From NCBI GenBank assembly GCA_030599515.1, contig JAUVNV010000001.1:1-63171 (forward strand): 63,171 nt of DNA. Reading direction: 5' to 3'. Source of the DNA: Acidimicrobiia bacterium (GTDB lineage: Bacteria; Actinomycetota; Acidimicrobiia; Spongiisociales; UBA5794). The translations under genes and the position numbers were made by a program. Below the pieces are notes generated by a model. That model was not told the DNA's origin. It worked only from the letters and a program-made list of their open reading frames with translations, and searched no databases. Every line of letters starts with the position of its first letter. The first letter of the stretch is position 1. Positions 1 through 63,171 of this stretch are shown here, one piece after another.

Positions 1-4
1 CCAC

Positions 5-76
5 TGGGGGGTGGTGTAACAGGTAGCACAGGTGGTTTTGGTCCACCCAGTACGGGTTCGAGCCCTGTCCCCCCAG
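5..76 (+). tRNA. tRNA-Gln (anticodon TTG)
   Basis: Cloverleaf folded by eye. Acceptor TGGGGGG/CCCCCCA, D stem GTGT/GCAC, anticodon stem GGTGG/CCACC with loop TTTTGGT, T arm ACGGG-TTCGAGC-CCTGT. CCA is not encoded. Confidence 0.9.
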
Positions 77-96
77 CTACGTCCGATGGAGGTCCA

Positions 97-1476
97 ATGA
101 ATCTCGCTGTGATCGTGCTCGCCGCAGGGAAGGGCACGCGGATGAAGTCGGAACTGCCCAAGGTGCTCCACCGCGCCGCCGGTCGGAGTCTCCTCGCATG
201 GGTACTGGCCGCCGCTGAGCCACTCGACGCGGACGAGACGGTCGCTGTGATCGGCCACGGAGCCGATGCGGTCATCGAGGCGCTGCCATCTACAACCGTG
301 AGCGTTGTCCAGGAACCTCAACTCGGCACGGGCGATGCAGTGCGCGTCGGACTCAACGGCTGCGGCGATGCCGTGAACACGATCCTCGTCGTTCCTGGCG
401 ACATGCCGTTGCTCGAAGCCGACACGCTCGCATCGGTCGTCGAAACCCACCGAACCCAACGAGCGGCCGCCACGGTTCTCACCGTGAAGATGGACGACCC
501 GACCGGCTACGGACGGATCGAACGCCGTGGCGACCAGGTCATCGGAATCGTTGAACACCGTGACGCCGACGCTCGACAGCGCGGCATCGACGAGGTGAAC
601 ACCTCCGTGTACGCGTTCGACGCCGAACTCCTCACGGATGCGCTCGACCGGCTCGGTCGGGACAACAGCCAGGGCGAGTACTACCTCACCGACGTGATCG
701 CGATCCTCAACGCAGATGGACATCGAGTTGTCGGCGTGGTCACCGACACGGTTGAAGGAACCGGTGTCAACTCGCACGCCCAACTCGCGGGTGTATCGGA
801 GGTCCTAAGACAGCGCATCAACGACCGGCTCATGGCCGATGGTGTCGCAATGATCGATCCTTCTCGCGTCTACATCGACGCCGGGGTCGCGGTCGATCCC
901 GGTGCGACGATCTACCCGGACGTCTACCTCGAGGGGGACACGACGGTCGGCGCCGGAGCCGCTGTTGGACCGAACGTCCATGCCAGAGGGACGTCGATCG
1001 CTCCCGGCGCGACCGTGCGCTTCTCAGTGCTCGACGGGGCCGTCGTCGGACCGAAGGCGACGGTTGGGCCATTCACCTACCTGAGGCCGGGTGCCGACCT
1101 CAGGGAAGGATCGAAAGCCGGTGCGTTCGTCGAGATCAAGAATTCGCAGGTTGGGGTCGGATCCAAGGTCCCGCATCTCAGCTACATCGGGGATACGACG
1201 ATCGGCGAAGCCTCCAATATCGGGGCAGCCACCGTGACCGTAAACTACGACGGTTTCGAGAAGCACAAGACCAAGATCGGAGATCGCGTGAAGATTGGCT
1301 CAGACACGATGCTCGTCGCGCCGGTGACCATCGGAGACGACGCGTACACGGGTGCCGGGTCCGTCATCACTCACGACGTCTCTCCCGGGGCGCTTGCCAT
1401 CGAGCGTTCGCCTCAGCGAGAGATCCCTGGCTACGCTGAGACTAGGAAGCGTCGGGCGTCTCGGGACGGGAAGTGA
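97..1476 (+). CDS. glmU: Bifunctional UDP-N-acetylglucosamine pyrophosphorylase / glucosamine-1-phosphate N-acetyltransferase
   Basis: 459 aa. N-terminal nucleotidyltransferase motif LAAGKGTRMKS. C-terminal hexapeptide-repeat (left-handed beta-helix) region. Sits upstream of prs with a GTGA overlap. Confidence 0.93.
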   Translation: MNLAVIVLAAGKGTRMKSELPKVLHRAAGRSLLAWVLAAAEPLDADETVAVIGHGADAVIEALPSTTVSVVQEPQLGTGDAVRVGLNGCGDAVNTILVVPGDMPLLEADTLASVVETHRTQRAAATVLTVKMDDPTGYGRIERRGDQVIGIVEHRDADARQRGIDEVNTSVYAFDAELLTDALDRLGRDNSQGEYYLTDVIAILNADGHRVVGVVTDTVEGTGVNSHAQLAGVSEVLRQRINDRLMADGVAMIDPSRVYIDAGVAVDPGATIYPDVYLEGDTTVGAGAAVGPNVHARGTSIAPGATVRFSVLDGAVVGPKATVGPFTYLRPGADLREGSKAGAFVEIKNSQVGVGSKVPHLSYIGDTTIGEASNIGAATVTVNYDGFEKHKTKIGDRVKIGSDTMLVAPVTIGDDAYTGAGSVITHDVSPGALAIERSPQREIPGYAETRKRRASRDGK

Positions 1477-2447
1477 TGGAGCTTCGGAGCCAAAAGCGGT
1501 TGATGGTGTTCTCGGGTTCAGCGAACGAACCCCTTGCCGAGGAGGTGGCGAACATCCTCGGTGTCGAACTCGGGGGTGTGGAACGGTCGGTCTTCGCCAA
1601 CGGCGAGATCTACATCCACTACACCGAGAGCGTTCGCGGCGCGGACGCCTTCGTGATCCAAAGCCACACGCGACCGATCAACTTCAACATCATGGAGCAG
1701 TTGATCATGATCGACGCTCTCAAGCGGGCGTCGACGAAGCGAATCACGGCGGTCGTGCCCTTTTACGGCTATGCCAGACAGGACAAGAAGGGGCGGCCTC
1801 GCGAGCCGATCTCAGCCCGCATGATGGGTGATCTGTTCGTGTCCGCCGGTGCCGATCGCATCGTGAGCCTCGACCTCCACACGGGTCAGATCCAGGGTTT
1901 CGTCGACAAGCCGTTCGACCACCTCACGGCTCTTCAGCTCTTCGCCAACTACCTGTCGAAGACCACAGAAGGCCCCACGACGATGGTCTCGCCGGATTCG
2001 GGCAGGGTCAAACTGGCTTCACGGCACGCAGCGCACCTGGGTGCGAGGGTCGCCTTCGTTCACAAGCGCCGAGCCGCCGACGTGCGGAACGAGGCTTCGA
2101 CACTGTGGGTTGTCGGTGACGTGAGGGATCGACACTGCATCATCGTCGACGACATGATCGACACGGCCGGAACGGTGGTCGGAGCCGCCGACTTGCTCAA
2201 GCGACGCGGGGCTCTATCGGTCAGGGTCGTTGCGACCCATGGGGTTCTGTCCCCTCCGGCAGTTCAGCGAATCAAGGACGCCCCGGTCGATGAACTCGTC
2301 ATCACGAACTCGCTCCCCGTTCCCCCCGACGCCCTCGCTCTCGACAAGATCACCGTGCTCTCCGTCGGGCCGATCCTCGCGGGAGCGGTCAATGCGATCT
2401 TCGCGGACGCCTCGGTGAGTGAGATATTCCAGGGCGAGAACGTCTGA
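1473..2447 (+). CDS. prs: Ribose-phosphate pyrophosphokinase (PRPP synthetase)
   Basis: 324 aa. Contains DLHTGQIQGF and the PRPP-binding loop IIVDDMIDTAGT. The start may be GTG 1473 or ATG 1476. Confidence 0.93.
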   Translation: MMELRSQKRLMVFSGSANEPLAEEVANILGVELGGVERSVFANGEIYIHYTESVRGADAFVIQSHTRPINFNIMEQLIMIDALKRASTKRITAVVPFYGYARQDKKGRPREPISARMMGDLFVSAGADRIVSLDLHTGQIQGFVDKPFDHLTALQLFANYLSKTTEGPTTMVSPDSGRVKLASRHAAHLGARVAFVHKRRAADVRNEASTLWVVGDVRDRHCIIVDDMIDTAGTVVGAADLLKRRGALSVRVVATHGVLSPPAVQRIKDAPVDELVITNSLPVPPDALALDKITVLSVGPILAGAVNAIFADASVSEIFQGENV

Positions 2448-2456
2448 CGGGGACCC

Positions 2457-2870
2457 GTGGACACTGAGATCCTCTCGATCGAGACCGGATACCGGAGAGG
2501 CGTCTTCGATCTCACATCTGATGCAGCTCGATTCGTTGCAGGCAAGGGTTACGGCCTGCTCAACGTCTTCGTTCCACACGCAACCGCCGGTGTCGCGGTG
2601 ATCGAGACGGGGGCAGGGAGCGATGACGACCTGATGGATGCGATCGACGCGATGCTGCCGAGGGACGACCGTCGCTATCGTCACCGCCACGGATCTCCCG
2701 GACACGGAGCCGACCACGTCATGCCGGGATTCGTTGCCCCATCGACGATCGTACCGGTGACCGATGGTCGCCTCGCTCTGGGAACGTGGCAATCCATCGT
2801 CCTGGTAGACCCGAACGAAGACAACCCCGTCCGAAAGGTTCGTCTGAGCTTCCTGAGCAGTAGAAAGTAG
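2457..2870 (+). CDS. YjbQ/UPF0047 family protein (secondary thiamine-phosphate synthase-like)
   Basis: 137 aa with YjbQ-like length and a conserved His-rich core (RHRHGSPGHGADHV). The last residues SSRK and the TAG stop are encoded by the GTAGAAA repeat. Confidence 0.7.
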   Translation: MDTEILSIETGYRRGVFDLTSDAARFVAGKGYGLLNVFVPHATAGVAVIETGAGSDDDLMDAIDAMLPRDDRRYRHRHGSPGHGADHVMPGFVAPSTIVPVTDGRLALGTWQSIVLVDPNEDNPVRKVRLSFLSSRK

Positions 2871-2922
2871 AAAGTAGAAAGACCCCGGCAACGCTCGCGG
2901 GTCTTGTCTTTCTACTTTCTAC
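2860..2922. repeat. Heptad tract A. (GTAGAAA)x3 is paired with an inverted (CTTTCTA)x2 to form a long imperfect hairpin.
   Basis: GTAGAAA units lie at 2860-2880 and CTTTCTA units at 2908-2921. The inner stem is GACCC/GGGTC with a 5-nt bulge. The tract lies between yjbQ-like and rplY and is terminator-like. Confidence 0.8.
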
Positions 2923-3000
2923 CGACTCCCTCATGTGCTTTGTCCGTATCGTCCCCCTACACTCTGGGAACCCCCAAACGTTCTCCGAGGAGCCCTCATC

Positions 3001-3675
3001 ATGCAGCAAGAGACCTTGCGCGCTCTCAAGCGCACCGGATTCGGAAGCCGACCCGCACGCCGCATGCGTCGCGACGGCCAGATTCCAGCCGTCGTCTACG
3101 GCAAGGGACTCGACACACAACAGGTCGCCGTCCAGAGTCGCGCTCTGCACGCCGTCCTGCACACCGATGCCGGGATGAACGCACTCATCAACGTCGAGAT
3201 CGACGGAGGCAGCGACATTCTCACTGTTGCTCGAGAGATTCAGCGCGACCCGGTTCGGGGAGATATCACCCACCTCGACTTCATCATGGTCTCGCTCGAC
3301 GTGGAGATCGAGGCCGAAGTCGGCATCGAGTACGTCGGCACACCGATCGGCATCAAGGAGGAAGGCGGGTTCGTCGAGACGATGGAGACCTCGGTCACGA
3401 TCATGGCGCTCCCAGCGGCCATTCCTTCATCGATCACCTTCGACATCTCCGAACTCGGCATAGGCGACATCGTCAAGGTCTCGGACCTTCCGGAGATCGA
3501 GGGTGTGACGTACTCCACGGATGAGGACCGGCCGCTGTTGACCGTGCTGCTGCCCGCCATCGTTGAAGAAGAGGAGGTCCCGGAGGATCTGCTCGAGGGC
3601 GAAGAGGGCGAAGAAGTCGAAGAGGGCGAAGAAGTCGAAGAGGACGCAGCCAAAGCCGATACCGACAAAGGCTGA
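3001..3675 (+). CDS. rplY: 50S ribosomal protein L25 / general stress protein Ctc
   Basis: N-terminus carries RRMRRDGQIPAVVYGKG and the C-terminal tail is acidic and E-rich. GAGGAG lies 8 nt upstream of ATG 3001. The track ORF from 2935 is an over-extension. Confidence 0.88.
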   Translation: MQQETLRALKRTGFGSRPARRMRRDGQIPAVVYGKGLDTQQVAVQSRALHAVLHTDAGMNALINVEIDGGSDILTVAREIQRDPVRGDITHLDFIMVSLDVEIEAEVGIEYVGTPIGIKEEGGFVETMETSVTIMALPAAIPSSITFDISELGIGDIVKVSDLPEIEGVTYSTDEDRPLLTVLLPAIVEEEEVPEDLLEGEEGEEVEEGEEVEEDAAKADTDKG

Positions 3676-3684
3676 CCGGGTCGC

Positions 3685-4260
3685 GTGACGACGAGACTCA
3701 TCGTCGGCCTGAGGAACCCCGGTTCCCGCTACGACGGTACCCGCCACAACGTTGGCGCCGAGGTCGTCATCGCCGCTGCGCCGAACGCCAAGTTCAAGCG
3801 TGCTCGGTTGGGAATCCGGGCCGACATCGCGGAGATCCGTTTCGACGATGTTCGGACCGTTCTCGCGTTGCCGCGCACCTTCATGAACGAGTGCGGTCAA
3901 GCCGTCGCTCCGCTGGTCCGCTACGAGCGAATCGACGGGGATCGACTGCTGGTCGTCCACGATGACATCGATCTCCCATTCGGGAAGCTTCGGGTTCAGC
4001 TCGGAGGTGGTGCAGGCGGGCACAACGGCATCCGATCTCTGGTCGGTTCTCTCGACACGAAGGAATTCTGGCGACTGAAGATCGGCGTCGGCCGTCCTCC
4101 CGATCGTGTCGACCCCGCCGATTACGTGCTCGGTCGATTCGCTAAGGTCGAACGGTCCGCCATCGACGACGCCATCGCTCGGGGCGTCGGCGTCCTCGAG
4201 ACATTCGCACGAGACGGTGGTGACGCCGCCAGGCAGAGCGCTGGAGAGATGAACGACTGA
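3685..4260 (+). CDS. pth: Peptidyl-tRNA hydrolase
   Basis: 191 aa with the signature [20 protein letters not shown]. Conserved position after rplY. Confidence 0.92.
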
Positions 4261-4268
4261 GAGGTGCG

Positions 4269-5753
4269 GTGATGGGTTCCTATGTTGCAGCGATCGACCA
4301 GGGAACGACCAGTTCACGGTGCGCTCTGATCGACCATCACGGGGCGATCGTTGCGATGGCGCAGCGGGAACACCGACAGATCTACCCCCAGCCCGGTTGG
4401 GTGGAGCACGACCCGGTAGAGATCCGATCGAACGTCACCGACGTCATCGGCGAGGCGCTTGACCAGATCGACGCCTCGCCTGCGGACATCTCAGCGGTCG
4501 GTGTTACGAACCAGCGCGAGACGACCCTGCTCTGGTCACGCAAGACCGGCGAACCCTTCGGCAATGCCGTGGTCTGGCAGGATGTCAGGACCGCCGAGCT
4601 CTGCCGGGAGCTGGGCGGCGACGCAGGCGCCGACCGATTCCGTGACCAGACGGGTCTTCCACTCGCTACCTACTTCGCAGGACCGAAGATCAGGTGGCTC
4701 CTCGATCACGACGCCGAACTCCGGGCGCGAGCCAACGACGGAGATCTGGCTTTCGGGACGATGGACACGTGGGTGGCGTGGAATCTGACGGGTGAACACG
4801 TGACGGACGTCACGAACGCCAGCCGCACCCTGCTCATGGATCTCGAGACGCTTTCGTGGGATGACACCCTGCTCGACGCGGTCGGCGTGCCGCGATCATT
4901 GCTTCCCCTCATCGTCCCATCGTCCGGTGTGATAGCACCCTCACGAGATCCGCTGAGCGACGTTCTGTTCGCCGGGATCCTCGGCGATCAGCAGGCCGCA
5001 CTGTTCGGACAGGCATGTTTCGACCCGGGCACCGCCAAGAACACCTACGGCACCGGGTGTTTCCTGCTCCTGAATACCGGCGAGCAGGCGGTTCGATCGG
5101 AGAACGGGATGATCACCACGGTCGCATACCAGCGGACGGGGGAGCCGGCACACTACGCCTTGGAAGGATCGATCGCAATCGCCGGCGCAGGAGTGCAGTG
5201 GCTGCGTGACAACCTTCGGATGATCGATTCGGCTGAGGAGATCACGGATCTTGCTCTCGAGGTCGAGGACAACGGTGGTGTCTACTTCGTCCCTGCGTTC
5301 TCCGGTCTGTTCGCTCCGTGGTGGCGCGACGACGCCCGCGGTGTCATCACCGGTCTCACACGGTTCGCGAATCGCAGCCACCTGGCACGAGCCGTTCTCG
5401 AGTCGACTGCTTTCCAGAGCCGGGATGTGCTCGAGGCCATGGAAGCCGACAGTGGCGTCGCTCTCTCCAGATTGAAAGTCGACGGGGGGATGGTCGTGAA
5501 CGACCTCCTCATGCAGTTCCAAGCCGACATGCTCGACGTCGACGTCGTTCGACCGAAGATCAACGAGACGACCGTGCTCGGCGCGGCGTACGCCGCCGGT
5601 CTCGCCGTCGGCTTCTGGGAAAGCCTCGATGAGATCGCCTCTCACTGGGAAGAGGATCGAACGTTCACTCCCGAGATGGATCCGGCTGATCGAGAGCTGA
5701 GGTATCGGGAGTGGCGCAAGGCAGTCGATCGGTCGATGGGGTGGGTCGAGTAG
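4269..5753 (+). CDS. glpK: Glycerol kinase
   Basis: 494 aa. FGGY-family motifs [16 protein letters not shown] and [10 protein letters not shown]. Confidence 0.93.
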
Positions 5754-5786
5754 TCGGACCGCCGGAACGCTTACTATCTGACACGC

Positions 5787-6347
5787 ATGTCGATTCCGAA
5801 CCTTCTTGCCATCTCGCGACTGATCCTCACCCCGGTCGCTATGGCGCTCATCCTTGTCGCTCCAGACGATCAGGGCATGCGGCTCCTTGCGACGGTCGTG
5901 TTCGTGATCGCGGCGCTCACCGACTTCGCCGACGGGTATCTGGCACGACGCTGGCAGCTCACAAGCACGCTCGGTGCGTTTCTCGACACCGTCGCGGACA
6001 AGATCCTCGTGGCAGGGGCCTTGCTGGCGCTCGTCGAAATAGGAACAGTCTCCACATGGGTCGCGTTCATCATCATCGGGCGCGAGATCGCCATCATGGG
6101 GCTCAGAAGCGTCGCTGCACTCGACCAGGGGACCGTCCCACCAAGCATGTGGGGCAAGTCGAAGGCGGCCCTCCAGTTCACTGCGATCTCTTTCGCGATC
6201 CTCCGCCTGGACATCTCGGTCGGACCGTGGAGAATCGACGAGTGGCTGATGGCGGCCGCCGTTGTTTCAACCGTCATCTCGGCCGGCGACTACTTCGCAA
6301 AGTTCCGATCCGTATTCACTACCCAGAGGGGGAGGGGCCAGCAGTGA
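5787..6347 (+). CDS. pgsA: CDP-diacylglycerol--glycerol-3-phosphate 3-phosphatidyltransferase
   Basis: 186 aa membrane protein. CDP-alcohol phosphotransferase motif DFADGYLARRWQLTSTLGAFLDTVADK. Confidence 0.85.
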   Translation: MSIPNLLAISRLILTPVAMALILVAPDDQGMRLLATVVFVIAALTDFADGYLARRWQLTSTLGAFLDTVADKILVAGALLALVEIGTVSTWVAFIIIGREIAIMGLRSVAALDQGTVPPSMWGKSKAALQFTAISFAILRLDISVGPWRIDEWLMAAAVVSTVISAGDYFAKFRSVFTTQRGRGQQ

Positions 6348-6386
6348 GGGTCGGCCGTAGGCCACGACCCGCAACGTGCTGTTCAA

Positions 6387-6421
6387 GTACTCAGTACTCA
6401 GTACCCGGTACTCAGTACCGA
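6387..6421. repeat. Heptad tract B: GTACTCA GTACTCA GTACCCG GTACTCA GTACCGA
   Basis: Five contiguous 7-nt units read directly from the sequence. The tract lies between pgsA and the epimerase gene. The track ORF starting at 6376 reads through it (YSVLSTRYSV), which I treat as spurious. Confidence 0.85.
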
Positions 6422-6447
6422 CCAGCGGTCTCAGGTCGCCGAACCCG

Positions 6448-7425
6448 ATGACCTCCTTTGTCACCGGGGGGTCGGGGTTCGTCGGGGGAGCGGTCATCCG
6501 ACATCTTGTTGGCTCGGGGATCGATGTTCGCGGACTGGCCCGCTCGGATGTGGCAGCCACCACCGTAACCGGAAATGGTGGCACGCCGGTTCGGGGTGAC
6601 CTGTCCAACGAGGAAGCACTCCACACGGGCATGTCCGGGTGCGACGTCGTCTATCACGTGGCCGGTGTCAACACGATGTGCCCGGGCGATCCTGGACCGA
6701 TGTACCGGGTCAACGTCGATCTCGTGCGGGCAGTTGTCCGAGCCGCGGCCGACACCGGTGTTCGGAGAGTCGTTCTGACGTCATCCGCTGCGGCGATCGG
6801 AGAACCGGCGGGTGTGGTCGCCGATGAAAAGACCCCTCACACCGGTCGATTCCTCTCGCACTACGCACGGTCGAAATACCTCGGTGAGCGAGCATTCTTC
6901 GATGAGGCGGAGGCGCAAAGCATCGAAGCGGTCGCGGTCAATCCGTCGTCCGTGCAGGGTCCCGGCCGGGCCGACGGGTCGGCGCTGCTGCTCCGTTATG
7001 CGCTGGGCATGCAGCGACCGATCGTGATCGATACGACGCTCTCGATCGTCGACATCCGCGATACTGCCCGGGCTCACCTTGCCGCTGCGATCCGCGGGAA
7101 ACAGGGAAGGCGGTATCTCGTCAGCGGAGCGTCGGTCGGGATCCGCGAAGCGGTGGCCATGCTCGGAGAGGCAGCATGTCGCGCCATCGATCCGGTCATC
7201 CTCCCACCGTGGGTCGGCGTGATCGCAGCTCCGATCGCGGCGGCCGCAGGATTGATCGGAAGAGACCGTCCGATCTGCACCGAGATGCTCCGAACCCTCC
7301 TCCACGGCCAGCGGTTCGACGCCTCGCTGTCAATCAGCGAACTGGGGATGGCATACACCCCGCTCGACGAGACGTTCAAACGGATCGTCGAATGGCTTGT
7401 CGATGAGGGTCTCACACAGCGCTGA
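6448..7425 (+). CDS. NAD-dependent epimerase/dehydratase family protein
   Basis: Rossmann motif VTGGSGFVGG immediately follows ATG 6448. YARSK (YxxxK) catalytic motif present. Confidence 0.8.
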   Translation: MTSFVTGGSGFVGGAVIRHLVGSGIDVRGLARSDVAATTVTGNGGTPVRGDLSNEEALHTGMSGCDVVYHVAGVNTMCPGDPGPMYRVNVDLVRAVVRAAADTGVRRVVLTSSAAAIGEPAGVVADEKTPHTGRFLSHYARSKYLGERAFFDEAEAQSIEAVAVNPSSVQGPGRADGSALLLRYALGMQRPIVIDTTLSIVDIRDTARAHLAAAIRGKQGRRYLVSGASVGIREAVAMLGEAACRAIDPVILPPWVGVIAAPIAAAAGLIGRDRPICTEMLRTLLHGQRFDASLSISELGMAYTPLDETFKRIVEWLVDEGLTQR

Positions 7426-7460
7426 CGGGTTGGCCCGATCGGTCGGTACGATGCCTTCTC

Positions 7461-10400
7461 GTGGGCGCACCCCTCATCTCCGTGCTCGAACGCTTCGGCC
7501 GTGGTCTCATCCCGCCAATTCCAGGCCGGTTCGTGGTACCCCCAGCGCTGCGTTCCGTCGTCCTCGCCGGCATCGCAAGTCGCACGGGACGTAAGGTCAT
7601 CGGAGTCGTGCCGGGGGAGCGCGAGGCAGAGGATCTCGCTGAAGACGTCGCCCTGTTCGCAACGGAGGTGCATCACCTTCCCGCCTGGGAGACCTTGCCG
7701 TTCGAGCATGTCTCCCCGAGCATCTCAACGATGGCGGACCGTATCGTTGCCCGCCACGCATTGGCGAGCGACGGGCAGGCGATCATCGTCGCGTCGGTGA
7801 GGGCCGTCACACAGCGACTCAGTCCCACGCCCGCCGAGCCGATCCATCTCGTGGCCGGCACGGACAGCCCGTTCGATGACCTCGTCCGCCGCCTGGCCGC
7901 TCTCGGATATCGACGGACAGATCGGGTCGAGAGCCGGGGAGAGTTCGCCGTACGGGGAGGCATCGTCGACGTCTTCTCACCCCAAGCGCCGCAGCCCGTT
8001 CGAATCGACTTCTGGGGAGATACCGTCGAAGAGATCCGGCCGTTTGTCGTATCAACACAACGGTCCGAAGGCACGGTCGACGGGGTCGACGTGTTCCCCA
8101 CCGGCGAGGTGCTCATCTCGGACGAGATGCGAGTTCGTGCCGCTCAACTCCTCGTGGAGGCGCCATGGGGGGCATCAACCTGGGAGCGCATCTCGGAAGG
8201 AATCCGGTTCCAGGGCATCGAGTCGTGGCTGCCCTGGCTTGCGTCGCCGAGGACGATCATCGACGAGACCGATGCGATCGTCGTGCTGTTCGATCCCGTC
8301 CGGGCGAAGGATCGATGCCGTGATCTGATCGGGGAGGAGACGGACCTCGCCGTTGCGCTCTCCGGCACGTGGGGCAAGAACGGACCGGCGCCGGCGGCGC
8401 ATCCACCCCTCTACCTCTCGCTCAGCCCCGGCCCCGATGTCGACGTTCTCGAGGCACCACCCGCACCGGCATCGCCGGGGGACGACGGCTACGAGATGCG
8501 GGGATTCGGCGCGACGGTCGGTGATCCTCAATCGGTCGCATCTTCGATCACGGAGTGGGCCGGTCGCGGGATCGACGTGATCATCGCCATGGACGGCGCC
8601 TCAGCCGCGGAGCGCGTGTCCGGACTCCTTGCGGAATCGGGAGCAGGACTCACCGTTGTCGATCAGTTGATCTCCATCGAGTCGTCCGTCCTGCCCACCG
8701 GCATTCACCTCGGTTTCGTCTTCCCATCCATGCGAGTCGCCGTCGTCGGGGAGAGGGAGATCGCCGGGCGCCGCCGTGCGCATCGGACTGCCCGCCGGGG
8801 AAGGGGCGATCGAGCCGACGAGGCCTATCGGGATCTGAACCCGGGTGATTTCGTTGTCCACCACCATCACGGACTCGGTCGGTTCGAGGGTCTCGTGCAT
8901 CGCGACATCGCGGGAGCAGCACGGGACTACTTGCTCGTCGAGTATGCCGCGGGAGACCGGTTGTACGTGCCCACTGATCAGCTGGCCGCGATTCGTCGCT
9001 ACACCGGCGGCGAAACTCCTCGACTGTCTCGATTGGGCGGGACCGACTGGTCGCAGACGCGCAAGCGGGTCCGCAGGGAGATAGCCGTCGTCGCTGAGGC
9101 CGTTGTCGAGCTCCACCGAACGAGGGCCGCGGCCGCCGGTCACGCCTTCGACCCGGACACACCCTGGCAGGGGGAGTTCGAGGCGGCGTTCCCATACGAG
9201 GAGACGCCCGATCAGCTGACGGCGATCGCCGATGTGAAACGGGACATGGAGCTCGACGCCCCGATGGATCGGCTCGTCTTCGGCGATGTTGGGTTCGGGA
9301 AGACCGAAGTCGCGCTGCGTGCGATGTTCAAGGCTGTTCAGGATGGGAAGCAGGCGGCCATTCTCGTCCCGACCACTCTGCTGGCCCAGCAGCACTTCGT
9401 GACGCTCGAGGAGCGTTTCGCTCCGTTCCCGATCCGGGTGGAGGTGTTGAGTCGGTTCCTCACACCGCCGCAGCAGCGCAAGGTCGTCGCAGGCATCGCC
9501 GACGGGTCGGTCGATGCTGTCGTCGGCACCCACCGATTGCTCTCGACCGACGTGGAGTTCAACGATCTAGGCCTCTTGGTCGTCGACGAGGAGCAACGTT
9601 TCGGTGTTTCTGCGAAAGACAAATTGAAGGCGCTGCGGGCCTCGGTCGACGTACTCACTCTCACTGCGACCCCGATCCCGAGAACGCTTGAGATGGCGCT
9701 CACCGGAATCCGGGAGGTCAGCAAGATCCGGACCGCTCCTGAGGATCGGCACCCGATCTTGACCTATGTCGGTCCCAACGACGAGCAGGCCGTGTCTGCC
9801 GCGATCCGACGGGAGATGCTCCGGGAAGGCCAGGTGTTCTACGTTCACAACCGGATTCAGTCGATCGACCATGCCGTCGCTCGGCTTCGCGATCTCGTCC
9901 CGGACGCCCGGTACGCCGTCGCTCACGGACGGATGAGCGAAGGCCAACTCGAGCAGGTCATGTACGACTTCTGGAACCGTGATTATGACGTCCTGGTAGC
10001 GACAACGATCATCGAGTCCGGTCTCGATCTTCCCCAGGTGAACACGCTGATCGTCGAGCGGGCCGACCGGCTCGGTCTGGCTCAGCTCTATCAGTTGCGC
10101 GGCAGGGTCGGGCGATCTAGCCAACGGGCATACGCCTACTTGTTCCACCCGCCGGAGGAGAGGATCGGGGAGAACGCCTATCGCCGCCTCGAGGCCATCG
10201 GCGAGTTCTCCGACCTCGGGTCGGGATTCGAGTTGGCAATGCGGGATCTCGAGATTCGCGGAGCAGGAAGCATCCTCTCCGAGACCCAGTCTGGCCAGAT
10301 CGCGGCCGTCGGATTCGACCTCTACACGGAGCTCGTTGCGGAGGCCGTTCAGGAGCTGAAGGGTGAGCCGATCGAACGAGAAGAGGAGCACGAGGTCAGA

Positions 10401-10808
10401 ATCGATCTGCCGCTCGACGCCCGGCTCACCGATGCGTACGTTCCCGATGCCGACGGGCGCCTCGAGGCGTATCGCCGTCTCGCCGCAGCCACGACTGAGG
10501 ACGACGTCGACGACGTGGTCGCAGAGTGGGAAGACCGTTTTGGGTCGCTGCCGGTTGAGGCCGAAGAGCTGATCTCCGTCGCCCGTCTCCGGGTAGAGGC
10601 TTTGCGCGTGGGCCTCGACGAGATCGTTCAGGTGCGCGCCGAAGTCCGGATTTCGAAAGTCGATCTACGACCGTCACAGGAGGTGCGTCTCGAGCGTCTC
10701 CAGCATCGTGCGGTCCTGCGCGGATCGACGCTGTTCATCCCGGCCCCGAAGAGCGACGTGGCGAAGGTGTTGCTCCAGTTCCTGCAGACGATGTGGCCGG
10801 CGGAGTAG
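7461..10808 (+). CDS. mfd: Transcription-repair coupling factor
   Basis: 1115 aa. SF2 helicase motifs GDVGFGKTEVA and VVDEEQRFG, a CarD-like domain and a TRCF C-terminal domain. The TAG stop lies in the first unit of tract C. Confidence 0.95.
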   Translation: MGAPLISVLERFGRGLIPPIPGRFVVPPALRSVVLAGIASRTGRKVIGVVPGEREAEDLAEDVALFATEVHHLPAWETLPFEHVSPSISTMADRIVARHALASDGQAIIVASVRAVTQRLSPTPAEPIHLVAGTDSPFDDLVRRLAALGYRRTDRVESRGEFAVRGGIVDVFSPQAPQPVRIDFWGDTVEEIRPFVVSTQRSEGTVDGVDVFPTGEVLISDEMRVRAAQLLVEAPWGASTWERISEGIRFQGIESWLPWLASPRTIIDETDAIVVLFDPVRAKDRCRDLIGEETDLAVALSGTWGKNGPAPAAHPPLYLSLSPGPDVDVLEAPPAPASPGDDGYEMRGFGATVGDPQSVASSITEWAGRGIDVIIAMDGASAAERVSGLLAESGAGLTVVDQLISIESSVLPTGIHLGFVFPSMRVAVVGEREIAGRRRAHRTARRGRGDRADEAYRDLNPGDFVVHHHHGLGRFEGLVHRDIAGAARDYLLVEYAAGDRLYVPTDQLAAIRRYTGGETPRLSRLGGTDWSQTRKRVRREIAVVAEAVVELHRTRAAAAGHAFDPDTPWQGEFEAAFPYEETPDQLTAIADVKRDMELDAPMDRLVFGDVGFGKTEVALRAMFKAVQDGKQAAILVPTTLLAQQHFVTLEERFAPFPIRVEVLSRFLTPPQQRKVVAGIADGSVDAVVGTHRLLSTDVEFNDLGLLVVDEEQRFGVSAKDKLKALRASVDVLTLTATPIPRTLEMALTGIREVSKIRTAPEDRHPILTYVGPNDEQAVSAAIRREMLREGQVFYVHNRIQSIDHAVARLRDLVPDARYAVAHGRMSEGQLEQVMYDFWNRDYDVLVATTIIESGLDLPQVNTLIVERADRLGLAQLYQLRGRVGRSSQRAYAYLFHPPEERIGENAYRRLEAIGEFSDLGSGFELAMRDLEIRGAGSILSETQSGQIAAVGFDLYTELVAEAVQELKGEPIEREEEHEVRIDLPLDARLTDAYVPDADGRLEAYRRLAAATTEDDVDDVVAEWEDRFGSLPVEAEELISVARLRVEALRVGLDEIVQVRAEVRISKVDLRPSQEVRLERLQHRAVLRGSTLFIPAPKSDVAKVLLQFLQTMWPAE

Positions 10809-10912
10809 CGGAGTAGCGGAGTCGCGGAGTGGCGGAGTCGCGGAGTCGCGGAGGGACTCTTCGCCGACTACCGACTACCGACTACCGACTACCGACTACC
10901 GACTACCGACTA
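10801..10912. repeat. Tract C: (CGGAGTNG)x6-7 octamers followed by (CCGACTA)x7 heptamers
   Basis: Octamers lie at 10801-10856, one 7-nt linker CTCTTCG follows, then seven perfect CCGACTA units at 10864-10912. Confidence 0.9.
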
Positions 10913-10997
10913 CGGCGAGCAGGGGATCTCCCAAGGTTTCTCCGGGGATGATCGGTTTACGCGGTTTTCTGTCACAGTGGGTTGATACGTTGTCCGT

Positions 10998-12113
10998 ATG
11001 TTCTGGCAAACCCGTTCCGTGTCTGAGATGGAGGTAGAGCTCCTCGAGTTGGAGGAGAAGGTCTCTGAGATGAGGTGCCGTCAGTTGGTGCTGGTCAACG
11101 AGTTGGACAAGGTCAACATCGCCGCGTCGACCGGGTGTCGTTCCAGTGCGGAGTGGGTGGCGGCCCGTCTCGATCTCGGCCGCTCGACGGCGTCGGATCT
11201 GGTGTTTGCAGCCCGACGGTTGGCGAAGCATCGCCCAATCAACTTTCATCTGGCTGAGGGCCATATCAGCTTCGACCGGGCGGTTGCGACCATGCGTCTT
11301 GCCAAAGCGGGTGCGGACGAGGCGACGTTGAAGCATTCCGAGTCGTTGGATCTCGCCGGGGTGGGGCGGTTGACGTGCCGTCAGCGTCGTATCAGCCGTC
11401 GCGATGAGCGCGACGTGTTCGTGGAGCGTTTCGTGTCGGTTCAGCCGACGCTCGACGGTTCGTCGGGGCGTATATCTGCCCAGCTGCCCGGTATCGGGAT
11501 CCGCATCTTCGAGCAGGCGCTGTATGCACGCGCGGACGAGTTGCGTGCCTTGCCCGGCGGCGAAGCGTTCACTCGTGGTCAGCGTCAGGCCGACGCGCTG
11601 GTCGCACTGGCGATGGACTCCCTCGACCGCAACGGCGACATCGAAGGGTCGTCGGATTCTTCGGTGTCGATCTTCGTGGACCTCGACCGGGCGAACGGTA
11701 CCGGCGGTGAGATGGGTTGCGAGGTTGAGTACGGGCCGAGGGTCGGTCCGAACACGCTTGATGAGCTGCTGTGTACCGGCAGTGCGCAAATCATCGGGTT
11801 GGAGAAGGGCACACCCGTGGTCATCTCGCAGGCCGCGAGGGCGATCCCGCCCGCCGTCCGGCGTCTTGTGGCGGCCCGTGACGGCGGCTGCACCATTGCG
11901 GGCTGCACGTCTCGGTATCGGCTTGAGCCGCATCACATCAGGCTGCGTTCAAACGGCGGTTCCCACGACCCGGAGAATCTCACGACCCTGTGCTGGTTCC
12001 ACCACCACGTTGCGATCCACCAGCAGGGATTCCACATCGACCCCGACAGCCCGCCGCTGAGACGACACCTGATGCGGACACGAGCAGGTCCAGACCCACC
12101 GAGAATTGAGTAG
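10998..12113 (+). CDS. DUF222-type HNH endonuclease (13E12-repeat-family-like)
   Basis: 371 aa. The C-terminal HNH core is EPHHIRLRSNGGSHDPENLTTLCWFHHHVAIH. The N-terminal region resembles DUF222. The start could be 10998 or 11028. Confidence 0.8.
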   Translation: MFWQTRSVSEMEVELLELEEKVSEMRCRQLVLVNELDKVNIAASTGCRSSAEWVAARLDLGRSTASDLVFAARRLAKHRPINFHLAEGHISFDRAVATMRLAKAGADEATLKHSESLDLAGVGRLTCRQRRISRRDERDVFVERFVSVQPTLDGSSGRISAQLPGIGIRIFEQALYARADELRALPGGEAFTRGQRQADALVALAMDSLDRNGDIEGSSDSSVSIFVDLDRANGTGGEMGCEVEYGPRVGPNTLDELLCTGSAQIIGLEKGTPVVISQAARAIPPAVRRLVAARDGGCTIAGCTSRYRLEPHHIRLRSNGGSHDPENLTTLCWFHHHVAIHQQGFHIDPDSPPLRRHLMRTRAGPDPPRIE

Positions 12114-12198
12114 TCGAGTCCCCAGTCGCCAGTCCCCAATCGCCAGGCAGCCAGCAAGAGGAAACCTTCACCGGATACCGGATACCGGATACCGACTA
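12108..12198. repeat. Heptad tract D: 13 units including CCAGTCG CCAGTCC CCAATCG CCAGGCA GCCAGCA ... (CCGGATA)x3 CCGACTA
   Basis: The two repeat blocks are separated by exactly 14 nt, so a single 7-nt register is kept over 91 bp. The HNH TAG stop lies in the first unit. Confidence 0.75.
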
Positions 12199-12208
12199 CT
12201 GTCCGCGC

Positions 12209-13102
12209 ATGGCGATCCACGGCAGTATCGAGGGTGGTGGCACCAAGTTCGTGTGCGCCATCGGGAGTTCCCCAGACGATCTTCAGGCTGTGGCCACGAT
12301 TCCTACGACGACGCCCGAGGAGACGCTCAGCCGCGCGATCTCATTCCTTTCTCGACACGGGCCGCTCGATGCCATCGGCGTGGCCATGTTCGGCCCGCTC
12401 GATCTGGATCGCTCCTCGGCAACGTACGGCTCGGTCCGGGCGACTCCCAAGCCGGGATGGTCCGGGGCCGAGATCGTTGCACCGTTCCAAGAAGCCTTCG
12501 GCCTCCCCATCGGGTTCGATACGGACGTCAACGGGGCCGCTCTCGGCGAGGGACGGTGGGGAGCCGGACGCGGCCTCGGGACCTTCCTGTACGTCACCGT
12601 CGGAACCGGTATCGGCGGCGGAGGGGTGATCGATGGGAGACCCATGCACGGTCTCATTCATCCCGAGATCGGCCATCTCAGGATCCCGCGTCACCCCGAG
12701 GATCCGTTCCCGGGACGATGCTCATTCCACGGGGACTGCCTCGAAGGTCTCGCAGCGGGTCCGGCTCTGGCCGAACGGTGGGGTCGGCCGGTCGAGGACC
12801 TCGGAGAGGATCTGGACCAGGCCGTCGCGTTCGAGGCCCACGCCCTCGGCTACGCGATGGCGAACCTCGTGCTCACGGTTTCTCCGGAGCGGATCATTCT
12901 CGGCGGTGGAGTGATGCACATTCCCGGACTGCTCGATGCCACTCGAAGACAGATGGTCGAGTCACTCGGCGGCTATGTCGATGCACCTGCTCTCGGTGAC
13001 GGTGCGGCAGGCTTCCTCGTGGCGCCGGAACTCGGCGATCGTTCGGGTATCGCCGGCGGGTTGGTGCTTGCGGAGCGTGCTTCGTCCGGCTTGAACCGAT
13101 GA
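12209..13102 (+). CDS. ROK family sugar kinase (fructokinase/glucokinase-like)
   Basis: 297 aa with DTDVNGAALGE, VTVGTGIGGG and a His/Cys zinc motif (HPEIGH ... C..HGDC). Confidence 0.85.
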   Translation: MAIHGSIEGGGTKFVCAIGSSPDDLQAVATIPTTTPEETLSRAISFLSRHGPLDAIGVAMFGPLDLDRSSATYGSVRATPKPGWSGAEIVAPFQEAFGLPIGFDTDVNGAALGEGRWGAGRGLGTFLYVTVGTGIGGGGVIDGRPMHGLIHPEIGHLRIPRHPEDPFPGRCSFHGDCLEGLAAGPALAERWGRPVEDLGEDLDQAVAFEAHALGYAMANLVLTVSPERIILGGGVMHIPGLLDATRRQMVESLGGYVDAPALGDGAAGFLVAPELGDRSGIAGGLVLAERASSGLNR

Positions 13103-13147
13103 CGGCGCCGTGCCCGTAGACTGCGCTGACCCGACCCGGATGCACAC

Positions 13148-14061
13148 ATGCGCCTTTCCACGAGAACCCTGCTCCTGACCGCGGCCGCCGCGACTATCGT
13201 TGCTTCCTGTTCCGGCTCGTCCATCGTCGCAACCATCGACGACGCAACGATCGACGACGCCTCGGTGGTGGTCTTGAGGACGAGTTCCACGGAGAACTCC
13301 AATCGCAACGCGGACGACTATCGGTCCGACCTCACCAATCTGATCTACCTCGAAGCGCAGAAGAACGCTGCATATCAGGATTTCGGCCTGGTCGGTCTCG
13401 ACGATCCTGATGCCATCGCGGCGAAGATCGCGGATCCGACTCCCGAGGAGGCCGAGATCTTCACCAACGTTGCGAATACTCCCGGTCGAACCGACGCGAC
13501 GGTCGAGGCCGTAGCCGAGCAGTTCATCATTCGGGAAGAGGTCGCCCCGTTGCTCGTCGCCGATGTCGACTATCTCACCTCTGTCTACGAGAACCAGCCG
13601 CTGATGCTGGTCGAGGTCTGCGTCCGTCACATTCTGACCGGGACGGAGGATGAGGCCCGAACGGCGAAGGCACGCATCGATGGCGGCGAGGACTTCGCCG
13701 CGGTCGCCGGCGAGGTCTCGCTCGACACGTCCAGTCCGGGCGGCCAACTCCCATGCCCCTCCCCGGTGAGTGCGTTCGTCGCTGAGTTCTCCGCAGCGTC
13801 CGCCGTTGCACCGCTCGGAGAACTCACGGACCCCGTACCGTCGGAATTCGGCTGGCACATCATCGTCGTCGACGAGCGATCCGGTCCCGAGACGCTCGAT
13901 GCGTTCCTCGCCGACCCGATCGCGTATCTCCCTTCCAGTGTTGTCGGCGATCTCTGGATCGGGTGGGTCAACGATTCGATCGGCTCTGCCGACATCGAAG
14001 TGAGCTCGCAGATCGGGTCATGGACGCACGATTCGCACGGCATCCTGCCTCCACCGGCTGG

Positions 14062-14065
<4 letters not shown>
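13148..14065 (+). CDS. PpiC/parvulin-type peptidyl-prolyl isomerase lipoprotein
   Basis: Signal peptide with lipobox IVASCSG. Parvulin core VRHIL ... GEDFAAVAGEVS ... FGWHIIVV. Confidence 0.75.
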
Positions 14066-16837
<2,772 letters not shown>

Positions 16838-16838
<1 letters not shown>

Positions 16839-17266
16839 TGACGGAGACGCTCGAACGCACCACGGAGACCCCACCATCCAGGAAGCAACGCTGGGGATGG
16901 GTGCTGGCTGTGTTGTTGCTTGGAGCGCTCGCGCTCACGGTCTCTGGAATTCTCCCGTTCCGCCAGCTCGTGTCCCAGCAACGTCAGATCGAGCGCACCC
17001 AGGATCAGCTCACGGCTCTTCAACGCGAGAACCAGGTGTTGAGCGAAGACATCGAGATGCTCGGTACGGATGCCGAGATCGAACGCATCGCTCGTGAACA
17101 GTACGGCCTGGTGCGACCCGGTGAGGTCGCCTACGTCGTCGTGACTCCGAGGGAGACGCCGGTCGCCGAGGCGTTGCCCGACCCGGTTGTGCGGTCCGAC
17201 GAGCGTCCCTGGTGGCAGCGCGTATGGGATTTCATCACGGGGAACGACATCAACCCCGATGGATGA
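16838..17266 (+). CDS. ftsB: Septum formation initiator (FtsB/DivIC family)
   Basis: One TM helix followed by a coiled coil (QLTALQRENQVLSEDIEML). Conserved position after eno. The ATG shares 1 nt with the eno TGA. Confidence 0.75.
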
Positions 17267-17786
17267 CCGCAGCGTCGTTCAAGTGCAGATCGGCCGTCCT
17301 CCCCGCTCCGTGATCGACGTCGCTGCTCGCTGTCATCTGGGTCTCCCGATCGTCATCACAGTGCCTCCACTCCTCGACGACGACACACCGTTTCCGACTC
17401 TCTACTGGCTGACCTGCCCGCTCGCCGGCAAACGCATAGGAAGGGTCGAGGCCGGGGGAGGGGTTCGCCGTGCCGAACTGATGATCGCCGGCGATCCCAT
17501 CTTCTCCGACCGCTACGCCGCTGCTGCAGAGCGGTATCGGAAGTCCCGGGATGCGATGATTCCGGCCGGATTCGAAGGGCACCGGCCGACGGGTGGCGTC
17601 GGTGGTACCGGTTCGGGCGTCAAGTGTCTCCATGCCCACTACGCGGACACGGCCGCCGGCAATGACAACCCGGTCGGTGAGTGGACCGCGGCGCAGATCG
17701 AACCACTCGACTGTGAAGCCGTCTGTGTTGTCGCCGCCGAGGACGGAACCTCCGTCAAGAACCCGGACTGGATCGAGCCGCGATGA
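17259..17786 (+). CDS. DUF501 domain protein
   Basis: Sits in the conserved actinobacterial position between ftsB and ppx. Cys/His-containing core (LHAHYADTAAG). I chose the start at ATG 17259. Confidence 0.65.
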   Translation: MDDRSVVQVQIGRPPRSVIDVAARCHLGLPIVITVPPLLDDDTPFPTLYWLTCPLAGKRIGRVEAGGGVRRAELMIAGDPIFSDRYAAAAERYRKSRDAMIPAGFEGHRPTGGVGGTGSGVKCLHAHYADTAAGNDNPVGEWTAAQIEPLDCEAVCVVAAEDGTSVKNPDWIEPR

Positions 17787-18679
17787 TCGTCGGTGTTGTC
17801 GATATCGGAACCAACTCCATGCGTCTCCTGGTCACCGACGGTCGGAGAGAACTGCACCGCGAGGTCGAGGTCACGGCGCTTGGAGCCGGAGTGGATCGGA
17901 CGGGGGGGTTCGACGAAGAACGCGTTGTGGCGACGTTGGACGTTCTCGGACACTACGGAGCGATCATGGATCGTCTCGGCGTGGGGCGTCGTCGAGCCGT
18001 GGCAACGTCGGCGACGCGCGACGCCGGGGATGGAACCGAGTTCATGGAACGCGCCGCTCGAGTCCTGGGAGTAGCTCCTGAGGTCATCTCCGGAACAGAG
18101 GAAGCTGAGCTTTCGTACCTTGGCGCCACGGCTTCGATGGGCACACGAATGGCGACGGTCGTGATCGACATCGGAGGAGGATCGACCGAGTTCGTGTACG
18201 GGAACGGGACGGCGACTCACGCGACGAGCGTCGACATCGGTTCGGTCCGTCTCACGGAACGATCGCTCCCATCCCGACCGGCTTCGGAAACGGAACTGAA
18301 GGAGGCCCGTGCCGCCGCTGCGGAGGCATTCCAGGCACCGTCGCTCCCCGGATCTCCCGAGCGAGCCGTCGGTGTCGCCGGTTCGTTCACCAGTCTCGCG
18401 GCGATCGCCCTCGACCTCCTCGCATACGATCGGGACCGTGTGCACGGGTCGATCCTGACCATCGCCGTGATTCGCGGCCTGATCGATAGGATCGCAGTTC
18501 TGAGCGTGGACGAGACGACGACCGAATTCCCATCTCTCGATCCCAAACGCGCCCCGGTGATCCTCGCAGGAGCGATCCTCGCCGAAGGAGCCCTGACGGC
18601 GATTGCCGCCGACCAAGTGACGGTGAGCGAACACGACCTCCTCGACGGCCTGGCGCTGACAGTGCTCCGTAGCCGGTAG
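17783..18679 (+). CDS. ppx: Ppx/GppA family exopolyphosphatase
   Basis: 298 aa. ASKHA phosphate-1 motif VDIGTNSMRLLV, then DIGGGSTEF. ATGA overlap with DUF501. Confidence 0.88.
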   Translation: MIVGVVDIGTNSMRLLVTDGRRELHREVEVTALGAGVDRTGGFDEERVVATLDVLGHYGAIMDRLGVGRRRAVATSATRDAGDGTEFMERAARVLGVAPEVISGTEEAELSYLGATASMGTRMATVVIDIGGGSTEFVYGNGTATHATSVDIGSVRLTERSLPSRPASETELKEARAAAAEAFQAPSLPGSPERAVGVAGSFTSLAAIALDLLAYDRDRVHGSILTIAVIRGLIDRIAVLSVDETTTEFPSLDPKRAPVILAGAILAEGALTAIAADQVTVSEHDLLDGLALTVLRSR

Positions 18680-18715
18680 CCCGTGCTTCCGTCTTGCTAC
18701 TTGCTGCTTTCTTCT
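18667..18715. repeat. Heptad tract E (degenerate): CCGTAGC CGGTAGC CCGTGCT TCCGTCT TGCTACT TGCTGCT TTCTTCT
   Basis: Seven units in 7-nt register. The tract contains the ppx TAG stop (18677-18679) and, on the minus strand, the TAG stop of the EF-G-like gene (18697-18699). Confidence 0.5.
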
Positions 18716-20784
18716 TCGAGTTCCTTCACTACCTGGTCCGCCATGTGTGACGGCATCTCCTGGTAGTGGTCGTGGGCGGCGCTGAACTGACCCCACCCCT
18801 GGGTCAAGGAGCGCAGATCGATCGCGTAGTTCATGATCTCCGATGTCGGCACCAGCGCTGTGATCAGCTGTCGCCCACCGGCTGCCGCTTCGGTTCCCTG
18901 CAACTGGCCACGGCGCGACGACAGGTCACCCATCACGTCGCCCTGGTAGTCGGCGGGAACCGTGACTTTCAGTCGGGAAATCGGCTCGAGCATGACAGGC
19001 CCTGCCTGCTCCATGGCGCTCTTGAATCCGAGGCGTCCGGCCATCTTGAAGCTCATCTCCGACGAGTCGACCGAGTGGTACTTCCCGTCGTAGACGGCAA
19101 CCTGGACGTCGACTACGGGAAAACCGCGAGTCCCTCCGTCTGCCATGGTCTCCCTCACGCCTTTCTCGACCGCCGGGATGAACTGACGTGGGATGGATCC
19201 CCCTTTGATCTCGTCGACGAACTCGAACCCGGTACCACCCGGTAGCGGACTGACTCGAAGGAAACAAACGCCGTACTGCCCGTGCCCGCCGGTCTGCTTC
19301 TTGTATTTCCCTTCAGCCTGTGCCGAGCGCGAGATCGTCTCGCGGTAGGGCACCTTCGCCTTCGTGGTCTCAACGGCGACGCCGAACTTGCGCTGCAAAC
19401 GCTCGAGGGTGATCGTGAGGTGGGTCTCGCCCATGCCCCACAGCAGTGTCTGCTTCGTTTCGCTGTTGCGTTCGAGTAGGAGAGCCGGATCCTCGGCAAG
19501 GATGCGGCGAAGGGCGTTCGCCAGTTTGTCCTCGTCAGCCTGGGTCTTCGCCGTCACCGCCGTGGAGAGAACGGGTTCGGGTCGGTCGACGGGAGGAAGC
19601 GTGACCGGCTTGTTCTTGGGAGCGAGTGTGTCACCGGTATCCGTGTCGGACAACTTGGCGACGGCGACGATGTCTCCCGCAGGGGCAGATGCCACGAGTT
19701 CGGTCTCCTTGCCGATCATCGTTGCGATCTTCGCCAGCTTCTCATCCGATCCGGAGCGGCTGTTCGAGAGCGTCGTCTCGGGCTTGAGTGTGCCCGATCG
19801 GACCCGCATCAGCGAGATCTGTCCGACGTACGGGTCGGCGATCGTCTTGAACACGAACGCCAGGGGATCACCCGACACATCGGAGACGACTTCGACGGTC
19901 TGGTCGCCGGCCTTGACCACCATCGGGGGACGATCTGTGGGTGCCGGGCCGAGTTCGGTGATGAAATCGGCGAGCCGATCGACGGCGATTGGCCCGGTGG
20001 CGGAACCACACACAACCGGGAACACGGTTGCTTCGGCGATCCCCTTCGCCATCGTGTGCTCGAGTTCGGGTACGGAAGGAATGTCACCGTCGAGGTATCG
20101 CTCGAGCATCTCGTCATCGGCTACAACGATGCCTTCGACGAGGTTGTCGTGGATCTCGTGTTCGCGACTCGACATCTCTTCCGGGATCTCCACCTCTTCT
20201 GCCTGGCCCGAGTCGTAGATGTAGGCCTTGTCACGGAAGAGGTCGGCGACGCCGTGGAAGGCGTCGTGTTCACCGATCGGGAGTTCGATGGGGGCGATGC
20301 CTGCACCGAATCGATCACGAAGGTGTTCGAGGGTCCGGTCGAACGATGCCCGTTCCTTGTCGAGTTTGTTGATGAACACCATGCGGGGCACACGGAGGGT
20401 ATCGGCGACACTCCAGGCGTACTCGGTCTGAACTTCGACGCCGTCGACCGCGGACACGACGAAGATGGCGAGATCAGAGACGCGCAGTGCGGCGTGGACG
20501 TCGCCGACGAAGTCCGCGTAGCCGGGGGTATCGATCAGGTTGATCTTGAAGCCCTTCCACTCGAACGGTGCAAGGGCGAGAGAGAGCGACATTCCACGAG
20601 CGTGCTCCTCGGGATCGAAGTCGGTCACTGTGGTGCCGTCCTCGATCGTCCCGAGGCGTTGGATCGTCCCTGCGCGGTAGAGGAGCGCCTCGGCGAGCGT
20701 GGTCTTCCCGGCGCCAGAGTGTCCGACGAGAGCTACGTTCCGAATCTTGTCCGGTGGGAACACCTTCACTGCGTGAGCCTCCAT
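18697..20784 (-). CDS. Elongation factor G paralog (EF-G-like GTPase)
   Basis: 695 aa with G motifs GHSGAGKTT, DTPGYADF and NKLD. Not in the str operon context, so probably an EF-G2-type paralog. Confidence 0.85.
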   Translation of the reverse strand: MEAHAVKVFPPDKIRNVALVGHSGAGKTTLAEALLYRAGTIQRLGTIEDGTTVTDFDPEEHARGMSLSLALAPFEWKGFKINLIDTPGYADFVGDVHAALRVSDLAIFVVSAVDGVEVQTEYAWSVADTLRVPRMVFINKLDKERASFDRTLEHLRDRFGAGIAPIELPIGEHDAFHGVADLFRDKAYIYDSGQAEEVEIPEEMSSREHEIHDNLVEGIVVADDEMLERYLDGDIPSVPELEHTMAKGIAEATVFPVVCGSATGPIAVDRLADFITELGPAPTDRPPMVVKAGDQTVEVVSDVSGDPLAFVFKTIADPYVGQISLMRVRSGTLKPETTLSNSRSGSDEKLAKIATMIGKETELVASAPAGDIVAVAKLSDTDTGDTLAPKNKPVTLPPVDRPEPVLSTAVTAKTQADEDKLANALRRILAEDPALLLERNSETKQTLLWGMGETHLTITLERLQRKFGVAVETTKAKVPYRETISRSAQAEGKYKKQTGGHGQYGVCFLRVSPLPGGTGFEFVDEIKGGSIPRQFIPAVEKGVRETMADGGTRGFPVVDVQVAVYDGKYHSVDSSEMSFKMAGRLGFKSAMEQAGPVMLEPISRLKVTVPADYQGDVMGDLSSRRGQLQGTEAAAGGRQLITALVPTSEIMNYAIDLRSLTQGWGQFSAAHDHYQEMPSHMADQVVKELEEESSK

Positions 20785-20903
20785 GTTGTCGATCGGCGAT
20801 CAGATGCTACTCAAGGTCGCGTGCCATGCCATCTGGGACACCCGCGGCATGCCCGCTACGCTCGATATGGATAGTGAGCAAGTCGCGCTCGACACGCTCC
20901 TTG

Positions 20904-20987
20904 GCCCGGGTGGCGTAATCGGTAGACGCGGCGGTCTTAAACACCGCTGTCCTTCGGGGCGTGGGGGTTCAAGTCCCTCCCCGGGCA
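20904..20987 (+). tRNA. tRNA-Leu (anticodon TAA)
   Basis: Acceptor GCCCGGG/CCCGGGC, anticodon stem GCGGT/ACCGC with loop CTTAAAC, long variable arm, T arm GGGGG-TTCAAGT-CCCTC. Confidence 0.88.
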
Positions 20988-21006
20988 CAGAGCCTCAAGA
21001 GGCTCG

Positions 21007-21048
21007 GTAATGAGTACTGCGTATTGAGTACTCGGTACGACTACGGCT
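21007..21048. repeat. Heptad tract F: GTAATGA GTACTGC GTATTGA GTACTCG GTACGAC TACGGCT
   Basis: Six units in register directly after tRNA-Leu. The tract contains the minus-strand TAG stop (21041-21043) of the PLDc_N/SHOCT gene. Confidence 0.7.
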
Positions 21049-21388
21049 GCGCGAGCCCGAAGATGGCGGACTTCTCGGCGGCGAACTCCCTGTCGGTGAT
21101 CGAGCCGGACTCGTGGTTCGCTTCGAGACGGTGTATCTCGTCGATCGCTCTCCGCGTCGCAGTCGGGTCGGTGTCACGCAATCCCTTCACCGGAGCGGGT
21201 GGGCGTACGAAGGCGTAGATGAGCACTCCGATGTAGGGGATGACGATCACGGCCGCGGACCAGATGCCCTTCCAACCGATCGAGAGATCGCTGCGCCTGA
21301 CGATGATGTGGAACAACACCAACGCCCAGATCACAGCCAGCGGAATCAGAACGATTGCGACGGCGACGATCTGCCCGGTGTCGCTCAT
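21041..21388 (-). CDS. Small membrane protein, PLDc_N-like N-terminus plus SHOCT-like C-terminus
   Basis: 115 aa. Two TM helices (WSAAVIVIPYIGVLIYAF) and a C-terminal SITDREFAAEKSAIF motif typical of SHOCT. Confidence 0.65.
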   Translation of the reverse strand: MSDTGQIVAVAIVLIPLAVIWALVLFHIIVRRSDLSIGWKGIWSAAVIVIPYIGVLIYAFVRPPAPVKGLRDTDPTATRRAIDEIHRLEANHESGSITDREFAAEKSAIFGLAQP

Positions 21389-21777
21389 GCCGAGTCGGAC
21401 CCGAGGAGTTTGTCCTTCTCCCGCTGGAACTCTTCGTCGGTGAGGATCGACTTGTCACGAAGGTCGGCGAGTCGTTCGAGTTGGTCGGCGACGTCTGCGG
21501 CACCGGGTGTCGAAACACCCGGATCGGATACCGTCACCGGAGCCGATGCCGGCCGATCATCGGCCGGGCGTTCGCCGGCTGCCTGTGTCTGTGGTTCGCG
21601 GAGGAGGAAGTACACCAGCATGCCGATGAGGGGGAGGAGCACGATCGCTACCGCCCACAACGCCTTCGCGATCCCGGTGAGATCTTCTCGTTGGAAGAGA
21701 TCGACGAGCGTGAAGACCCACAGCATGATGAGGGGTATGAAGATCATCAGAACGAAGAAAAGCTGCCAGAAGGTCAT
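21385..21777 (-). CDS. Small membrane protein, PLDc_N-like N-terminus plus SHOCT-like C-terminus (paralog)
   Basis: I chose the start at ATG 21777, which has AAGGAG 6 nt upstream. TM helices (LWAVAIVLLPLIGMLVYFL) and C-terminal ILTDEEFQREKDKLL. 4-nt overlap with the downstream paralog. Confidence 0.65.
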   Translation of the reverse strand: MTFWQLFFVLMIFIPLIMLWVFTLVDLFQREDLTGIAKALWAVAIVLLPLIGMLVYFLLREPQTQAAGERPADDRPASAPVTVSDPGVSTPGAADVADQLERLADLRDKSILTDEEFQREKDKLLGSDSA

Positions 21778-21867
21778 GTCCGCTCCTTGTTGAGTTGTCT
21801 CATCGTAACCGGAGGGATTCAACCTCGGTCGATTCCTGCCGATACGTACGAGAACGGATCGGAGATC

Positions 21868-23928
21868 ATGCCAAGACCCGGATCGTGGTTGCGGGGGCGC
21901 GCCGCGTCGAACTCAGACATTGACGGACCGGCACGCTTGCCGGAACGGCCCATCGGACGATACGTCCTCGCGCTCGTGCTGATCGGGATGCTGGCCGTGC
22001 TGTCGACGTTCGTCACCCACCGAGCCCTCAGCGCAAAGGCAAGGGACGCCACGGTGCTCGAGTACGGGCTCAGACAGGGCTACCTCGCAGCACGCGTGGC
22101 CGAGTTGTCGAGTCTGGCCGTCGACGGGCTCGCTCAATCTCTCAACACAGAGTTCGCGGAGACCGTCGAGGAGATCTCACGTGTGCACGGTGCGTTCGTC
22201 GAAGGGGATCCAGAGCTCGGTGTTCCGGCCATGACCAACACCGATACCGAGAGCTTCCTCATCGAGGCTCACGTCGCTCTCGACGCCTTCCTCTCAACGG
22301 CGGATCGCGTGAAGCGTGCAGTCGATGTCGGAGGGATCCCCGCGTCGGTCGAGGTCGAAGCGGTGACGGCCGCGTCGGCCGCTTATGGGCTCGCGCTGCA
22401 ACGGGTTGTGGCCTCGTATCTACGCACGTCGGGGGAGCAGGTCGTTGCACTGGAGCAGACCGAGTACTTCCTGCTTGTGGCGACGCTTGCTCTGCTCGTA
22501 CTCGAAGGTCTGTTCCTCTTCCGACCGGCGGTGCGAAGTCTCCAGAGGTCGTGGACGGAGAGCAGTGAAGCCCACCGCTCTGAGCGGGAACTCGATCAGC
22601 AGCGCCTCAACTATCTCGCCCGCTACGACTCGTTGACGGGCCTCATCAACCGGACCCTCTTCTCGGATCGGCTCGAGAGCGCTGTCTCACGCGCTCGCAG
22701 GGACGGTTCGGTCGTTGCCCTGATGTTCCTTGATCTCGACGGTTTCAAGGAAGTGAACGATCGCCTGGGTCACGCGGTCGGCGATGCGCTCCTTCGCCAG
22801 GCGGCGGAACGGATCGTCGGGTGCGTTCGCGAGTCCGACACGGTGGCCCGTCTCGGAGGGGATGAGTTCACGGTGATCCTCGAAGGAGGGCAGCGGGTTG
22901 AGGACGCAGGACAGGTCGCGACGAAGATCTTGAGGAGGCTCGCCATCCCCTATCGCGTCGGTGGTGAGGACATCGTGATCACCTCTTCCATGGGGATCGC
23001 TGCGTACCCCCTCGATGGTGAGACGACCGAGGAGCTCCTCAAGGGAGCCGATATTGCGATGTACAGCGCAAAGGACGCCGGTCGCAACACGTATGAGTTC
23101 TACACGAGCGAACTCCGTGAACGCACCATCCAGCGGCTCACGCTCCTCGACGGGCTTCGCAAGGCGATCGATGCCGACGAGGGACTGTATCTGCACTATC
23201 AGCCGAAGGTCGATGTCGAGCGGCAGATGGTCATCGGCGTTGAAGCGCTGGTCCGTTGGGATCATCCCGAATTCGGACAGATCCCAACAGAGAAGTTCAT
23301 CCGCTTGGCCGAGGAGACGGATCTCATCGTTCCCCTCGGGCAGTGGGTGCTCGACCATGCCTGCCTGGAGATGCGATCCTGGCTCGACGACGGGCTTCCG
23401 CCGATGCGGATATCCGTGAATCTGTCATCACGCCAGTTCCGCGCCGGGAATGTCGTTGAGACGGTCGTTGCGTCACTCGCCGCGGCACGACTCAACCCCC
23501 GGTTCCTCGACGTCGAACTGACGGAAGGGACCCTCCTCACCGATCTAGAGGAAACCCGGCGTGCGCTCGAGCGGCTCCGGGATCTTGGCGTCACGGTGAG
23601 CATCGACGATTTCGGAACGGGGTACTCATCGCTCGGCTACCTGACTCAGCTTCCGATCGACACGCTGAAGATCGACCAGTCATTCATTGCGGACGGTCTC
23701 ACCAACCGGGACGGTATCGCGGTGTCTTCGGCGATCATCGGACTTGCTCGAACACTCCGACTCGATGTGATCGCCGAGGGTGTCGAGAGCGAAGAGCAGT
23801 TGCGTTTCCTCGGCGAACTCGGATGCAGCCGAATCCAGGGGTTCCTGATATCCCGCCCGATCCCGGCCGACGAGATCCTCGCCTTTGTTTCGGCCTTCGC
23901 CGCCGACTCGGTAGTCGGTAGTCGGTAG
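21868..23928 (+). CDS. Membrane sensor diguanylate cyclase/phosphodiesterase (GGDEF-EAL)
   Basis: Two TM helices flank a helical extracytoplasmic region of about 170 aa. Intact GGDEF, EALVRW and DDFGTGYSSL motifs. The track ORF from 21355 overlaps the two minus-strand genes and is over-extended. Confidence 0.88.
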   Translation: MPRPGSWLRGRAASNSDIDGPARLPERPIGRYVLALVLIGMLAVLSTFVTHRALSAKARDATVLEYGLRQGYLAARVAELSSLAVDGLAQSLNTEFAETVEEISRVHGAFVEGDPELGVPAMTNTDTESFLIEAHVALDAFLSTADRVKRAVDVGGIPASVEVEAVTAASAAYGLALQRVVASYLRTSGEQVVALEQTEYFLLVATLALLVLEGLFLFRPAVRSLQRSWTESSEAHRSERELDQQRLNYLARYDSLTGLINRTLFSDRLESAVSRARRDGSVVALMFLDLDGFKEVNDRLGHAVGDALLRQAAERIVGCVRESDTVARLGGDEFTVILEGGQRVEDAGQVATKILRRLAIPYRVGGEDIVITSSMGIAAYPLDGETTEELLKGADIAMYSAKDAGRNTYEFYTSELRERTIQRLTLLDGLRKAIDADEGLYLHYQPKVDVERQMVIGVEALVRWDHPEFGQIPTEKFIRLAEETDLIVPLGQWVLDHACLEMRSWLDDGLPPMRISVNLSSRQFRAGNVVETVVASLAAARLNPRFLDVELTEGTLLTDLEETRRALERLRDLGVTVSIDDFGTGYSSLGYLTQLPIDTLKIDQSFIADGLTNRDGIAVSSAIIGLARTLRLDVIAEGVESEEQLRFLGELGCSRIQGFLISRPIPADEILAFVSAFAADSVVGSR

Positions 23929-23959
23929 TCGGTTGTCGGTTGTCGGTTGTCGGTTGTCG
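23911..23959. repeat. Heptad tract G: (GTAGTCG)x3 (GTTGTCG)x4
   Basis: Seven perfect-register units. The GGDEF-EAL tail VVGSR and its TAG stop are encoded by the first units. Confidence 0.9.
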
Positions 23960-24004
23960 GTCTGAGAACACGCGCGGATAGATGCCCGGATCGATTTCCA
24001 GGTG

Positions 24005-24029
24005 CTCTGCGAACCCTGGGCTCGCAGAG
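24005..24029 (+). other. Hairpin CTCTGCGA-N9-TCGCAGAG in the leader of the ABC-F gene
   Basis: 8-bp perfect stem read from the sequence. Function unknown. Confidence 0.35.
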
Positions 24030-24090
24030 GTGTATAGGTGCCTTGACAACCCACAGTTCGCAGATCCCCACCCATCCGCCGATCTTCCGA

Positions 24091-24104
24091 GTACTCAGTA
24101 CTGT
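24091..24104. repeat. Heptad tract H: GTACTCA GTACTGT
   Basis: Two units lying 7 nt upstream of the proposed ABC-F GTG start. Confidence 0.5.
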
Positions 24105-24110
24105 TCTCGT

Positions 24111-25709
24111 GTGATCCTTGTTCGTGACCTCGCTGTTGACGCCGGCGCGCGGCGCCTGGTCTCCGACGTGTCCTTCTCCGTGCAGGCCGGGGACAGGATC
24201 GGTTTCGTGGGTCCAAACGGCGCCGGCAAGACAACTCTCATGCGCACCCTCGCCGGATTGCATGAGCCGGCTGAGGGCTCAATCGTGCGTAGCGGCACCA
24301 TCGGGTATCTCTCACAGGAGGCGGCGCTCGAGGATCTCGACGATCCCGACGCTACCGCTCTCGAGCGCGTGCTCATGGCCCGCGACATCGGAACGATCGA
24401 ACGACAGATGGAGGTCACCCGCCGGCGGATGGAGGATGTCGAGGGCGCCGAACGAGATCGACTGATCCGTCGATTCGGCCGACTCGACGACGAGTTCACG
24501 GCACGAGGCGGATACGTAGCGAAAGCGGAGGCCAAGCGGTTCGCTTCCGCTCTCGGCATCGCAGCGGACGACCTCGACCAATCGGTGGCCACGATGTCCG
24601 GCGGGCAGCGACGGCGGGTCGAACTTGCGCGCATCCTTTTCGGAGAGACCACGACACTGCTCCTCGACGAGCCGACGAACCATCTCGACATGGACGCCAA
24701 GGCCTGGCTGGTGGCGTTCCTCTCCGACTACGAGGGTGGACTCCTGATCGTGTCACACGATCTGCCGCTGCTCGACGAGTCGATCACGTCGGTGCTGGCG
24801 GTCGAGGGTGGTCGTATCGAACCGTTCCGAGGCAACTACTCCTACTACCTCGAAGAGCGTGAGCAGAGGAGAGTCCAGCGTCTTCGCGAGCGGCGCCAAC
24901 AGGAGGTGAAGATCGCACGCCTCGAGGACGGTATCCGACGCTTCAAAGGCTCCTCCGAGAAGATGGCTCGTCGGGCCCGCACGTGGGAGACACGAGTTCG
25001 CAGGATGCAGGACGATCTCGTCATCGTGGAGCGCAAGCGGAGGCGAGTCGCTCTGCGATTCCCCCAACCGGTCTCCTCCGGACGTACGCCGCTGAAGGCG
25101 GAGGGACTCGCCAAGGCGTACGGACACAACGTGGTGTTCGTCGACATCGACGTCGACATTGACCGCCGGGAACGGATCATCATCATGGGCCTCAACGGCG
25201 CAGGTAAGACAACCCTCCTGAAGATCCTCGCCGGCGTCGAGGAGGCGGACCTCGGAACCGTCGAAACCGGCTATCGAGCGGCACCGGGCTACTACGCGCA
25301 GGAACACGAAGACATCACCGCGGGCGTCGCAGTTCTCGACATCATGCGGGGAGCCAGTCGGCTTCCGGATCGCGATCTGCGATCCGTTCTCGGTCACTTT
25401 CTCCTTGCCGACAAGGTGGACCAGGATGCCGGGACCCTGTCCGGCGGCGAGAAGACGAAGCTGGCATTGGCGCGACTGGTCGTCACCGGTCACAACGTGC
25501 TGCTTCTCGACGAGCCAACGAACAACCTCGATCCTCAGGCGAAGCAAGCGCTCCTGGAAGCCCTCAGACAGTACGAGGGAACGCTCGTTCTGGTCAGCCA
25601 CGACACCGACTTCGTTGCGGCGCTGGAACCAGACAGGGTCATCCTGATGCCCGATGGAGACCAGGCCTACTACGACGAGTCGATGCTGGAGTTGGTGGCA
25701 TTGGCGTGA
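24111..25709 (+). CDS. ABC-F family ATPase (two ABC domains, no permease)
   Basis: Walker A GPNGAGKTT and GLNGAGKTT, signatures MSGGQRRRV and LSGGEKTKL, with a charged inter-domain linker. I chose the GTG 24111 start (VILVRDL...) by the usual ABC-F N-terminus. No Shine-Dalgarno is visible, so the start is uncertain. Confidence 0.85.
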   Translation: MILVRDLAVDAGARRLVSDVSFSVQAGDRIGFVGPNGAGKTTLMRTLAGLHEPAEGSIVRSGTIGYLSQEAALEDLDDPDATALERVLMARDIGTIERQMEVTRRRMEDVEGAERDRLIRRFGRLDDEFTARGGYVAKAEAKRFASALGIAADDLDQSVATMSGGQRRRVELARILFGETTTLLLDEPTNHLDMDAKAWLVAFLSDYEGGLLIVSHDLPLLDESITSVLAVEGGRIEPFRGNYSYYLEEREQRRVQRLRERRQQEVKIARLEDGIRRFKGSSEKMARRARTWETRVRRMQDDLVIVERKRRRVALRFPQPVSSGRTPLKAEGLAKAYGHNVVFVDIDVDIDRRERIIIMGLNGAGKTTLLKILAGVEEADLGTVETGYRAAPGYYAQEHEDITAGVAVLDIMRGASRLPDRDLRSVLGHFLLADKVDQDAGTLSGGEKTKLALARLVVTGHNVLLLDEPTNNLDPQAKQALLEALRQYEGTLVLVSHDTDFVAALEPDRVILMPDGDQAYYDESMLELVALA

Positions 25710-25731
25710 TCCGAATGCTGCGCATTCTGGT

Positions 25732-25752
25732 GTACTCAGTACCGAGTACTCA
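25732..25752. repeat. Heptad tract I: GTACTCA GTACCGA GTACTCA
   Basis: Three units between convergent 3' ends. GTACTC/GAGTAC can form a 6-bp hairpin. Confidence 0.7.
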
Positions 25753-25769
25753 CCACCGGGCGGCGGCCT

Positions 25770-26417
25770 CTAGCCGCCGCTCACGGTCCAGCCCTGAGGA
25801 CCCGGCTCCGAGCGATCACCGGCGGTGAGCCCGGTGGAGGATTCGTCGGTGACAATCGCCTGATCCTCCGGCCAGAGTCCGGCTTCGATCGCAACCGTCG
25901 AGCGGACGTGCCCGGTCGATCCCCATTCCACGTAGTCGGCGATGGCGCCGGGGTCACCGAAGTCGCCGCTCGTGTAGAGACCGATCTCACCCGAGTTGCT
26001 CTTCAGAGCCGGCAAGAGACCGGCTGCAGGGATCACGAACTCCGGATCGGCGTCCGCCGCAAGGCTGACGATGAGTGCCTTGCCCGGAGCGAGAATCGTC
26101 GATGGGAGTTCCAGGTAGTAGGGATGGATGGCGATCCAGAAACCGCTGAGATCACCGGTGTCGGGTCCGAGGTTTCCAACCTCGATCGTTCCCCCGTCAC
26201 CGAAGACCACACTCCCGATCACGAATCTGGCGTTGCCGGTGACGACCGTCGTCGACGTCGTATCGGACAACGTGGTTGGCACATCATTGCTCTGTGCTGT
26301 TGTTGTGGATCCGGGGACGACGGGCTCGAGCATGGCGCCGTCGTCCGAATCGGACGATGTCCCGCCACCCGTGCAGGCGGAGAGCACAAGTACGAGAGCC
26401 ATCACCGTGCGTTTCAC
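25770..26417 (-). CDS. Lipoprotein with lamin-tail-domain-like fold
   Basis: Lipobox VLSACTG and a Ser/Thr-rich linker. LTD-like motifs are DLSGFWIA and GEIGLYTSGDFGDPGAIADYVEWG. Confidence 0.55.
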   Translation of the reverse strand: MKRTVMALVLVLSACTGGGTSSDSDDGAMLEPVVPGSTTTAQSNDVPTTLSDTTSTTVVTGNARFVIGSVVFGDGGTIEVGNLGPDTGDLSGFWIAIHPYYLELPSTILAPGKALIVSLAADADPEFVIPAAGLLPALKSNSGEIGLYTSGDFGDPGAIADYVEWGSTGHVRSTVAIEAGLWPEDQAIVTDESSTGLTAGDRSEPGPQGWTVSGG

Positions 26418-26427
26418 GACCAGCAGC

Positions 26428-27204
26428 CTATCGCTCCTCGGGTAGATGCACCGCTCGTTGATCAGGTGTGAACAGCGTCCGACTCAAGCCGAGCGCCACG
26501 GTACTCGCCGACACGGCCACCGAACCGAGGACGAGATACATGACTACGACTTGAACTCGCACGGCTTCCATCGGGTCGACCCCGGCGAGAATGAGGCCGG
26601 TCATCGCACCGGGAAGGAACACGATCCCCACCGCTTTCGTCGTTTCGATCTGCGGCACAAGAGCGGTCTTCAACGCTGAACGCAAATAGGGTCGGAACGC
26701 ATCACTTGCTCTGAACCCCAGCGCCAGCCGGACCTCGATGAGCGGACGATGCTCCTTGAACTCGGCGACGACTCGCGTTGCTACGAGGACGGTCGCCGTC
26801 ATCGAGTTCCCGATCATCATCCCGGCGAGAGGAACGAGCGTCCGTGGTTCGAGGGGGAACACGCCGAGGCCGAACAGCAGTCCGAGGATCACGAGCGACG
26901 TGACGCTGAAGGCGGCGAGGGCAAGCCGGCGGACCCGGGGAACTTCGGGTGCGCGACGGGCGACCACACCGGCCGCGAAGGGGAGCATGGCGATCACCCA
27001 GGCGACCGACCACCAGAGGGACTGCCCGGGACGGAGAAGGATCGCCAGGACGACACCGACGGCGAGGAGCTGGACGAGAGCACGGAGCGAGGCCCACAGG
27101 ATCTGACGCTCGAGACCAAGTCGCTGCCACATCGAAAGGACGATCGCCACGAGCACGAACGATGAAGCGAGGGCAAGGCCGATGAAAGAGACGTCCGTGG
27201 TCAT
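26428..27204 (-). CDS. fetB: UPF0014/FetB(YbbM)-family ABC-type permease
   Basis: Polytopic membrane protein whose length and pattern match FetB. Start at ATG 27204 (MTTDVSF). The track start at 27345 is an over-extension. Confidence 0.7.
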   Translation of the reverse strand: MTTDVSFIGLALASSFVLVAIVLSMWQRLGLERQILWASLRALVQLLAVGVVLAILLRPGQSLWWSVAWVIAMLPFAAGVVARRAPEVPRVRRLALAAFSVTSLVILGLLFGLGVFPLEPRTLVPLAGMMIGNSMTATVLVATRVVAEFKEHRPLIEVRLALGFRASDAFRPYLRSALKTALVPQIETTKAVGIVFLPGAMTGLILAGVDPMEAVRVQVVVMYLVLGSVAVSASTVALGLSRTLFTPDQRAVHLPEER

Positions 27205-27273
27205 CAAACCAAGTATCGACGATATTGTGGGGTTGCGACAGTCAGACCAGAGGAAGCTACGAAGGGGATCAGT

Positions 27274-30033
27274 GTGACCGACCGAACCGAGGCTCCGTTG
27301 ACGGTCCCCGATCCGCCGCTCGAGTATCCGAGCGAATGGGTGCAAGACGCCGTGATGAAGGGTGGCGAGACGATCCGCATCCGGCCGATCGCTCCAAGCG
27401 ATCGAGACGTGCTCCAGGCCATGGTCCGGGGACTGTCACGCCAGAGCACGTACTTCCGTTTCTTCCGCGTGAAGGAGGAACTCGAACCGGAGGAACTCGA
27501 CCGTTTCACTCAACTCGACTACCACGAGGACATGGCGTTCGTCGCGATCCGCGAAGGGCGCCTCGTCGGAGTGGGCCGCTACAACACGACCGAGGACGAC
27601 CCGACGATCGCCGAAGCAGCGTTCGCCGTGGCAGACGAGTGTCAGCAGAAGGGCATCGGAACACTGTTGCTCTACCGGCTGACGGCGTATGCACGCACGC
27701 AAGGAATCAGCGGGTTCCGGGCCCATCTGCTCGCCGACAATCACGTGATGATGCGCGTCTTCCGGGCGTCCGGATACGGCGTGACACGGCATCTCGACGA
27801 AGGTGTCTACACCGTCGCGTTTCCGACTGAGGAATCCGACGAAAGCACGGCTGTTCGCGACGATCGAGAGCAGCGGGCGGCGGCACAATCGATGATGCCA
27901 CTCATGGCGCCGCAATCGGTCGCGGTCATCGGAGCGAGCCGTGACGCCACATCGATCGGCGGACGGCTCTTCAACAACCTCATCAACGGCGACTTCAGCG
28001 GACCGGTCTACCCGGTCAATCCGACGTCGCCGGTTGTGCGATCGGTCGCCGCCTATCCAACGGTTCTCGACATCCCCGGCAACGTCGATCTCGCGTTCAT
28101 CGTTGTCTCATCGAAGCACGTGATCAAGACTGTCAAACAGTGCATCGAGAAGGGCGTGCGTGCACTGGTTGTGATCTCGGCCGGATTCTCCGAGGTCGGG
28201 GGCGTAGGAATCGAACTCGAGGCTGAACTGCTTGATCTCGTTCGCTCGGTGGGGATTCGCATGGTGGGACCCAATTGCATGGGGTTGCTGAACACCGATC
28301 CGGCGATCAGCCTCGACGGACAGTTTGGGCCGATCCGGCCGCCACGCGGCAACGTTGCACTCTCATCCCAGTCGGGTGCGCTCGGACTCGCGATCCTCGA
28401 CTACACGGCCCGGCACAACATCGGGATCTCAACGTTCGTATCGGTCGGGAACCTCGCAGACGTCTCCGGTGACGACCTGCTCCTCTACTGGGAAGACGAC
28501 CCGTCGACCGACGTGATCCTCCTGTACATGGAGTCGTTCGGGAACCCGAGGCGATTCGCCCGGTTCGCCAGGCGGATCGCGCGGAAGAAGCCGATCATCG
28601 CCGTGAAATCGGGTCGTACCGCATCCGGCGCTCGTGCCGCGAGCAGCCACACAGGATCGCTGGCGAGCCTCGACGTTGCCGTCGACGCGCTCTTCCATCA
28701 GACGGGTGTCATCCGCGTCGACACGCTCGAGGAACTGTTCGACGTTACGAGCCTGCTATCGAACGAACCGGTCCCGAAGGGACGGCGGGTGGGCATCGTG
28801 ACCAACGCCGGCGGACCGGCGATCCTCGCGGTGGACGGGTTGGAGTCCCGGGGCCTGACGGTGCCGGTGCTCTCGGACGACCTGCAGCATCAGTTGCGCG
28901 AGTATCTCTCGCCCGAGGCTGCGGTGCGGAATCCGGTCGATATGATCGCCGCCGCAGGGGCGACCGAGTATCGAAACGTGCTCGAAGCGATGCTCGAGAC
29001 CGACGAACTCGATGCGGTCATCGCCATCTACATCCCGGCGTCACCGGTCGGCGTCGCTGAGATCCAGGGCACGATCCGCGAAGTCGGAGAGACGCACGAG
29101 GATGACAAGACGTTCCTCGCTGTGTTCATGCAGTCCGGCAAGGTCTCCGACGACGCTCCGCAGGAGCGGTCGCGGGTACCCGAGTTCGCGTTCCCTGAAC
29201 GTGCGGCGCGAGCGCTCTACGACGCCGTCCGATACGGCGAGTGGCTCGACCAACCTGAGGGCGAGATCCCCGAGTTCGCGGACCTCGATCGGGAGCGAGC
29301 CAGATCCGCTCTCGATATCGCCCTGGCGGGAATGGATGAGGACGGCGACTGGCTCGACCCCGACACCGTTGACACCGTCCTCGAGTCGTACGGACTCCGG
29401 GTTCCTGCTTCTGCGATTGTTGCATCCGAAGACGAGGCGACCGAACGCGCCGCGGCGATCGGCGGCCCGGTGGTGCTGAAGGTCATCTCGCCGTCGGCGC
29501 TGCACAAGTCCGACGTCGGTGGTGTCGTGCTCGACGTTGAGGGCGACGAGGCGGTGGGGGCCGCATACCGCCAGGTCACGGCAGCGGTCCCCGATCCGGA
29601 AGGCGTTCTGCTCCAGGAGTTCGTCTCCGGCGGCCATGAGATCCTGATCGGGATGGTCGAAGATCCCAACTTCGGTCCGTTGGTTGTGTTCGGTCTCGGT
29701 GGTGTCTTCGTCGAACTCATCGGGGACGTGGCGTTCCGCATCCACCCACTCACCGATCTCGATGTCGATGAGATGATCACGTCGGTGAAGTCGGCGCGGT
29801 TGCTTGAGGGGTACCGCGGTGGGGAAGCCGGTGACATCGAGGCCGTCAAGGAGGCCCTCCTTCGCGTCTCGGCCTTGATCGAGGACGTTCCTGAGATGGT
29901 CGAGATGGACATGAACCCCGTCAAGGTGGGAACCCCGGGTGAGGGAGTTCGCGTGGTTGATGCTCGCATCAAGGTGAGGCCGTCGGTCGGAGCGTTCGAT
30001 CCGAGCCGAACCGACTTCCCGACGGCGCTGTAG
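27274..30033 (+). CDS. GNAT acetyltransferase fused to an ADP-forming acyl-CoA synthetase-like module (Pat-type protein acetyltransferase)
   Basis: 919 aa. N-terminal GNAT (QQKGIGTLLL), then a CoA-binding domain (SVAVIGASRD), succinyl-CoA-synthetase-like and ATP-grasp domains. Confidence 0.85.
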   Translation: MTDRTEAPLTVPDPPLEYPSEWVQDAVMKGGETIRIRPIAPSDRDVLQAMVRGLSRQSTYFRFFRVKEELEPEELDRFTQLDYHEDMAFVAIREGRLVGVGRYNTTEDDPTIAEAAFAVADECQQKGIGTLLLYRLTAYARTQGISGFRAHLLADNHVMMRVFRASGYGVTRHLDEGVYTVAFPTEESDESTAVRDDREQRAAAQSMMPLMAPQSVAVIGASRDATSIGGRLFNNLINGDFSGPVYPVNPTSPVVRSVAAYPTVLDIPGNVDLAFIVVSSKHVIKTVKQCIEKGVRALVVISAGFSEVGGVGIELEAELLDLVRSVGIRMVGPNCMGLLNTDPAISLDGQFGPIRPPRGNVALSSQSGALGLAILDYTARHNIGISTFVSVGNLADVSGDDLLLYWEDDPSTDVILLYMESFGNPRRFARFARRIARKKPIIAVKSGRTASGARAASSHTGSLASLDVAVDALFHQTGVIRVDTLEELFDVTSLLSNEPVPKGRRVGIVTNAGGPAILAVDGLESRGLTVPVLSDDLQHQLREYLSPEAAVRNPVDMIAAAGATEYRNVLEAMLETDELDAVIAIYIPASPVGVAEIQGTIREVGETHEDDKTFLAVFMQSGKVSDDAPQERSRVPEFAFPERAARALYDAVRYGEWLDQPEGEIPEFADLDRERARSALDIALAGMDEDGDWLDPDTVDTVLESYGLRVPASAIVASEDEATERAAAIGGPVVLKVISPSALHKSDVGGVVLDVEGDEAVGAAYRQVTAAVPDPEGVLLQEFVSGGHEILIGMVEDPNFGPLVVFGLGGVFVELIGDVAFRIHPLTDLDVDEMITSVKSARLLEGYRGGEAGDIEAVKEALLRVSALIEDVPEMVEMDMNPVKVGTPGEGVRVVDARIKVRPSVGAFDPSRTDFPTAL

Positions 30034-30117
30034 CAGTTCGTCGAGTGATGCCATTGCGCGACAGATTTCTCGCCGAGGTGCAACAATGACGCCGAACGAC
30101 GACGAGAGGGACGAAGA

Positions 30118-30726
30118 GTGCAGGTCGTAGACCTCATGACCACCGACGTGATCACGGTTTCGCGAGAGACCGGGATCCGTGAAGCGGCTCGCCTCATGTT
30201 CAGGAATCGCGTCAGCGGTCTCCCCGTCACCGCCGTCGATGGAACCCTGGCCGGCATCATCACGGAGGCCGACTTCCTTCGCCTCGAGGTTGAGCGCCAG
30301 GAGGGGGAGATCGAGATCGGAGAGACGGTTGGCGATGTCATGTCTCCTGGGGTGGTTACGACCGGCCCGGATACCGAGATCTACGAAGCAGCAAAGATGA
30401 TGACGTTCCAGGACATCAAGAGGCTTCCCGTCGTCGATGAGGACTCGCGGTTGCTCGGCATCATCTCGCGTGCCGACATCGTCTCCGTATTCACCAGGCC
30501 CGACGATGTGATCGAGGACGAGATCCGTGAGGACCTGATCCGCCGCGTACTGTTCATCGACCCGGATCAGCTCAACGTGAGCGTCACCAACGGCGTCGTC
30601 ACCTTCGTCGGCGAGGTTGGAACCAGGAACGAGGCCCGGCTGCTCTCCGAACTCGCATCCCGTCTCGACGGGGTGCTCCACGTCGAGAGTCGGCTTGCCT
30701 GGCGCTACGACGACGGGGGCGAGTGA
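30118..30726 (+). CDS. CBS-pair plus BON domain protein
   Basis: Two CBS repeats (VMTTDVITV... and VMSPGVVT...) followed by a BON-like C-terminus (VSVTNGVVTFVGEV). Confidence 0.75.
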   Translation: MQVVDLMTTDVITVSRETGIREAARLMFRNRVSGLPVTAVDGTLAGIITEADFLRLEVERQEGEIEIGETVGDVMSPGVVTTGPDTEIYEAAKMMTFQDIKRLPVVDEDSRLLGIISRADIVSVFTRPDDVIEDEIREDLIRRVLFIDPDQLNVSVTNGVVTFVGEVGTRNEARLLSELASRLDGVLHVESRLAWRYDDGGE

Positions 30727-30784
30727 CGTGCAGGGCGCTGGGCACTTCTCGCACACTCCCACCGCCCTGTAGCATCACACCTCG

Positions 30785-32098
30785 ATGATCCCCGACCGGC
30801 ACCTTGATCTCTGTTCCGCGCTCACCGTCGGAGCAAACGGCATGCGGTTCGCCGTGATTCCCCTCGACGTCGAACCCCTCTCGTTCGCACGCGCCGGTTC
30901 CGATCGCTTCGAGGGGACCTTCTACTTCTCCTCGCCGGAAGGCTCTGCGGCCGGGGGAGTGGGGATCGCTGCGAAGGCATCGGCATCCGGCGCAGAGAGA
31001 TTCACGCGTCTTCGATCCGCCGTCGATGCGTGGTCGCTCCCCGATCCGTTCCGAGCGTTCGTCGGATTCTCGTTCTCCCCCGACGGACCCACCTCTGAGC
31101 CGTGGGCATCGTTCGGGTCGGCCGACGCGGTCCTCCCGATAGCGACGCTGCTGAGCCACGGCGATGATCGGCATCTGCTTCTTGCGATCCCATCGGGAGT
31201 GGACGCCGGTTCGATCGTCGAGCGCCTCCGTTCGCTCGAGATGCCGCGGGACCCGGTGTATCCCAATCTGGGAGACCACACGCTGGAGTCCTATCCCCCC
31301 GTGTCCGCGTGGACGGCCGCCGTCGCCGAAGCCGTCGTCGCGATCGAAGATGAGATGTTGCGAAAGGTTGTGCTGGCCCGGTCCGTGATCGTTCGATCCG
31401 ACACCGCTCCCGACGGTTTCGACGTCGTGAGTCACCTCGAACGCTCCTATCGGCAGTGCTTCGGCTTCGGGTGGCGAGTCAATGGAGCGACGTTCGTCGG
31501 GGCCAGTCCTGAGCTGCTCGTCCGCTACTCGGAGGGAACCGTGGCTTCGAATCCGCTCGCGGGTACCGCGCCTCGCGGTGAGGGAGAGGCAGAAGATCGC
31601 ACGCTCGCCGAGGCGTTGATGCACTCGGAGAAGGATCGAATCGAGCACCGGTACGTCGTCGATGACGTCGCGGATCGGCTTGCCCCGTTCTCCGACGATC
31701 TGGACGTACCCGCCGATCCGTCCTTGAAACGCATGGCTACCGTGCAGCACCTCTCTACGCGACTCGCCGGCACAACTCGATCTGATGTCCACGTGCTCGA
31801 CCTCGTCGATGCCCTGCACCCGACTCCGGCGGTCGGCGGCACACCGAGAGATCCGGCCCTGGCGTTCATCGAGAAGATCGAGCCGTTCGATCGCGGTTGG
31901 TACACGGGTGGTGTCGGATGGCTCGACGGAGCAGGCGAAGGTGAGTTCGCCATCGGACTCCGCTGTGGGTTGCTTGAGGGAACGAATGCCCACGTCTTCG
32001 CAGGCGCAGGCATCGTCGCGGATTCGGATCCCGACTCAGAGTTGGTCGAGACCCGATTGAAACTGCGGCCCATGCTGGAGTTGTTGGCGGCAACGTAG
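30785..32098 (+). CDS. menF: Isochorismate synthase
   Basis: 437 aa. Chorismate-binding C-terminus LHPTPAVGGTPR ... RGWYTGGVGWLDGAGEGEFAIGLRC. Lies in the men cluster. Confidence 0.88.
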   Translation: MIPDRHLDLCSALTVGANGMRFAVIPLDVEPLSFARAGSDRFEGTFYFSSPEGSAAGGVGIAAKASASGAERFTRLRSAVDAWSLPDPFRAFVGFSFSPDGPTSEPWASFGSADAVLPIATLLSHGDDRHLLLAIPSGVDAGSIVERLRSLEMPRDPVYPNLGDHTLESYPPVSAWTAAVAEAVVAIEDEMLRKVVLARSVIVRSDTAPDGFDVVSHLERSYRQCFGFGWRVNGATFVGASPELLVRYSEGTVASNPLAGTAPRGEGEAEDRTLAEALMHSEKDRIEHRYVVDDVADRLAPFSDDLDVPADPSLKRMATVQHLSTRLAGTTRSDVHVLDLVDALHPTPAVGGTPRDPALAFIEKIEPFDRGWYTGGVGWLDGAGEGEFAIGLRCGLLEGTNAHVFAGAGIVADSDPDSELVETRLKLRPMLELLAAT

Positions 32099-32113
32099 GC
32101 CGCCTCCGGCGGC

Positions 32114-32148
32114 GTACTGAGTATTGAGTACTGAGTACTCAATACTTC
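32114..32148. repeat. Heptad tract J: GTACTGA GTATTGA GTACTGA GTACTCA ATACTTC (near-perfect palindrome)
   Basis: GAGTATTGAGTACT-G-AGTACTCAATACTT is self-complementary. It lies between convergent menF and menD and contains the menD TGA stop. Confidence 0.85.
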
Positions 32149-33833
32149 TGAAGGGCTCTCTTCGCGGCGGCTCGGAGTCTCTTGTGGATCTCGACATTCT
32201 CGAAGCGGTCCGTTCGGATCTCGATGAGGGAGGGGGCCTTGGCTGCTGCGAGCGCCGTCTGGAGATCGCTGATGTCGGTGACCTCGCGGGCCGCAACTCC
32301 GAAGGCCTCTGCGATAGCGACGAGCGACCGTCCGTGCGGGGTGCCGAAGAGCGTCTCGAATCGATCTGGCTCGAGATGATCGGCCTGTGGGAGGAAGTGG
32401 AAGATTCCTCCGCCGTCGTTGTTCACAGCCACGATCGTGACGGGGAGGTTGAGGTGGGCGATGATCCCGAGCGCCGTGGCGTCGTGAAGAACGGAGAGGT
32501 CACCGGCGAGCACGACGACGGGCCGACCGTCGGACGCCGACGCGCCGGCTGCGGCGGAGAGCAAGCCATCGATGCCGTTCGCTCCGCGATTCGACAAGAT
32601 TCCGATCTCGCCGCGAACCGAACCGGAGAACGAATCGAGATCCCTGATCGGCATCGAAGAGGCCGCGAAGATGGTGGTCCCAGCGGGGGTGGACTCCCAT
32701 ACAGCCCTGGCGATCGCCGGTTCATTCGGGAATGGCTCAGTTCCGAGGACCTCTTCCGTGGCGAGGCCCACTGTGTGGTCCGCCTCTCGCCACATCGGAA
32801 GCCACGAACCCGGGGCAGGTGTCACTCGCCCGGAGAGGTCGGCGAACGTCGCTGCCGGATCGGCCCGGTATGCGGTCGTCGCGGTGCCGAGAGGATCGCG
32901 CCACCCCGCATCATCGAGAGTGATCTGTTCGGCACCGGTCTTCTGGAGCCAGGACCAGATCGGGCGGGACGTTGGAATCTGTCCGACCCGGACGATGATC
33001 TCCGGTTCGTGTTCGTGGAAGAACCCGGCTGAGGCAAGGAGGTCGCCGTGTGTGATCGTCGACGCCGATGGGAAACGGCACTGGATGTCTGCCACGACGG
33101 GAACCGAAATCTCACCGGAGAGCATGGCTGAGGCGACTGCGAAGCCGGGACGCTGGTGCCCGCCGGCAACGATGAGGGTTCGCCGGCCCGAGAGGCGCTC
33201 GCCGAGCTCGATGAGATCCTCGGGTGGAAGACGCACCTCACCGCGACGGTGCCTGAGCATCGTCGGATCTGCCGGCTCGGTCGGCGTGGCGAGCGGTTCT
33301 CGGAACGGGAAGTTCAAGTGGACCGGGCCCTGGGGGGCGTCGAGGGCAGCCGACCATGCCCGGAGAGCAAGCGACGGTGCACCGGCGGCGACGGCTTCGT
33401 CGGGAACACCGGCGTCGTGGGACATTCGGACGGCGGATCCATAGAGATCGATCTGGTCGATTGTCTGGGGCGCGGCCACACCACGAAGTTCGGGGGGGCG
33501 ATCCGCCGTCAGGACCAGGAGCGGCACCCGGGCGTGGTTCGCCTCGACCACCGACGGAAGGTAATTCGCCGTGGCCGTGCCGGATGTGCATATGAGTGCC
33601 GCCGGGACACCGCTTCGTTTGGCGATGCCGAGAGCGAAGAAGCCGGCCGACCGTTCGTCGAGCACTACGTGACTGGTGATCCTCGGATCCGAGGCGAAGG
33701 CCAGAGCGATCGGTGTGCTCCGTGAACCGGGGGAGATGACGGCATGGCGCAGGCCAAGATCGGCGAGCGCGCCCGCCAGCCGTGTCGTGAAAGCTTCTGC
33801 TGGGTCCACAACGGCGAGGTTACCGCCGGTCAC
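32139..33833 (-). CDS. menD: 2-succinyl-5-enolpyruvyl-6-hydroxy-3-cyclohexene-1-carboxylate (SEPHCHC) synthase
   Basis: ThDP enzyme with LAGDLSVLHD. The GTG start at 33833 overlaps the menA TGA (GTGA). The track ORF to 34199 is over-extended. Confidence 0.9.
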   Translation of the reverse strand: MTGGNLAVVDPAEAFTTRLAGALADLGLRHAVISPGSRSTPIALAFASDPRITSHVVLDERSAGFFALGIAKRSGVPAALICTSGTATANYLPSVVEANHARVPLLVLTADRPPELRGVAAPQTIDQIDLYGSAVRMSHDAGVPDEAVAAGAPSLALRAWSAALDAPQGPVHLNFPFREPLATPTEPADPTMLRHRRGEVRLPPEDLIELGERLSGRRTLIVAGGHQRPGFAVASAMLSGEISVPVVADIQCRFPSASTITHGDLLASAGFFHEHEPEIIVRVGQIPTSRPIWSWLQKTGAEQITLDDAGWRDPLGTATTAYRADPAATFADLSGRVTPAPGSWLPMWREADHTVGLATEEVLGTEPFPNEPAIARAVWESTPAGTTIFAASSMPIRDLDSFSGSVRGEIGILSNRGANGIDGLLSAAAGASASDGRPVVVLAGDLSVLHDATALGIIAHLNLPVTIVAVNNDGGGIFHFLPQADHLEPDRFETLFGTPHGRSLVAIAEAFGVAAREVTDISDLQTALAAAKAPSLIEIRTDRFENVEIHKRLRAAAKRALQKY

Positions 33834-34702
33834 GCGATCAGGACTCCCGCAGCGAGCAGGGCGGCGAAAACGAGTTGGAGCCGCGCTGTGACCTTGAGCA
33901 CCCTGATGAGCGGCGGCCCGGCGGTCTCCGCGAAGATCGTTCTGATGGGTCGCACCGTGAGGGGGAGCGCCAGGAGCGTGAGCAGTGACCAGGTCGGGAG
34001 CACACCGACACGCACGGCTGCGGCAACGACGGTGAAGGATCCGAGAACCATGACGGCGTAGAGCCACCGCGCCGGTTCGCGTCCGACCATCACCGCGAGC
34101 GTGCGCTTGCCTGCGACCCGATCTGTGTCGCTGTCTCTCACGTTGTTCGCAACAAGGATCGCTGCGGCGAGAAGGCCCATGGCGATCGCGCTCACCCACG
34201 CATCCGCCGGCGCGGTCCGGTCATAGACGTAGCGTGTGCCAACGGTGGCGACGAGGCCGAAGAAGACGAAGACGAAGAGCTCACCGAGTCCGTAGTACCC
34301 GTAGGGGATCGGACCGTTCGTGTAAGCGAGCGCTGCGATGATCGAGATGATGCCGATGGCGAGGATCACCCACCCGGCGAGCCAGATCAGGTAGACCCCG
34401 GCGATCGCCGCGACTCCGAAAGCGATCATGATCCCGCGTTTCATGTCCGCTGCGCTCAGCAGTCCTGTCGCCACAGCGCGAGTGGGCCCAATTCGGGCTT
34501 CGGTGTCCGTTCCCTTCTGGGCATCGGCAAGGTCATTCGCGAAGTTCACCCCCACCTGGATCGCGAGCGCCGAGAACAGGATGATGACGAACGCATCCCA
34601 TCGGAATACCCCGGCAGCCCCGGCAAGCGCACTACCAACGATGACAGGCGCCGCCGCAGCCGGCAGCGTCGCCGGCCGAGAAGCAAGGACCCAGGGATTC
34701 AT
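33830..34702 (-). CDS. menA: 1,4-dihydroxy-2-naphthoate polyprenyltransferase
   Basis: UbiA-family membrane protein with the Asp-rich motifs NFANDLADAQKGTD and NNVRDSDTDRVAGKRT. Confidence 0.9.
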   Translation of the reverse strand: MNPWVLASRPATLPAAAAPVIVGSALAGAAGVFRWDAFVIILFSALAIQVGVNFANDLADAQKGTDTEARIGPTRAVATGLLSAADMKRGIMIAFGVAAIAGVYLIWLAGWVILAIGIISIIAALAYTNGPIPYGYYGLGELFVFVFFGLVATVGTRYVYDRTAPADAWVSAIAMGLLAAAILVANNVRDSDTDRVAGKRTLAVMVGREPARWLYAVMVLGSFTVVAAAVRVGVLPTWSLLTLLALPLTVRPIRTIFAETAGPPLIRVLKVTARLQLVFAALLAAGVLIA

Positions 34703-34717
34703 TTGGCGCTCCGCGCC

Positions 34718-34808
34718 GTACTGAGTACCGAGTACTGAGTACCGAGTACTGGTGCAGGGGGACAGGCAGAGTAACCCGGCCTCCTGTTGCCTGTCTCCTG
34801 TTGCCTGT
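34718..34808. repeat. Heptad tract K: (GTACTGA GTACCGA)x2 GTACTGG ... (CTCCTGT TGCCTGT)x2
   Basis: 13 units (91 bp) in one register. The tract lies between the menB stop and the menA start, both on the minus strand. Confidence 0.8.
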
Positions 34809-34812
34809 CACC

Positions 34813-34830
34813 GGCTGGCAGCTGCCAGCC
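34813..34830 (-). terminator. Perfect 18-nt palindrome GGCTGGCAGCTGCCAGCC, 2 nt after the menB stop
   Basis: Read directly from the sequence. It could act as a partial terminator or attenuator between menB and menA. No U-tract. Confidence 0.4.
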
Positions 34831-34832
34831 TT

Positions 34833-35723
34833 TCAGAAGTGCCACGGGAAGTTGCTGTAGTCCTGGTCGCGTTTCTCGAGGAACGCGTCACGGCCTTCCT
34901 CGGCTTCGTCCGTGCCGTAGGCCAGACGGGTTGCCTCGCCCGCGAAGAGTTGCTGACCGACGAGTCCGTCATCGGGGAGATTGAAGGCGTACTTCAGCAT
35001 TCGCTGGGACGTCGGACTCTTTGTAACGATCTCCCGCGCCCACTCGAGTGCGACGGTCTCGAGATCGGTGTGATCCACGACGGCGTTGACCATCCCCATC
35101 TCGTACGCGTCCTGAGCCGAGTACTCACGGCCGAGGAAGAACACTTCTCTGGCGCGCTTCTGACCAACCTGGCGGGCGAGGAGCGCAGATCCGTACCCGC
35201 CGTCGAAGGAGGCGACGTCGGCGTCGGTCTGCTTGAACACGGCGTGCTCCCGTGAGGCGAGCGTGAGGTCGCACACGACGTGGAGGCTGTGACCACCGCC
35301 GACCGCCCACCCGGGAACGACCGCGATCACGACTTTGGGCATGAAGCGGATCAGGCGCTGTACCTCCAGGATGTGGAGTCGTCCGAGTCTTGCAGCGTCA
35401 ACTCCTTCGACCCCTTCGTACCGGTAGCCGTCGGCTCCACGAATCCGCTGATCCCCGCCCGAGCAGAAAGCCCAGCCGCCGTCCTTCGGCGACGGACCGT
35501 TTCCGGTCAGGAGCACCGCTCCCACGTCGGAGGTCATGCGGGCATGATCGAGCGCCGTGTACAGCTCATCGACGGTGTGCGGGCGGAACGCGTTACGAAC
35601 CTCGGGCCGATCGAATGCGACCCGAACGGCACCGATCTCCGTGGATCGGTGATAGGTGATGTCGGTGAAGTCGAACCCCTCAACGGGGTCCCACGCGGCC
35701 TGGTCGAATATCTCAGAAGTCAC
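34833..35723 (-). CDS. menB: 1,4-dihydroxy-2-naphthoyl-CoA synthase
   Basis: Crotonase fold with DITYHRS ... RVAFDRPEVRNAF and CSGGDQR. I chose the GTG 35723 start by comparison with the usual MenB N-terminal length. Confidence 0.9.
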   Translation of the reverse strand: MTSEIFDQAAWDPVEGFDFTDITYHRSTEIGAVRVAFDRPEVRNAFRPHTVDELYTALDHARMTSDVGAVLLTGNGPSPKDGGWAFCSGGDQRIRGADGYRYEGVEGVDAARLGRLHILEVQRLIRFMPKVVIAVVPGWAVGGGHSLHVVCDLTLASREHAVFKQTDADVASFDGGYGSALLARQVGQKRAREVFFLGREYSAQDAYEMGMVNAVVDHTDLETVALEWAREIVTKSPTSQRMLKYAFNLPDDGLVGQQLFAGEATRLAYGTDEAEEGRDAFLEKRDQDYSNFPWHF

Positions 35724-35730
35724 GAGGCGA

Positions 35731-35737
35731 TACTGTA
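35731..35737. promoter_or_regulatory. Palindromic TACTGTA, a candidate shared -10 element for divergent menB and menE
   Basis: TACAGT on the minus strand ends 8 nt before the menB GTG, which is leaderless-type spacing. TACTGT on the plus strand ends 10 nt before ATG 35747 of menE. Confidence 0.3.
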
Positions 35738-37030
35738 GTGATCGCCATGACCGACACCCTGCCACACCAATGGGTGAAGATCCACGCAGGGGCGAATCCC
35801 GATGCCCCTGCAGTGACCTTCGCCGGCGGTTGGATCTCATACGCGGAGCTCGACCGCCGGGCGAACGCGCATGCGCAGACCCTCCTCGACGAAGGCGTCG
35901 AACCCGGTGCCGTGGTTCCCCTTGTCGCGACCGTGACTCTCGAGACCATCATCGCCCTGGTCGCCGTACCGCTGCTCGGAGCTGTGCCGGCACCGTACGG
36001 GCCACATCGCGTCGACGTGAACGGCGCTGCAGCCGGGAACGCGTACGCCATCGTCCCGACATCCGGAAGCGCCGGGTATCCGAGAGGTGTCATCCTCACC
36101 TCGGGGAACGTGACGGCGGCCGTCGAAGCCTCCCGGCATCGACTTGGAAACGATTTCGGCGATCGGTGGCTGCTGACGCTCCCTCTGTTCCACGTGGGAG
36201 GCCTCTCCGTCGTGTGGAGGAGTCTCACCGCGGGTGGCTCGATCGAGCTCCATGCACGTTTCGACGCGGTCGCGGTGGCACGGAGTCTCAAAGGAGGATC
36301 CGTGTCGATGGCGAGCCTCGTCCCAACGATGCTCCACAGGATCCTCGAGGTCGATCCGGGCCCCTACGACGGCATCAAAGGAGTTCTACTGGGCGGCGCG
36401 CCCGCGAGCCGGGACCTCGTCGAGCGTGGACTCGCGGCCGGCCTTCCGGTGCTCCAGACGTACGGGATGACCGAGACCTGCTCGCAGGTCGCCACCGTCG
36501 AACCGGGGAGTGAGCGACAGTCGCTCGGGACCGCGGGTCGTCTCCTCGACGGTTTCGTTGTGTCCTTCGACGAAAGCGAGATTCTCCTCGACGGCCCTGC
36601 GGTCTCTCCCGGGTACTTCGGGGAGGCGCCACGGATCGGTCCGTACCGAACCGGTGATCTGGGGCACATGGATGCTGAGGGAAGATTGATCGTCACCGGC
36701 AGGAGCGACGAGCTGATCTTGACTGGGGGAGAGAGCGTTCGTCCTTCGGCCATCGAAGCCGCGATCGAGACGATCCCGCTGGCAGCACACGCCGTGGTGG
36801 TCGGCGTCGACGACGAGGAGTGGGGACAGGTCGTGGTGGCCGTCGTCGCGACGGAACCACCCTGCATGCCCGACATCGAAGCCGCAGTGGCAGGTCGCCT
36901 TGCTCGTCACGAGATCCCGAAACACTGGATTCAAGTCGACGCCATCCCGCTTCTCGCCAACGGCAAGCCAGATCGGGCGGCAACAGCAGCCTTGGCAGGC
37001 CGAGTACTGAGAAAACGCGCGGATAGGTGA
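35738..37030 (+). CDS. menE: o-succinylbenzoate--CoA ligase
   Basis: AMP-binding motifs VPTSGSAGYPRGV, YGMTET and YRTGDLG. The start is GTG 35738 or ATG 35747. Confidence 0.88.
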   Translation: MIAMTDTLPHQWVKIHAGANPDAPAVTFAGGWISYAELDRRANAHAQTLLDEGVEPGAVVPLVATVTLETIIALVAVPLLGAVPAPYGPHRVDVNGAAAGNAYAIVPTSGSAGYPRGVILTSGNVTAAVEASRHRLGNDFGDRWLLTLPLFHVGGLSVVWRSLTAGGSIELHARFDAVAVARSLKGGSVSMASLVPTMLHRILEVDPGPYDGIKGVLLGGAPASRDLVERGLAAGLPVLQTYGMTETCSQVATVEPGSERQSLGTAGRLLDGFVVSFDESEILLDGPAVSPGYFGEAPRIGPYRTGDLGHMDAEGRLIVTGRSDELILTGGESVRPSAIEAAIETIPLAAHAVVVGVDDEEWGQVVVAVVATEPPCMPDIEAAVAGRLARHEIPKHWIQVDAIPLLANGKPDRAATAALAGRVLRKRADR

Positions 37031-37063
37031 ATGACTCGTCTCCAAATGTGCTCTGAACAGGTC

Positions 37064-37083
37064 CCCCCGCCCGGAGGCGGGGG
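37064..37083 (+). terminator. GC hairpin CCCCCGCC-CGGA-GGCGGGGG after menE
   Basis: 8-bp GC stem 34 nt after the menE stop. No clear U-tract. Confidence 0.5.
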
Positions 37084-37132
37084 ATCTGATTGAGGCGACC
37101 GGCTGCCGATCCCCTTTTCGCTGATCTTCTGA

Positions 37133-37160
37133 GTACCGAGTACCGAGTACTCAGTTACTC
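37133..37160. repeat. Heptad tract L: GTACCGA GTACCGA GTACTCA GTTACTC
   Basis: Four units. The minus-strand TAA stop of the nitrilase gene (37155-37157) lies in the last unit. Confidence 0.75.
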
Positions 37161-38096
37161 GATCTCCCCGAACACAACGGGGTCCTTCTTGTTTTCGTCG
37201 ACGGTCAGGCGGAACACGTCCGGTCTTGCGTAGTGACCGACCGGGTCGAAATCGAACGTGCCGCGGGTGATCTCTCCGAGATCCAGCTCAGCGGTGAGGA
37301 TCGTCTCCCCGCTCCGATCGGGTCCGGCGAGGAACCGGCCGTGAGGATCGACGATGCAGCTTCCCCCGCCGATGAGGACGGTGTCCGGATCGTTTCCGTA
37401 CGCCGTGTCGTAGTCGAACGGGTAGTCGCCCCGGGTCGCGTATTGATTCGCCGACAGGACGAATGTCCTGCCTTCGAGAGCGATGTGCTGCATCGACGAC
37501 GCCCATCGGTCGCGATCGTCGACGGTGGGGGCACACCAGACCTGTACACCTTTGGCATACATCGCCGTACGGTACAGCGGCATGTAGTTCTCCCAGCAGA
37601 TCGCCGCACCGAGGCGGCCGACCGGTGTGTTGATGACCGGCATCGTGGATCCATCGCCGAAACCCCAGACGAGCCGTTCTGCCGCGGTCGGCATCAGCTT
37701 GCGGTGGACACCGAGGAGTCGTCCGTCCGGACCGAGGAAGATCACCGAGCAGTAGAGCGTTCCTTGCTCCCTCTCGATGACACCAGCGACGAGGTACACG
37801 CCCGCTGCTGCCTCAGCGATAGCGTCGAGAGAGGGTCCGGGGATCGTGATGGCTGCCTCCGCGTATCGTCGGAACCAGTCGCGGCCGTCTTCGGTTCGGC
37901 TTCCGACGACGGTGCCGAAGTCGTGGCCCTTGGGATATCCGCCGACGAACGCCTCAGGGAAGACGACGAGTTCAGACCCACGGCTTCTGGCATCGGCGGT
38001 GATGTCGCCGAGCTTCTCGATGGTCGCCGGGGTATCGAAAGCGATCGATCCGGCCTGTACGACCGACGCGATCACAGGTGGGTGGGGAGGGTTCAT
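37155..38096 (-). CDS. Nitrilase / cyanide hydratase family carbon-nitrogen hydrolase
   Basis: Glu-Lys-Cys triad contexts VVFPEAF, HRKLMPT and AAICWENYMP. Confidence 0.88.
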   Translation of the reverse strand: MNPPHPPVIASVVQAGSIAFDTPATIEKLGDITADARSRGSELVVFPEAFVGGYPKGHDFGTVVGSRTEDGRDWFRRYAEAAITIPGPSLDAIAEAAAGVYLVAGVIEREQGTLYCSVIFLGPDGRLLGVHRKLMPTAAERLVWGFGDGSTMPVINTPVGRLGAAICWENYMPLYRTAMYAKGVQVWCAPTVDDRDRWASSMQHIALEGRTFVLSANQYATRGDYPFDYDTAYGNDPDTVLIGGGSCIVDPHGRFLAGPDRSGETILTAELDLGEITRGTFDFDPVGHYARPDVFRLTVDENKKDPVVFGEIE

Positions 38097-38105
38097 GGTC
38101 GGACC

Positions 38106-38903
38106 CTACCGGAGCCCGATCGTCTCCTCGACGATGCGGAGAAAGTCCTCCGGTTCCCGGCTGAAGAGCGACGCACCCCGGTCGAGTGCGCTTGTCCGCA
38201 GTTGGCTGCGTCGTTCGGCCGAGCGGAGAGCGAGTGCCGCAAAGCCCTCATCGTCGGCGTGCAACTCGCACACGCCGAGCAGCACCGTATGGTCGTGTTC
38301 GAGGCCCAGGTCGTCGCCGAGAAGGGTGTACGGGCCGAGGAACTTGTTCGGCGCATCGAGCGCTTCGAGTTGATATCGGAGGTACTTGACCCGTCGCCTC
38401 CAACTATGGAACGCCGCGGCCGTTGGGGCCGCGCGAACGGTCTCGAGGTCAACGAGTCCGCGTCGGTAGGTCCGGAGAAGACCTGCCCCGATGGACCGTG
38501 AGTCCGGCCCGTGCCAATCGAGGAGCCGCCACCGTCCGGCGATGGCTTCGAGGCGGTGCAGGGCCTCGAGCCGAAACACCGACTCGAGAGCTGCCATCGC
38601 CGTGGCGTAGTCCTCGTCGAGCACGCCCAGAACGAGATCCGAAGCGTCGAGAACCCGGGCGGTATCGATGAGCACATAGGCGTCACGCGCCGGCGCAAGG
38701 AGGCGGGCGGTGTCCCGGAGGGCACCATTCTCCGTTCGGTACGTCGACGTACCGATCGATCGGCGAGCCAACCGAAGGAAGGCCCTGAGCCGTTTGATTC
38801 CCTTGCGAGTCGCGTGGACCGTTCCGTCGATGTCGGCCGGGTCGGCCAATCCCTCGGTGAGACGTTCGAGTCGGGCGACCTCCTTTGCAGCAAGGGACTT
38901 CAT
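38106..38903 (-). CDS. CHAD domain protein
   Basis: 265 aa, all-helical and rich in Arg/His, with repeated HxxRK/R patterns (HATRKGIKRLR, FHSWRRRVKYLRY). ATGA overlap with the upstream GH57 gene. Confidence 0.65.
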   Translation of the reverse strand: MKSLAAKEVARLERLTEGLADPADIDGTVHATRKGIKRLRAFLRLARRSIGTSTYRTENGALRDTARLLAPARDAYVLIDTARVLDASDLVLGVLDEDYATAMAALESVFRLEALHRLEAIAGRWRLLDWHGPDSRSIGAGLLRTYRRGLVDLETVRAAPTAAAFHSWRRRVKYLRYQLEALDAPNKFLGPYTLLGDDLGLEHDHTVLLGVCELHADDEGFAALALRSAERRSQLRTSALDRGASLFSREPEDFLRIVEETIGLR

Positions 38904-41900
38904 GGGTTGGCTATCGGAGTGATCTGGGCAAAGTCGTCGTCGGCGAGATCGTCGACCGTGCCGGTCGAGGCCGCCGCGAAGTCGGAGAGCATCGACTCCT
39001 GCGCTCCCGGCTCAGGATGGAGCAGATCCATGATGCGTGTCGCGTTGATCGCTCCGTCTCCTCCGCCGATCCGCCATTGCTGAGCGGACGGTTCGACGTC
39101 GCGGATCCGGCGAACGCCGCTCGACGGGAATCCCTCCTGGCTCATCAGGGCGACAGCGTAGGCCCACTCGGCCGGGTCCCCGTCTCCGAACAGTGATTTC
39201 GGAATCCGCGCCGTTACCCGCCCCTTGTCGGAGAAGACGAGGATCTTGAACGTCGGCTCCGTCTCCGTGATCGATCCGTCCGCTTCTGCGACGTACAGAG
39301 CCGGGAACCATCCCTCGATCGTCAACGCACGGTCCCACCCCGATCCGGATTCCCAGGATGCGTTCCTTCCGGGGAGGAATCGTCGAGCGCCGTCGGCGGT
39401 TCCGGGGTTCGTGTCGACGTAGATATCGAAAGTCTGGATCGAGAGACCCTTCGGGCTGTCCCACGGGTTGAAGATGGGTACCAGGACGCTGAGACCGAAT
39501 ACGAGGTCGTCGCCGGACTCACCTACCGTGAAACCCGTCAGGTCGTACGAGCCGGCCGTGAACACCGGGTCGGTCGGATACGTATAGTCACCGGGCCCAT
39601 GATCGTCACCCTCCGGATCGACCACGTCGATCGCGGTGGAAACATCAGAGATGTCGGCCACGACCATCACCCCGGGGCCTTCGGAAGGCGCCATGATGCT
39701 CTCCGGCCCTCCCGAGCGATCGATGAGCCGGAATCGGACGGGATCACCGACTTCGATCGGGCCCAGCAAGTCGAGCGGGATCGAGAACTCGATCCGTGTC
39801 CCGTCGAATCCGGTTTCGAGCGGTTCCGCTTCAGGGAGCATTCCAGCGTCCACGAGGCCGTCCCCACTCCCGATCGGCGGCAGCGCCACGGGTCCGCGCA
39901 TCGAAGTCGGGTCGGTGCCGCGCCACGACAGCAGGTGGCTGGCCCGGAATCCGATGACCTCACCACCCACGGTCAAGGCGCGCCCTGTGGCCGCGCCGGG
40001 AAGACCGAGATAGAGATCGAACCCGGCCGCGTCGTCTCCGAGTACTTCGCTCCCGTAGTCCACCCGGATCTGGAGAAGCTTCTTGTCGTAGAGCCAGTGA
40101 TAGGCGGCGAACGGTGCTCCATCGAGGGAGTAGAGGCCGGCGGTGTCCCACTCCTCGGTGTCGACGTCCGCATCGATCACGATCGTGCCGATCCCGTCGG
40201 CGGATCGGTCGGGGACGACGGTCGGTGCCGGGATGATTGGCGTGCGAATGAACGCCGGGCGATCGATCGCGAGCGCGTCGTACACGCGGCCGAGAAGCTC
40301 CCGGAACGCGCCGTCGAAGTAGCCGTCGTCGCCCGAATCTTGATCGGAGCCGTACCACCAGAACCAGTCGGAGCCTTCGGCGAAGAGCAGATGGTCGTAG
40401 GCCGATTCGAGTTGCTCGTCACTTGCCGATGCCGACGATTCCGCTTTCGCGTATGTCCGGCGGGTCGCCCACAAGGCGTCCCACGCGGCCGCCTCTTCCC
40501 GCTCGCCGATCCAGGTCGCGAAGTTGGGCTGGAACCACGACGCCGGGAAGACATCGGGAAGCGGCTCGATCCGGTCGCCGAACTGCGACAGCAGCTCGCC
40601 GGGCGTGATGGTCGTCACGAAGTCCGACGTGGTGAGGTTCTCGTAGAGGGCGTTCAGGAAGTCCTTGCCGTCGTTGTCGTAGTGCTCCCAGGCGTTCTCA
40701 CCGTCGACGACGACGGTGACCACCTTCGGGCCTTCGACGCCGAGCTCGTCGAGTCGATCCATCGCGTGCTCGAGGCGACTCATGAAGTCGTCGGCTGCCT
40801 CGTCTCCGGGAGAGCCGGAGTACTCGAATCCGATGAGGTTCGCGAGTTGGACGTCCCGAAAGAAGATCGGAAGATCCGGATTCCGGCCGTGTTGAGCCGC
40901 GTACATGCGATAGAGGGCGTCGGCGTCGAGCACCGTCCCGTTGGAGTCCCGTTCGAACGAGCCGAGACCGAGGGTCTGGCCGAGCACGTGCTCGCCGGAG
41001 GCGATCCACTCGACGCCCTCGCCGGCCAGGATCCACGTTACCTGCTGAGCCACCGCGCCCTCAGCGGGCCACATGCCGGTCGGGCGCCGGCCGAGGAGTC
41101 GTTCAACAACGTCGAGACCGCGCGTCACCTGCTCCCGGGAGTCGGGAGCTTCCTGGAACCGCATGTCCGGCATGATCGCCGTGGGGTCTCCCACGAGGGC
41201 GAGGTTCGTGTCGGTGATGAGGGGGAGGATCGGGTGAGCGAGCGGCGTGGTCGTGACCTCGATCTGTCCCTTCTCCCAGAGCTCCTTGTGGATGTCGATC
41301 GTGCGGGCGACGGCGTCGAGATGAGCTTCGAGGACGGGTTGCTTGTCTGCTTCGACAAAACCGCGACCGCGATCGACCAACTCGCTCAGACGAGGCCCGG
41401 CGAGTAGATCCGGGTCGCTCCAGGCGAGGTTGAAGAGCACCTGCAAGTCGAGGTAGTCCTGGGTCGAGAAATCGATCCCTTCCGTCCGAAGATCGGCGAG
41501 CTCCTGGAACCTGGGGAATCGGGCGATGATGCTCGCGTTCACGTCGAAGAAGCGGGTGAGGAGGAACTCCTGCTCTTCGGCAGTGAGCGTGTCGGCCGGA
41601 ATCTCGGTATGTATCCAATACGAATCCCTCGTCCCGTTCATGATCTCCTCGAGTTGAAGGAGCAGCACCGGAGTGAGATTGAACGACACGCGCAAGTCCG
41701 GGTACCGACCGACGAGTTCGGCCATGTCCCAGTAGTCCTTGGCGGCGTGGAGCCGCACCCACGGACGGGTGACGATGCCGTTCTCATCCTTCGGGTAGAG
41801 GGGCTGATGCTGGTGCCAGAGCAGAACCAGGTAGAAGCCGTCTTCGTCCAGGGCGGCCGCCTCCGCCACTGCGGCCGTCGTGCTGGTTTCTTCGACCGCT

Positions 41901-42031
41901 TCGGTAGTAGTCGTCGAAGGCGTCTCGTCTGCCCCCGAAGTACAGGCCGCAGCAAGCAGCGCGAGCAGGAGGAGAAGAACTGCCGCCCTTCGGGCTGTTG
42001 GCTGCTGGCCGTTGGCTGTCGGCTCCTTCAC
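38900..42031 (-). CDS. Secreted lipoprotein: GH57-family glycoside hydrolase with a glucodextranase-like C-terminal region
   Basis: 1043 aa. Lipobox LLAAACTS, GH57 N-terminal signature LLWHQHQPLY. GTG start with a GTGA overlap on the M3 peptidase stop. Confidence 0.75.
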   Translation of the reverse strand: MKEPTANGQQPTARRAAVLLLLLALLAAACTSGADETPSTTTTEAVEETSTTAAVAEAAALDEDGFYLVLLWHQHQPLYPKDENGIVTRPWVRLHAAKDYWDMAELVGRYPDLRVSFNLTPVLLLQLEEIMNGTRDSYWIHTEIPADTLTAEEQEFLLTRFFDVNASIIARFPRFQELADLRTEGIDFSTQDYLDLQVLFNLAWSDPDLLAGPRLSELVDRGRGFVEADKQPVLEAHLDAVARTIDIHKELWEKGQIEVTTTPLAHPILPLITDTNLALVGDPTAIMPDMRFQEAPDSREQVTRGLDVVERLLGRRPTGMWPAEGAVAQQVTWILAGEGVEWIASGEHVLGQTLGLGSFERDSNGTVLDADALYRMYAAQHGRNPDLPIFFRDVQLANLIGFEYSGSPGDEAADDFMSRLEHAMDRLDELGVEGPKVVTVVVDGENAWEHYDNDGKDFLNALYENLTTSDFVTTITPGELLSQFGDRIEPLPDVFPASWFQPNFATWIGEREEAAAWDALWATRRTYAKAESSASASDEQLESAYDHLLFAEGSDWFWWYGSDQDSGDDGYFDGAFRELLGRVYDALAIDRPAFIRTPIIPAPTVVPDRSADGIGTIVIDADVDTEEWDTAGLYSLDGAPFAAYHWLYDKKLLQIRVDYGSEVLGDDAAGFDLYLGLPGAATGRALTVGGEVIGFRASHLLSWRGTDPTSMRGPVALPPIGSGDGLVDAGMLPEAEPLETGFDGTRIEFSIPLDLLGPIEVGDPVRFRLIDRSGGPESIMAPSEGPGVMVVADISDVSTAIDVVDPEGDDHGPGDYTYPTDPVFTAGSYDLTGFTVGESGDDLVFGLSVLVPIFNPWDSPKGLSIQTFDIYVDTNPGTADGARRFLPGRNASWESGSGWDRALTIEGWFPALYVAEADGSITETEPTFKILVFSDKGRVTARIPKSLFGDGDPAEWAYAVALMSQEGFPSSGVRRIRDVEPSAQQWRIGGGDGAINATRIMDLLHPEPGAQESMLSDFAAASTGTVDDLADDDFAQITPIANP

Positions 42032-42052
42032 TCCTTCAGTCCCAGGTCCTTC
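41997..42052. repeat. Heptad tract M: GTTGGCT GCTGGCC GTTGGCT GTCGGCT CCTTCAC TCCTTCA GTCCCAG GTCCTTC
   Basis: Eight units in register spanning the junction of two coding regions (M3 peptidase C-terminus and GH57 N-terminus). Confidence 0.55.
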
Positions 42053-43983
42053 AGGTACGCATCGGCGGAAGGCTCCCGGCCGAGGAAGGCGCGGAGGTGC
42101 TCGATGGCGTCACGGGAGTAGCCCCGTGCGAGAACCTCGCTGCGGTATCGGGCTCCGACCTCGGGGCTGAGAACGCCCTCGTCAGAGAAGATCGAGAACA
42201 TGTCGTCTCCGTAGACCTTGGCCCACTGGTAGCCGTAGTAGCCGGCGTCGTATCCACCCATGAGATGTCCGAACGACGCTGCGAAGTGCGTGCCGTCGTG
42301 ATAGGGGATCAGTGTCAGAGCGAAAGCGTTCCGGGTGGCCTTCTCGAGGTCGACGTCGCCGTGGCCCGTGTGGATCGCAAGGTCGAACGTGCCGAGGAAG
42401 GCTTGTCGCAGCGTGGTGAGCGCCGTGTTCTGATCGCGCGCGGCCACGAGTCGTTCGACGAGATCCGATGGGATCATATCATCCGTCTCGTAGTGGCGGG
42501 CGAAGCGTTGGAGCACCTCCGGTTCCCACATCCAGTGCTCCATGATCTGCGACGGCGCCTCGACGAAGTCCCACTCGGTGTCGTATCCGGCGAACCGGGG
42601 GTGATCGACCTCGGTCAAGCAGAAGTGCAAGACGTGCCCGAATTCATGGAACAAGGTGAGTGCCTCATCGTGCTTCAGCAGCGAAGGGGATCCGGGCCCC
42701 GGTTTCGTGAAGTTCGCGACGATGGCGGCGACCGGCTTCCGATATTCACCGCTCTCTTGTCTCAAGCCTCCCGTTATCGGGAAGCACGCGGCGTGTCCGA
42801 ACTTGCCATCGCGCGGGAAGAGATCGGCGTAGAAGAAGGCGATCGCCTCCTCCGAGCCTCGGTTCCGAATCTCGTACAGCTTGACGTCATCGTGCCATGC
42901 GCCGGTCTCTTCGACCTCGCGGTACTCGAGGCCGAAGACATCGCCGGTGATCGCGAACATCCCCTCAAGCACCGTCTCCAAGGGGAAGTACTCGGCGACC
43001 TCGTTCTGGTCGATGCCGTAGTCACGCCTGCGTTGCATCGTGTGGTAGTACATCCAGTCCCATGACTGGATCGGCTCGTCCCCAAGGTCGAGTGATGCGA
43101 GATCCTGGAGTGCTGCGAGTTCCTCGACACCGCGGCTGGTGAGACCGGGAATGATCGAGGCGTACAACTCGTCGACCGCCTCCGGGTCGGCCATTTTGAC
43201 CTCCATGGAGTACCTGGCCCACGTGTCGTACCCGAGAAGGTCGGCGATCTCCTCGCGAATCGAGACGGCTTCGGCGAGGAGAGGTGTGTTCTCCTCAGCA
43301 GAGCGAGTCCAGAACTTGAATTGCATCTTCCGACGCAGATCGCGATTCTCCGCCTCCTCGATGAACGGGATGTAGTCCGGGTAGTTCATCGAGACCCGGA
43401 AGGTTGCTTCAGAGGCGCCCGGCTTGAGACGCTCGACGTAGGCGTCCGGCAGTCCGGCGAGGTCGTCCCGCGTCATGTCGATGCCATCGTCCCACTCGTC
43501 GAGGTTGCTGTTGAATGCAACCTGAAGCTCGATGAGCCTCTGCTTGAGTTCGCGAAGACGGTTCCGATCCGCACCGTCGAGGTCGTGCCCGGCGCGGCGG
43601 AGGTCGCGGAGCCAGAACTCGAGGTTGCGCGCCTCGAGGCCGTCGAGGGCACGAGCGTCATCCGTCACGGCATACGAGCGGATCGCTGCGGCGAGATCGG
43701 AGCGCATGATGAGGTCCGAACCCCACTTGGCCATCCGTTCCTCCGCGGCGACTCCAGCCGCGCGCACGTCGTCATCGGCATGGACCCTCGCCATGAACGC
43801 TCCCCGTCCCGAGGCGTCTGCGACGATCACGCCGGCGCGGTCCAGTGGTGCCAACGTGTTCGCATAGGTTCGCGACTCGTCGGCCCCGACCACGGCTTCG
43901 ACTGCAGTATCGGCTTGTGCGATGGCAGCCTCGGTGATTTCGGTGACGGAATCGGCGGTAACGGCGGTGTAGTCGTAGAGCAT
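42028..43983 (-). CDS. M3 family zinc metallopeptidase (peptidyl-dipeptidase/oligopeptidase-like)
   Basis: 651 aa. HEFGH zincin motif (LFHEFGHVLH) with a downstream Glu. Confidence 0.88.
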   Translation of the reverse strand: MLYDYTAVTADSVTEITEAAIAQADTAVEAVVGADESRTYANTLAPLDRAGVIVADASGRGAFMARVHADDDVRAAGVAAEERMAKWGSDLIMRSDLAAAIRSYAVTDDARALDGLEARNLEFWLRDLRRAGHDLDGADRNRLRELKQRLIELQVAFNSNLDEWDDGIDMTRDDLAGLPDAYVERLKPGASEATFRVSMNYPDYIPFIEEAENRDLRRKMQFKFWTRSAEENTPLLAEAVSIREEIADLLGYDTWARYSMEVKMADPEAVDELYASIIPGLTSRGVEELAALQDLASLDLGDEPIQSWDWMYYHTMQRRRDYGIDQNEVAEYFPLETVLEGMFAITGDVFGLEYREVEETGAWHDDVKLYEIRNRGSEEAIAFFYADLFPRDGKFGHAACFPITGGLRQESGEYRKPVAAIVANFTKPGPGSPSLLKHDEALTLFHEFGHVLHFCLTEVDHPRFAGYDTEWDFVEAPSQIMEHWMWEPEVLQRFARHYETDDMIPSDLVERLVAARDQNTALTTLRQAFLGTFDLAIHTGHGDVDLEKATRNAFALTLIPYHDGTHFAASFGHLMGGYDAGYYGYQWAKVYGDDMFSIFSDEGVLSPEVGARYRSEVLARGYSRDAIEHLRAFLGREPSADAYLKDLGLKE

Positions 43984-44028
43984 GTCCGGGAGGGTACCGG
44001 GTGCCGTGAGTTTGATTCCGGGACGTCT

Positions 44029-45000
44029 CTATTGGATCGGCGAGACGTCGAACAGCAGGGGGCGGTGAGAAGAGCCGAGATCGGGTCCGACTCGACGGTA
44101 CGGCACGGTGATCGCCCCGAGGTAGATGGCGTGGTCGACCGGGAGGCCTGTGTAGCTGCCGACGAACGGCCAGTCGTACGACGGCCACGTCGCTGTGTAC
44201 CCGAAGCCATCTTCGGAGTTCGTCATCCCCTCTGCGAGCAGCTTGAAAGCGTGAGACCATCGGGAGGCCTCGAGGTTTCCGGTCACCACAACCGGGCCTT
44301 CCATGGCGAGAGCGGCTGCATTCATGGCGGTGAAGCGTTCGATTCGGTCATCCGCAACGCGCGTTGAGCCGGGGCTCCGAACGGCAAGCCCGATCACCGT
44401 CAAGGTGCTGGTTTCGTTCGCGACGCGAACGGTGACATCGGCGCCGGGCGCGGGTGGCAGAGGCGAAGCCGTCGCGTTGTGCCGAACGAGGACGAGCGGC
44501 TGACCGGTTGCTTCTGAGGCGACCGGGGTGGCAACGATCCGGTAAGGGACGCCGCTGTCGTCCAACGTCGTCGGCCAATCTCCACGCGTGTGGAAGAGCA
44601 ACGCGACGTCGACCTCTTCCTGGTTGATCCACTCGATGATCTCGCGGCGGTGTTCGGATGACCCGCCGGTATCGAGGCTCACGACTCTGATGCCGTCGTT
44701 CGAACCGACGGCAGGTTGTGTGGCCAGCCACATCGGAGCGAGGAGAACGGCGTTCGCAACGGCCGCGAGAAGGAACAGGGCCGAGAGGGAACGACGAAAG
44801 ACGAAGCCGTAGATGACGGCGGCGGCCACGAGGATCACGATGTAGGGGAATCGCCAATCGGCGAGTCGATCGAATCCCCACCAGGTCGCTCCGAAGAACC
44901 CCAGGACGGTGCCGAGTGATGCGGCGGTGCCGAGGAGGAACACGAGCGCGGAGGAGAGCTTGCGCCCGGTCCCGGTCTCGATCGTGCTTCTTCCAGCCAT
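44029..45000 (-). CDS. Membrane-anchored endonuclease/exonuclease/phosphatase (EEP) family protein
   Basis: Start at ATG 45000 with an ATGA overlap on the upstream stop. N-terminal TM helices followed by an EEP-like domain. The track ORF to 45396 is over-extended. Confidence 0.55.
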   Translation of the reverse strand: MAGRSTIETGTGRKLSSALVFLLGTAASLGTVLGFFGATWWGFDRLADWRFPYIVILVAAAVIYGFVFRRSLSALFLLAAVANAVLLAPMWLATQPAVGSNDGIRVVSLDTGGSSEHRREIIEWINQEEVDVALLFHTRGDWPTTLDDSGVPYRIVATPVASEATGQPLVLVRHNATASPLPPAPGADVTVRVANETSTLTVIGLAVRSPGSTRVADDRIERFTAMNAAALAMEGPVVVTGNLEASRWSHAFKLLAEGMTNSEDGFGYTATWPSYDWPFVGSYTGLPVDHAIYLGAITVPYRRVGPDLGSSHRPLLFDVSPIQ

Positions 45001-46580
45001 CAGTTGCCGAGAGCGTAGAAGAATCCGTCGCGGGATCCCACATAGATGCGCCCGTTCCACACTGCCGGGGTCGACTCGATGCAGGCGCCGGTACCCACAG
45101 TCGCGTCCCAGAGGTGCTGCGGCGAACGCGGATTGGTGAGGTCGTAGGCCCGGAAACCGGAATGGTCGGTGAGGCAGTCGGCGCCGACGACGAGGGTGTT
45201 GCCGGCGATGACCGGCGACGACCATGCGTTGCCGCCGATGAAGTCCTGCCACACCGTTTCGCCGGTGGCGGTATCGATGGAGAGAAGATCCCCGGCATCG
45301 GTCGCGACGAAGAGGAGGCCGGCGTCGACATGAAGCGCAGGCGTCGCCCATGCCCCGGCATCCTGCCCGCGTGCGGCCGACAGGGAGACCTTCCACACGA
45401 CGGGGTCATCCGGGTTGTTCGGATCGAGCTTGGCGAGATCACCGACCTCTCGCACGCGGCGCGCAGCAGTGTTGTTCTTCTTCGCCGTGTCGGCGTGCGA
45501 GATCACGTAGAGGAAGCCGTCCCGATCGATACTGATCGTGGCATCGGTGTCATCGCCGTTCCAGAAGTCGAAGAAGATCTCGCCGTTCCCCGACTCGATG
45601 TCAGAGACGTCCACGCCGACCACGCGGCCGGCGGACGTGGAGAAGTAGGCGCGCTGCTCGAAGACGGCCGTCGAGTTCTCGACCGAATGCTGGCGGCCGA
45701 ATATCTCCGTCAACTCGTCGGTCCAGGCGGGGATCTGATAGACGACCTGCGGGTCGACGACGACTTTCCCGTCGGCGTCGTACCCGCGGTTGAGTTTCAC
45801 AGCGAACCACCATGAGTTCTCTCCGCCCTCGTACATGATGTCGTCGACGATGACCGGGTTCGAATCCCAGTCGTCGTTCCAGATGCCCTCCACCGACTTG
45901 GCGTGGAGTGACCAGACCTCGACGGGTTCTTCGCCGTCGAGCGCGATGATGCGGAACCGGGGGTCGCGAGAGCCGGTGTAGAGCAACGGGAAGCCATCCG
46001 GGTCGAGGGTCACCGAACCCTTGATGATGTCGCCCATGTCGAAATCGGGGCGTGTTCGTTCGCCCGTGGCGGCGTCGAGGAAGTGGATCTGTTTGTCGTA
46101 GGCGCCGAAGATCACTTCGGTGATCCCATCTGGACGCTCCCACACGACCGGTTGGCCCGTCCACCCGCTCCCGCACCAGACCTTCGGTTCCTTACCGATC
46201 GGGGACTGGCCACACATCGGCTCCTCGGGGAAGCGCCAGACCACGTCCGGTGCGGTTGCCGACACGGGGCCGGATCCGAAGTAGGTTCGGGTCGGGTTGC
46301 CGCGGAACATCGTCAAGCCGACAACCTCACCCCACGGTTCCCCGACGCTCTCGGGAGGCACGACTCCCGGTGGCCGCTGGGGGACCGTCGTGGTCGTTGA
46401 GGCGGGGGCGATCGTCGACGTCGGGTCTCCCGGTTGAGTCGTCTCGGTGCTGGGGAGTGTCGTAACGGGGGCGAGGGTCGTTGTCGAGCCGTTCGGGTCG
46501 ACCGGAACGACGTCGGCGCCGGCCACGCACGCCGCGGCGATGAGGCTGAGGGCGACAAGGAGGAGAGTGAGGCGGCGCAT
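45000..46580 (-). CDS. PQQ-like beta-propeller repeat lipoprotein
   Basis: Lipobox LIAAACVAG and a Thr/Pro-rich linker. Repeated W/G-containing blades (BamB-like/PQQ_2). Confidence 0.7.
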   Translation of the reverse strand: MRRLTLLLVALSLIAAACVAGADVVPVDPNGSTTTLAPVTTLPSTETTQPGDPTSTIAPASTTTTVPQRPPGVVPPESVGEPWGEVVGLTMFRGNPTRTYFGSGPVSATAPDVVWRFPEEPMCGQSPIGKEPKVWCGSGWTGQPVVWERPDGITEVIFGAYDKQIHFLDAATGERTRPDFDMGDIIKGSVTLDPDGFPLLYTGSRDPRFRIIALDGEEPVEVWSLHAKSVEGIWNDDWDSNPVIVDDIMYEGGENSWWFAVKLNRGYDADGKVVVDPQVVYQIPAWTDELTEIFGRQHSVENSTAVFEQRAYFSTSAGRVVGVDVSDIESGNGEIFFDFWNGDDTDATISIDRDGFLYVISHADTAKKNNTAARRVREVGDLAKLDPNNPDDPVVWKVSLSAARGQDAGAWATPALHVDAGLLFVATDAGDLLSIDTATGETVWQDFIGGNAWSSPVIAGNTLVVGADCLTDHSGFRAYDLTNPRSPQHLWDATVGTGACIESTPAVWNGRIYVGSRDGFFYALGN

Positions 46581-46644
46581 CGGCTCGGAGTGTAGGAACC
46601 GGGATGTTTTCTGCTCGCCACCGCGGCAGCCGTATCCTCAGCCC

Positions 46645-47475
46645 ATGCGTGCGCTGCCTCCCCGCCTCGATCCTCTCCGGGAAGCGTACGCGCGCATCAT
46701 GGACGCCGATCCGTTCTTGATGTCCGCGGCGATCGCGTACAACGCGTTCTTCGCCCTGGTCCCGCTGGCCTTCGCCGCGGTTGCCGGCCTGTCGATGGCG
46801 AGAACGGATGAGGTAACCGTCGCTCGAGTGCAGGAGATGGTGGCCGACGGACTCCCCGACGAGGTGGGTGCGTTCTTCATCGAGATCTTCGGAGAGGCCC
46901 AACAGTCTGCAGGTGATCTTGGAACCGTCGTGCTCGTGATCTCGCTTCTGGTCGCCCTCTGGTCTGGATCCCGCGCGATATACGCAGTGCAGAAGTCCCT
47001 CCGACTCATCGCGCGCACAGAAGAGCACCGTCCATACTGGAAGACGCGCGGATTGGGGATCCTCTTCACGTTCGGTGCCGGCGTTGCTCTGATCGTCGGG
47101 TACGTCGTCGTGATCTTCGGAGACTGGCTCGTTCAGACGCTCGAGCACTTCGGCATTCCCCTCGGCTCGGTGACGGGGATTACCGGCGTCGTCCTCTTCG
47201 GCTGGGTGGTCGTTGTGCTGTACGCCATCTACGAGTGGGGTACGCCGAGCCAGATCCGACGGCCGTTCGTCGCGGCCGTCGTAGCGACCGGACTTCTGAC
47301 CCTTGTCACCTTGGGGGCTGCTGTGGTTCTTCCGGACATCAGCGGTGGCACGGTCGCGGCGCTTGGATCGGTCGGCGTCGTACTGATCTGGTCCTACGTC
47401 ATCGGTCTCGTCGTGATCGTGGTCCCGGCGGTCGTTCCATCGATCGAAGACGTCGTACGAGGCACCACCGAGTGA
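46645..47475 (+). CDS. YihY/BrkB family membrane protein
   Basis: Family N-terminus AAIAYNAFFALVPL plus about 6 TM helices. Start at ATG 46645. Confidence 0.75.
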   Translation: MRALPPRLDPLREAYARIMDADPFLMSAAIAYNAFFALVPLAFAAVAGLSMARTDEVTVARVQEMVADGLPDEVGAFFIEIFGEAQQSAGDLGTVVLVISLLVALWSGSRAIYAVQKSLRLIARTEEHRPYWKTRGLGILFTFGAGVALIVGYVVVIFGDWLVQTLEHFGIPLGSVTGITGVVLFGWVVVVLYAIYEWGTPSQIRRPFVAAVVATGLLTLVTLGAAVVLPDISGGTVAALGSVGVVLIWSYVIGLVVIVVPAVVPSIEDVVRGTTE

Positions 47476-49238
47476 GCGCGGAGCGGTCGAGCATCGACAT
47501 CAGGACGGGCATCGGACTCCTCGCCAAGACGGTGCGTTCGTATCCGAGGGACGGAACGATCGCGATGCTCGGTGCGTTCGTCTGGATGGCATCGGTGGTT
47601 GCCATCCCGTACGTCGTCAAGGTGATCATCGATGACGCGATCCTCGTGGATCGGCGGGATCTGCTGCTCCCCCTCGTTGCCGTGCTGGCGGCGGTGGGGT
47701 TCATCCAGGCGATCGGGATGGGATTGCGGCGCTACTTCGGGTTCCGGCTCTCGTATCGCGCCGAGGCCGATCTGAGAGGCCGGATGTTCTCTCACATCCA
47801 GCGTCTGGCGTTCTCGTTCCACGACATCACACCCACCGGGCAACTGATGTCGCGGGCCTCGTCGGATCTGTCTCAGATCCGCCTGATTCTCATGATGCTG
47901 CCGATCGTGATCGCCAATGTCGCGATGTTCGCCGTGGTGATCGTCGTGCTCATCGTGATCGATCCGGTGCTGGGGCTCGTCGCATCGCTGACCGTCCCGG
48001 CTCTGGTCCTCACCGCAAACAGGTTGGCGAGTCGCATCATCGGGCTCTCGTTCAGCGTTCAGCAGAAGCTCGCGGATCTGGCCGAGGTCGTTGAAGAGAC
48101 GGTCGCCGGCATCGAGGTGGTCAAGGCATACGGCCAGGAACGCCGTGAAGAACAGCGCCTGAAGAAGGCGGCATTCGCGATCTACGAAGACACGATCCAG
48201 ATCGCGCGATACCGATCGAGGTACGGTCCGCTCTTCGAACTGATCCCGTCCTTCGGCACCGTCGCGGTTCTGTGGGTCGGCGGGTTCCGGGTCATCGACG
48301 GGGCTCTGACACCGGGCGAGTTCGTGGCGTTCACCCAGTACCTCGCGGTCCTGGTCCTTCCGCTGATGATCACCGGTTGGTTCTTCGCCAATCTGCCGAG
48401 GGCTGCAGCCTCTGCATCCAGGATCGAAGGGCTTCTGGCAACCGACCCTGTCATCGAGGACCCGGCAACACCGATCGAACTGCCCGACGGGCCGGGGGAG
48501 ATCCGATTCTCCAACGTCTGTTTCGCGTACGCCGGAGGCGGACCCGTGCTCGACGGGATGGATCTGGTTGTCCCCGGCGGCGTCGCCGTGGCTCTCGTCG
48601 GAACGACCGGATCGGGCAAGACGACGGTCGCCAATCTCGTCCCCCGGTTCTACGACGTTGCCGAGGGTTCCGTCACGATCGATGGCGTCGACGTTCGCGA
48701 TCTCGACCTGAATGATTTGCGGTCCGAGGTTGCCATGGTGTTCCAGGAGACGTTCCTGTTCTCGGCGTCGATCGCGGAGAACATCCGCGTCGGCGATCCC
48801 GATGCGGACGACCGGAGAGTGCGATCGGCGGCCCGCCTCGCGCATGCCCACGACTTCGTCTGTTCGATGTCGGACGGGTACGACACGGTGATCGGCGAGC
48901 GCGGTCACACACTGTCCGGTGGGCAGCGCCAGCGAATCGCCCTCGCACGAAGCGTTCTGCGCGACCCGCGCATTCTCATCCTCGACGACGCTACGTCATC
49001 GGTCGATGCCATCGTGGAGGCGGAGATCCAGGACGCCCTCCGTCATGTCATGGCAGGGCGAACGACGCTGATCATCGCTCACCGGTCTTCGACGCTTGCC
49101 CTGGCAGACCTCGTGGTGTTCCTGGAGGATGGTGCGATCGTTGCAGTCGGAACGCACGAAGAACTTCTCTCAACGATCCCGAGATACGGGGAAGTCCTGG
49201 CGCGCGATGAGGAACAGGCCACCGGAGGAGCGCGATGA
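47472..49238 (+). CDS. ABC exporter, fused permease-ATPase (subunit 1)
   Basis: Six-TM domain, then Walker A GTTGSGKTT, signature LSGGQRQRIALAR and Walker B ILILDDATS. GTG start with a GTGA overlap on the yihY-like stop. Confidence 0.88.
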   Translation: MSAERSSIDIRTGIGLLAKTVRSYPRDGTIAMLGAFVWMASVVAIPYVVKVIIDDAILVDRRDLLLPLVAVLAAVGFIQAIGMGLRRYFGFRLSYRAEADLRGRMFSHIQRLAFSFHDITPTGQLMSRASSDLSQIRLILMMLPIVIANVAMFAVVIVVLIVIDPVLGLVASLTVPALVLTANRLASRIIGLSFSVQQKLADLAEVVEETVAGIEVVKAYGQERREEQRLKKAAFAIYEDTIQIARYRSRYGPLFELIPSFGTVAVLWVGGFRVIDGALTPGEFVAFTQYLAVLVLPLMITGWFFANLPRAAASASRIEGLLATDPVIEDPATPIELPDGPGEIRFSNVCFAYAGGGPVLDGMDLVVPGGVAVALVGTTGSGKTTVANLVPRFYDVAEGSVTIDGVDVRDLDLNDLRSEVAMVFQETFLFSASIAENIRVGDPDADDRRVRSAARLAHAHDFVCSMSDGYDTVIGERGHTLSGGQRQRIALARSVLRDPRILILDDATSSVDAIVEAEIQDALRHVMAGRTTLIIAHRSSTLALADLVVFLEDGAIVAVGTHEELLSTIPRYGEVLARDEEQATGGAR

Positions 49239-51010
49239 GATACATGTCGCACGCCGGTGATTACGAGATCGAGGATCGGCGCGGACTGCTCGTGCGAGCG
49301 GCGAAGCTTGGTCGAAGCCTGTGGCTTCCCGCCGTGGGTGCACTCGTCGCGGCGGTGTTCGGGACGGCGGCCAGACTTGCCGGTCCGTTGACGGTGCGGG
49401 CGGGCATCGACCGGGGTATCGCAGAAGGAGACAAGATCGCCGTGTCACGCGCGGCCATCGTGTTCCTCGTCCTGCTTCTCGTGCAGTACGTGTTCGTGAT
49501 GATCTCCCGATATGGCATCGCCTGGGTGGGGGAGCAGTACCTCCTGAAGCTACGCGGCGTGGTGTTCGGGCATCTGATCCGGTCCGACACTGCTTTCTTC
49601 TCCCGATCGAAGAGCGGCGTGCTGGTCAGTCGCATGACGTCGGACATCGAGTCACTCCAGGAGTTCGCGGGCGACGGTGCGGTGATGGCTCTGACGAACG
49701 CACTGACGGTCATCGGTGTTGCCGTGGCCATGGTGCTCGTCGACTGGCAGATGGCGGTCGCTACCTTCGTCGTCATCGGCGTGCTGATCGGCGTTTCGGT
49801 CGTGTTTCAGCGCCAGGCTTCGAAGGCGTACGGACAGGTGCGTGAGCGGATCGGGCGGGTTCTCGCCGGTTTGCAGGAAGGTATCGCAGGCGTCCGGGTG
49901 GTCCAGGCATTCACTCAGGAACAGGTCCAGGCGGCAACCTTCGGTCGGGTCAACGAGGATCACTACCGGGCGAATATGAAGGCCGCGGTGGCGATCTCGT
50001 GGTACTTCCCTTCCGTCGGGTTTCTCCGGGTGGTGGCGCTCGGTGCTGTTCTGGTGATCGGCGGCATGCGAACTCTCGACGGGACGATGACGTTCGGAAC
50101 GCTGGTCGTCTTCCTGCTCTACCTCGACTGGTTCTTCCAACCGATCGTGAACCTCGCGAACGTCTACAACCTGCTCCAGGCGGCCGTCGCTGCAATCGCG
50201 AAGCTTTTCGAGCTCCTCGACGTGAAGGCCGATGTGGTCGAGCGTCCGGGTGCCCACGATCTCGAGTCTCCGGTCGCCGGTGCGATCGAGCTTCGAGATG
50301 TCACCTTCGGATACGACGACGACACGGTGGTGATCCGGGACATCAACCTCGACATCCCCGCCGGGCAGCGCCTCGCGGTCGTCGGGGAGACGGGTGCCGG
50401 GAAGTCCACGATCGCGAAACTGATCCTGCGCTTCTACGACCCTCAAGAGGGAGAAGTCGAGATCGACGGATCGAACCTGCGTGATCTCACTATGGACTCT
50501 CGCACGGACGCCATCGCTCTCATCCCTCAGGACGGATTCCTGTTCAACGGGACGCTGAGAGACAATCTGAAATACGGCGCACCGCATGCCACCGACGAAG
50601 ACGCTTGGAACGTGCTGCGAGCGATGGGGATCGACGGCTGGGTTCGCGGTCTGCCGGAGGGACTCGACACCGAGGTTCGCGAGCGCGGGAGCCGGTTCTC
50701 TGCGGGGGAGAGACAACTGATCGCGCTCGGTAGGGTGTTCCTCGACGATCCTGCGGTCATCGTCCTCGATGAGGCGACGTCGAATCTCGATCCGGAGACG
50801 GAGATGGAGATTGAAGGAGCGTTCCGGGTGCTCCTCGCCGGCCGGACCGCCATCGTGATCGCCCACCGCCTCCGTTCGGCCGAGCGGGCTGATCGTGTGA
50901 TCATGATCGACGATGGTCGGATCATCGCCGACGGCCACCACACGGATCTCGTCGAGTCCAGTCCGGAGTTCGGCCGTCTTGTCGAAGTGTGGGAGAGAGG
51001 ATTGACATGA
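49235..51010 (+). CDS. ABC exporter, fused permease-ATPase (subunit 2)
   Basis: Walker A GETGAGKST, degenerate signature FSAGERQLIALGR, Walker B VIVLDEATS. ATGA overlap with subunit 1. Confidence 0.88.
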   Translation: MRYMSHAGDYEIEDRRGLLVRAAKLGRSLWLPAVGALVAAVFGTAARLAGPLTVRAGIDRGIAEGDKIAVSRAAIVFLVLLLVQYVFVMISRYGIAWVGEQYLLKLRGVVFGHLIRSDTAFFSRSKSGVLVSRMTSDIESLQEFAGDGAVMALTNALTVIGVAVAMVLVDWQMAVATFVVIGVLIGVSVVFQRQASKAYGQVRERIGRVLAGLQEGIAGVRVVQAFTQEQVQAATFGRVNEDHYRANMKAAVAISWYFPSVGFLRVVALGAVLVIGGMRTLDGTMTFGTLVVFLLYLDWFFQPIVNLANVYNLLQAAVAAIAKLFELLDVKADVVERPGAHDLESPVAGAIELRDVTFGYDDDTVVIRDINLDIPAGQRLAVVGETGAGKSTIAKLILRFYDPQEGEVEIDGSNLRDLTMDSRTDAIALIPQDGFLFNGTLRDNLKYGAPHATDEDAWNVLRAMGIDGWVRGLPEGLDTEVRERGSRFSAGERQLIALGRVFLDDPAVIVLDEATSNLDPETEMEIEGAFRVLLAGRTAIVIAHRLRSAERADRVIMIDDGRIIADGHHTDLVESSPEFGRLVEVWERGLT

Positions 51011-52131
51011 ACCGGGGCTACCTCGACGAGTTCGAAGAACAGGACGGGTACCTCAACTTCGCGTCGATCGGTCCTGCCGCCCGGTCGGCTCGAGAGGCCC
51101 CCGCCGGACTCCTCGGCGAGGTGGCGTTGGGAGATCGGTCCGGTGTGTCGATCATCGGACCGGCATACGAGAAGGCCCGAACGACGATCGCCGGTGCGCT
51201 CGGCGTCAAGGAAGGGTTCGCCACGTCGGTGCCTTCGACGAGCGCCGGGATCATGCAGATCGCCTTCGGCCTCATCGGAGCGGGCGGCAACGTCGTTGTG
51301 CCCGCTCATGAGTTCCCGGCGAATCGGTACCCGTGGCTTCGTGCAGAATCGGTTGGCGGACCCGAGGTGCGAGCGGTCGAGATAGCGGACCGTCGCGTTG
51401 ATCCCGACGCCCTGGCCGTCGCCATCGACGCAGATACGCGCCTCGTCGCGGTGAGCCTCGTCGATTACATGACCGGATTCAAGATCGACGTCGATGCGAT
51501 CGCCGACGCGGCGGGTGATGCACTCGTGCTCGTCGACGGGATCCAGGGTCTCGGTGCGGTTGAGGCGAGACTCGGCGGCGCGGACGTGTTCGTCTCAGGC
51601 GGGCAGAAGTGGCTCCGAGCCGGTTTCTCTGCCGGGGTCATGGCCGTATCTCCTCGCGTCTTCGACCGACTGGCGCCCACACTGACCGGGTGGTGGAGCG
51701 TCGAAGACGGATATGCGTTCGAGGTTCCCCCACCGCACCCGCCGCTGGCTACCGCCGACCGGTTCCTGGAGGGATCGCCGAACTTGCTCGGGGCCGTCGC
51801 TGCAGCCGCCGCCCTGGCCGTCGTCGACACGGGCGGCATCAGGGAGATCGAAGTCGCCGTGCTCGAACGATCGGGTGCAGTGCTCGACCTGGTTCGGTCG
51901 CTCGATGCCGAGGTGATCGCCCCGTGGCGATCGGACGGCGAGCGAGCCGGGATCGTCACGTTCAAGATCCCGGGCCTCCCGGCCGTCGAAGCGGTCGATG
52001 CTCTCGCCGCGGCGGGGTTCGTGGTGTCGGAGCGGAGCGGATGGATCCGCGTATCACCGCACGCAACGACGCCGCTTCACGTCATCGAGGGGTTCGGAGC
52101 GGCGCTGCGGGATCAGGTGCGGAACGCCTGA
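51007..52131 (+). CDS. Class V aminotransferase-like PLP enzyme (cysteine desulfurase/epimerase-like)
   Basis: Fold-type I pattern with a candidate PLP lysine in SGGQKWL. ATGA overlap with ABC subunit 2. Confidence 0.65.
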   Translation: MNRGYLDEFEEQDGYLNFASIGPAARSAREAPAGLLGEVALGDRSGVSIIGPAYEKARTTIAGALGVKEGFATSVPSTSAGIMQIAFGLIGAGGNVVVPAHEFPANRYPWLRAESVGGPEVRAVEIADRRVDPDALAVAIDADTRLVAVSLVDYMTGFKIDVDAIADAAGDALVLVDGIQGLGAVEARLGGADVFVSGGQKWLRAGFSAGVMAVSPRVFDRLAPTLTGWWSVEDGYAFEVPPPHPPLATADRFLEGSPNLLGAVAAAAALAVVDTGGIREIEVAVLERSGAVLDLVRSLDAEVIAPWRSDGERAGIVTFKIPGLPAVEAVDALAAAGFVVSERSGWIRVSPHATTPLHVIEGFGAALRDQVRNA

Positions 52132-52709
52132 CCGGCGGCAACGAAACCGCCCCCGGATCGCCAGACCTCGTCCACGTCCCAATGGGTCGCCTCGAGGATC
52201 TCAACGGTCGGCTGGTTGAGTCTGCATCCACCCGACACCTTTCCCCAGACCGGACTGAGGCGATCCTGCCAGAGCGCCGTTCTGGTGTTCGGTGAGCGGA
52301 TGTGCTCGAGGAACCGGAGCATCCCGCCGGGCCGAACCACCCGGTGCGCTTCGTCGAGAGCACGCGCCGGCTCGGGAATCGTGCACAGGGCGAACGTGAT
52401 GATCGCCGCATCGAAGACTCCGTCGGCGAACGGGAGGTTGTGAGCATCTCCCCGGTACAGGAACAGGGGAACGGAAGAATCGCCCGCCTTCTCCACGAGA
52501 CGCTCCACCATGTGCTGGTCGGGTTCCAGGGCGTGGATCTCGTCGGCCGTCGACGGATAGAGGGGGATGTTCAGGCCCGTGCCCGCACCGATCTCGACGA
52601 TTCTCCCTCCGAGCCCATCCATCAGTCGTCGGCGCTGATCGCGCACGCCCATGCGCTCGGTCGGGGCGAGCACCGCGTCATAGATCCTGGCAAGGAGGGG
52701 GTGATTCAT
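52113..52709 (-). CDS. Class I SAM-dependent methyltransferase
   Basis: Motif I VEIGAGTGLN. 198 aa. Its 3' end overlaps the convergent aminotransferase gene by 19 nt. Confidence 0.8.
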   Translation of the reverse strand: MNHPLLARIYDAVLAPTERMGVRDQRRRLMDGLGGRIVEIGAGTGLNIPLYPSTADEIHALEPDQHMVERLVEKAGDSSVPLFLYRGDAHNLPFADGVFDAAIITFALCTIPEPARALDEAHRVVRPGGMLRFLEHIRSPNTRTALWQDRLSPVWGKVSGGCRLNQPTVEILEATHWDVDEVWRSGGGFVAAGQAFRT

Positions 52710-52767
52710 GCTGGGTCGTACCGGGTCGTCGGCGGCCGCTCTCTCTCGATCTCTGTATGATTACACC

Positions 52768-53442
52768 ATGGCTGATGCACCGACGGAACGCACGCGGGTC
52801 AGGCGCGCCAAGGACAAAGCACGGCATGACCGGGAGATCGTGAACGAGATCTTCGACGAGGCGTTGATCTGCCACGTCGGGTTCGTCGACGACGGTTCAC
52901 CGTTCGTGATCCCGACGATCCACGCCAGGGTCGGTGATGTCCTGTATTTCCACGGCTCTCCCGCGAGTCGCATGCTGCGTCTGATGAAGAACGGCGCCGA
53001 AATCACGATCACCGCAACGCTTCTCGACGGCATCGTCGCTGCACGCTCGGTCTTCCACCACTCGATGCACTACCGGTCCGCAATGATCTTCGGCACGGCG
53101 CGGATCGTCGACGCACGGGAAGAACGCATGATCGCGCTCGAGGCAATCTCGAACGCTGCGCTTCCGGGTCGCTGGGACGAAGCGAGGCTTCCGTCACGCA
53201 ACGAGGACAAGGGCACGCTCGTTGTCGCCGTTGCGATCGAGGAGTACTCGGCCAAGGTGAGCAACAAGGACGTCGGGGACGAAGATGACGACTACGACCT
53301 CCCCATCTGGGCCGGCGTCATCCCCCTGTCGATAGTGGCAGGCTCTCCTGTGCCCGATCACCGTCTGTTGGACGGCGTCGAGCTACCGGATTCGGTGAAG
53401 CAATTCGTGGCCGCCTTCGGCGGCGTAGTCGGTAGTCCGTAG
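52768..53442 (+). CDS. Pyridoxamine 5'-phosphate oxidase-like FMN-binding protein
   Basis: Split-barrel family pattern (CHVGFVDDGSPFVIPT ... YFHGS). The tail VVGSP and the TAG stop are encoded by tract N. Confidence 0.7.
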   Translation: MADAPTERTRVRRAKDKARHDREIVNEIFDEALICHVGFVDDGSPFVIPTIHARVGDVLYFHGSPASRMLRLMKNGAEITITATLLDGIVAARSVFHHSMHYRSAMIFGTARIVDAREERMIALEAISNAALPGRWDEARLPSRNEDKGTLVVAVAIEEYSAKVSNKDVGDEDDDYDLPIWAGVIPLSIVAGSPVPDHRLLDGVELPDSVKQFVAAFGGVVGSP

Positions 53443-53543
53443 TCCGGAGCGGGGTCCGTATCCTGTAGTCCGAGGTCCCTCTTCTTGCTGGCGGCTTGTA
53501 GCTTGCAGCTTGTAGCCCTTGTCTTTCTACTTTCTACTTGCTG
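53425..53543. repeat. Heptad tract N: 17 units (GTAGTCG GTAGTCC GTAGTCC ... CTTGTAG CTTGCAG CTTGTAG CCCTTGT CTTTCTA CTTTCTA CTTGCTG)
   Basis: 119 bp equals 17 x 7 with no register break. Its reverse complement matches tract O module by module. Confidence 0.9.
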
Positions 53544-54324
53544 AATTCACCGAATCGCGCCACTTCAACCACGGGCCTACCGGCTCCAGATCCAGGTCTG
53601 GTCCCGTCACGCCGATCGTGAACTCCGCGACGCCGAGCGTTCGGAAGGCATCTGCCTCATCGAGTTGCGCGGGTTTCACACCGATGGATCGTTCGATGGT
53701 CGAGGCGTCGCGACCAACTCTGGCACCCCACTCGTCGAGTACCTTCGACTTGTGGGCGATCGTTTCGAGATCACCGAAGGTGTGCCACACGTCGGCGTAC
53801 TCCGCAACGATGCGCAGTGTCACCTTCTCACCGCCGCCGCCGATCAGGATCGGGATGTGGCGGGTCGGTGGAGGATCGAGCCGTTCGAGCCGGTCCACGA
53901 TCCGGGGCATGGCAGCGTCGAGATCGCGAAGGCGACTGCCCTTCGTTCCGAAGTCGTAGCCGTACTCGTCGTAGTCCTTCTCGAACCAACCGGACCCGAT
54001 TCCGAGGATCAGTCGACCGCCGGAGATGTGATCGACGGTTCTTGCCATGTCGGCGAGGAGCTCCGGATTGCGATACGAGTTGCAGGTGACGAGTGCGCCG
54101 AAGTGGATTCGTTCCGTCTGCTCGGCCCAGGCCCCGAGCATCGTCCAGCACTCGAAGTGCTTCCCCACGTTGGGATCCGGGTCTCCGCCGTAGAGGGGGT
54201 AGAAGTGATCCCAGTTGTAGACGACGTCGACACCCATCTCCTCGGCTTCCATGACGGCGTCGCGGATGCCGGCGTAGTCGCTGTGCTGGGGATGGATCTG
54301 GACGGCGATTCGGACCGGTTCCAT
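53527..54324 (-). CDS. Luciferase-like monooxygenase (LLM) class F420-dependent oxidoreductase
   Basis: Start at ATG 54324 (MEPVRIAVQIHPQH). LLM TIM-barrel pattern (ILGIGSGW). The tail SASRK and the TAG stop are encoded by the TAGAAAG units of tract N. Confidence 0.8.
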   Translation of the reverse strand: MEPVRIAVQIHPQHSDYAGIRDAVMEAEEMGVDVVYNWDHFYPLYGGDPDPNVGKHFECWTMLGAWAEQTERIHFGALVTCNSYRNPELLADMARTVDHISGGRLILGIGSGWFEKDYDEYGYDFGTKGSRLRDLDAAMPRIVDRLERLDPPPTRHIPILIGGGGEKVTLRIVAEYADVWHTFGDLETIAHKSKVLDEWGARVGRDASTIERSIGVKPAQLDEADAFRTLGVAEFTIGVTGPDLDLEPVGPWLKWRDSVNSASRK

Positions 54325-54403
54325 GGCGCTACCTCCTGGGGCCGTTGCAGGCGAATCGTATCTCCCTCGCGTTCGTTGCACGACGGCCGGTATTCTCGCG
54401 GCC

Positions 54404-55627
54404 ATGGAGATCACGACACGCCCGATCATCGAGGACGAGTCGGTCGCGTTCCGCGAGGCCATCATGATTGGCTTCGGTGAGGACCTCGACGACGAGGAGT
54501 TCCCACCCGAGTGGTTCGCCGACCTCGTCCCTCTGGACCGAACCGTCGCGGCGTTCGAAGGGAACCAGATCGTCGGGACGCTCGCCGGATTCCCCTTCGA
54601 CGTCACCGTTCCCGGGGGTGTGCAGATCCCGATGGCCGGTACGACGATCGTGACGGTCGCGGCCACGCACCGTCGGCGCGGGTTGCTCACCGCGATGATG
54701 CGGGATCATCTCGACGATGGTCGCTCAAGGGGAGAACCGCTCGTCGGACTCTGGGCCTCTGAGAGCCTCATCTACGGGCGCTTCGGGTTCGGCGTCGCCA
54801 CCGAGCGCGAGGAGATCGAGATGGACCAAACCCGCATCTCGGTGGAAGGTGACGCCGGCTTGGTTCGACTCACCACTCCGGAAGAGGCGGGCAAGGTCTT
54901 TCCGGCGCTCTACGACGAGGAGCGCGTGAAGCGCCCGGGGATGCTCAGTCGCGCCGAGAAACGGTGGAAGCGAGAGGTCTTCTTCGATCCGAGTGCCCGA
55001 CGGCGGGGACTCTCGGCACAGCGGTATCTCGTACACGAAACCGAAGGTCGCGCCGACGGGTATGCGATCTATCGGCAGAAGCCGAACTGGGAAGCGGGCT
55101 TCGCGAACGGTGAGGTTCGCATCCGTGAGATCATCGCCACGACGTCTGCCGCGCATACCGGGCTCTGGAGATTCCTCACGACGATCGACCTGTTCCCCCA
55201 GGTCAAGCGGTGGAACCTTCCGGTCGATGATCCGCTGCGTCTAAAGGTCCCGGATCACCGTCGGATCATCCGCAAGCGTTGGGACGCTCTCCACCTCCGG
55301 ATCCTCGACGTCGTTCAGGCGCTGGAGGCCCGGACTTACGCAGCCGACGGCACACTGCGGTTCGCCGTTGACGACCCGTTCATTCCGGAAGCCGGGGGAG
55401 AGTTCGAACTGACCGTGGCCGACGGCGTCGGCCTATGCCATCGCATCGATCGGTCGGGCATCGACCTCACCATGGACACCGTCGATCTCGCGAGCCTCTA
55501 TCTCGGCGGTGGCGACGCCGAAGCGATGGCCATGGCCGGCCGGATGACAGGCAGCGAAGAGTCCGTCAGGAACCTCAACCGAATGTTCCGCGGGGATGTC
55601 GCGCCGTGGTGCGAAGAGGTATTCTGA
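54404..55627 (+). CDS. Eis-like GNAT acetyltransferase with a sterol-carrier-like C-terminal domain
   Basis: About 407 aa. GNAT core (VAATHRRRGLLTAMM), a second GNAT-like domain and an SCP2-like tail. Start at ATG 54404. Confidence 0.75.
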   Translation: MEITTRPIIEDESVAFREAIMIGFGEDLDDEEFPPEWFADLVPLDRTVAAFEGNQIVGTLAGFPFDVTVPGGVQIPMAGTTIVTVAATHRRRGLLTAMMRDHLDDGRSRGEPLVGLWASESLIYGRFGFGVATEREEIEMDQTRISVEGDAGLVRLTTPEEAGKVFPALYDEERVKRPGMLSRAEKRWKREVFFDPSARRRGLSAQRYLVHETEGRADGYAIYRQKPNWEAGFANGEVRIREIIATTSAAHTGLWRFLTTIDLFPQVKRWNLPVDDPLRLKVPDHRRIIRKRWDALHLRILDVVQALEARTYAADGTLRFAVDDPFIPEAGGEFELTVADGVGLCHRIDRSGIDLTMDTVDLASLYLGGGDAEAMAMAGRMTGSEESVRNLNRMFRGDVAPWCEEVF

Positions 55628-55825
55628 GAGCGGCCGTCGAGGGGAACGAAACGCGGCCGGGATGCGTTGTAGAAGGGAGCGACGGTTCGCCGGGGCGGTT
55701 CGGTCTTCCCCACTCCCACTCGTTCCTGCCCCGGCCCGCCGCTCCCTGAATTCCCGTCCTTTTCGTCCCACCCGTGGCGTACAATGGCACTACGTCGATA
55801 GTGGAAATCCTGGGAGTACAGCATT

Positions 55826-57229
55826 ATGACCACCGTTGATCTTGATCTCGGCTCCTACCAACTCGGTTGGGCCGACGAAGAGGACTACGTCTACAAGCCC
55901 GAGAAGGGCTTGAGCGAGCAGCTCATCCGCGACATGTCGCGCATGAAGAAGGAGCCTGAGTGGATGCTCGAGTTCCGGCTCAAGGCTTACAAGCGGTTCC
56001 TCGCCAAGCCGATGCCCCAGTGGGTCGGTGATGGGGCTCTCAACGAGATCGACTTCGACGACATCTACTACTACATCAAGCCGACCGAGGGTCAGGTCAA
56101 GGACTGGGACATGGTCCCGGACTCGATCAAGGAGACCTACGAGAAGCTTGGCATTCCAGAAGCCGAACGCAAGTACCTCGCTGGTGTTACTGCACAATAT
56201 GAGTCGGAGGTCGTTTACCACCGGAACCGGGAGGATCTCGAGGAGCTCGGCGTGCTGTTCACCGACATGGACACCGCCGTTCGCGACTACCCGGAGATCG
56301 TGAAGGAGTACTTCGGGACGATCATCCCTCCGGGCGACAACAAGTTCGCGGCCCTCAACTCCGCGGTCTGGTCGGGCGGCTCGTTCATCTACATCCCGCC
56401 CGGCGTCCACCTCGACGAGCCGCTCCAGGCCTACTTCCGCATCAACGCTGAGAACATGGGCCAGTTCGAGCGGACGCTGATCATCGTCGACGAGGGTGCC
56501 TTCGTGCACTACGTCGAAGGCTGCTCGGCCCCGGTCTACTCATCTGATTCGCTCCACTCGGCCGTGGTCGAGATCGTCGTCAAGGAAGGCGGTCGTGCCC
56601 GCTACTCGACGATCCAGAACTGGTCGAACAACGTCTACAACCTCGTGACGAAACGCGCCGTTGCATACAAGAACGCGACGATGGAATGGGTCGACGGGAA
56701 CCTCGGTTCGAAGTTCACCGCCAAGTACCCGGCGGTGTGGCTGATGGAAGAGGGTGCTCACGGAGAGGTCCTTTCGATCGCCATGGCCGGTGCCGGCCAG
56801 CACCTGGACGCCGGTGCGAAGATCGTCCATGTTGCGCCGAACACGACGTCGCTCATCACGTCCAAGTCGATCTCGATCCACGGTGGGCGTGCCGGATACC
56901 GGGGTCTCGTTCGCGTCGAACCGGGGGCGGAGGACTCGCGTTCCTTCGTCCGGTGTGATGCCCTGATTCTCGACGAGGACTCCCGGTCTGACACCTATCC
57001 ATACATGGAGATCGAGGAGTCGAACGTTGACATCGGTCACGAAGCGACCGTTTCGAAGGTGGGGGAGGATCAGCTCTTCTACTTGATGACCCGAGGTCTC
57101 ACCGAGGAACAGGCGACGGCGATGGTCGTGGCCGGCTTCATCGAGCCGATCGTCAAGGAGCTGCCGATGGAGTACGCGGTCGAACTGAACCGACTCGTCG
57201 AGCTCCAGATGGAAGGCTCGGTCGGCTAA
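55826..57229 (+). CDS. sufB: Fe-S cluster assembly scaffold protein SufB
   Basis: 467 aa, highly conserved throughout ([39 protein letters not shown]). Confidence 0.96.
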
Positions 57230-57259
57230 GGCGCGGTTCCGCCGGTACGCTCTCGTCCC

Positions 57260-57919
57260 ATGCGCATCGTCGTCGCCGACTGCACCGTCAACTACGCGGG
57301 TCGTCTTGCCGCGCACCTGCCACGGGCGACCCGGCTGATCATCATCAAGACCGACGGATCTCTCCTTGTCCACGCCGAAGCGGGCGCCTACAAGCCGTTG
57401 AATTGGATGAACGCTCCGAACCACCTCGTCGAAGAAGATGGGCGCTGGTTCCTCACCAACGGCAAGGGGGAGGAACTCACGATCGATCTTCACGAGATCC
57501 ACATGGACACGACCGTCGAACTCGGTGAAGATCCCGGATTACAGAAGGATGGCGTCGAGTTCGAACTCCAACGACTGCTTGCCGAGCAACCGGAGGCGAT
57601 CGAGGAGGGGATGACGCTGATCCGCCGGGAGTATCCGACACCGGTGGGTCCGGTCGATCTCCTCTGCCGCGACGCTTCGGGGAACACGGTCGCGATCGAG
57701 GTCAAGCGCCGGGGTGAGATCGATGGCGTGGAACAGCTCACCAGGTATCTCGAGTTCCTCAACCGGGACGAACGCCTCGCTCCCGTACGGGGGATCTTCG
57801 TGGCCCAGGCCGTGAAACCCCAAGCAAGAACGCTCGCAGCCGACCGGGACATAGCCTGGGCAGAAGTGGACTATGAAGCGCTCGTCGGACGAGACAGCGA
57901 CATCCTCAGGCTGTTCTGA
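57260..57919 (+). CDS. nucS: Endonuclease NucS (EndoMS, mismatch-specific)
   Basis: 219 aa. N-terminus [16 protein letters not shown] and a RecB-like C-terminal nuclease (DLLCRD ... VAIEVKRR). Confidence 0.92.
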
Positions 57920-57936
57920 CGGCTGCTCCGCAGCCG
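57920..57936 (+). terminator. Hairpin CGGCTGC-TCC-GCAGCCG directly after the nucS stop
   Basis: 7-bp GC stem that starts 1 nt after the TGA. Confidence 0.5.
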
Positions 57937-58124
<188 letters not shown>

Positions 58125-58125
58125 C

Positions 58126-58142
58126 ACCGGCCGAAGGCCGGT
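58126..58142 (-). terminator. Hairpin ACCGGCC-GAA-GGCCGGT at the sigma-factor stop
   Basis: 7-bp GC stem overlapping the minus-strand TGA (58142-58144). Confidence 0.5.
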
Positions 58143-59071
58143 CACAGCAGCGATCGAAGGTCGAACAGGGCGCTCGGGTGCCGGAGCTTGCCGAGAGCTC
58201 GGTTCTCGATCTGTCGCACGCGTTCTCGTGTGATCCCGAGTTCGGCGCCGACGCTGGAAAGCGTTCGTGGCGGATTGCCACCGATTCCGAATCGCATGAT
58301 GAGCACCTTGCACTCCCGCACCTCGAGAACGCCCAGTGCTTTGGAGACCTCTTCGCAGCGCGCGACCTCGGCGACGACGGTGAACGGATCGGGGGTCGCC
58401 TCGTCTTCGACGAAATCGCCGAGTTGAGCATCACCCTCCTCTCCGACGGGCCGATCGAGTGAGATCGTGTCCCCTGGTGTCGTTCGTGCCATCGCGACCC
58501 GATCCTCGTCGAGGCCGCTCACTTCGGCGATCTCGGAGACGGTCGGCATTCTGCGGAGCTGCTCCTGCAGGCTCAGTTCGGTCTCCTGCACGGTGCGGAC
58601 GACATCGACCATGTGCACCGGCAGGCGGATTGTTCTGCCCTGGTTCCCCAGGCCGCGGGTGATCGACTGGCGGATCCACCAGGTGGCGTAGGTCGAGAAT
58701 TTGAAGCCCTTGCGCCAATCGAACTTCTCGACCGCACGAATGAGTCCAAGGTTTCCTTCCTGGATGAGATCGAGCAGGTCAAGACCTCGTCCCGTGTAGC
58801 GTTTGGCGATCGAGACGACGAGCCGGAGGTTCGAGCGGATGAAGATGTCCTTCGCCCCATCCGCCATCTCGACCAGTCGATACAGCGAAGCCCGCTCGGC
58901 TGCTTCAACAGGATCGTCCGACTCGAGTCGACGTTGGGCCTTCCTGCCCGCTTCCATCGCGCGCGCGAGCCGAACCTCATCTTCGGCATCGAGCAGGCCG
59001 TGATCCGAAACCTGTCCGAGGTACCGTCCGACGGCATCCGCTGCTGCGCCCTCCCGTCCTCGTTCAGCCAC
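58142..59071 (-). CDS. RNA polymerase sigma-70 family factor, principal-like (group 1/2, SigB-like length)
   Basis: Regions 1.2 to 4.2 are present: DLIQEGNLGLIRAVEKFD, FSTYATWWIRQSITR and HTH LGITRERVRQIENRAL. The GTG 59071 start is preceded by GGAGGAGGAG. No long region 1.1. Confidence 0.88.
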   Translation of the reverse strand: MAERGREGAAADAVGRYLGQVSDHGLLDAEDEVRLARAMEAGRKAQRRLESDDPVEAAERASLYRLVEMADGAKDIFIRSNLRLVVSIAKRYTGRGLDLLDLIQEGNLGLIRAVEKFDWRKGFKFSTYATWWIRQSITRGLGNQGRTIRLPVHMVDVVRTVQETELSLQEQLRRMPTVSEIAEVSGLDEDRVAMARTTPGDTISLDRPVGEEGDAQLGDFVEDEATPDPFTVVAEVARCEEVSKALGVLEVRECKVLIMRFGIGGNPPRTLSSVGAELGITRERVRQIENRALGKLRHPSALFDLRSLL

Positions 59072-59172
59072 GTGCTCCTCCTCCCCCTCTCTTTGGAGAG
59101 AGCCGCTTGAACTTATCACGCATGAGCGCCATCGGCAATCGTTCATTACGCTTTCCTGACCGATCGGCAACC

Positions 59173-60675
59173 ATGACCCAACTCGCGCGCATCTCCGCTC
59201 TTGCGATGGCGCTCCTCTCCATCGCCGCGGCCGGCTGCACCAGTCCGGCTCCTCTCGACGCGTCCGCACTTCGCCCACCCGAGGTCGGGCCCCCGACGAT
59301 CGAAGTCGTGGTCCTTGCCGGCGATGATCTGAGCGTGCTCGATGCAGACATCGCTGTAGAGGGGGCTTCGATGTTCGAGACCGAAGAAGGAGTGCCGGCA
59401 TTCATCTGGCCGCAGGATTCGACGACCATCGAGGTGTCTGCTCCAGGATTCGAATCGCAGAGCGAGGTTGCCGATGATCCGCCCAGAGAGGATCGGATCG
59501 AGTTTCGCCTCGAGCCGGTCGTGCTTTCGGGTCGCGTCTCGACTCACCGGGGTATCGCACTGCCCGGTGTCGAAGTCACGCTCGGCGGCGGACACGACGT
59601 GACGAACGACGACGGTCTTTTCGAGATCGTGCGGGCGGAACCGGGGGAGCTTTCTCTCACCCGTCCGACCTGGCAGGATGCGCGTGTCCCGTGGGATGGT
59701 TCGACGAACGAGATCGACACGACGATGGAGCCCCTCGTGGTCCACGGCGTGCGAGTCAGCGGACCCGCGGCAGGTGATCCCCAGCACTGGCAACAACTGC
59801 TTGCCATGGCCGACTCGACCGGTATCAACGCTTTCATCGTGGATGTCAAGGACGAGTTCGGTACGGTGTTCCACGACACGACGGTCGACGGCGCCCACGA
59901 GGCATCTGCGGTGACACTCCAGTACGACCTGTCGGAGATCATCGCAGACATGGATGATCACGATCTCTACAAGATCGCTCGGATCGTCGCATTCCAGGAC
60001 ACGCCGATGGCGAGGACCGAACCCGATCACGCGGTCCTGCAAGCAGGGGGGTCAGATCTGTGGCGCACAGCGAACGGCGACGCGTGGATGGACCCGACCG
60101 ATCCGGTGGCCTTTGAGTATCCCGTAGCGCTTGCAGAAGAGGCTTGTCGTGCCGGCTTCGACGAGATCCAGTTCGACTTCGCATCCTTTCCGTTCGGCGG
60201 CGACGTGTCGACCGCCGTATTCGACGATGAGTACACGGAGGAGATTCGTGTCGCCTCGATTCAGGCGTTCCTGAAGCGCGCCTACCTGGTACTGAGCCCG
60301 CGATGCGGCGTCGCAGCGAGTGTGCTGGGCATCACGCTCGAGTCCGGAACCGATGAGGGCGTCGGTCAGCGTCCGGGCCTCATGTCGCGCACGATCGATG
60401 TTCTGAGCCCGATGCTGTACTCGACGAACTACGGGTCGGGATGGAAGGGCTACGCCAATCCCAACGACCACGCGGGCGACATCGTCGAGTCCGCTCTAGT
60501 GAGCGGCCTTTCACGGCTCGAAGGATTCGCCTACTACCGGCCGTGGCTCCAAACGTGGACGATCCCGGTCTTCGACATTCGGGGAATCCAGAGGAGGGTC
60601 GACGATCGGGTGACTGGGTGGATGCTCTGGTCGAACGCCGCGTCCTATCCGGCCGAGCTGTTGCCTCCGAAGTGA
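59173..60675 (+). CDS. Lipoprotein, putative glycoside-hydrolase-like TIM barrel (DUF4015-like) with an N-terminal CarboxypepD_reg-like domain
   Basis: Lipobox IAAAGCTS with start at ATG 59173. The core INAFIVDVKDEFG ... FDEIQFDF resembles the DUF4015/GHL families. Confidence 0.55.
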   Translation: MTQLARISALAMALLSIAAAGCTSPAPLDASALRPPEVGPPTIEVVVLAGDDLSVLDADIAVEGASMFETEEGVPAFIWPQDSTTIEVSAPGFESQSEVADDPPREDRIEFRLEPVVLSGRVSTHRGIALPGVEVTLGGGHDVTNDDGLFEIVRAEPGELSLTRPTWQDARVPWDGSTNEIDTTMEPLVVHGVRVSGPAAGDPQHWQQLLAMADSTGINAFIVDVKDEFGTVFHDTTVDGAHEASAVTLQYDLSEIIADMDDHDLYKIARIVAFQDTPMARTEPDHAVLQAGGSDLWRTANGDAWMDPTDPVAFEYPVALAEEACRAGFDEIQFDFASFPFGGDVSTAVFDDEYTEEIRVASIQAFLKRAYLVLSPRCGVAASVLGITLESGTDEGVGQRPGLMSRTIDVLSPMLYSTNYGSGWKGYANPNDHAGDIVESALVSGLSRLEGFAYYRPWLQTWTIPVFDIRGIQRRVDDRVTGWMLWSNAASYPAELLPPK

Positions 60676-61364
60676 GTGCCGTCGATGAACTCGCGCTGCT
60701 GGCGGAAGAGATCGCCGGCTGCCGCCGTTGCCCGCGCCTCGTTGAGTGGCGCGAGAGGGTTGCCGCAGACAAGCGGGCGGCGTTCGTCGACGATGAGTAC
60801 TGGGGGAGGCCCGTTCCGGGTTTCGGCGATCCGCAAGCTGGAGTCGTTGTCGTCGGCCTTGCTCCCGCGGCCCATGGCGCCAATCGGACCGGGCGGATGT
60901 TCACTGGCGACCGCAGCGGCGACTGGCTCTACCGGGCCATGTGGCGGGCCGGTCTCGCGAGTCAGCCCGAGTCATCCGGTCGTGATGACGGACTGACGCT
61001 CTTCGGGGCGTGGGTAACGGCACCCGTGCGGTGCGCTCCACCGCAGAACAAGCCCACGGTCGACGAGAGAGACACGTGTGCGGCGTGGTTCGGACGGGAA
61101 CTCGACATCCTCGAGCCGGTCGTCCTGGTGGCCCTCGGTGACTTCGCCTACCGATCGATCTGGCGATACCTCGGTGCTGCGGGCCACGACCTGCCGAGGC
61201 CGAGACCGCGATTCGCCTTCGGTCTCGAGGTCGCCGTTCCGAATGGCCCGGTGATCCTGGCAAGCTTCCACCCCAGCCAACAGAACACCTTCACAGGGAG
61301 ACTGACGGAAGACATGTTGGATGCCGTGTTCGCCAGAGCGAAGGTACTGAGTACTGAGTACTGA
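60672..61364 (+). CDS. Uracil-DNA glycosylase, family 5 (UdgB-type), Fe-S containing
   Basis: Motifs CRRCPRL, GLAPAAHGANRTGRMFTGD and SFHPSQQN. GTG start with a GTGA overlap. The tail VLSTEY and the TGA stop are encoded by tract P. Confidence 0.82.
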   Translation: MSAVDELALLAEEIAGCRRCPRLVEWRERVAADKRAAFVDDEYWGRPVPGFGDPQAGVVVVGLAPAAHGANRTGRMFTGDRSGDWLYRAMWRAGLASQPESSGRDDGLTLFGAWVTAPVRCAPPQNKPTVDERDTCAAWFGRELDILEPVVLVALGDFAYRSIWRYLGAAGHDLPRPRPRFAFGLEVAVPNGPVILASFHPSQQNTFTGRLTEDMLDAVFARAKVLSTEY

Positions 61365-61378
61365 GTACTGGGTACGCC
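61344..61378. repeat. Heptad tract P: (GTACTGA)x3 GTACTGG GTACGCC
   Basis: Five units at the convergent udgB/M23 junction. Confidence 0.85.
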
Positions 61379-61397
61379 GCCGGAGGCGGCCACCGAG

Positions 61398-62006
61398 CTA
61401 CTGGAGCTCTCTCTGGACTTCAGACTCCCGTACCTTCCGCTCCATCGCTTCTTCGAGGAACGGATAGGGATTGACCTTCCGGCCGTCGACGTGGAGTTCG
61501 AAGTGGGTATGGGATCCCGAGTGCTCGGCGTTTCCCGAATCACCGACGAAACCGATGACCTCCCCGGCCTTTACGAAGCTCCCGACCTCGAGGCCCTCGG
61601 CGAAGGCTGCCTCCGGACCACCTTGACCATCGTCGGTGCCGGTCGTGTCGTTGTTGAGATGCAGGTAGTGGCTCGTCCATCCGTCGGCGTGACGGATCAT
61701 GATGTTCCAGCCGGAGAGACGGTTCCATTCGAGGCGTTCAACGATGCCGTCGTCGACGGCGACGACCCAGGTCCCCTTGGGGCTCATGATGTCGGTCCCC
61801 TTGTGTCTGCGCCCGCCGGATCGTGGCGCTCCCCACGTATCCGAGAACCGCACGATCGCGGTTTCGTGGGGGAAGGCTTTGATCACGAACTGCGTAGCCT
61901 CGGTCGGGGGATTGGCCTCGGCCCGTGGTATCGGCAGGATCACTTCGGGAGCGAGGACGGCGGCCGCGATCACGCCGAGCGCGAGTCGTCGAATCGAGAT
62001 AGTCAT
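61398..62006 (-). CDS. M23 family metallopeptidase (secreted peptidoglycan endopeptidase-like)
   Basis: Signal peptide MTISIRRLALGVIAAAVLA. Zinc motifs HKGTDI and SGSHTHFE. Start at ATG 62006. Confidence 0.85.
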   Translation of the reverse strand: MTISIRRLALGVIAAAVLAPEVILPIPRAEANPPTEATQFVIKAFPHETAIVRFSDTWGAPRSGGRRHKGTDIMSPKGTWVVAVDDGIVERLEWNRLSGWNIMIRHADGWTSHYLHLNNDTTGTDDGQGGPEAAFAEGLEVGSFVKAGEVIGFVGDSGNAEHSGSHTHFELHVDGRKVNPYPFLEEAMERKVRESEVQRELQ

Positions 62007-62208
62007 TGAATTGCCCCTGCTGTCCAACGCCGCCGGTTCCTGGCCCGCGGCATCTGGTCTTCTGGTAGCTCGAACCCTGAACCGTAGGTAGAGACTTCGA
62101 ATACTGGGGCCATTTAGCGGAACACGCATCGGTAGCCTCAGCCGTGCTTCCAAGCAGAGGTGATCTCCCTTGTCCCACTTCGATCAGGCTGTTTCAAGGA
62201 CAGCAGGT

Positions 62209-63171
62209 GTGAACGACCCGGCCTGGCGGTCGATGGTCCGTTCTGCCGCGTTCAACGCGTTCTCCGACGGCGCCATGCCCTCCCAGGAGGACGAGATATG
62301 GCGATACGTCGATCTCGACTTCTCTATCGATGACTATCGCCCGGCGGCCCAGGCCGCCGTCGATCTCGGTGAAGATCCGCTGGTAATGCATCTGCCAGAC
62401 CCGATCACGGCCCGCGTCGTCGACGGCTCGTTCATCGGCGATGATCATGTCTCTGGTGGGGTGGTCGTCATGTCGCTCCAGCGAGCGGCAGCCGAGCGCT
62501 CGGACACGGTCGAGGCGACCGTCAATCGTGCGGGGATTGCCGCCCGCGATGACATCTTCAAGGCCGCCACTGCCGCTTTCGGGGGCGATGGGGTGTTCGT
62601 GCATGCCGCTGACGACATTGTTGCGCCGTCCGTGATTGCGATCGACATTCATGCAGGATCGAGCGGCGTGGCCAGTTTCCCCAGTGTCGTCATCGCTGCA
62701 GAGGAACATGCAGACATCTCAGTGGTCGTGCACCTCCGTTCATCTCCTGATGCCGACGCGCTCATCGTGCCTCAGTTTTCGATCGCCGTCGGTAACGGAG
62801 CACGGGTCTCGTTGAGCGTCGTCCAGAACGTCGGCTACGGGGTTCGGTCGATCGGCTCGCTTCGCGCCGAGGTCGGATCAGATGCGCTGTTCCGATTCGG
62901 TGAGATCGGGATCGGCGGCCGCCTCGCTCGGTTGCATCTCGACGTCGGCCTCGAAGGTCGGGGCTCGTCGGTGAACGTGGTGGGTGCCTACTTCGGCGAG
63001 AAGAACCAGATCCTTGACTACCGGTATTTCATGCGTCACGTCGGTACGAACACGCGCTCGGACATGTTCCTCAAGGGTGCTGTCGAAGACGACGCTCGGT
63101 CTGTCTTCACCGGAATGATCCGTATCGAGGAGAGCGGGCAGAAGACCGAGGCCTACCAGACGAACCGCAAC
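62209..63171 (+). CDS. sufD: Fe-S cluster assembly protein SufD (partial, runs off the window end)
   Basis: Not in the ORF track. My own translation from GTG 62209 (AAGGA 8 nt upstream) stays open for 321 codons to the window end. It ends ...SDMFLKGAVEDDARSVFTGMIRIEESGQKTEAYQTNRN, which is typical of the SufD beta-helix. Confidence 0.85.
   Translation, partial: MNDPAWRSMVRSAAFNAFSDGAMPSQEDEIWRYVDLDFSIDDYRPAAQAAVDLGEDPLVMHLPDPITARVVDGSFIGDDHVSGGVVVMSLQRAAAERSDTVEATVNRAGIAARDDIFKAATAAFGGDGVFVHAADDIVAPSVIAIDIHAGSSGVASFPSVVIAAEEHADISVVVHLRSSPDADALIVPQFSIAVGNGARVSLSVVQNVGYGVRSIGSLRAEVGSDALFRFGEIGIGGRLARLHLDVGLEGRGSSVNVVGAYFGEKNQILDYRYFMRHVGTNTRSDMFLKGAVEDDARSVFTGMIRIEESGQKTEAYQTNRN

Follow-up and report, generated by a model that had tools for sequence, protein, structure and literature searches.

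We describe a family of short tandem repeats with a period of 7 nt in a 63,171-nt stretch of DNA from an Acidimicrobiia bacterium (the window, hereafter). The period-7 tracts in the spacers after genes are real: they are genuine, quickly changing runs of 7-base units. They are heptanucleotide long simple-sequence repeats (LSSR), a class known since 1990/2007, and not a new kind of element. We consider it probable that they are heptanucleotide microsatellites of the LSSR/STRR type, most likely driven by slippage, which would grow beside terminator-like hairpins.

Detection of period-7 tracts

A tract of period p was defined by a self-match of at least 85% at lag p over 2p bases. By this criterion the whole window contains 18 tracts of period 7, covering 581 nt, and 1, 2, 1, 1, 0, 0 and 0 tracts of periods 5, 6, 8, 9, 10, 11 and 12, respectively. 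With an added low-complexity filter the count at period 7 is 17, compared with a mean of 0.57 and a maximum of 4 in 100 dinucleotide-preserving shuffles; against these 17, periods 5, 6 and 8–11 have 0–1 tracts each in the window. The spacers, 2,515 nt in total, hold 12 tracts where the shuffles lead one to expect 0.005, and Tandem Repeats Finder returns 21 period-7 rows from 2859 to 61375. The original prediction of an excess over shuffled controls is thus borne out, without enrichment at neighboring periods, and the tracts are, as it also stated, poorer in GC than their surroundings (52% versus 63.8% in the window). Its description of all 16 listed tracts as having period 7 did not hold: the array at 10800–10853 has a period of 8 with the unit GCGGAGTM.

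The window belongs to the housekeeping part of the chromosome of an uncultured actinobacterium, class Acidimicrobiia. The individual tracts are as follows, with the strand where one was assigned, gene positions from a codon-usage gene map, and z denoting the RNA fold z-score.

Tract A1, 2860–2880, plus strand: (GTAGAAA)x3; includes the TAG stop (2868–2870) of the UPF0047 gene 2457–2870.
Tract A2 with GC hairpin, 2881–2922: hairpin GACCCCGG...CGCGGGTC in the center; (TTTCTAC)x2 is the exact reverse complement of A1, 28 nt (4x7) off; the entire tract A spacer folds into one long hairpin (z = -7.5).
Tract B, 6387–6421: GTACTCA GTACTCA GTACCCG GTACTCA GTACCGA (z = -3.2); flanked by a stop at 6347 with a hairpin at 6348–6370 and, on the other side, by the true epimerase gene start at 6448.
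Tract C, 10800–10853, plus strand: period 8, GCGGAGTM x6.8; TAG stop of mfd at 10806–10808; similar 8-mers occur in relatives L053, L004 and L009.
Tract D, 10864–10913, minus strand: perfect array (CCGACTA)x7, or GTAGTCG on the minus strand, upstream of a DUF222/HNH gene.
Tract E, 12117–12199: AGTCCCC AGTCGCC AGTCCCC AATCGCC, a filler, then ACCGGAT x3 ACCGACT AC (GTATCCG/GTAGTCG on the minus strand); unstructured (z = +0.8).
Tract F, 20990–21040, plus strand: hairpin GAGCCTC-AAGA-GAGGCTC immediately 3' of tRNA-Leu, then GTAATGA GTACTGC GTATTGA GTACTCG GTACGA (z = -3.8), extending to where the convergent gene stops (21041).
Tract G, 23908–23961, plus strand: (GTAGTCG)x3 then (GTTGTCG)x4 in a single register; TAG stop (23926–23928) of a GGDEF/EAL gene; unstructured (z = +1.5).
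Tract H, 24091–24105: short remnant GTACTCA GTACTG, just 5' of the ABC-F gene start (24111).
Tract I, 25713–25752, plus strand: hairpin GAATGC-TGC-GCATTC past the ABC-F stop, then GTACTCA GTACCGA GTACTCA; convergent spacer.
Tract J, 32099–32146, plus strand: hairpin GCCGCC-TCC-GGCGGC 1 base past the menF-like stop, then GTACTGA GTATTGA GTACTGA GTACTCA ATACT; the array folds as a perfect 12–13 bp hairpin (z = -6.6) and includes the TGA stop (32139–32141, minus strand) of a menD-like gene.
Tract K, 34704–34832: menB-menA spacer with hairpin GGCGC-TCC-GCGCC, (GTACTGA GTACCGA)x2.5, a GACAGGC arm, a loop, CCTGTTG CCTGTCT CCTGTTG CCTGTCA, and hairpin GGCTGGC-AGCT-GCCAGCC (z = -4.3); layout kept in L081, and of equal length with 1 SNP (34772) in conspecific contig L162.
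Tract L, 37131–37155: GAGTACC GAGTACC GAGTACT CAGT, up to the TGA stop (37155–37157) of a minus-strand nitrilase-family gene; a GC hairpin (about 37058–37080) is located some 50 nt upstream.
Tract M, 41993–42024, minus strand: weak period-7 run of GGCTGTT-like units (80% matches) in the N-terminal coding part of a GH57 lipoprotein gene.
Tract N1, 53410–53445, plus strand: hairpin GCCGCC-TTC-GGCGGC in the final codons of a pyridoxamine-oxidase-like gene, then GTAGTCG GTAGTCC GTAGTCC, with the TAG stop of that gene at 53440–53442.
Tract N2, 53494–53516, plus strand: GCTTGTA GCTTGCA GCTTGTA GC.
Tract N3, 53523–53539, minus strand: CTTTCTA CTTTCTA CTT (GTAGAAA on the minus strand); TAG stop (53527–53529) of a minus-strand luciferase-like gene.
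Tract O1, 57920–58012, plus strand: hairpin GGCTGC-TCC-GCAGCC adjoining the nucS stop, then GAGTAGCG-like units, then (GTGGAAA)x3 (GTAGAAA)x5.
Tracts O2/O3, 58041–58141, minus strand: stop of a sigma-factor gene (58142–58144), hairpin CCGGCC-TTCG-GCCGG, GTAGTCC GTAGTCC GTAGTCG GTACTCC GTACTCG GTATTCG CTAGTCC GTAG, a 5-nt slip (58068–58072), then GTATCCC GTATCCC GTAGTCC.
Tract P, 61344–61390: (GTACTGA)x3 GTACTGG GTAC with the TGA stop (61362–61364) of a UDG-family gene, then hairpin GCCGCC-GGA-GGCGGC (z = -4.3); hairpin and GTAC together match exactly the reverse complement of 19 bases at 32099–32117 (tract J).

Placement relative to genes

All tracts except the one at 41993–42024 are intergenic or overlap a stop codon, and eight genes have their stop codon supplied by a tract. 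Within the window, tracts are found in 7 of the 8 convergent spacers, 6 of the 15 co-directional and none of the 5 divergent ones (convergent versus divergent, Fisher p=0.005). When the window is pooled with its relatives the proportions are 14/32 convergent versus 1/21 divergent (p=0.002), and 65 of 67 arrays in the relatives lie outside coding sequence. These counts show that the arrays are almost confined to spacers holding a gene 3' end and often reach into the stop codon, in agreement with the placement at gene 3' ends and convergent junctions noted earlier. The only intragenic case, tract M, may be due to chance.

Hairpins and RNA folding

As the tracts show, arrays typically begin right at the base of a small hairpin that is rich in GC and resembles a terminator. 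We report as new this recurring module, which consists of a stop codon, a GC hairpin and a (GTA-NNNN)n array. The same polarized form is present in five spacers, where a GC hairpin with a TYC loop is directly followed by a GTA-led array, and three of these hairpins are nearly identical; the arrangement looks more organized than random slippage and counts against it.

One could read the hairpin-plus-array as a REP/REPIN-like or MITE-like mobile element served by a transposase elsewhere (e.g., RAYT-type Y1), in which case the heptads would be a side effect of repeated cleavage and joining, or of slippage inside the element. In REP elements a conserved GT(A/G)G tetranucleotide adjoins the palindrome, which fits this reading. 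Two exact copies of the 19-base sequence GCCGCCTCCGGCGGCGTAC, opposite in orientation, are present along with a third that has two mismatches; each copy lies where an array begins, and 0.07 would be expected by chance. Related hairpins before the arrays at tracts K and O, the location at gene 3' ends and convergent junctions, the combination of hairpins with inverted pairs, and genome-specific sequence families also agree with mobility. However, no conserved element of full length, with fixed ends or target-site duplications, is present, the hairpins vary by locus (GAGCCTC, GAATGC, GGCGC, GGCTGC, CCGGCC), many arrays (tracts D, E, G) stand without a hairpin beside them, and strains vary by 7-nt steps inside arrays rather than by presence or absence of an element. 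The genes of the window include no transposase, and the exact GCCGCCTCCGGCGGCGTAC motif was not found in 160 related loci, conspecific contigs excepted. We regard a mobile element as very doubtful.

RNA fold z-scores spread from -7.5 to +1.5 across the tracts, and therefore the period of 7 is the only property common to all of them. No tract matches any Rfam family. Nor do we give much credence to the idea that the tracts are themselves transcription terminators, bidirectional at convergent junctions, in which selection would act on the stem-loops and period 7 would merely be the way the stems grow. Folds strongly stable compared with shuffles at A, J, K, P, F and B are what one would predict for terminators, GTACTGA is self-complementary save for one G.G mismatch per unit, and at many orthologous spacers of relatives a loop is flanked by inverted heptamer arrays whose arms co-vary (GTAGAAA/TTTCTAC in the window, GTAGAGA/TCTCTAC in L053). 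Yet the folds of tracts E, G, N, O1 and O3 are not more stable than those of shuffles, the arms may be very unequal (about 2 versus about 20 units in L053), no tract contains a T-run, a terminator scan of 25000–38500 picked none of tracts I–L, and the same spacers already have separate plain GC hairpins that are more likely to be the terminators.

Variation among strains and relatives

Five conspecific contigs (L161–L165), separately assembled from four other samples and 99.6–99.8% identical, reproduce the arrays base for base or one unit apart. The sole indel in 21.5 kb of this comparison is the loss of an exact 7-nt unit from tract N2 (window 53504–53510) in L161, where it is also the sole indel in 7.4 kb. 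Tract O1 has three haplotypes (3+5 units; 1+2+at least 6 units; at least 8 GTAGAAA), its copy number and variant blocks differing in L161 and L163, which both break within the array. Unit-level substitutions are found in tract O3 of L163 (four) and in tract P of L164, which reads GTACTGA GTACTGG GTACTGA GTACTGG. The comparison shows that whole 7-nt units are gained and lost and that variant units spread inside an array.

Chance matches or an assembly artefact have practically no probability left as an account of the tracts, and we take both to be refuted. Short-read contigs do often break inside arrays, so these regions are hard to assemble: L161, L163 and L165 start or end inside arrays, and eight arrays in six related loci lie at most 70 bases from the record end. 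However, none of the 100 shuffles reached the observed count, and the arrays of relatives are also found on contigs of 0.4–0.9 Mb, including a 140-nt array in L053. The artefact reading was rejected on the reproduction of the tracts in independent conspecific assemblies.

Orthologous spacers of relatives at 74–87% nucleotide identity have heptamer arrays too, differing in copy number and often in the unit itself. In more distant relatives the menB-menA spacer measures only some 20–30 nt and holds no array, and therefore the array is dispensable at this locus. The density falls from 2.7 arrays per 10 kb in the window to 1.5 in close relatives, 0.5 among distant Acidimicrobiia and 0.2 for other matches; the trait is patchy and lineage-restricted.

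Unit vocabulary and register

As originally noted, a few units recur at separate loci: GTAGAAA at 2860, 57978 and, as complement, 53523; GTAGTCG/GTAGTCC or complements at 10864, 23908, 53425 and 58041–58127; and GTACTGA/GTACTCA/GTACCGA/GTATTGA at 6387, 21007, 24091, 25732, 32114, 34718, 37131 and 61344. The register, claimed to be strict, does hold inside arrays and across the 28-nt filler of the inverted GTAGAAA/TTTCTAC pair (2860–2922), but tract O slips by 5 nt at 58068–58072 and tract N, with GTA taken as the anchor, shifts its phase two or more times. Variant units that differ by a single mutation are grouped into blocks that keep one register (GTAGTCGx3 then GTTGTCGx4; GTGGAAAx3 then GTAGAAAx5).

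Units at a distance of at most 1 are found in 19–22% of array pairs from different spacers of one genome versus 4.4% between genomes; this roughly fivefold greater sharing within a genome is reported here as new. Together with the exact 7-nt conspecific difference, it supports the common generating process that had been proposed. Units with GTA/TAC make up 37% of arrays clade-wide versus 12% expected. Local slippage alone fails to account for the common vocabulary: the GTACTSA class is present in eight spacers of the window and other units recur over several spacers in other genomes.

By analogy with Bacillus HutP, which reads UAG-N4-UAG-N4-UAG, the arrays might be platforms for an oligomeric RNA- or ssDNA-binding protein that reads GUA/UAG every 7 nt, and they would then control termination, 3'-end stability or the insulation of convergent genes from the 3' UTR, the vocabulary co-evolving with the protein. 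Vocabularies specific to a genome and common to its unrelated spacers would fit such a protein, as would the approximately 3-fold clade-wide enrichment of GTA, dominant in the window, and the steady polarity from stop codon through hairpin to GTA-led array, which at J, N1, O1, O3, P, F, I and B runs the same way as the gene upstream. Tracts E, G, N and O1 are unstructured, so a role as single-strand platform is possible there. For TAACTGA repeats, regulators that bind RNA were proposed by MacGregor (PMC4679880), and a Nostoc preprint describes regulatory effects of heptamer repeats. We nevertheless consider a binding platform unlikely: copy number spans 2–20 units, with the 20 in L053, and differs among strains, relatives replace units wholesale at orthologous spacers, slightly more distant ones have no array at the same spacer, tracts D, E2 and A2 have asymmetric units in antisense, the location on stop codons by itself imposes some of the orientation bias, and no candidate heptad-binding protein is found among the genes of the window.

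Relation to known repeats and likely origin

Heptanucleotide repeats are the most abundant class of long SSR in many bacterial genomes, according to Mrazek et al. 2007 as cited in PMC4679880 and PMC4692102, and polymerase slippage has been proposed as their origin (PMC4679880; PMC4692102). The heptamers of Xanthomonas and Nostoc are intergenic, scarce between divergent ORFs, at most 50 bp from a stop codon or overlapping it, frequently in inverted pairs, and variable in length among close relatives (PMC4692102). The present tracts resemble the STRR of cyanobacteria, the GGGAATC repeats of Xanthomonas and the TAACTGA repeats of Beggiatoaceae: all lie near stops, are scarce in divergent spacers, form inverted pairs and vary in length. 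The original prediction knew of no described family and named such a match as the outcome that would overturn it; the tracts fit the heptanucleotide LSSR class (PMC4679880, PMC4692102), and therefore that outcome is what was found. It was right that the tracts are not coding and not CRISPR, since the repeats have no separating spacers.

In the microsatellite reading that we prefer, the arrays would be created and resized by slipped-strand mispairing or template switching in replication, probably promoted by the adjacent hairpins. NucS leaves indels unrepaired in vivo (PMC7015689). The window contains a nucS gene, and the mismatch repair of this lineage would be of the NucS type, which in mycobacteria does not correct indels. 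Xanthomonas and cyanobacteria possess MutS/L and carry heptamer repeats all the same, and therefore lack of canonical mismatch repair cannot be the main cause. The genome-specific vocabulary would come from exchange or re-seeding among loci by ectopic recombination or template switching between similar arrays.

Arrays would be kept because 3' spacers tolerate them, unlike promoter-bearing divergent spacers. GTAC-palindrome arrays and inverted array pairs would become parts of long stem-loops, which may aid transcription termination or 3'-end stability; most arrays would be passengers rather than required elements.

Detection and position of the tracts

The repeat tracts A-P named in the original prediction (A1, N1-N3 and O1-O3 being sub-tracts) lie at the following positions:

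2860-2922, tract A
6387, tract B
10800-10853, tract C
10864-10913, tract D
12117-12199, tract E
20990-21040, tract F
23908-23961, tract G
24091, tract H
25713-25752, tract I
32099-32146, tract J
34704-34832, tract K
37131, tract L
41993-42024, tract M
53410-53539, tract N
57920-58141, tract O
61344-61390, tract P

Tandem Repeats Finder returned 21 period-7 rows in the window, spanning 2859-61375. Under a uniform criterion (self-match of at least 85% at lag p within a window of 2p), 18 tracts covering 581 nt were found at p = 7, compared to 1, 2, 1, 1, 0, 0 and 0 tracts at p = 5, 6, 8, 9, 10, 11 and 12, respectively. Once low-complexity matches are dropped, 17 period-7 tracts are left, whereas 100 dinucleotide-preserving shuffles of the window yield a mean of 0.57 and a maximum of 4; in the spacers (2,515 nt) 12 tracts are observed and 0.005 expected. 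The tracts are real, far above chance and in excess between genes, as had been claimed, and they are longer and more numerous than composition predicts. Their lower GC content is likewise confirmed (52% over ~740 nt of tracts, 63.8% for the window).

The strict 7-nt register that had been proposed is kept inside arrays and, in tract A, also over the 28-nt filler, but it does not hold globally: tract O contains a 5-nt slip at 58068-58072 and tract N at least two phase changes, which rules out a strict global register, and between arrays with unrelated units a register cannot be defined. The array at 10800-10853, to which period 7 had been assigned, has in fact period 8. It consists of GCGGAGTM x6.8 over the mfd stop codon and is the sole non-7 array of its kind in the window; it is older than most of the 7-nt arrays because 8-mers like it are found at this position in three related loci (L053, L004 and L009).

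The genes around the tracts form a bacterial housekeeping set (glmU, prs, L25, pth, mfd, enolase, ftsB, ppx, EF-G, an ABC-F protein, the men operon, GH57, sufB, nucS, a sigma-70 factor and UDG), mapped from codon usage with two start codons corrected. The best relatives of Mfd, at 90-91% identity, are in MAGs labelled Acidimicrobiia or Actinomycetota, with conserved gene order. Related loci were drawn from the Mfd and MenB neighbourhoods by genome-collection and metagenome scans. As predicted, the tracts are located in spacers or on stop codons, with the exception of 41993-42024; in the relatives 65 of 67 arrays are outside coding sequence. In the window the tracts supply the stop codons of eight genes:

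2868-2870, plus strand, stop codon within a tract
10806-10808, plus strand, stop codon within a tract
23926-23928, plus strand, stop codon within a tract
32139-32141, minus strand, stop codon within a tract
37155-37157, minus strand, stop codon within a tract
53440-53442, plus strand, stop codon within a tract
53527-53529, minus strand, stop codon within a tract
61362-61364, plus strand, stop codon within a tract

The predicted preference for convergent junctions is significant in the window (Fisher test, convergent versus divergent, p=0.005) and in the pooled data (p=0.002); in the relatives alone, where the gene map is cruder than that of the window, it is not (p=0.11).

Table. Spacers containing a tract, by gene orientation (window; relatives; pooled)
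Convergent: 7/8; 7/24; 14/32
Co-directional: 6/15; 20/80; 26/95
Divergent: 0/5; 1/16; 1/21

The sole intragenic period-7 run, 41993-42031, falls within an N-terminal extension (VKEPTANGQQPTARR...) ahead of a lipoprotein-type signal peptide in a GH57 glycosidase whose C-terminal module is SLH-like. The start of the glycosidase gene and the stop of the M3 peptidase gene share 4 nt. At 3595-3643 the L25/TL5 ribosomal protein gene contains an in-frame 18-nt (also 9-nt) repeat, CGAAGAGGGCGAAGAAGT x2.4, in its acidic C-terminal tail; this is a normal repeat of coding sequence and has no relation to the 7-nt tracts.

Anatomy of the arrays

Most units have the form GTA-NNNN on one strand, including GTAGAAA, GTAGTCG/C, GTAGCTT, GTATCCG and GTACTGA/GTACCGA/GTATTGA. 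GTAC units have a palindromic core, GTACTGA being GTACTCA on the opposite strand, and a GTACTGA array is self-complementary save for one G.G mismatch per unit. Units that differ by one base are grouped in in-register blocks, such as GTAGTCG x3 followed by GTTGTCG x4, or GTGGAAA x3 followed by GTAGAAA x5.

The RNA fold is better than that of shuffled sequences at A (z=-7.5), J (-6.6), K (-4.3), P (-4.3), F (-3.8) and B (-3.2), and no better at E (+0.8), G (+1.5), N (0.0) and O3 (-0.9); the value of O1 (-2.4) is due to an adjacent GC hairpin, the array itself being unpaired in the predicted fold. Since the loci split into structured and unstructured groups, their common denominator is period 7 and not structure, and a universal hairpin function is ruled out by the five tract regions that fold no better than shuffles.

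A second regularity, missed by the original prediction, is a polarised module in which a stop codon is followed by a small GC-rich hairpin (loop often TCC, TTC or GGA) and, on the same strand after a gap of 0-2 nt, by a GTA-led array. It is found at J, K, N1, P and O3, and in looser form at O1, F, I and B. The 19-mer GCCGCCTCCGGCGGCGTAC, which comprises hairpin and GTAC, occurs exactly at 32099-32117 (J), exactly but inverted at 61372-61390 (P, minus strand) and with two mismatches at 53410-53428 (N1), each copy at the foot of a heptamer array; the chance expectation of this recurrence is 0.07, and no copy was found in any non-conspecific related locus. The shorter GCCGCCTYCGGCGGC followed by GTA has three occurrences, with variants at K and O; elsewhere the hairpin is unrelated or missing. 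Seven short GC hairpins were found outside coding sequence, and every one of them is in a tract-bearing spacer. At 20904-21040, the gene for tRNA-Leu(TAA) is directly followed by a 7-bp GC hairpin and then by a GTA-heptad array reaching to the stop of the convergent gene; the module therefore also trails an RNA gene.

Several functional readings of the arrays can be set aside. They are neither CRISPR, whose repeats are 23-50 nt with unique spacers, nor coding repeats, as had been correctly stated: the 7-nt units are contiguous, without spacers, and the period-7 tracts are outside ORFs. A known structured RNA family is rejected, as Rfam 15 at the gathering score matched only two tRNAs in the whole window, and at E<=1 nothing in 53300-61500. 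Selection for stop-containing units is rejected too: about half of the unit types have a stop on either strand, roughly as expected, and the sense-strand stop bias is forced at those arrays that run over a stop codon. The composition is inconsistent with C-rich Rho-loading sites (GTAGAAA lacks C, GTTGTCG is G-rich).

Arrays in related genomes

Close relatives contain 28 period-7 arrays in 189 kb, compared to 0-8 for other periods. The distribution is patchy in more distant Acidimicrobiia, two loci having 5-7.5 arrays per 10 kb, and near background among the more distant MenB matches. The menB-menA spacer of more distant relatives is 20-30 nt long with no array. In orthologous spacers of relatives at 74-87% nucleotide identity, heptamer arrays are present with altered copy number and often with an altered unit:

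Tract A spacer: GTAGAAA/TTTCTAC in the window; GTAGAGA opposite ~20 units of CTCTCTA in L053
Tract B and F spacers: GTACTSA at both in the window; CTNCCRG/CYGGNAG at both in L053 and L004
Tract J and K spacers: GTACTGR in the window and L081; GAGACNC/GTGTCTC at both in L085
Tract K spacer in L081: copy numbers differ, but the GTAC array, the inverted GACAGGN/CCTGTNN arms and the hairpin are all retained, and so is the architecture as a whole

Within a genome, 19-22% of array pairs more than 400 nt apart have units that are identical or differ by one mismatch, compared to 4.4% between genomes, and 37% of all arrays, versus 12% expected, are built of units that contain GTA or TAC. Vocabularies are thus genome-specific and common across loci, which is not the pattern predicted by purely local slippage. 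Because this vocabulary and the hairpin-array module go beyond local slippage, we keep three further explanations in view, namely a protein that binds and reads heptads, a REP-like mobile module, and arrays that themselves act as transcription terminators.

The last of these is very unlikely. The GC hairpins that adjoin the arrays have no T-run after them, as an intrinsic terminator would, and a consensus terminator scan of 25000-38500 picked none of tracts I, J, K and L.

The mfd-ROK spacer (10809-12208 in the window) is an insertion hot spot. In the window it contains a DUF222 gene (10998-12113) with an HNH-like C-terminus, flanked by related arrays in the same orientation, (CTACCGA)x7 upstream and ATACCGG x3 ATACCGA CTAC downstream. 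The gene is absent from the spacer in L053 (13350-13422) and L004 (6357-6492), the latter having a single CTACGGA-type array, and other inserts of 1.6 and 2.4 kb occupy it in L012 (2819-4400) and L006 (13343-15715), respectively. A heptamer array may have been the site at which the DUF222 gene was inserted or recombined. The Acidimicrobiia-type mfd neighbourhoods of L004, L013 and L017 are in bins labelled Saprospiraceae or Kiloniellales; DNA identity to the window is 84-89% for L004 and ~68-71% for L013 and L017, in which the gene order is also that of the window. Wrong binning or labelling is the probable cause.

Variation between near-identical strains

Exact-protein look-ups identified five conspecific contigs (L161-L165) from four other samples, 99.6-99.8% identical to the window. 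Look-ups with EF-G, PRPP synthetase, Pth, the small gene at 21041, the CBS gene, the CDP-alcohol transferase and the gene at 25770 gave no match, and the strain-level comparison covers tracts K, N, O and P:

K: length unchanged in L162, one SNP in the filler (34772)
N2: GCTTGTA GCTTGCA GCTTGTA in the window; GCTTGTA GCTTGTA in L161, an exact 7-nt loss
O1: 3 GTGGAAA + 5 GTAGAAA in the window; 1 GTGGAGA + 2 GTGGAAA + at least 6 GTAGAAA in L161; at least 8 GTAGAAA in L163
O3: length unchanged in L163, four unit-level substitutions
P: (GTACTGA)x3 GTACTGG in the window; GTACTGA GTACTGG GTACTGA GTACTGG in L164, length unchanged

The N2 deletion is the sole indel across 21.5 kb of aligned conspecific sequence, and O1 has at least one additional unit in 99.6% identical contigs. 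The conspecific contigs thus directly show unit-step hypermutability.

One conspecific contig ends (L161) and two start (L163, L165) inside an array, and six of the related loci have arrays, eight in all, no more than 70 bases from a record end. Many short-read metagenome contigs of this clade start or stop in a heptamer array (also L003 5857-5915, L007 1-34, L020 5329-5364, L081 43-64 and L101 9-35), and the repeats thus systematically break the assembly of these genomes. The tracts are not themselves an assembly artefact, a possibility raised in the original prediction, because they recur in conspecific contigs from other samples and vary there by unit.

Relation to known repeats

Heptamers are the commonest long microsatellites in bacteria. 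The tracts are heptanucleotide long simple-sequence repeats (LSSRs), a known but poorly understood class and not a new kind of element. They share its defining features with the Xanthomonas, Nostoc, Beggiatoaceae and cyanobacterial repeats, and the family has therefore already been described, contrary to the original prediction that no described family matches. Like other heptanucleotide LSSRs, they consist of head-to-tail 7-nt units (10800-10853 excepted) beyond chance length, are mainly non-coding, change by whole units (at N2 and O1, with K and P constant in length) and have a sporadic phylogenetic spread that includes Actinobacteria. They differ from LSSRs in general in the GTA core common to their units and in that many arrays begin at the foot of a GC hairpin right after a stop codon. 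In the accounts of Mrazek et al. (2007) given in PMC4679880 and PMC4692102, heptanucleotides are the most abundant long SSRs in most of the genomes with many 5-11 nt repeats, Actinobacteria among them, and polymerase slippage is proposed as their origin. We found no report of heptamer repeats in Acidimicrobiia in the literature searchable here.

The heptamer repeats of Xanthomonas (GGGAATC) and Nostoc (GGGGA(C/T)T) are intergenic, rare between divergent ORFs, and situated on a stop codon or no more than 50 bp from one; some 70 inverted pairs are capable of forming stem-loops, one dominant unit family occupies many spacers per genome, and length and sequence vary widely between close species in the same spacers (Rehm et al. 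2015, PMC4692102). The tracts obey the same positional rules, being near or on stops, rare between divergent ORFs and present as inverted pairs. Those units are, however, G-rich and form G-quadruplexes, whereas the tracts are AT-enriched relative to the genome. A G-quadruplex of the Xanthomonas type is rejected: the arrays have at most three G3 runs (58051-58067), and none reaches four runs of G3 or C3.

TAACTGA direct repeats of marine Beggiatoaceae, some cyanobacteria and Bacteroidetes are intergenic, have stop codons in all frames, differ between strains in steps of 7 nt and, in Microcystis, often occur together with other heptamers; in a Beggiatoaceae genome most are just upstream of start codons in forward orientation (MacGregor 2015, PMC4679880). 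GTACTGA shares ACTGA with this unit (5 of 7 positions). Assignment to the TAACTGA type is rejected, as the exact unit is absent and the arrays, unlike TAACTGA repeats, follow stop codons and avoid promoter-only spacers, with none in divergent spacers of the window. The oldest example of the class, as cited in PMC4692102, is the cyanobacterial STRRs (Mazel et al. 1990), described there as tandem heptanucleotides of non-coding DNA with several unit families per genome. STRR assignment is also rejected, the organism belonging to another phylum and its main units being GTACTGA, GTAGAAA and GTAGTCS. A likeness is confined to the minor array 12117-12146, whose AGTCCCC/AATCGCC-type units equal STRR1, CCCCA(A/G)T.

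REP/REPIN sequences are single imperfect palindromes of 20-40 nt, flanked by a conserved tetranucleotide and mobilised by RAYT (Y1) transposases. The tracts resemble them in the small hairpins, rich in GC, that stand where genes end or converge, and in the genome-specific families, the inverted pairs and the short conserved motif beside the stem. They differ in forming tandem 7-nt arrays, with no conserved full-length element seen, and no transposase was found among the scanned genes of the 63-kb window. We consider a REP-like mobile module highly improbable.

HutP and TRAP are protein rings that read evenly spaced NAG triplets. GTAG-type arrays likewise show UAG every 7 nt (UAG-N4), the triplets being 4 nt apart as in HutP targets, although they are sited after genes and not in a leader. 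HutP and TRAP targets are single leaders upstream of one operon with a fixed triplet number, whereas here there are dozens of variable post-gene arrays, and no protein of this type was found in the window. A heptad-reading binding protein appears unlikely.

Origin and significance

The tracts are most likely slippage-driven microsatellites. They change by whole units, their variants spread blockwise, they are confined to spacers with a gene 3' end, and some loci can do without them. The arrays would be generated and resized by slipped-strand mispairing or template switching, and stalling at the adjoining terminator-like hairpins probably promotes slippage. NucS/EndoMS is a non-canonical mismatch-repair nuclease, the Actinobacterial substitute for MutS/L. 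NucS performs no indel repair in vivo in mycobacteria (PMC7015689), and loops formed by slippage would be left uncorrected by NucS-type repair. The NucS repair gap is not the whole story because taxa bearing MutS/L carry such repeats too; absence of MutS/L is on the same ground rejected as a sufficient cause. The nucS gene (57260-57919) is beside the largest tract, O, which is probably coincidental. GTAC-core arrays and inverted pairs may join into long stems and aid termination.

The biology is not new in kind, but the lineage-level example is: the window adds Acidimicrobiia, with a nucS gene at hand, to the lineages with such repeats. New handles on the 7-nt unit length, on the few units favoured per genome and on any role of the arrays are the unit-step polymorphism between near-identical strains, the replacement of units at orthologous spacers together with their sharing across spacers within a genome, and the stop-hairpin-array module with its fixed polarity. 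Comparisons between strains and across loci are a useful addition for this uncultured organism. The tracts are useful as strain markers, and they set up a test between a mutational by-product and the product of a trans-acting factor. It is unlikely, though conceivable, that such a factor reads or writes 7-nt units 3' of terminator hairpins and so gives each genome its heptad vocabulary, making stop-hairpin-(GTA-NNNN)n an unrecognised 3'-end element. Candidates for it would be a ring-shaped protein that binds RNA or ssDNA, or an enzyme nicking or priming at GTA(C/G). If true, this logic would also account for the cyanobacterial, Xanthomonas and Beggiatoaceae heptamer families.

Follow-up and report, generated by a model that had tools for sequence, protein, structure and literature searches.

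How do unrelated proteins come to end in the same few residues? The question is raised by a 63,171-nt stretch of DNA (hereafter the window), in which several genes run into short tandem repeats at their 3' ends. A preliminary description of the window had proposed that the repeat tracts either grew from, or were inserted at, the exact ends of genes and replaced the native termini, or that gene ends drifted into them. The new analysis finds that the pattern extends over the entire 2.35-Mb genome of the source organism, an uncultured marine-type actinobacterium of the class Acidimicrobiia. It indicates that the shared tails are probably a passive consequence of the position, the period arithmetic and the orientation of the intergenic microsatellites of this genus. 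Tails are written below up to the last residue before the stop codon.

Heptamer arrays at gene ends

Heptamers far outnumber tandem arrays of any other period: TRF detects 504 period-7 arrays in the 2.35 Mb, next to 93 with period 8 and 116 with period 6. The arrays comprise 127 unit families and many units are locus-specific, while a vocabulary of units recurs over hundreds of loci; families bearing TAG or TGA account for 222 of the 504 period-7 arrays. None of the ten commonest families contains a run of three Gs, and TAACTGA is absent from the top 40. Merging leaves 527 arrays, of which 346 lie wholly in intergenic DNA and 71 touch a stop codon. A period-7 array encloses the entire stop codon of 51 genes among the 1791 confident ones (2.8%), and this stop is TAG in 42 cases (82%), compared to 27% elsewhere (odds ratio 12, p = 1e-15). 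Array occupancy is about 0.2% (below 0.4%) in the coding background beyond -24 nt, 3.4% at the stop and maximal (7.8%) at +18 to +30 nt. Array starts peak 1-7 nt 3' of the stop codon, and the last 20 nt ahead of start codons are avoided. All unit types adjoin gene ends, and intruders are mainly stop-bearing: sense-strand stops are found in 45 of the 141 arrays that start between -3 and +21 nt, 77 of which hold a stop on neither strand, and in 47 of the 55 that start at least 4 nt before the end of the stop. Gene names are backed by Pfam matches, and gene ends come from a crude caller made for this analysis, which agreed with JGI calls wherever checked; those made independently on conspecific contigs have identical ends (265 aa and 224 aa).

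The arrays also follow an orientation rule. In convergent spacers, GTA-type units read in sense for the nearer gene by 44:4, and in tandem spacers, sense-type arrays lie at a median of 8 nt 3' of the stop versus 57 nt for inverse-type arrays. Adjacent arrays are ordered GTA-type then TAC-type in 42:0 pairs, and the same head-to-head order is also seen at 56:0. The polarity is exemplified by a long composite array (57932-58142, unstranded; TRF, sequence, Pfam) between the convergent nucS and sigma-70 genes, whose GTA-type units switch from the plus strand (left half) to the minus strand (right half); each of the two genes has its own small hairpin beside its stop.

Repeat-coded tails

In the genome, the C-terminal tail SRK occurs 12 times (0.17 expected), GSR 12 times (0.73 expected) and TEY 4 times (0.18 expected), and the longer VESRK and VVGSR end 7 and 4 unrelated proteins, respectively, which bears out the earlier observation that unrelated proteins share repeat-coded tails. 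All three entry frames into GTAGAAA are found, at 9:7:5 in a tally of the listed tails, which is not different from uniform, and no single tail is favoured. Arrays cover the last 0-8 codons of affected genes, and the repeat-coded tails start past the Pfam domain ends. The sister species G018 prefers the 8-mer GAGTAGCG, and five unrelated G018 proteins end in ..VAE.

Five genes of the window have tails that differ from those of their orthologues. The YjbQ/UPF0047 gene (2457-2870, plus strand; Pfam PF01894, 6e-24, domain end at residue 130 of 137) closes with AGC AGT AGA AAG TAG, or ..SFL-SSRK, whose last four codons and TAG (2856-2870) are repeat-coded. Its stop belongs to an (AGTAGAA)3.3 array (2859-2881, plus strand; TRF, sequence), the inverted partner of which, (CTTTCTA)2, lies at 2908-2922 beyond a GC hairpin; relatives across the order end two residues earlier, in ..RLSF[IL]xG. 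The luciferase-like monooxygenase (LLM oxidoreductase) gene (53527-54324, minus strand; Pfam PF00296) ends TCA GCA AGT AGA AAG TAG, or SASRK (53527-53544), with its stop within a (TAGAAAG) array at 53523-53539. Congeners have ..WRDSVNGxx, two residues shorter than ..SVNSASRK here. The LLM start is more likely at 54324 (265 aa) than at 54690, and the product on conspecific contigs is likewise 265 aa, the same as in the JGI call. The Pyridox_ox_2 (PNPOx-like) reading frame (52768-53442, plus strand; Pfam PF12900) crosses the hairpin GCCGCC-TTC-GGCGGC (53410-53424) and enters a (GTAGTCS) array (53424-53472), which yields the tail ..QFV-AAFGG-VVGSP with GVVGSP and the stop at 53422-53442; congeners end ..SVRRFVGE, 5-8 residues short of the ..QFVAAFGGVVGSP end here. 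The UDG-family (UdgB-like) gene (60618-61364, plus strand; Pfam PF03167) terminates as ..K-VLSTEY-TGA, the TGA lying within (GTACTGA)4.6 at 61344-61375, followed by a hairpin at 61376-61390, and past ..RARxL every congener ends in a different repeat-coded tail. Finally, the EF-G-like GTPase gene (18690-20784, minus strand; Pfam EF-G domains) ends ..EEE-SSK with its TAG in a two-unit AGCAAGT-AGCAAGA mini-array, which TRF does not call. Its relatives have ..ELEEE versus ..ELEEESSK here; three congeners are 3 residues shorter and one also has SSK. The proposed replacement of native termini holds for these five (YjbQ, +2 aa; LLM, +2; PNPOx-like, +5 to +8; EF-G-like, +3; and UdgB), and ancestral tails were rejected for them on the basis of the differing orthologue ends.

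Replacement does not apply to two other genes, in which native residues and stop are retained and the array only begins at the stop. The mfd (TRCF) gene (7461-10808, plus strand; Pfam TRCF, CarD_TRCF_RID, UvrB_inter) has the 3' end GCGGAG-TAG-CGGAGTAG... and keeps its native ..MWPAE-TAG, the TAG being part of the first unit of a period-8 (GCGGAGTN) array at 10800-10853. The same WPAE end is found in a congener without an array at this site, and the G018 Mfd is 8 residues longer (SSSSGVAE). The M3 peptidase gene (42023-43983, minus strand; Pfam PF01432, TRF) keeps ..GLKE-TGA, with the stop (42028-42030) inside a TGAAGGAG x2 repeat at 42023-42042, and its G018 counterpart has the same GLKE end. 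Since congeners share both ends, the tails of these two genes are ancestral, which is the outcome that the preliminary description had named as contrary to its proposal.

A third situation is presented by the GGDEF-EAL gene (21481-23928, plus strand; Pfam PF00990, PF00563), in which 22 residues separate the end of the EAL domain from the stop. Its last six codons and TAG, TCG GTA GTC GGT AGT CGG TAG (SVVGSR), consist of three TCGGTAG units (23908-23928) at the beginning of an array at 23908-23961. This tail is old: SVV[GR]S[RPS] is common to about eight species at the same length, and its units co-vary within species; its constant length could be either tolerated or useful.

At the remaining genes, the stop lies in an array or close to one. 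The DUF222-HNH gene and its array (11028-12146, plus strand; Pfam PF02720, PF01844; TRF) have the stop at 12111-12113, (AGTCSCC)n running from the stop itself and a TRF array at 12117-12146. The TGA (32139-32141) of the TPP enzyme gene 'menD' (32114-33833, minus strand; Pfam TPP_enzyme_N, TPP_enzyme_C; TRF) is part of the first unit of a GTACTSA array at 32114-32146; a hairpin at 32099-32113 comes after the TAG of the convergent menF-like gene, and the C-terminal length of 'menD' varies from -2 to +4 in congeners. In a small PLDc_N-like gene (20998-21388, minus strand; a weak Pfam match below cut-off), the TAG (21041-21043) adjoins a degenerate GTACYSA array. The Ppx/GppA gene (17783-18684, plus strand; Pfam PF02541) has its TAG (18677-18679) within a two-unit GTAGCCG-GTAGCCC mini-array that, like the EF-G-like one, escapes TRF. 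The CN-hydrolase (nitrilase-like) gene (37131-38075, minus strand; Pfam PF00795) has its TAA (37155-37157) in a degenerate GTAACTGA unit, about 4 nt outside the (GAGTACC/GAGTACT) array that spans 37131-37150, and no orthologue of this gene was found in the syntenic blocks.

On re-reading the sequence, the tails and coordinates first quoted for YjbQ, LLM, GGDEF-EAL, PNPOx-like and UdgB are all correct. Of the further stops said to lie in repeat units, those of mfd, HNH, 'menD' and PLDc_N are in or at the edge of a first unit, those of ppx and EF-G-like fall in mini-arrays, and that of the nitrilase is just outside the array as called. Alignment with orthologues, the check originally suggested, reveals native ends that are short and unconserved and that were replaced in most tested cases.

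Turnover among congeners

C-terminal length is unstable specifically at genes with stops in arrays. When the window is compared with five congeners, it differs in 69% of cases for the 13 such genes versus 16% for the remaining ones, and genome-wide against one congener in 13 of 19 array-stop pairs versus 42 of 270 others (p = 1.3e-6). Arrays at orthologous sites have been gained, lost or switched to other units among congeners. Within the species, three conspecific contigs keep the tails unchanged, and the conspecific contig L122 is near-identical apart from having one GCTTGCA unit fewer in the mid-spacer array at 53494-53516, a single case.

A probable passive by-product

Position, arithmetic and orientation together probably generate the tails. 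Arrays are pressed against gene 3' ends, and the array beside an end almost always reads as the stop-carrying GTA/AG type in sense (GTAGAAA, GTAGTCG, GTACTGA). Since a period of seven (or sometimes eight) is not a multiple of three, a TAG- or TGA-holding unit offers a stop in whichever frame it is entered after three units at most, which for heptamers means within 21 nt. Upon a shift of the boundary between gene and array, be it by an indel in the last unconstrained codons, by loss of the native stop or by array growth, the ribosome would read at most some 6-8 repeat codons and halt at the first in-frame stop of a unit; this is the order of mutational events that we infer. Unit and entry frame then determine the tail: (GTAGAAA)n gives VESRK, xSRK or an immediate stop, (GTAGTCG)n VVGSR or GSR, and (GTACTGA)n VLSTEY or TEY. 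As few unit types prevail in the genome, unrelated proteins end alike, and because an array is periodic, copy-number slippage further 3' leaves the tail unchanged. There is no sign in the genome of tracts targeting gene ends to supply stops or tails: stop-less units adjoin gene ends equally often, and stop-bearing units are no rarer in the orientation in which their stops serve no gene. We therefore infer that the tails are a selectively neutral by-product and not a device.

The strongest competing reading, although an unlikely one, is that arrays are selected as three-frame translational backstops against stop loss, read-through and late frameshifts. At 64% G+C, base composition predicts a chance stop only about once in 38 codons, stops within arrays are strongly biased to TAG, and GTA-type units are in sense at gene ends. 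Specifically, the PNPOx-like gene lost its native stop and now terminates in the array, 10 codons further on, and the G018 Mfd is longer by exactly 8 codons, that is, three 8-nt units. However, more than half of the stop-adjoining arrays have units that are stop-free on both strands and follow the same orientation rule, stop-bearing units facing no ORF are at least as common in tandem spacers (54 antisense versus 34 sense), the Xanthomonas GGGAATC arrays have the same geometry and hold no stop (PMC4692102), and congeners gain, lose and change units at the same sites. As the orientation rule is without an explanation, a functional reason for sense-strand, stop-bearing units is conceivable. With AG/GTA-type before CT/TAC-type arrays on either strand, without exception, mRNAs carry stop-rich purine-type repeats after an ORF and stop-free pyrimidine-type repeats before the next, and it is a doubtful idea that translation-level selection keeps the arrays behind genes as stop pads that work in any frame and those in front of genes as inert spacers. 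If so, heptamer arrays would constitute a genome-wide device in a high-G+C genome short of chance stops and not junk microsatellites.

It is quite improbable that the arrays arrive as ready-made inverted modules, inserted at or next to stop codons (at TAG or TA, for instance) by mobile elements or recombination, with tails as insertion scars. The common unit vocabulary, the constant head-to-head order of array pairs and the arrays that in many species start exactly at the native TAG would fit such insertions, but of 74 array pairs just 9 have arms drawn from a single unit family, the families are many and often locus-specific, and orthologous sites have different units per species, which co-vary within an array as slippage predicts. 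That the tails are functional peptide tags for stability, localisation or degradation is very hard to sustain: identical tails on unrelated proteins and the constant GGDEF-EAL length would suggest it, but unit and frame dictate the tails, all frames occur, the same protein bears different tails in congeners, and the 0-6 residues past domain ends sit on proteins without a common theme (Mfd, UDG, EF-G-like, YjbQ, peptidase and others). Equally remote is a general ancestral origin with coincidental resemblance to repeats, which is true for Mfd and the M3 peptidase but is contradicted by the five replaced ends, mostly 2-8 residues longer than those of orthologues, and by 12 SRK and 12 GSR tails where less than one each is expected.

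The passive reading has implications for annotation. Microsatellites set about 3% of gene ends in this Acidimicrobiia genus; orthologue differences at the C-termini of such genes are repeat noise and not adaptation, and shared ..SRK, ..GSR and ..VAE tails should not be taken as motifs. No new mechanism of gene expression is revealed by the repeat-coded ends. For evolution, they present a clean natural example of non-triplet repeats that buffer stop loss and late frameshifts by limiting extensions to a few residues.

Relation to known repeats

In phase-variable contingency genes, for example of Haemophilus and Neisseria, simple sequence repeats occupy the promoter or the first part of the ORF. 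Changes in copy number there alter promoter spacing or shift the frame of most of the protein, which is thereby switched on or off. Here, too, a non-triplet repeat overlaps the ORF and influences where translation ends; in contrast, the arrays occupy the last 0-8 codons, and copy number cannot alter the product, because in a periodic array the first in-frame stop is independent of it.

The intergenic TAACTGA tandem heptamers of marine Beggiatoaceae give stops in all three frames in their forward orientation, and consist of one unit, mostly just upstream of start codons, proposed as a site for a post-transcriptional regulator (MacGregor 2015, PMC4679880). ORFs end in units in both systems, here in TAG/TGA families only, but the present arrays comprise many families in inverted pairs, against stop codons and away from starts; shared C-terminal tails were not described in that study (PMC4679880). 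The GGGAATC and GGGGA(C/T)T heptamers of Xanthomonas and Nostoc lie about 28 nt from the upstream and 160 nt from the downstream ORF, overlap or closely follow the stop on the coding strand and frequently form inverted pairs in convergent arrangement, and their G-rich, quadruplex-forming unit is without a stop codon (Rehm et al. 2015, PMC4692102). The arrays described here share this placement near the stop on the coding strand and the convergent inverted pairs, but are without G-tracts; a unit that holds no stop cannot donate all-frame stops or create a family of shared tails.

As summarised in PMC4679880, long simple sequence repeats with units of 5-11 nt are most commonly heptamers and mainly non-coding, with whole-unit slippage as the presumed driver and non-triplet periods excluded from coding DNA; in that summary, the survey (Mrazek, Guo and Shah 2007) deals neither with rules of orientation nor with the donation of stops or C-terminal tails. 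As far as that account goes, the present arrays are alike in being heptamer-rich and mostly non-coding and in changing by a whole unit between strains (one case). To our knowledge, no Acidimicrobiia MAGs were to be had at the time. Taken together, the three-frame-stop logic is known from TAACTGA (PMC4679880) and the stop-hugging geometry from the GGGAATC repeats (PMC4692102). The shared tails are an expected side effect of a repeat type already known, and they sharpen the question why heptamer arrays of several phyla press on stop codons in a fixed orientation.

Repeats and gene ends

Contig C76, one of 272 in a metagenome-assembled genome of 2.35 Mb and 64% G+C, makes up the window; among named relatives, the nearest to this genome are uncultured Acidimicrobiia/Acidimicrobiaceae MAGs. 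Across this genome, Tandem Repeats Finder returns 7 nt as by far the commonest tandem period, with 504 period-7 arrays genome-wide and about 20 in the window. The 127 unit families are led by AAAGTAG (60 arrays), AGTCGGT (39), ATCCGGT (36), ACTGAGT (28) and ACTCGGT (26), and 222 of the 504 arrays carry a stop trinucleotide within the unit on one or both strands. Period-7 arrays reach a density of ~1.8 per 10 kb in congeners but only ~0.6 per 10 kb elsewhere in the order, so an abundance of heptamers looks to be characteristic of this genus.

Genes were called with our own codon-usage scorer, and every gene end in the window was printed out. The preliminary description had claimed that repeat units supply stop codons and identical C-terminal tails to unrelated proteins, and the tails and coordinates that it quoted are all correct. 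Specifically, YjbQ ends ..SSRK-TAG (2856-2870), LLM ..SASRK-TAG (53527-53544, minus strand), the GGDEF-EAL protein ..SVVGSR-TAG (23908-23928), the PNPOx-like protein ..GVVGSP-TAG (53422-53442) and the UDG-family protein UdgB ..VLSTEY-TGA (61344-61364). The first repeat unit holds the stop, or has it directly on its edge, in four more genes (mfd, DUF222-HNH, TPP enzyme and PLDc_N-like), to which the M3 peptidase (42028-43983) can be added. Only two units are present at ppx and at the EF-G-like gene, and the nitrilase TAA falls in a degenerate unit ~4 nt outside the array call. Gene identities are backed by Pfam, and JGI gene calls on conspecific contigs place the ends identically. The LLM reading frame had been drawn as 387 aa (53527-54690) and probably begins too far upstream: its Pfam domain sets in at residue 126, and our caller and JGI agree on a 265-aa product with its start at 54324.

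The overlap of arrays with stop codons exceeds chance. Merging leaves 527 arrays, 71 of them overlapping stops and 3 overlapping called starts. Counts were redone with only the confident genes of our home-made caller: in 51 of 1791 (2.8%) an array encloses all three bases of the stop, which is TAG in 42 of the 51 versus 27% elsewhere (odds ratio 12, p = 1e-15). Arrays occupy ~0.2% of coding DNA, a share that climbs over the final six codons to 3.4% at the stop and reaches its maximum, 7.8%, at +18 to +30 nt. The resulting tails recur, with 12 proteins ending in SRK (0.17 expected), 12 in GSR (0.73 expected) and 4 in TEY (0.18 expected), and the longer endings VESRK and VVGSR are found 7 and 4 times. 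The genome-wide list also holds seven arrays that lie wholly within called ORFs and end at most 10 codons before the stop.

Origin and turnover of the tails

For five genes with repeat tails, orthologues from 40 relatives were compared; the material comprised five syntenic blocks and a single congener contig of 605 kb. The end-extension method passes stops within a tblastn alignment, and artefact rows were left out (e.g. L036-L038 and L043 for YjbQ; L067 and L083 for the PNPOx-like protein). In four of these genes the orthologues end differently, and the tail here is not ancestral. YjbQ ends ..RLSF[IL]xG in relatives across the order versus ..SFLSSRK here, and LLM ends ..WRDSVNGxx in congeners, where the array begins exactly at the TAG, versus ..SVNSASRK here; both are extended by two residues. 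The PNPOx-like protein of congeners ends ..SVRRFVGE, whereas the ORF here runs ..QFV-AAFGG-VVGSP and ends in the array, having traversed the hairpin GCCGCCTTCGGCGGC (53410-53424), which is translated as AAFGG and elsewhere in the window lies just 3' of a stop. UdgB is conserved to ..RARxL, beyond which the repeat-coded end varies from congener to congener (LVDQ, SSGVAE or LSTEY). In Mfd and the M3 peptidase, by contrast, the native ends WPAE and GLKE are kept and the array just begins at the stop; in the sister species G018, Mfd is longer by eight codons, equal to three 8-nt units.

The GGDEF-EAL tail, SVV[GR]S[RPS], is common to about eight species and encoded by two units; in congeners further removed, the tail is comparable in length but unrelated in sequence. 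The units co-vary, being equal within each species and differing between species (GTAGTCG, GTAGTCC (x2), GTAGTTC (x2) and GCAGTCG (x2); loci L125-L129, L140, L147). Such co-variation is a signature of homogenisation driven by slippage and amounts to concerted evolution of a repeat within a coding tail.

C-terminal length is unstable at array-stop genes. In the window, 69% of comparisons with congeners show a difference for the 13 such genes (mean 2.5 aa), versus 16% for other genes (mean 0.36 aa); genome-wide against G018, lengths are unequal in 13 of 19 array-stop pairs versus 42 of 270 others (p = 1.3e-6). On contig C2 of G018, period-8 arrays outnumber period-7 arrays (57 versus 40; L148-L151, L247-L274), the dominant unit is the 8-mer GAGTAGCG, and five unrelated proteins, among them Mfd, UdgB and the PNPOx-like protein, end in ..VAE. 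The preferred unit seems to vary by species, and with it the 'house' tail. Within the species, contigs from other metagenomes carry identical tails, and in one of these contigs a mid-spacer array is shorter by one 7-nt unit.

Small GC-rich hairpins (GCCGCC-N3-GGCGGC, ACCGGCC-GAA-GGCCGGT) lie between stop and array or between two arrays, in the window at 2882-2905, 32099-32113, 53410-53424, 58126-58142 and 61376-61390; they resemble terminators without a U-tract.

Polarity of the arrays

Array units can be read as GTA/AG-type, the orientation in which the stop-bearing families have their TAG or TGA, or on the other strand as TAC/CT-type. Within convergent spacers, GTA-type units of the nearest array read in the sense of the adjoining gene (44 versus 4), and in tandem spacers sense-type arrays lie a median 8 nt after the stop, versus 57 nt for their inverse-type partners. 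Polarity was also scored by three rules independent of gene calls: across adjacent intergenic arrays of the whole genome, GTA-type precedes TAC-type 42:0, AG-rich precedes CT-rich 56:0 and purine-rich precedes pyrimidine-rich 23:0, on either strand and without exception (in the window at 2859-2922, 53424-53539 and 57932-58125). Equivalently, in the mRNA, AG-type units follow stops and CT-type units precede starts. Stop-less unit families follow the identical polarity.

Device or by-product

One explanation is that the arrays serve as fail-safe stops. A period of 7 does not divide evenly into codons, and a single stop triplet per unit therefore places a stop in every frame within 21 nt; such in-frame stops matter only where the stop-bearing strand is the sense strand, which it nearly always is. 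Arrays that start at least 4 nt before the end of the stop have sense stops in 47 of 55 cases. Those starting at -3 to +21 nt have them in only 45 of 141, with 77 stop-less on both strands; all unit types adjoin stops, and it is mainly the stop-bearing types that intrude. In tandem spacers, stop-bearing units face no ORF in 54 cases versus 34 in sense. As stop-less units behave alike and stop-bearing units are no rarer in the orientation that faces no ORF, we reject fail-safe termination as the main explanation. Complementary arms would have suggested a hairpin, terminator or MITE, but of 74 array pairs only 9 have arms that are complementary and of one unit family; the pattern is therefore one of polarity and not of hairpin formation.

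Our tally of the listed tails revealed no preferred frame: the three entry frames of GTAGAAA arrays are used 9:7:5, which on testing did not depart from uniform. Given the equal placement and polarity of stop-less arrays, the lack of a sense excess in tandem spacers and the absence of frame preference, we infer that the tails are a neutral footprint of boundary changes beside non-triplet microsatellites. Such changes could be late indels, stop loss or array growth, in an order likewise inferred, and the arrays would limit them to a few residues. For YjbQ and LLM, the gain of two residues is consistent with the prediction for a 1-nt deletion before a heptamer array, (7-1)/3 = 2 codons.

Relation to known systems

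We found no Acidimicrobiia-specific literature on these repeats, and parallels come from other systems. TAACTGA repeats in forward orientation place stops in every frame, and 13 ORFs end in them (MacGregor 2015, PMC4679880); as summarised there, the heptamer excess is traced to Mrazek et al. 2007. Rehm et al. (2015, PMC4692102) likewise describe heptamers that overlap stop codons, as well as inverted pairs in convergent arrangement, and report for the GGGAATC repeats of Xanthomonas a geometry like that of the arrays here. To these systems, the present analysis adds a genome-wide set of identical tails, orthologue comparisons indicating that such tails take the place of native ends and change from one congener to the next, a species-specific unit vocabulary and an array polarity without exceptions.
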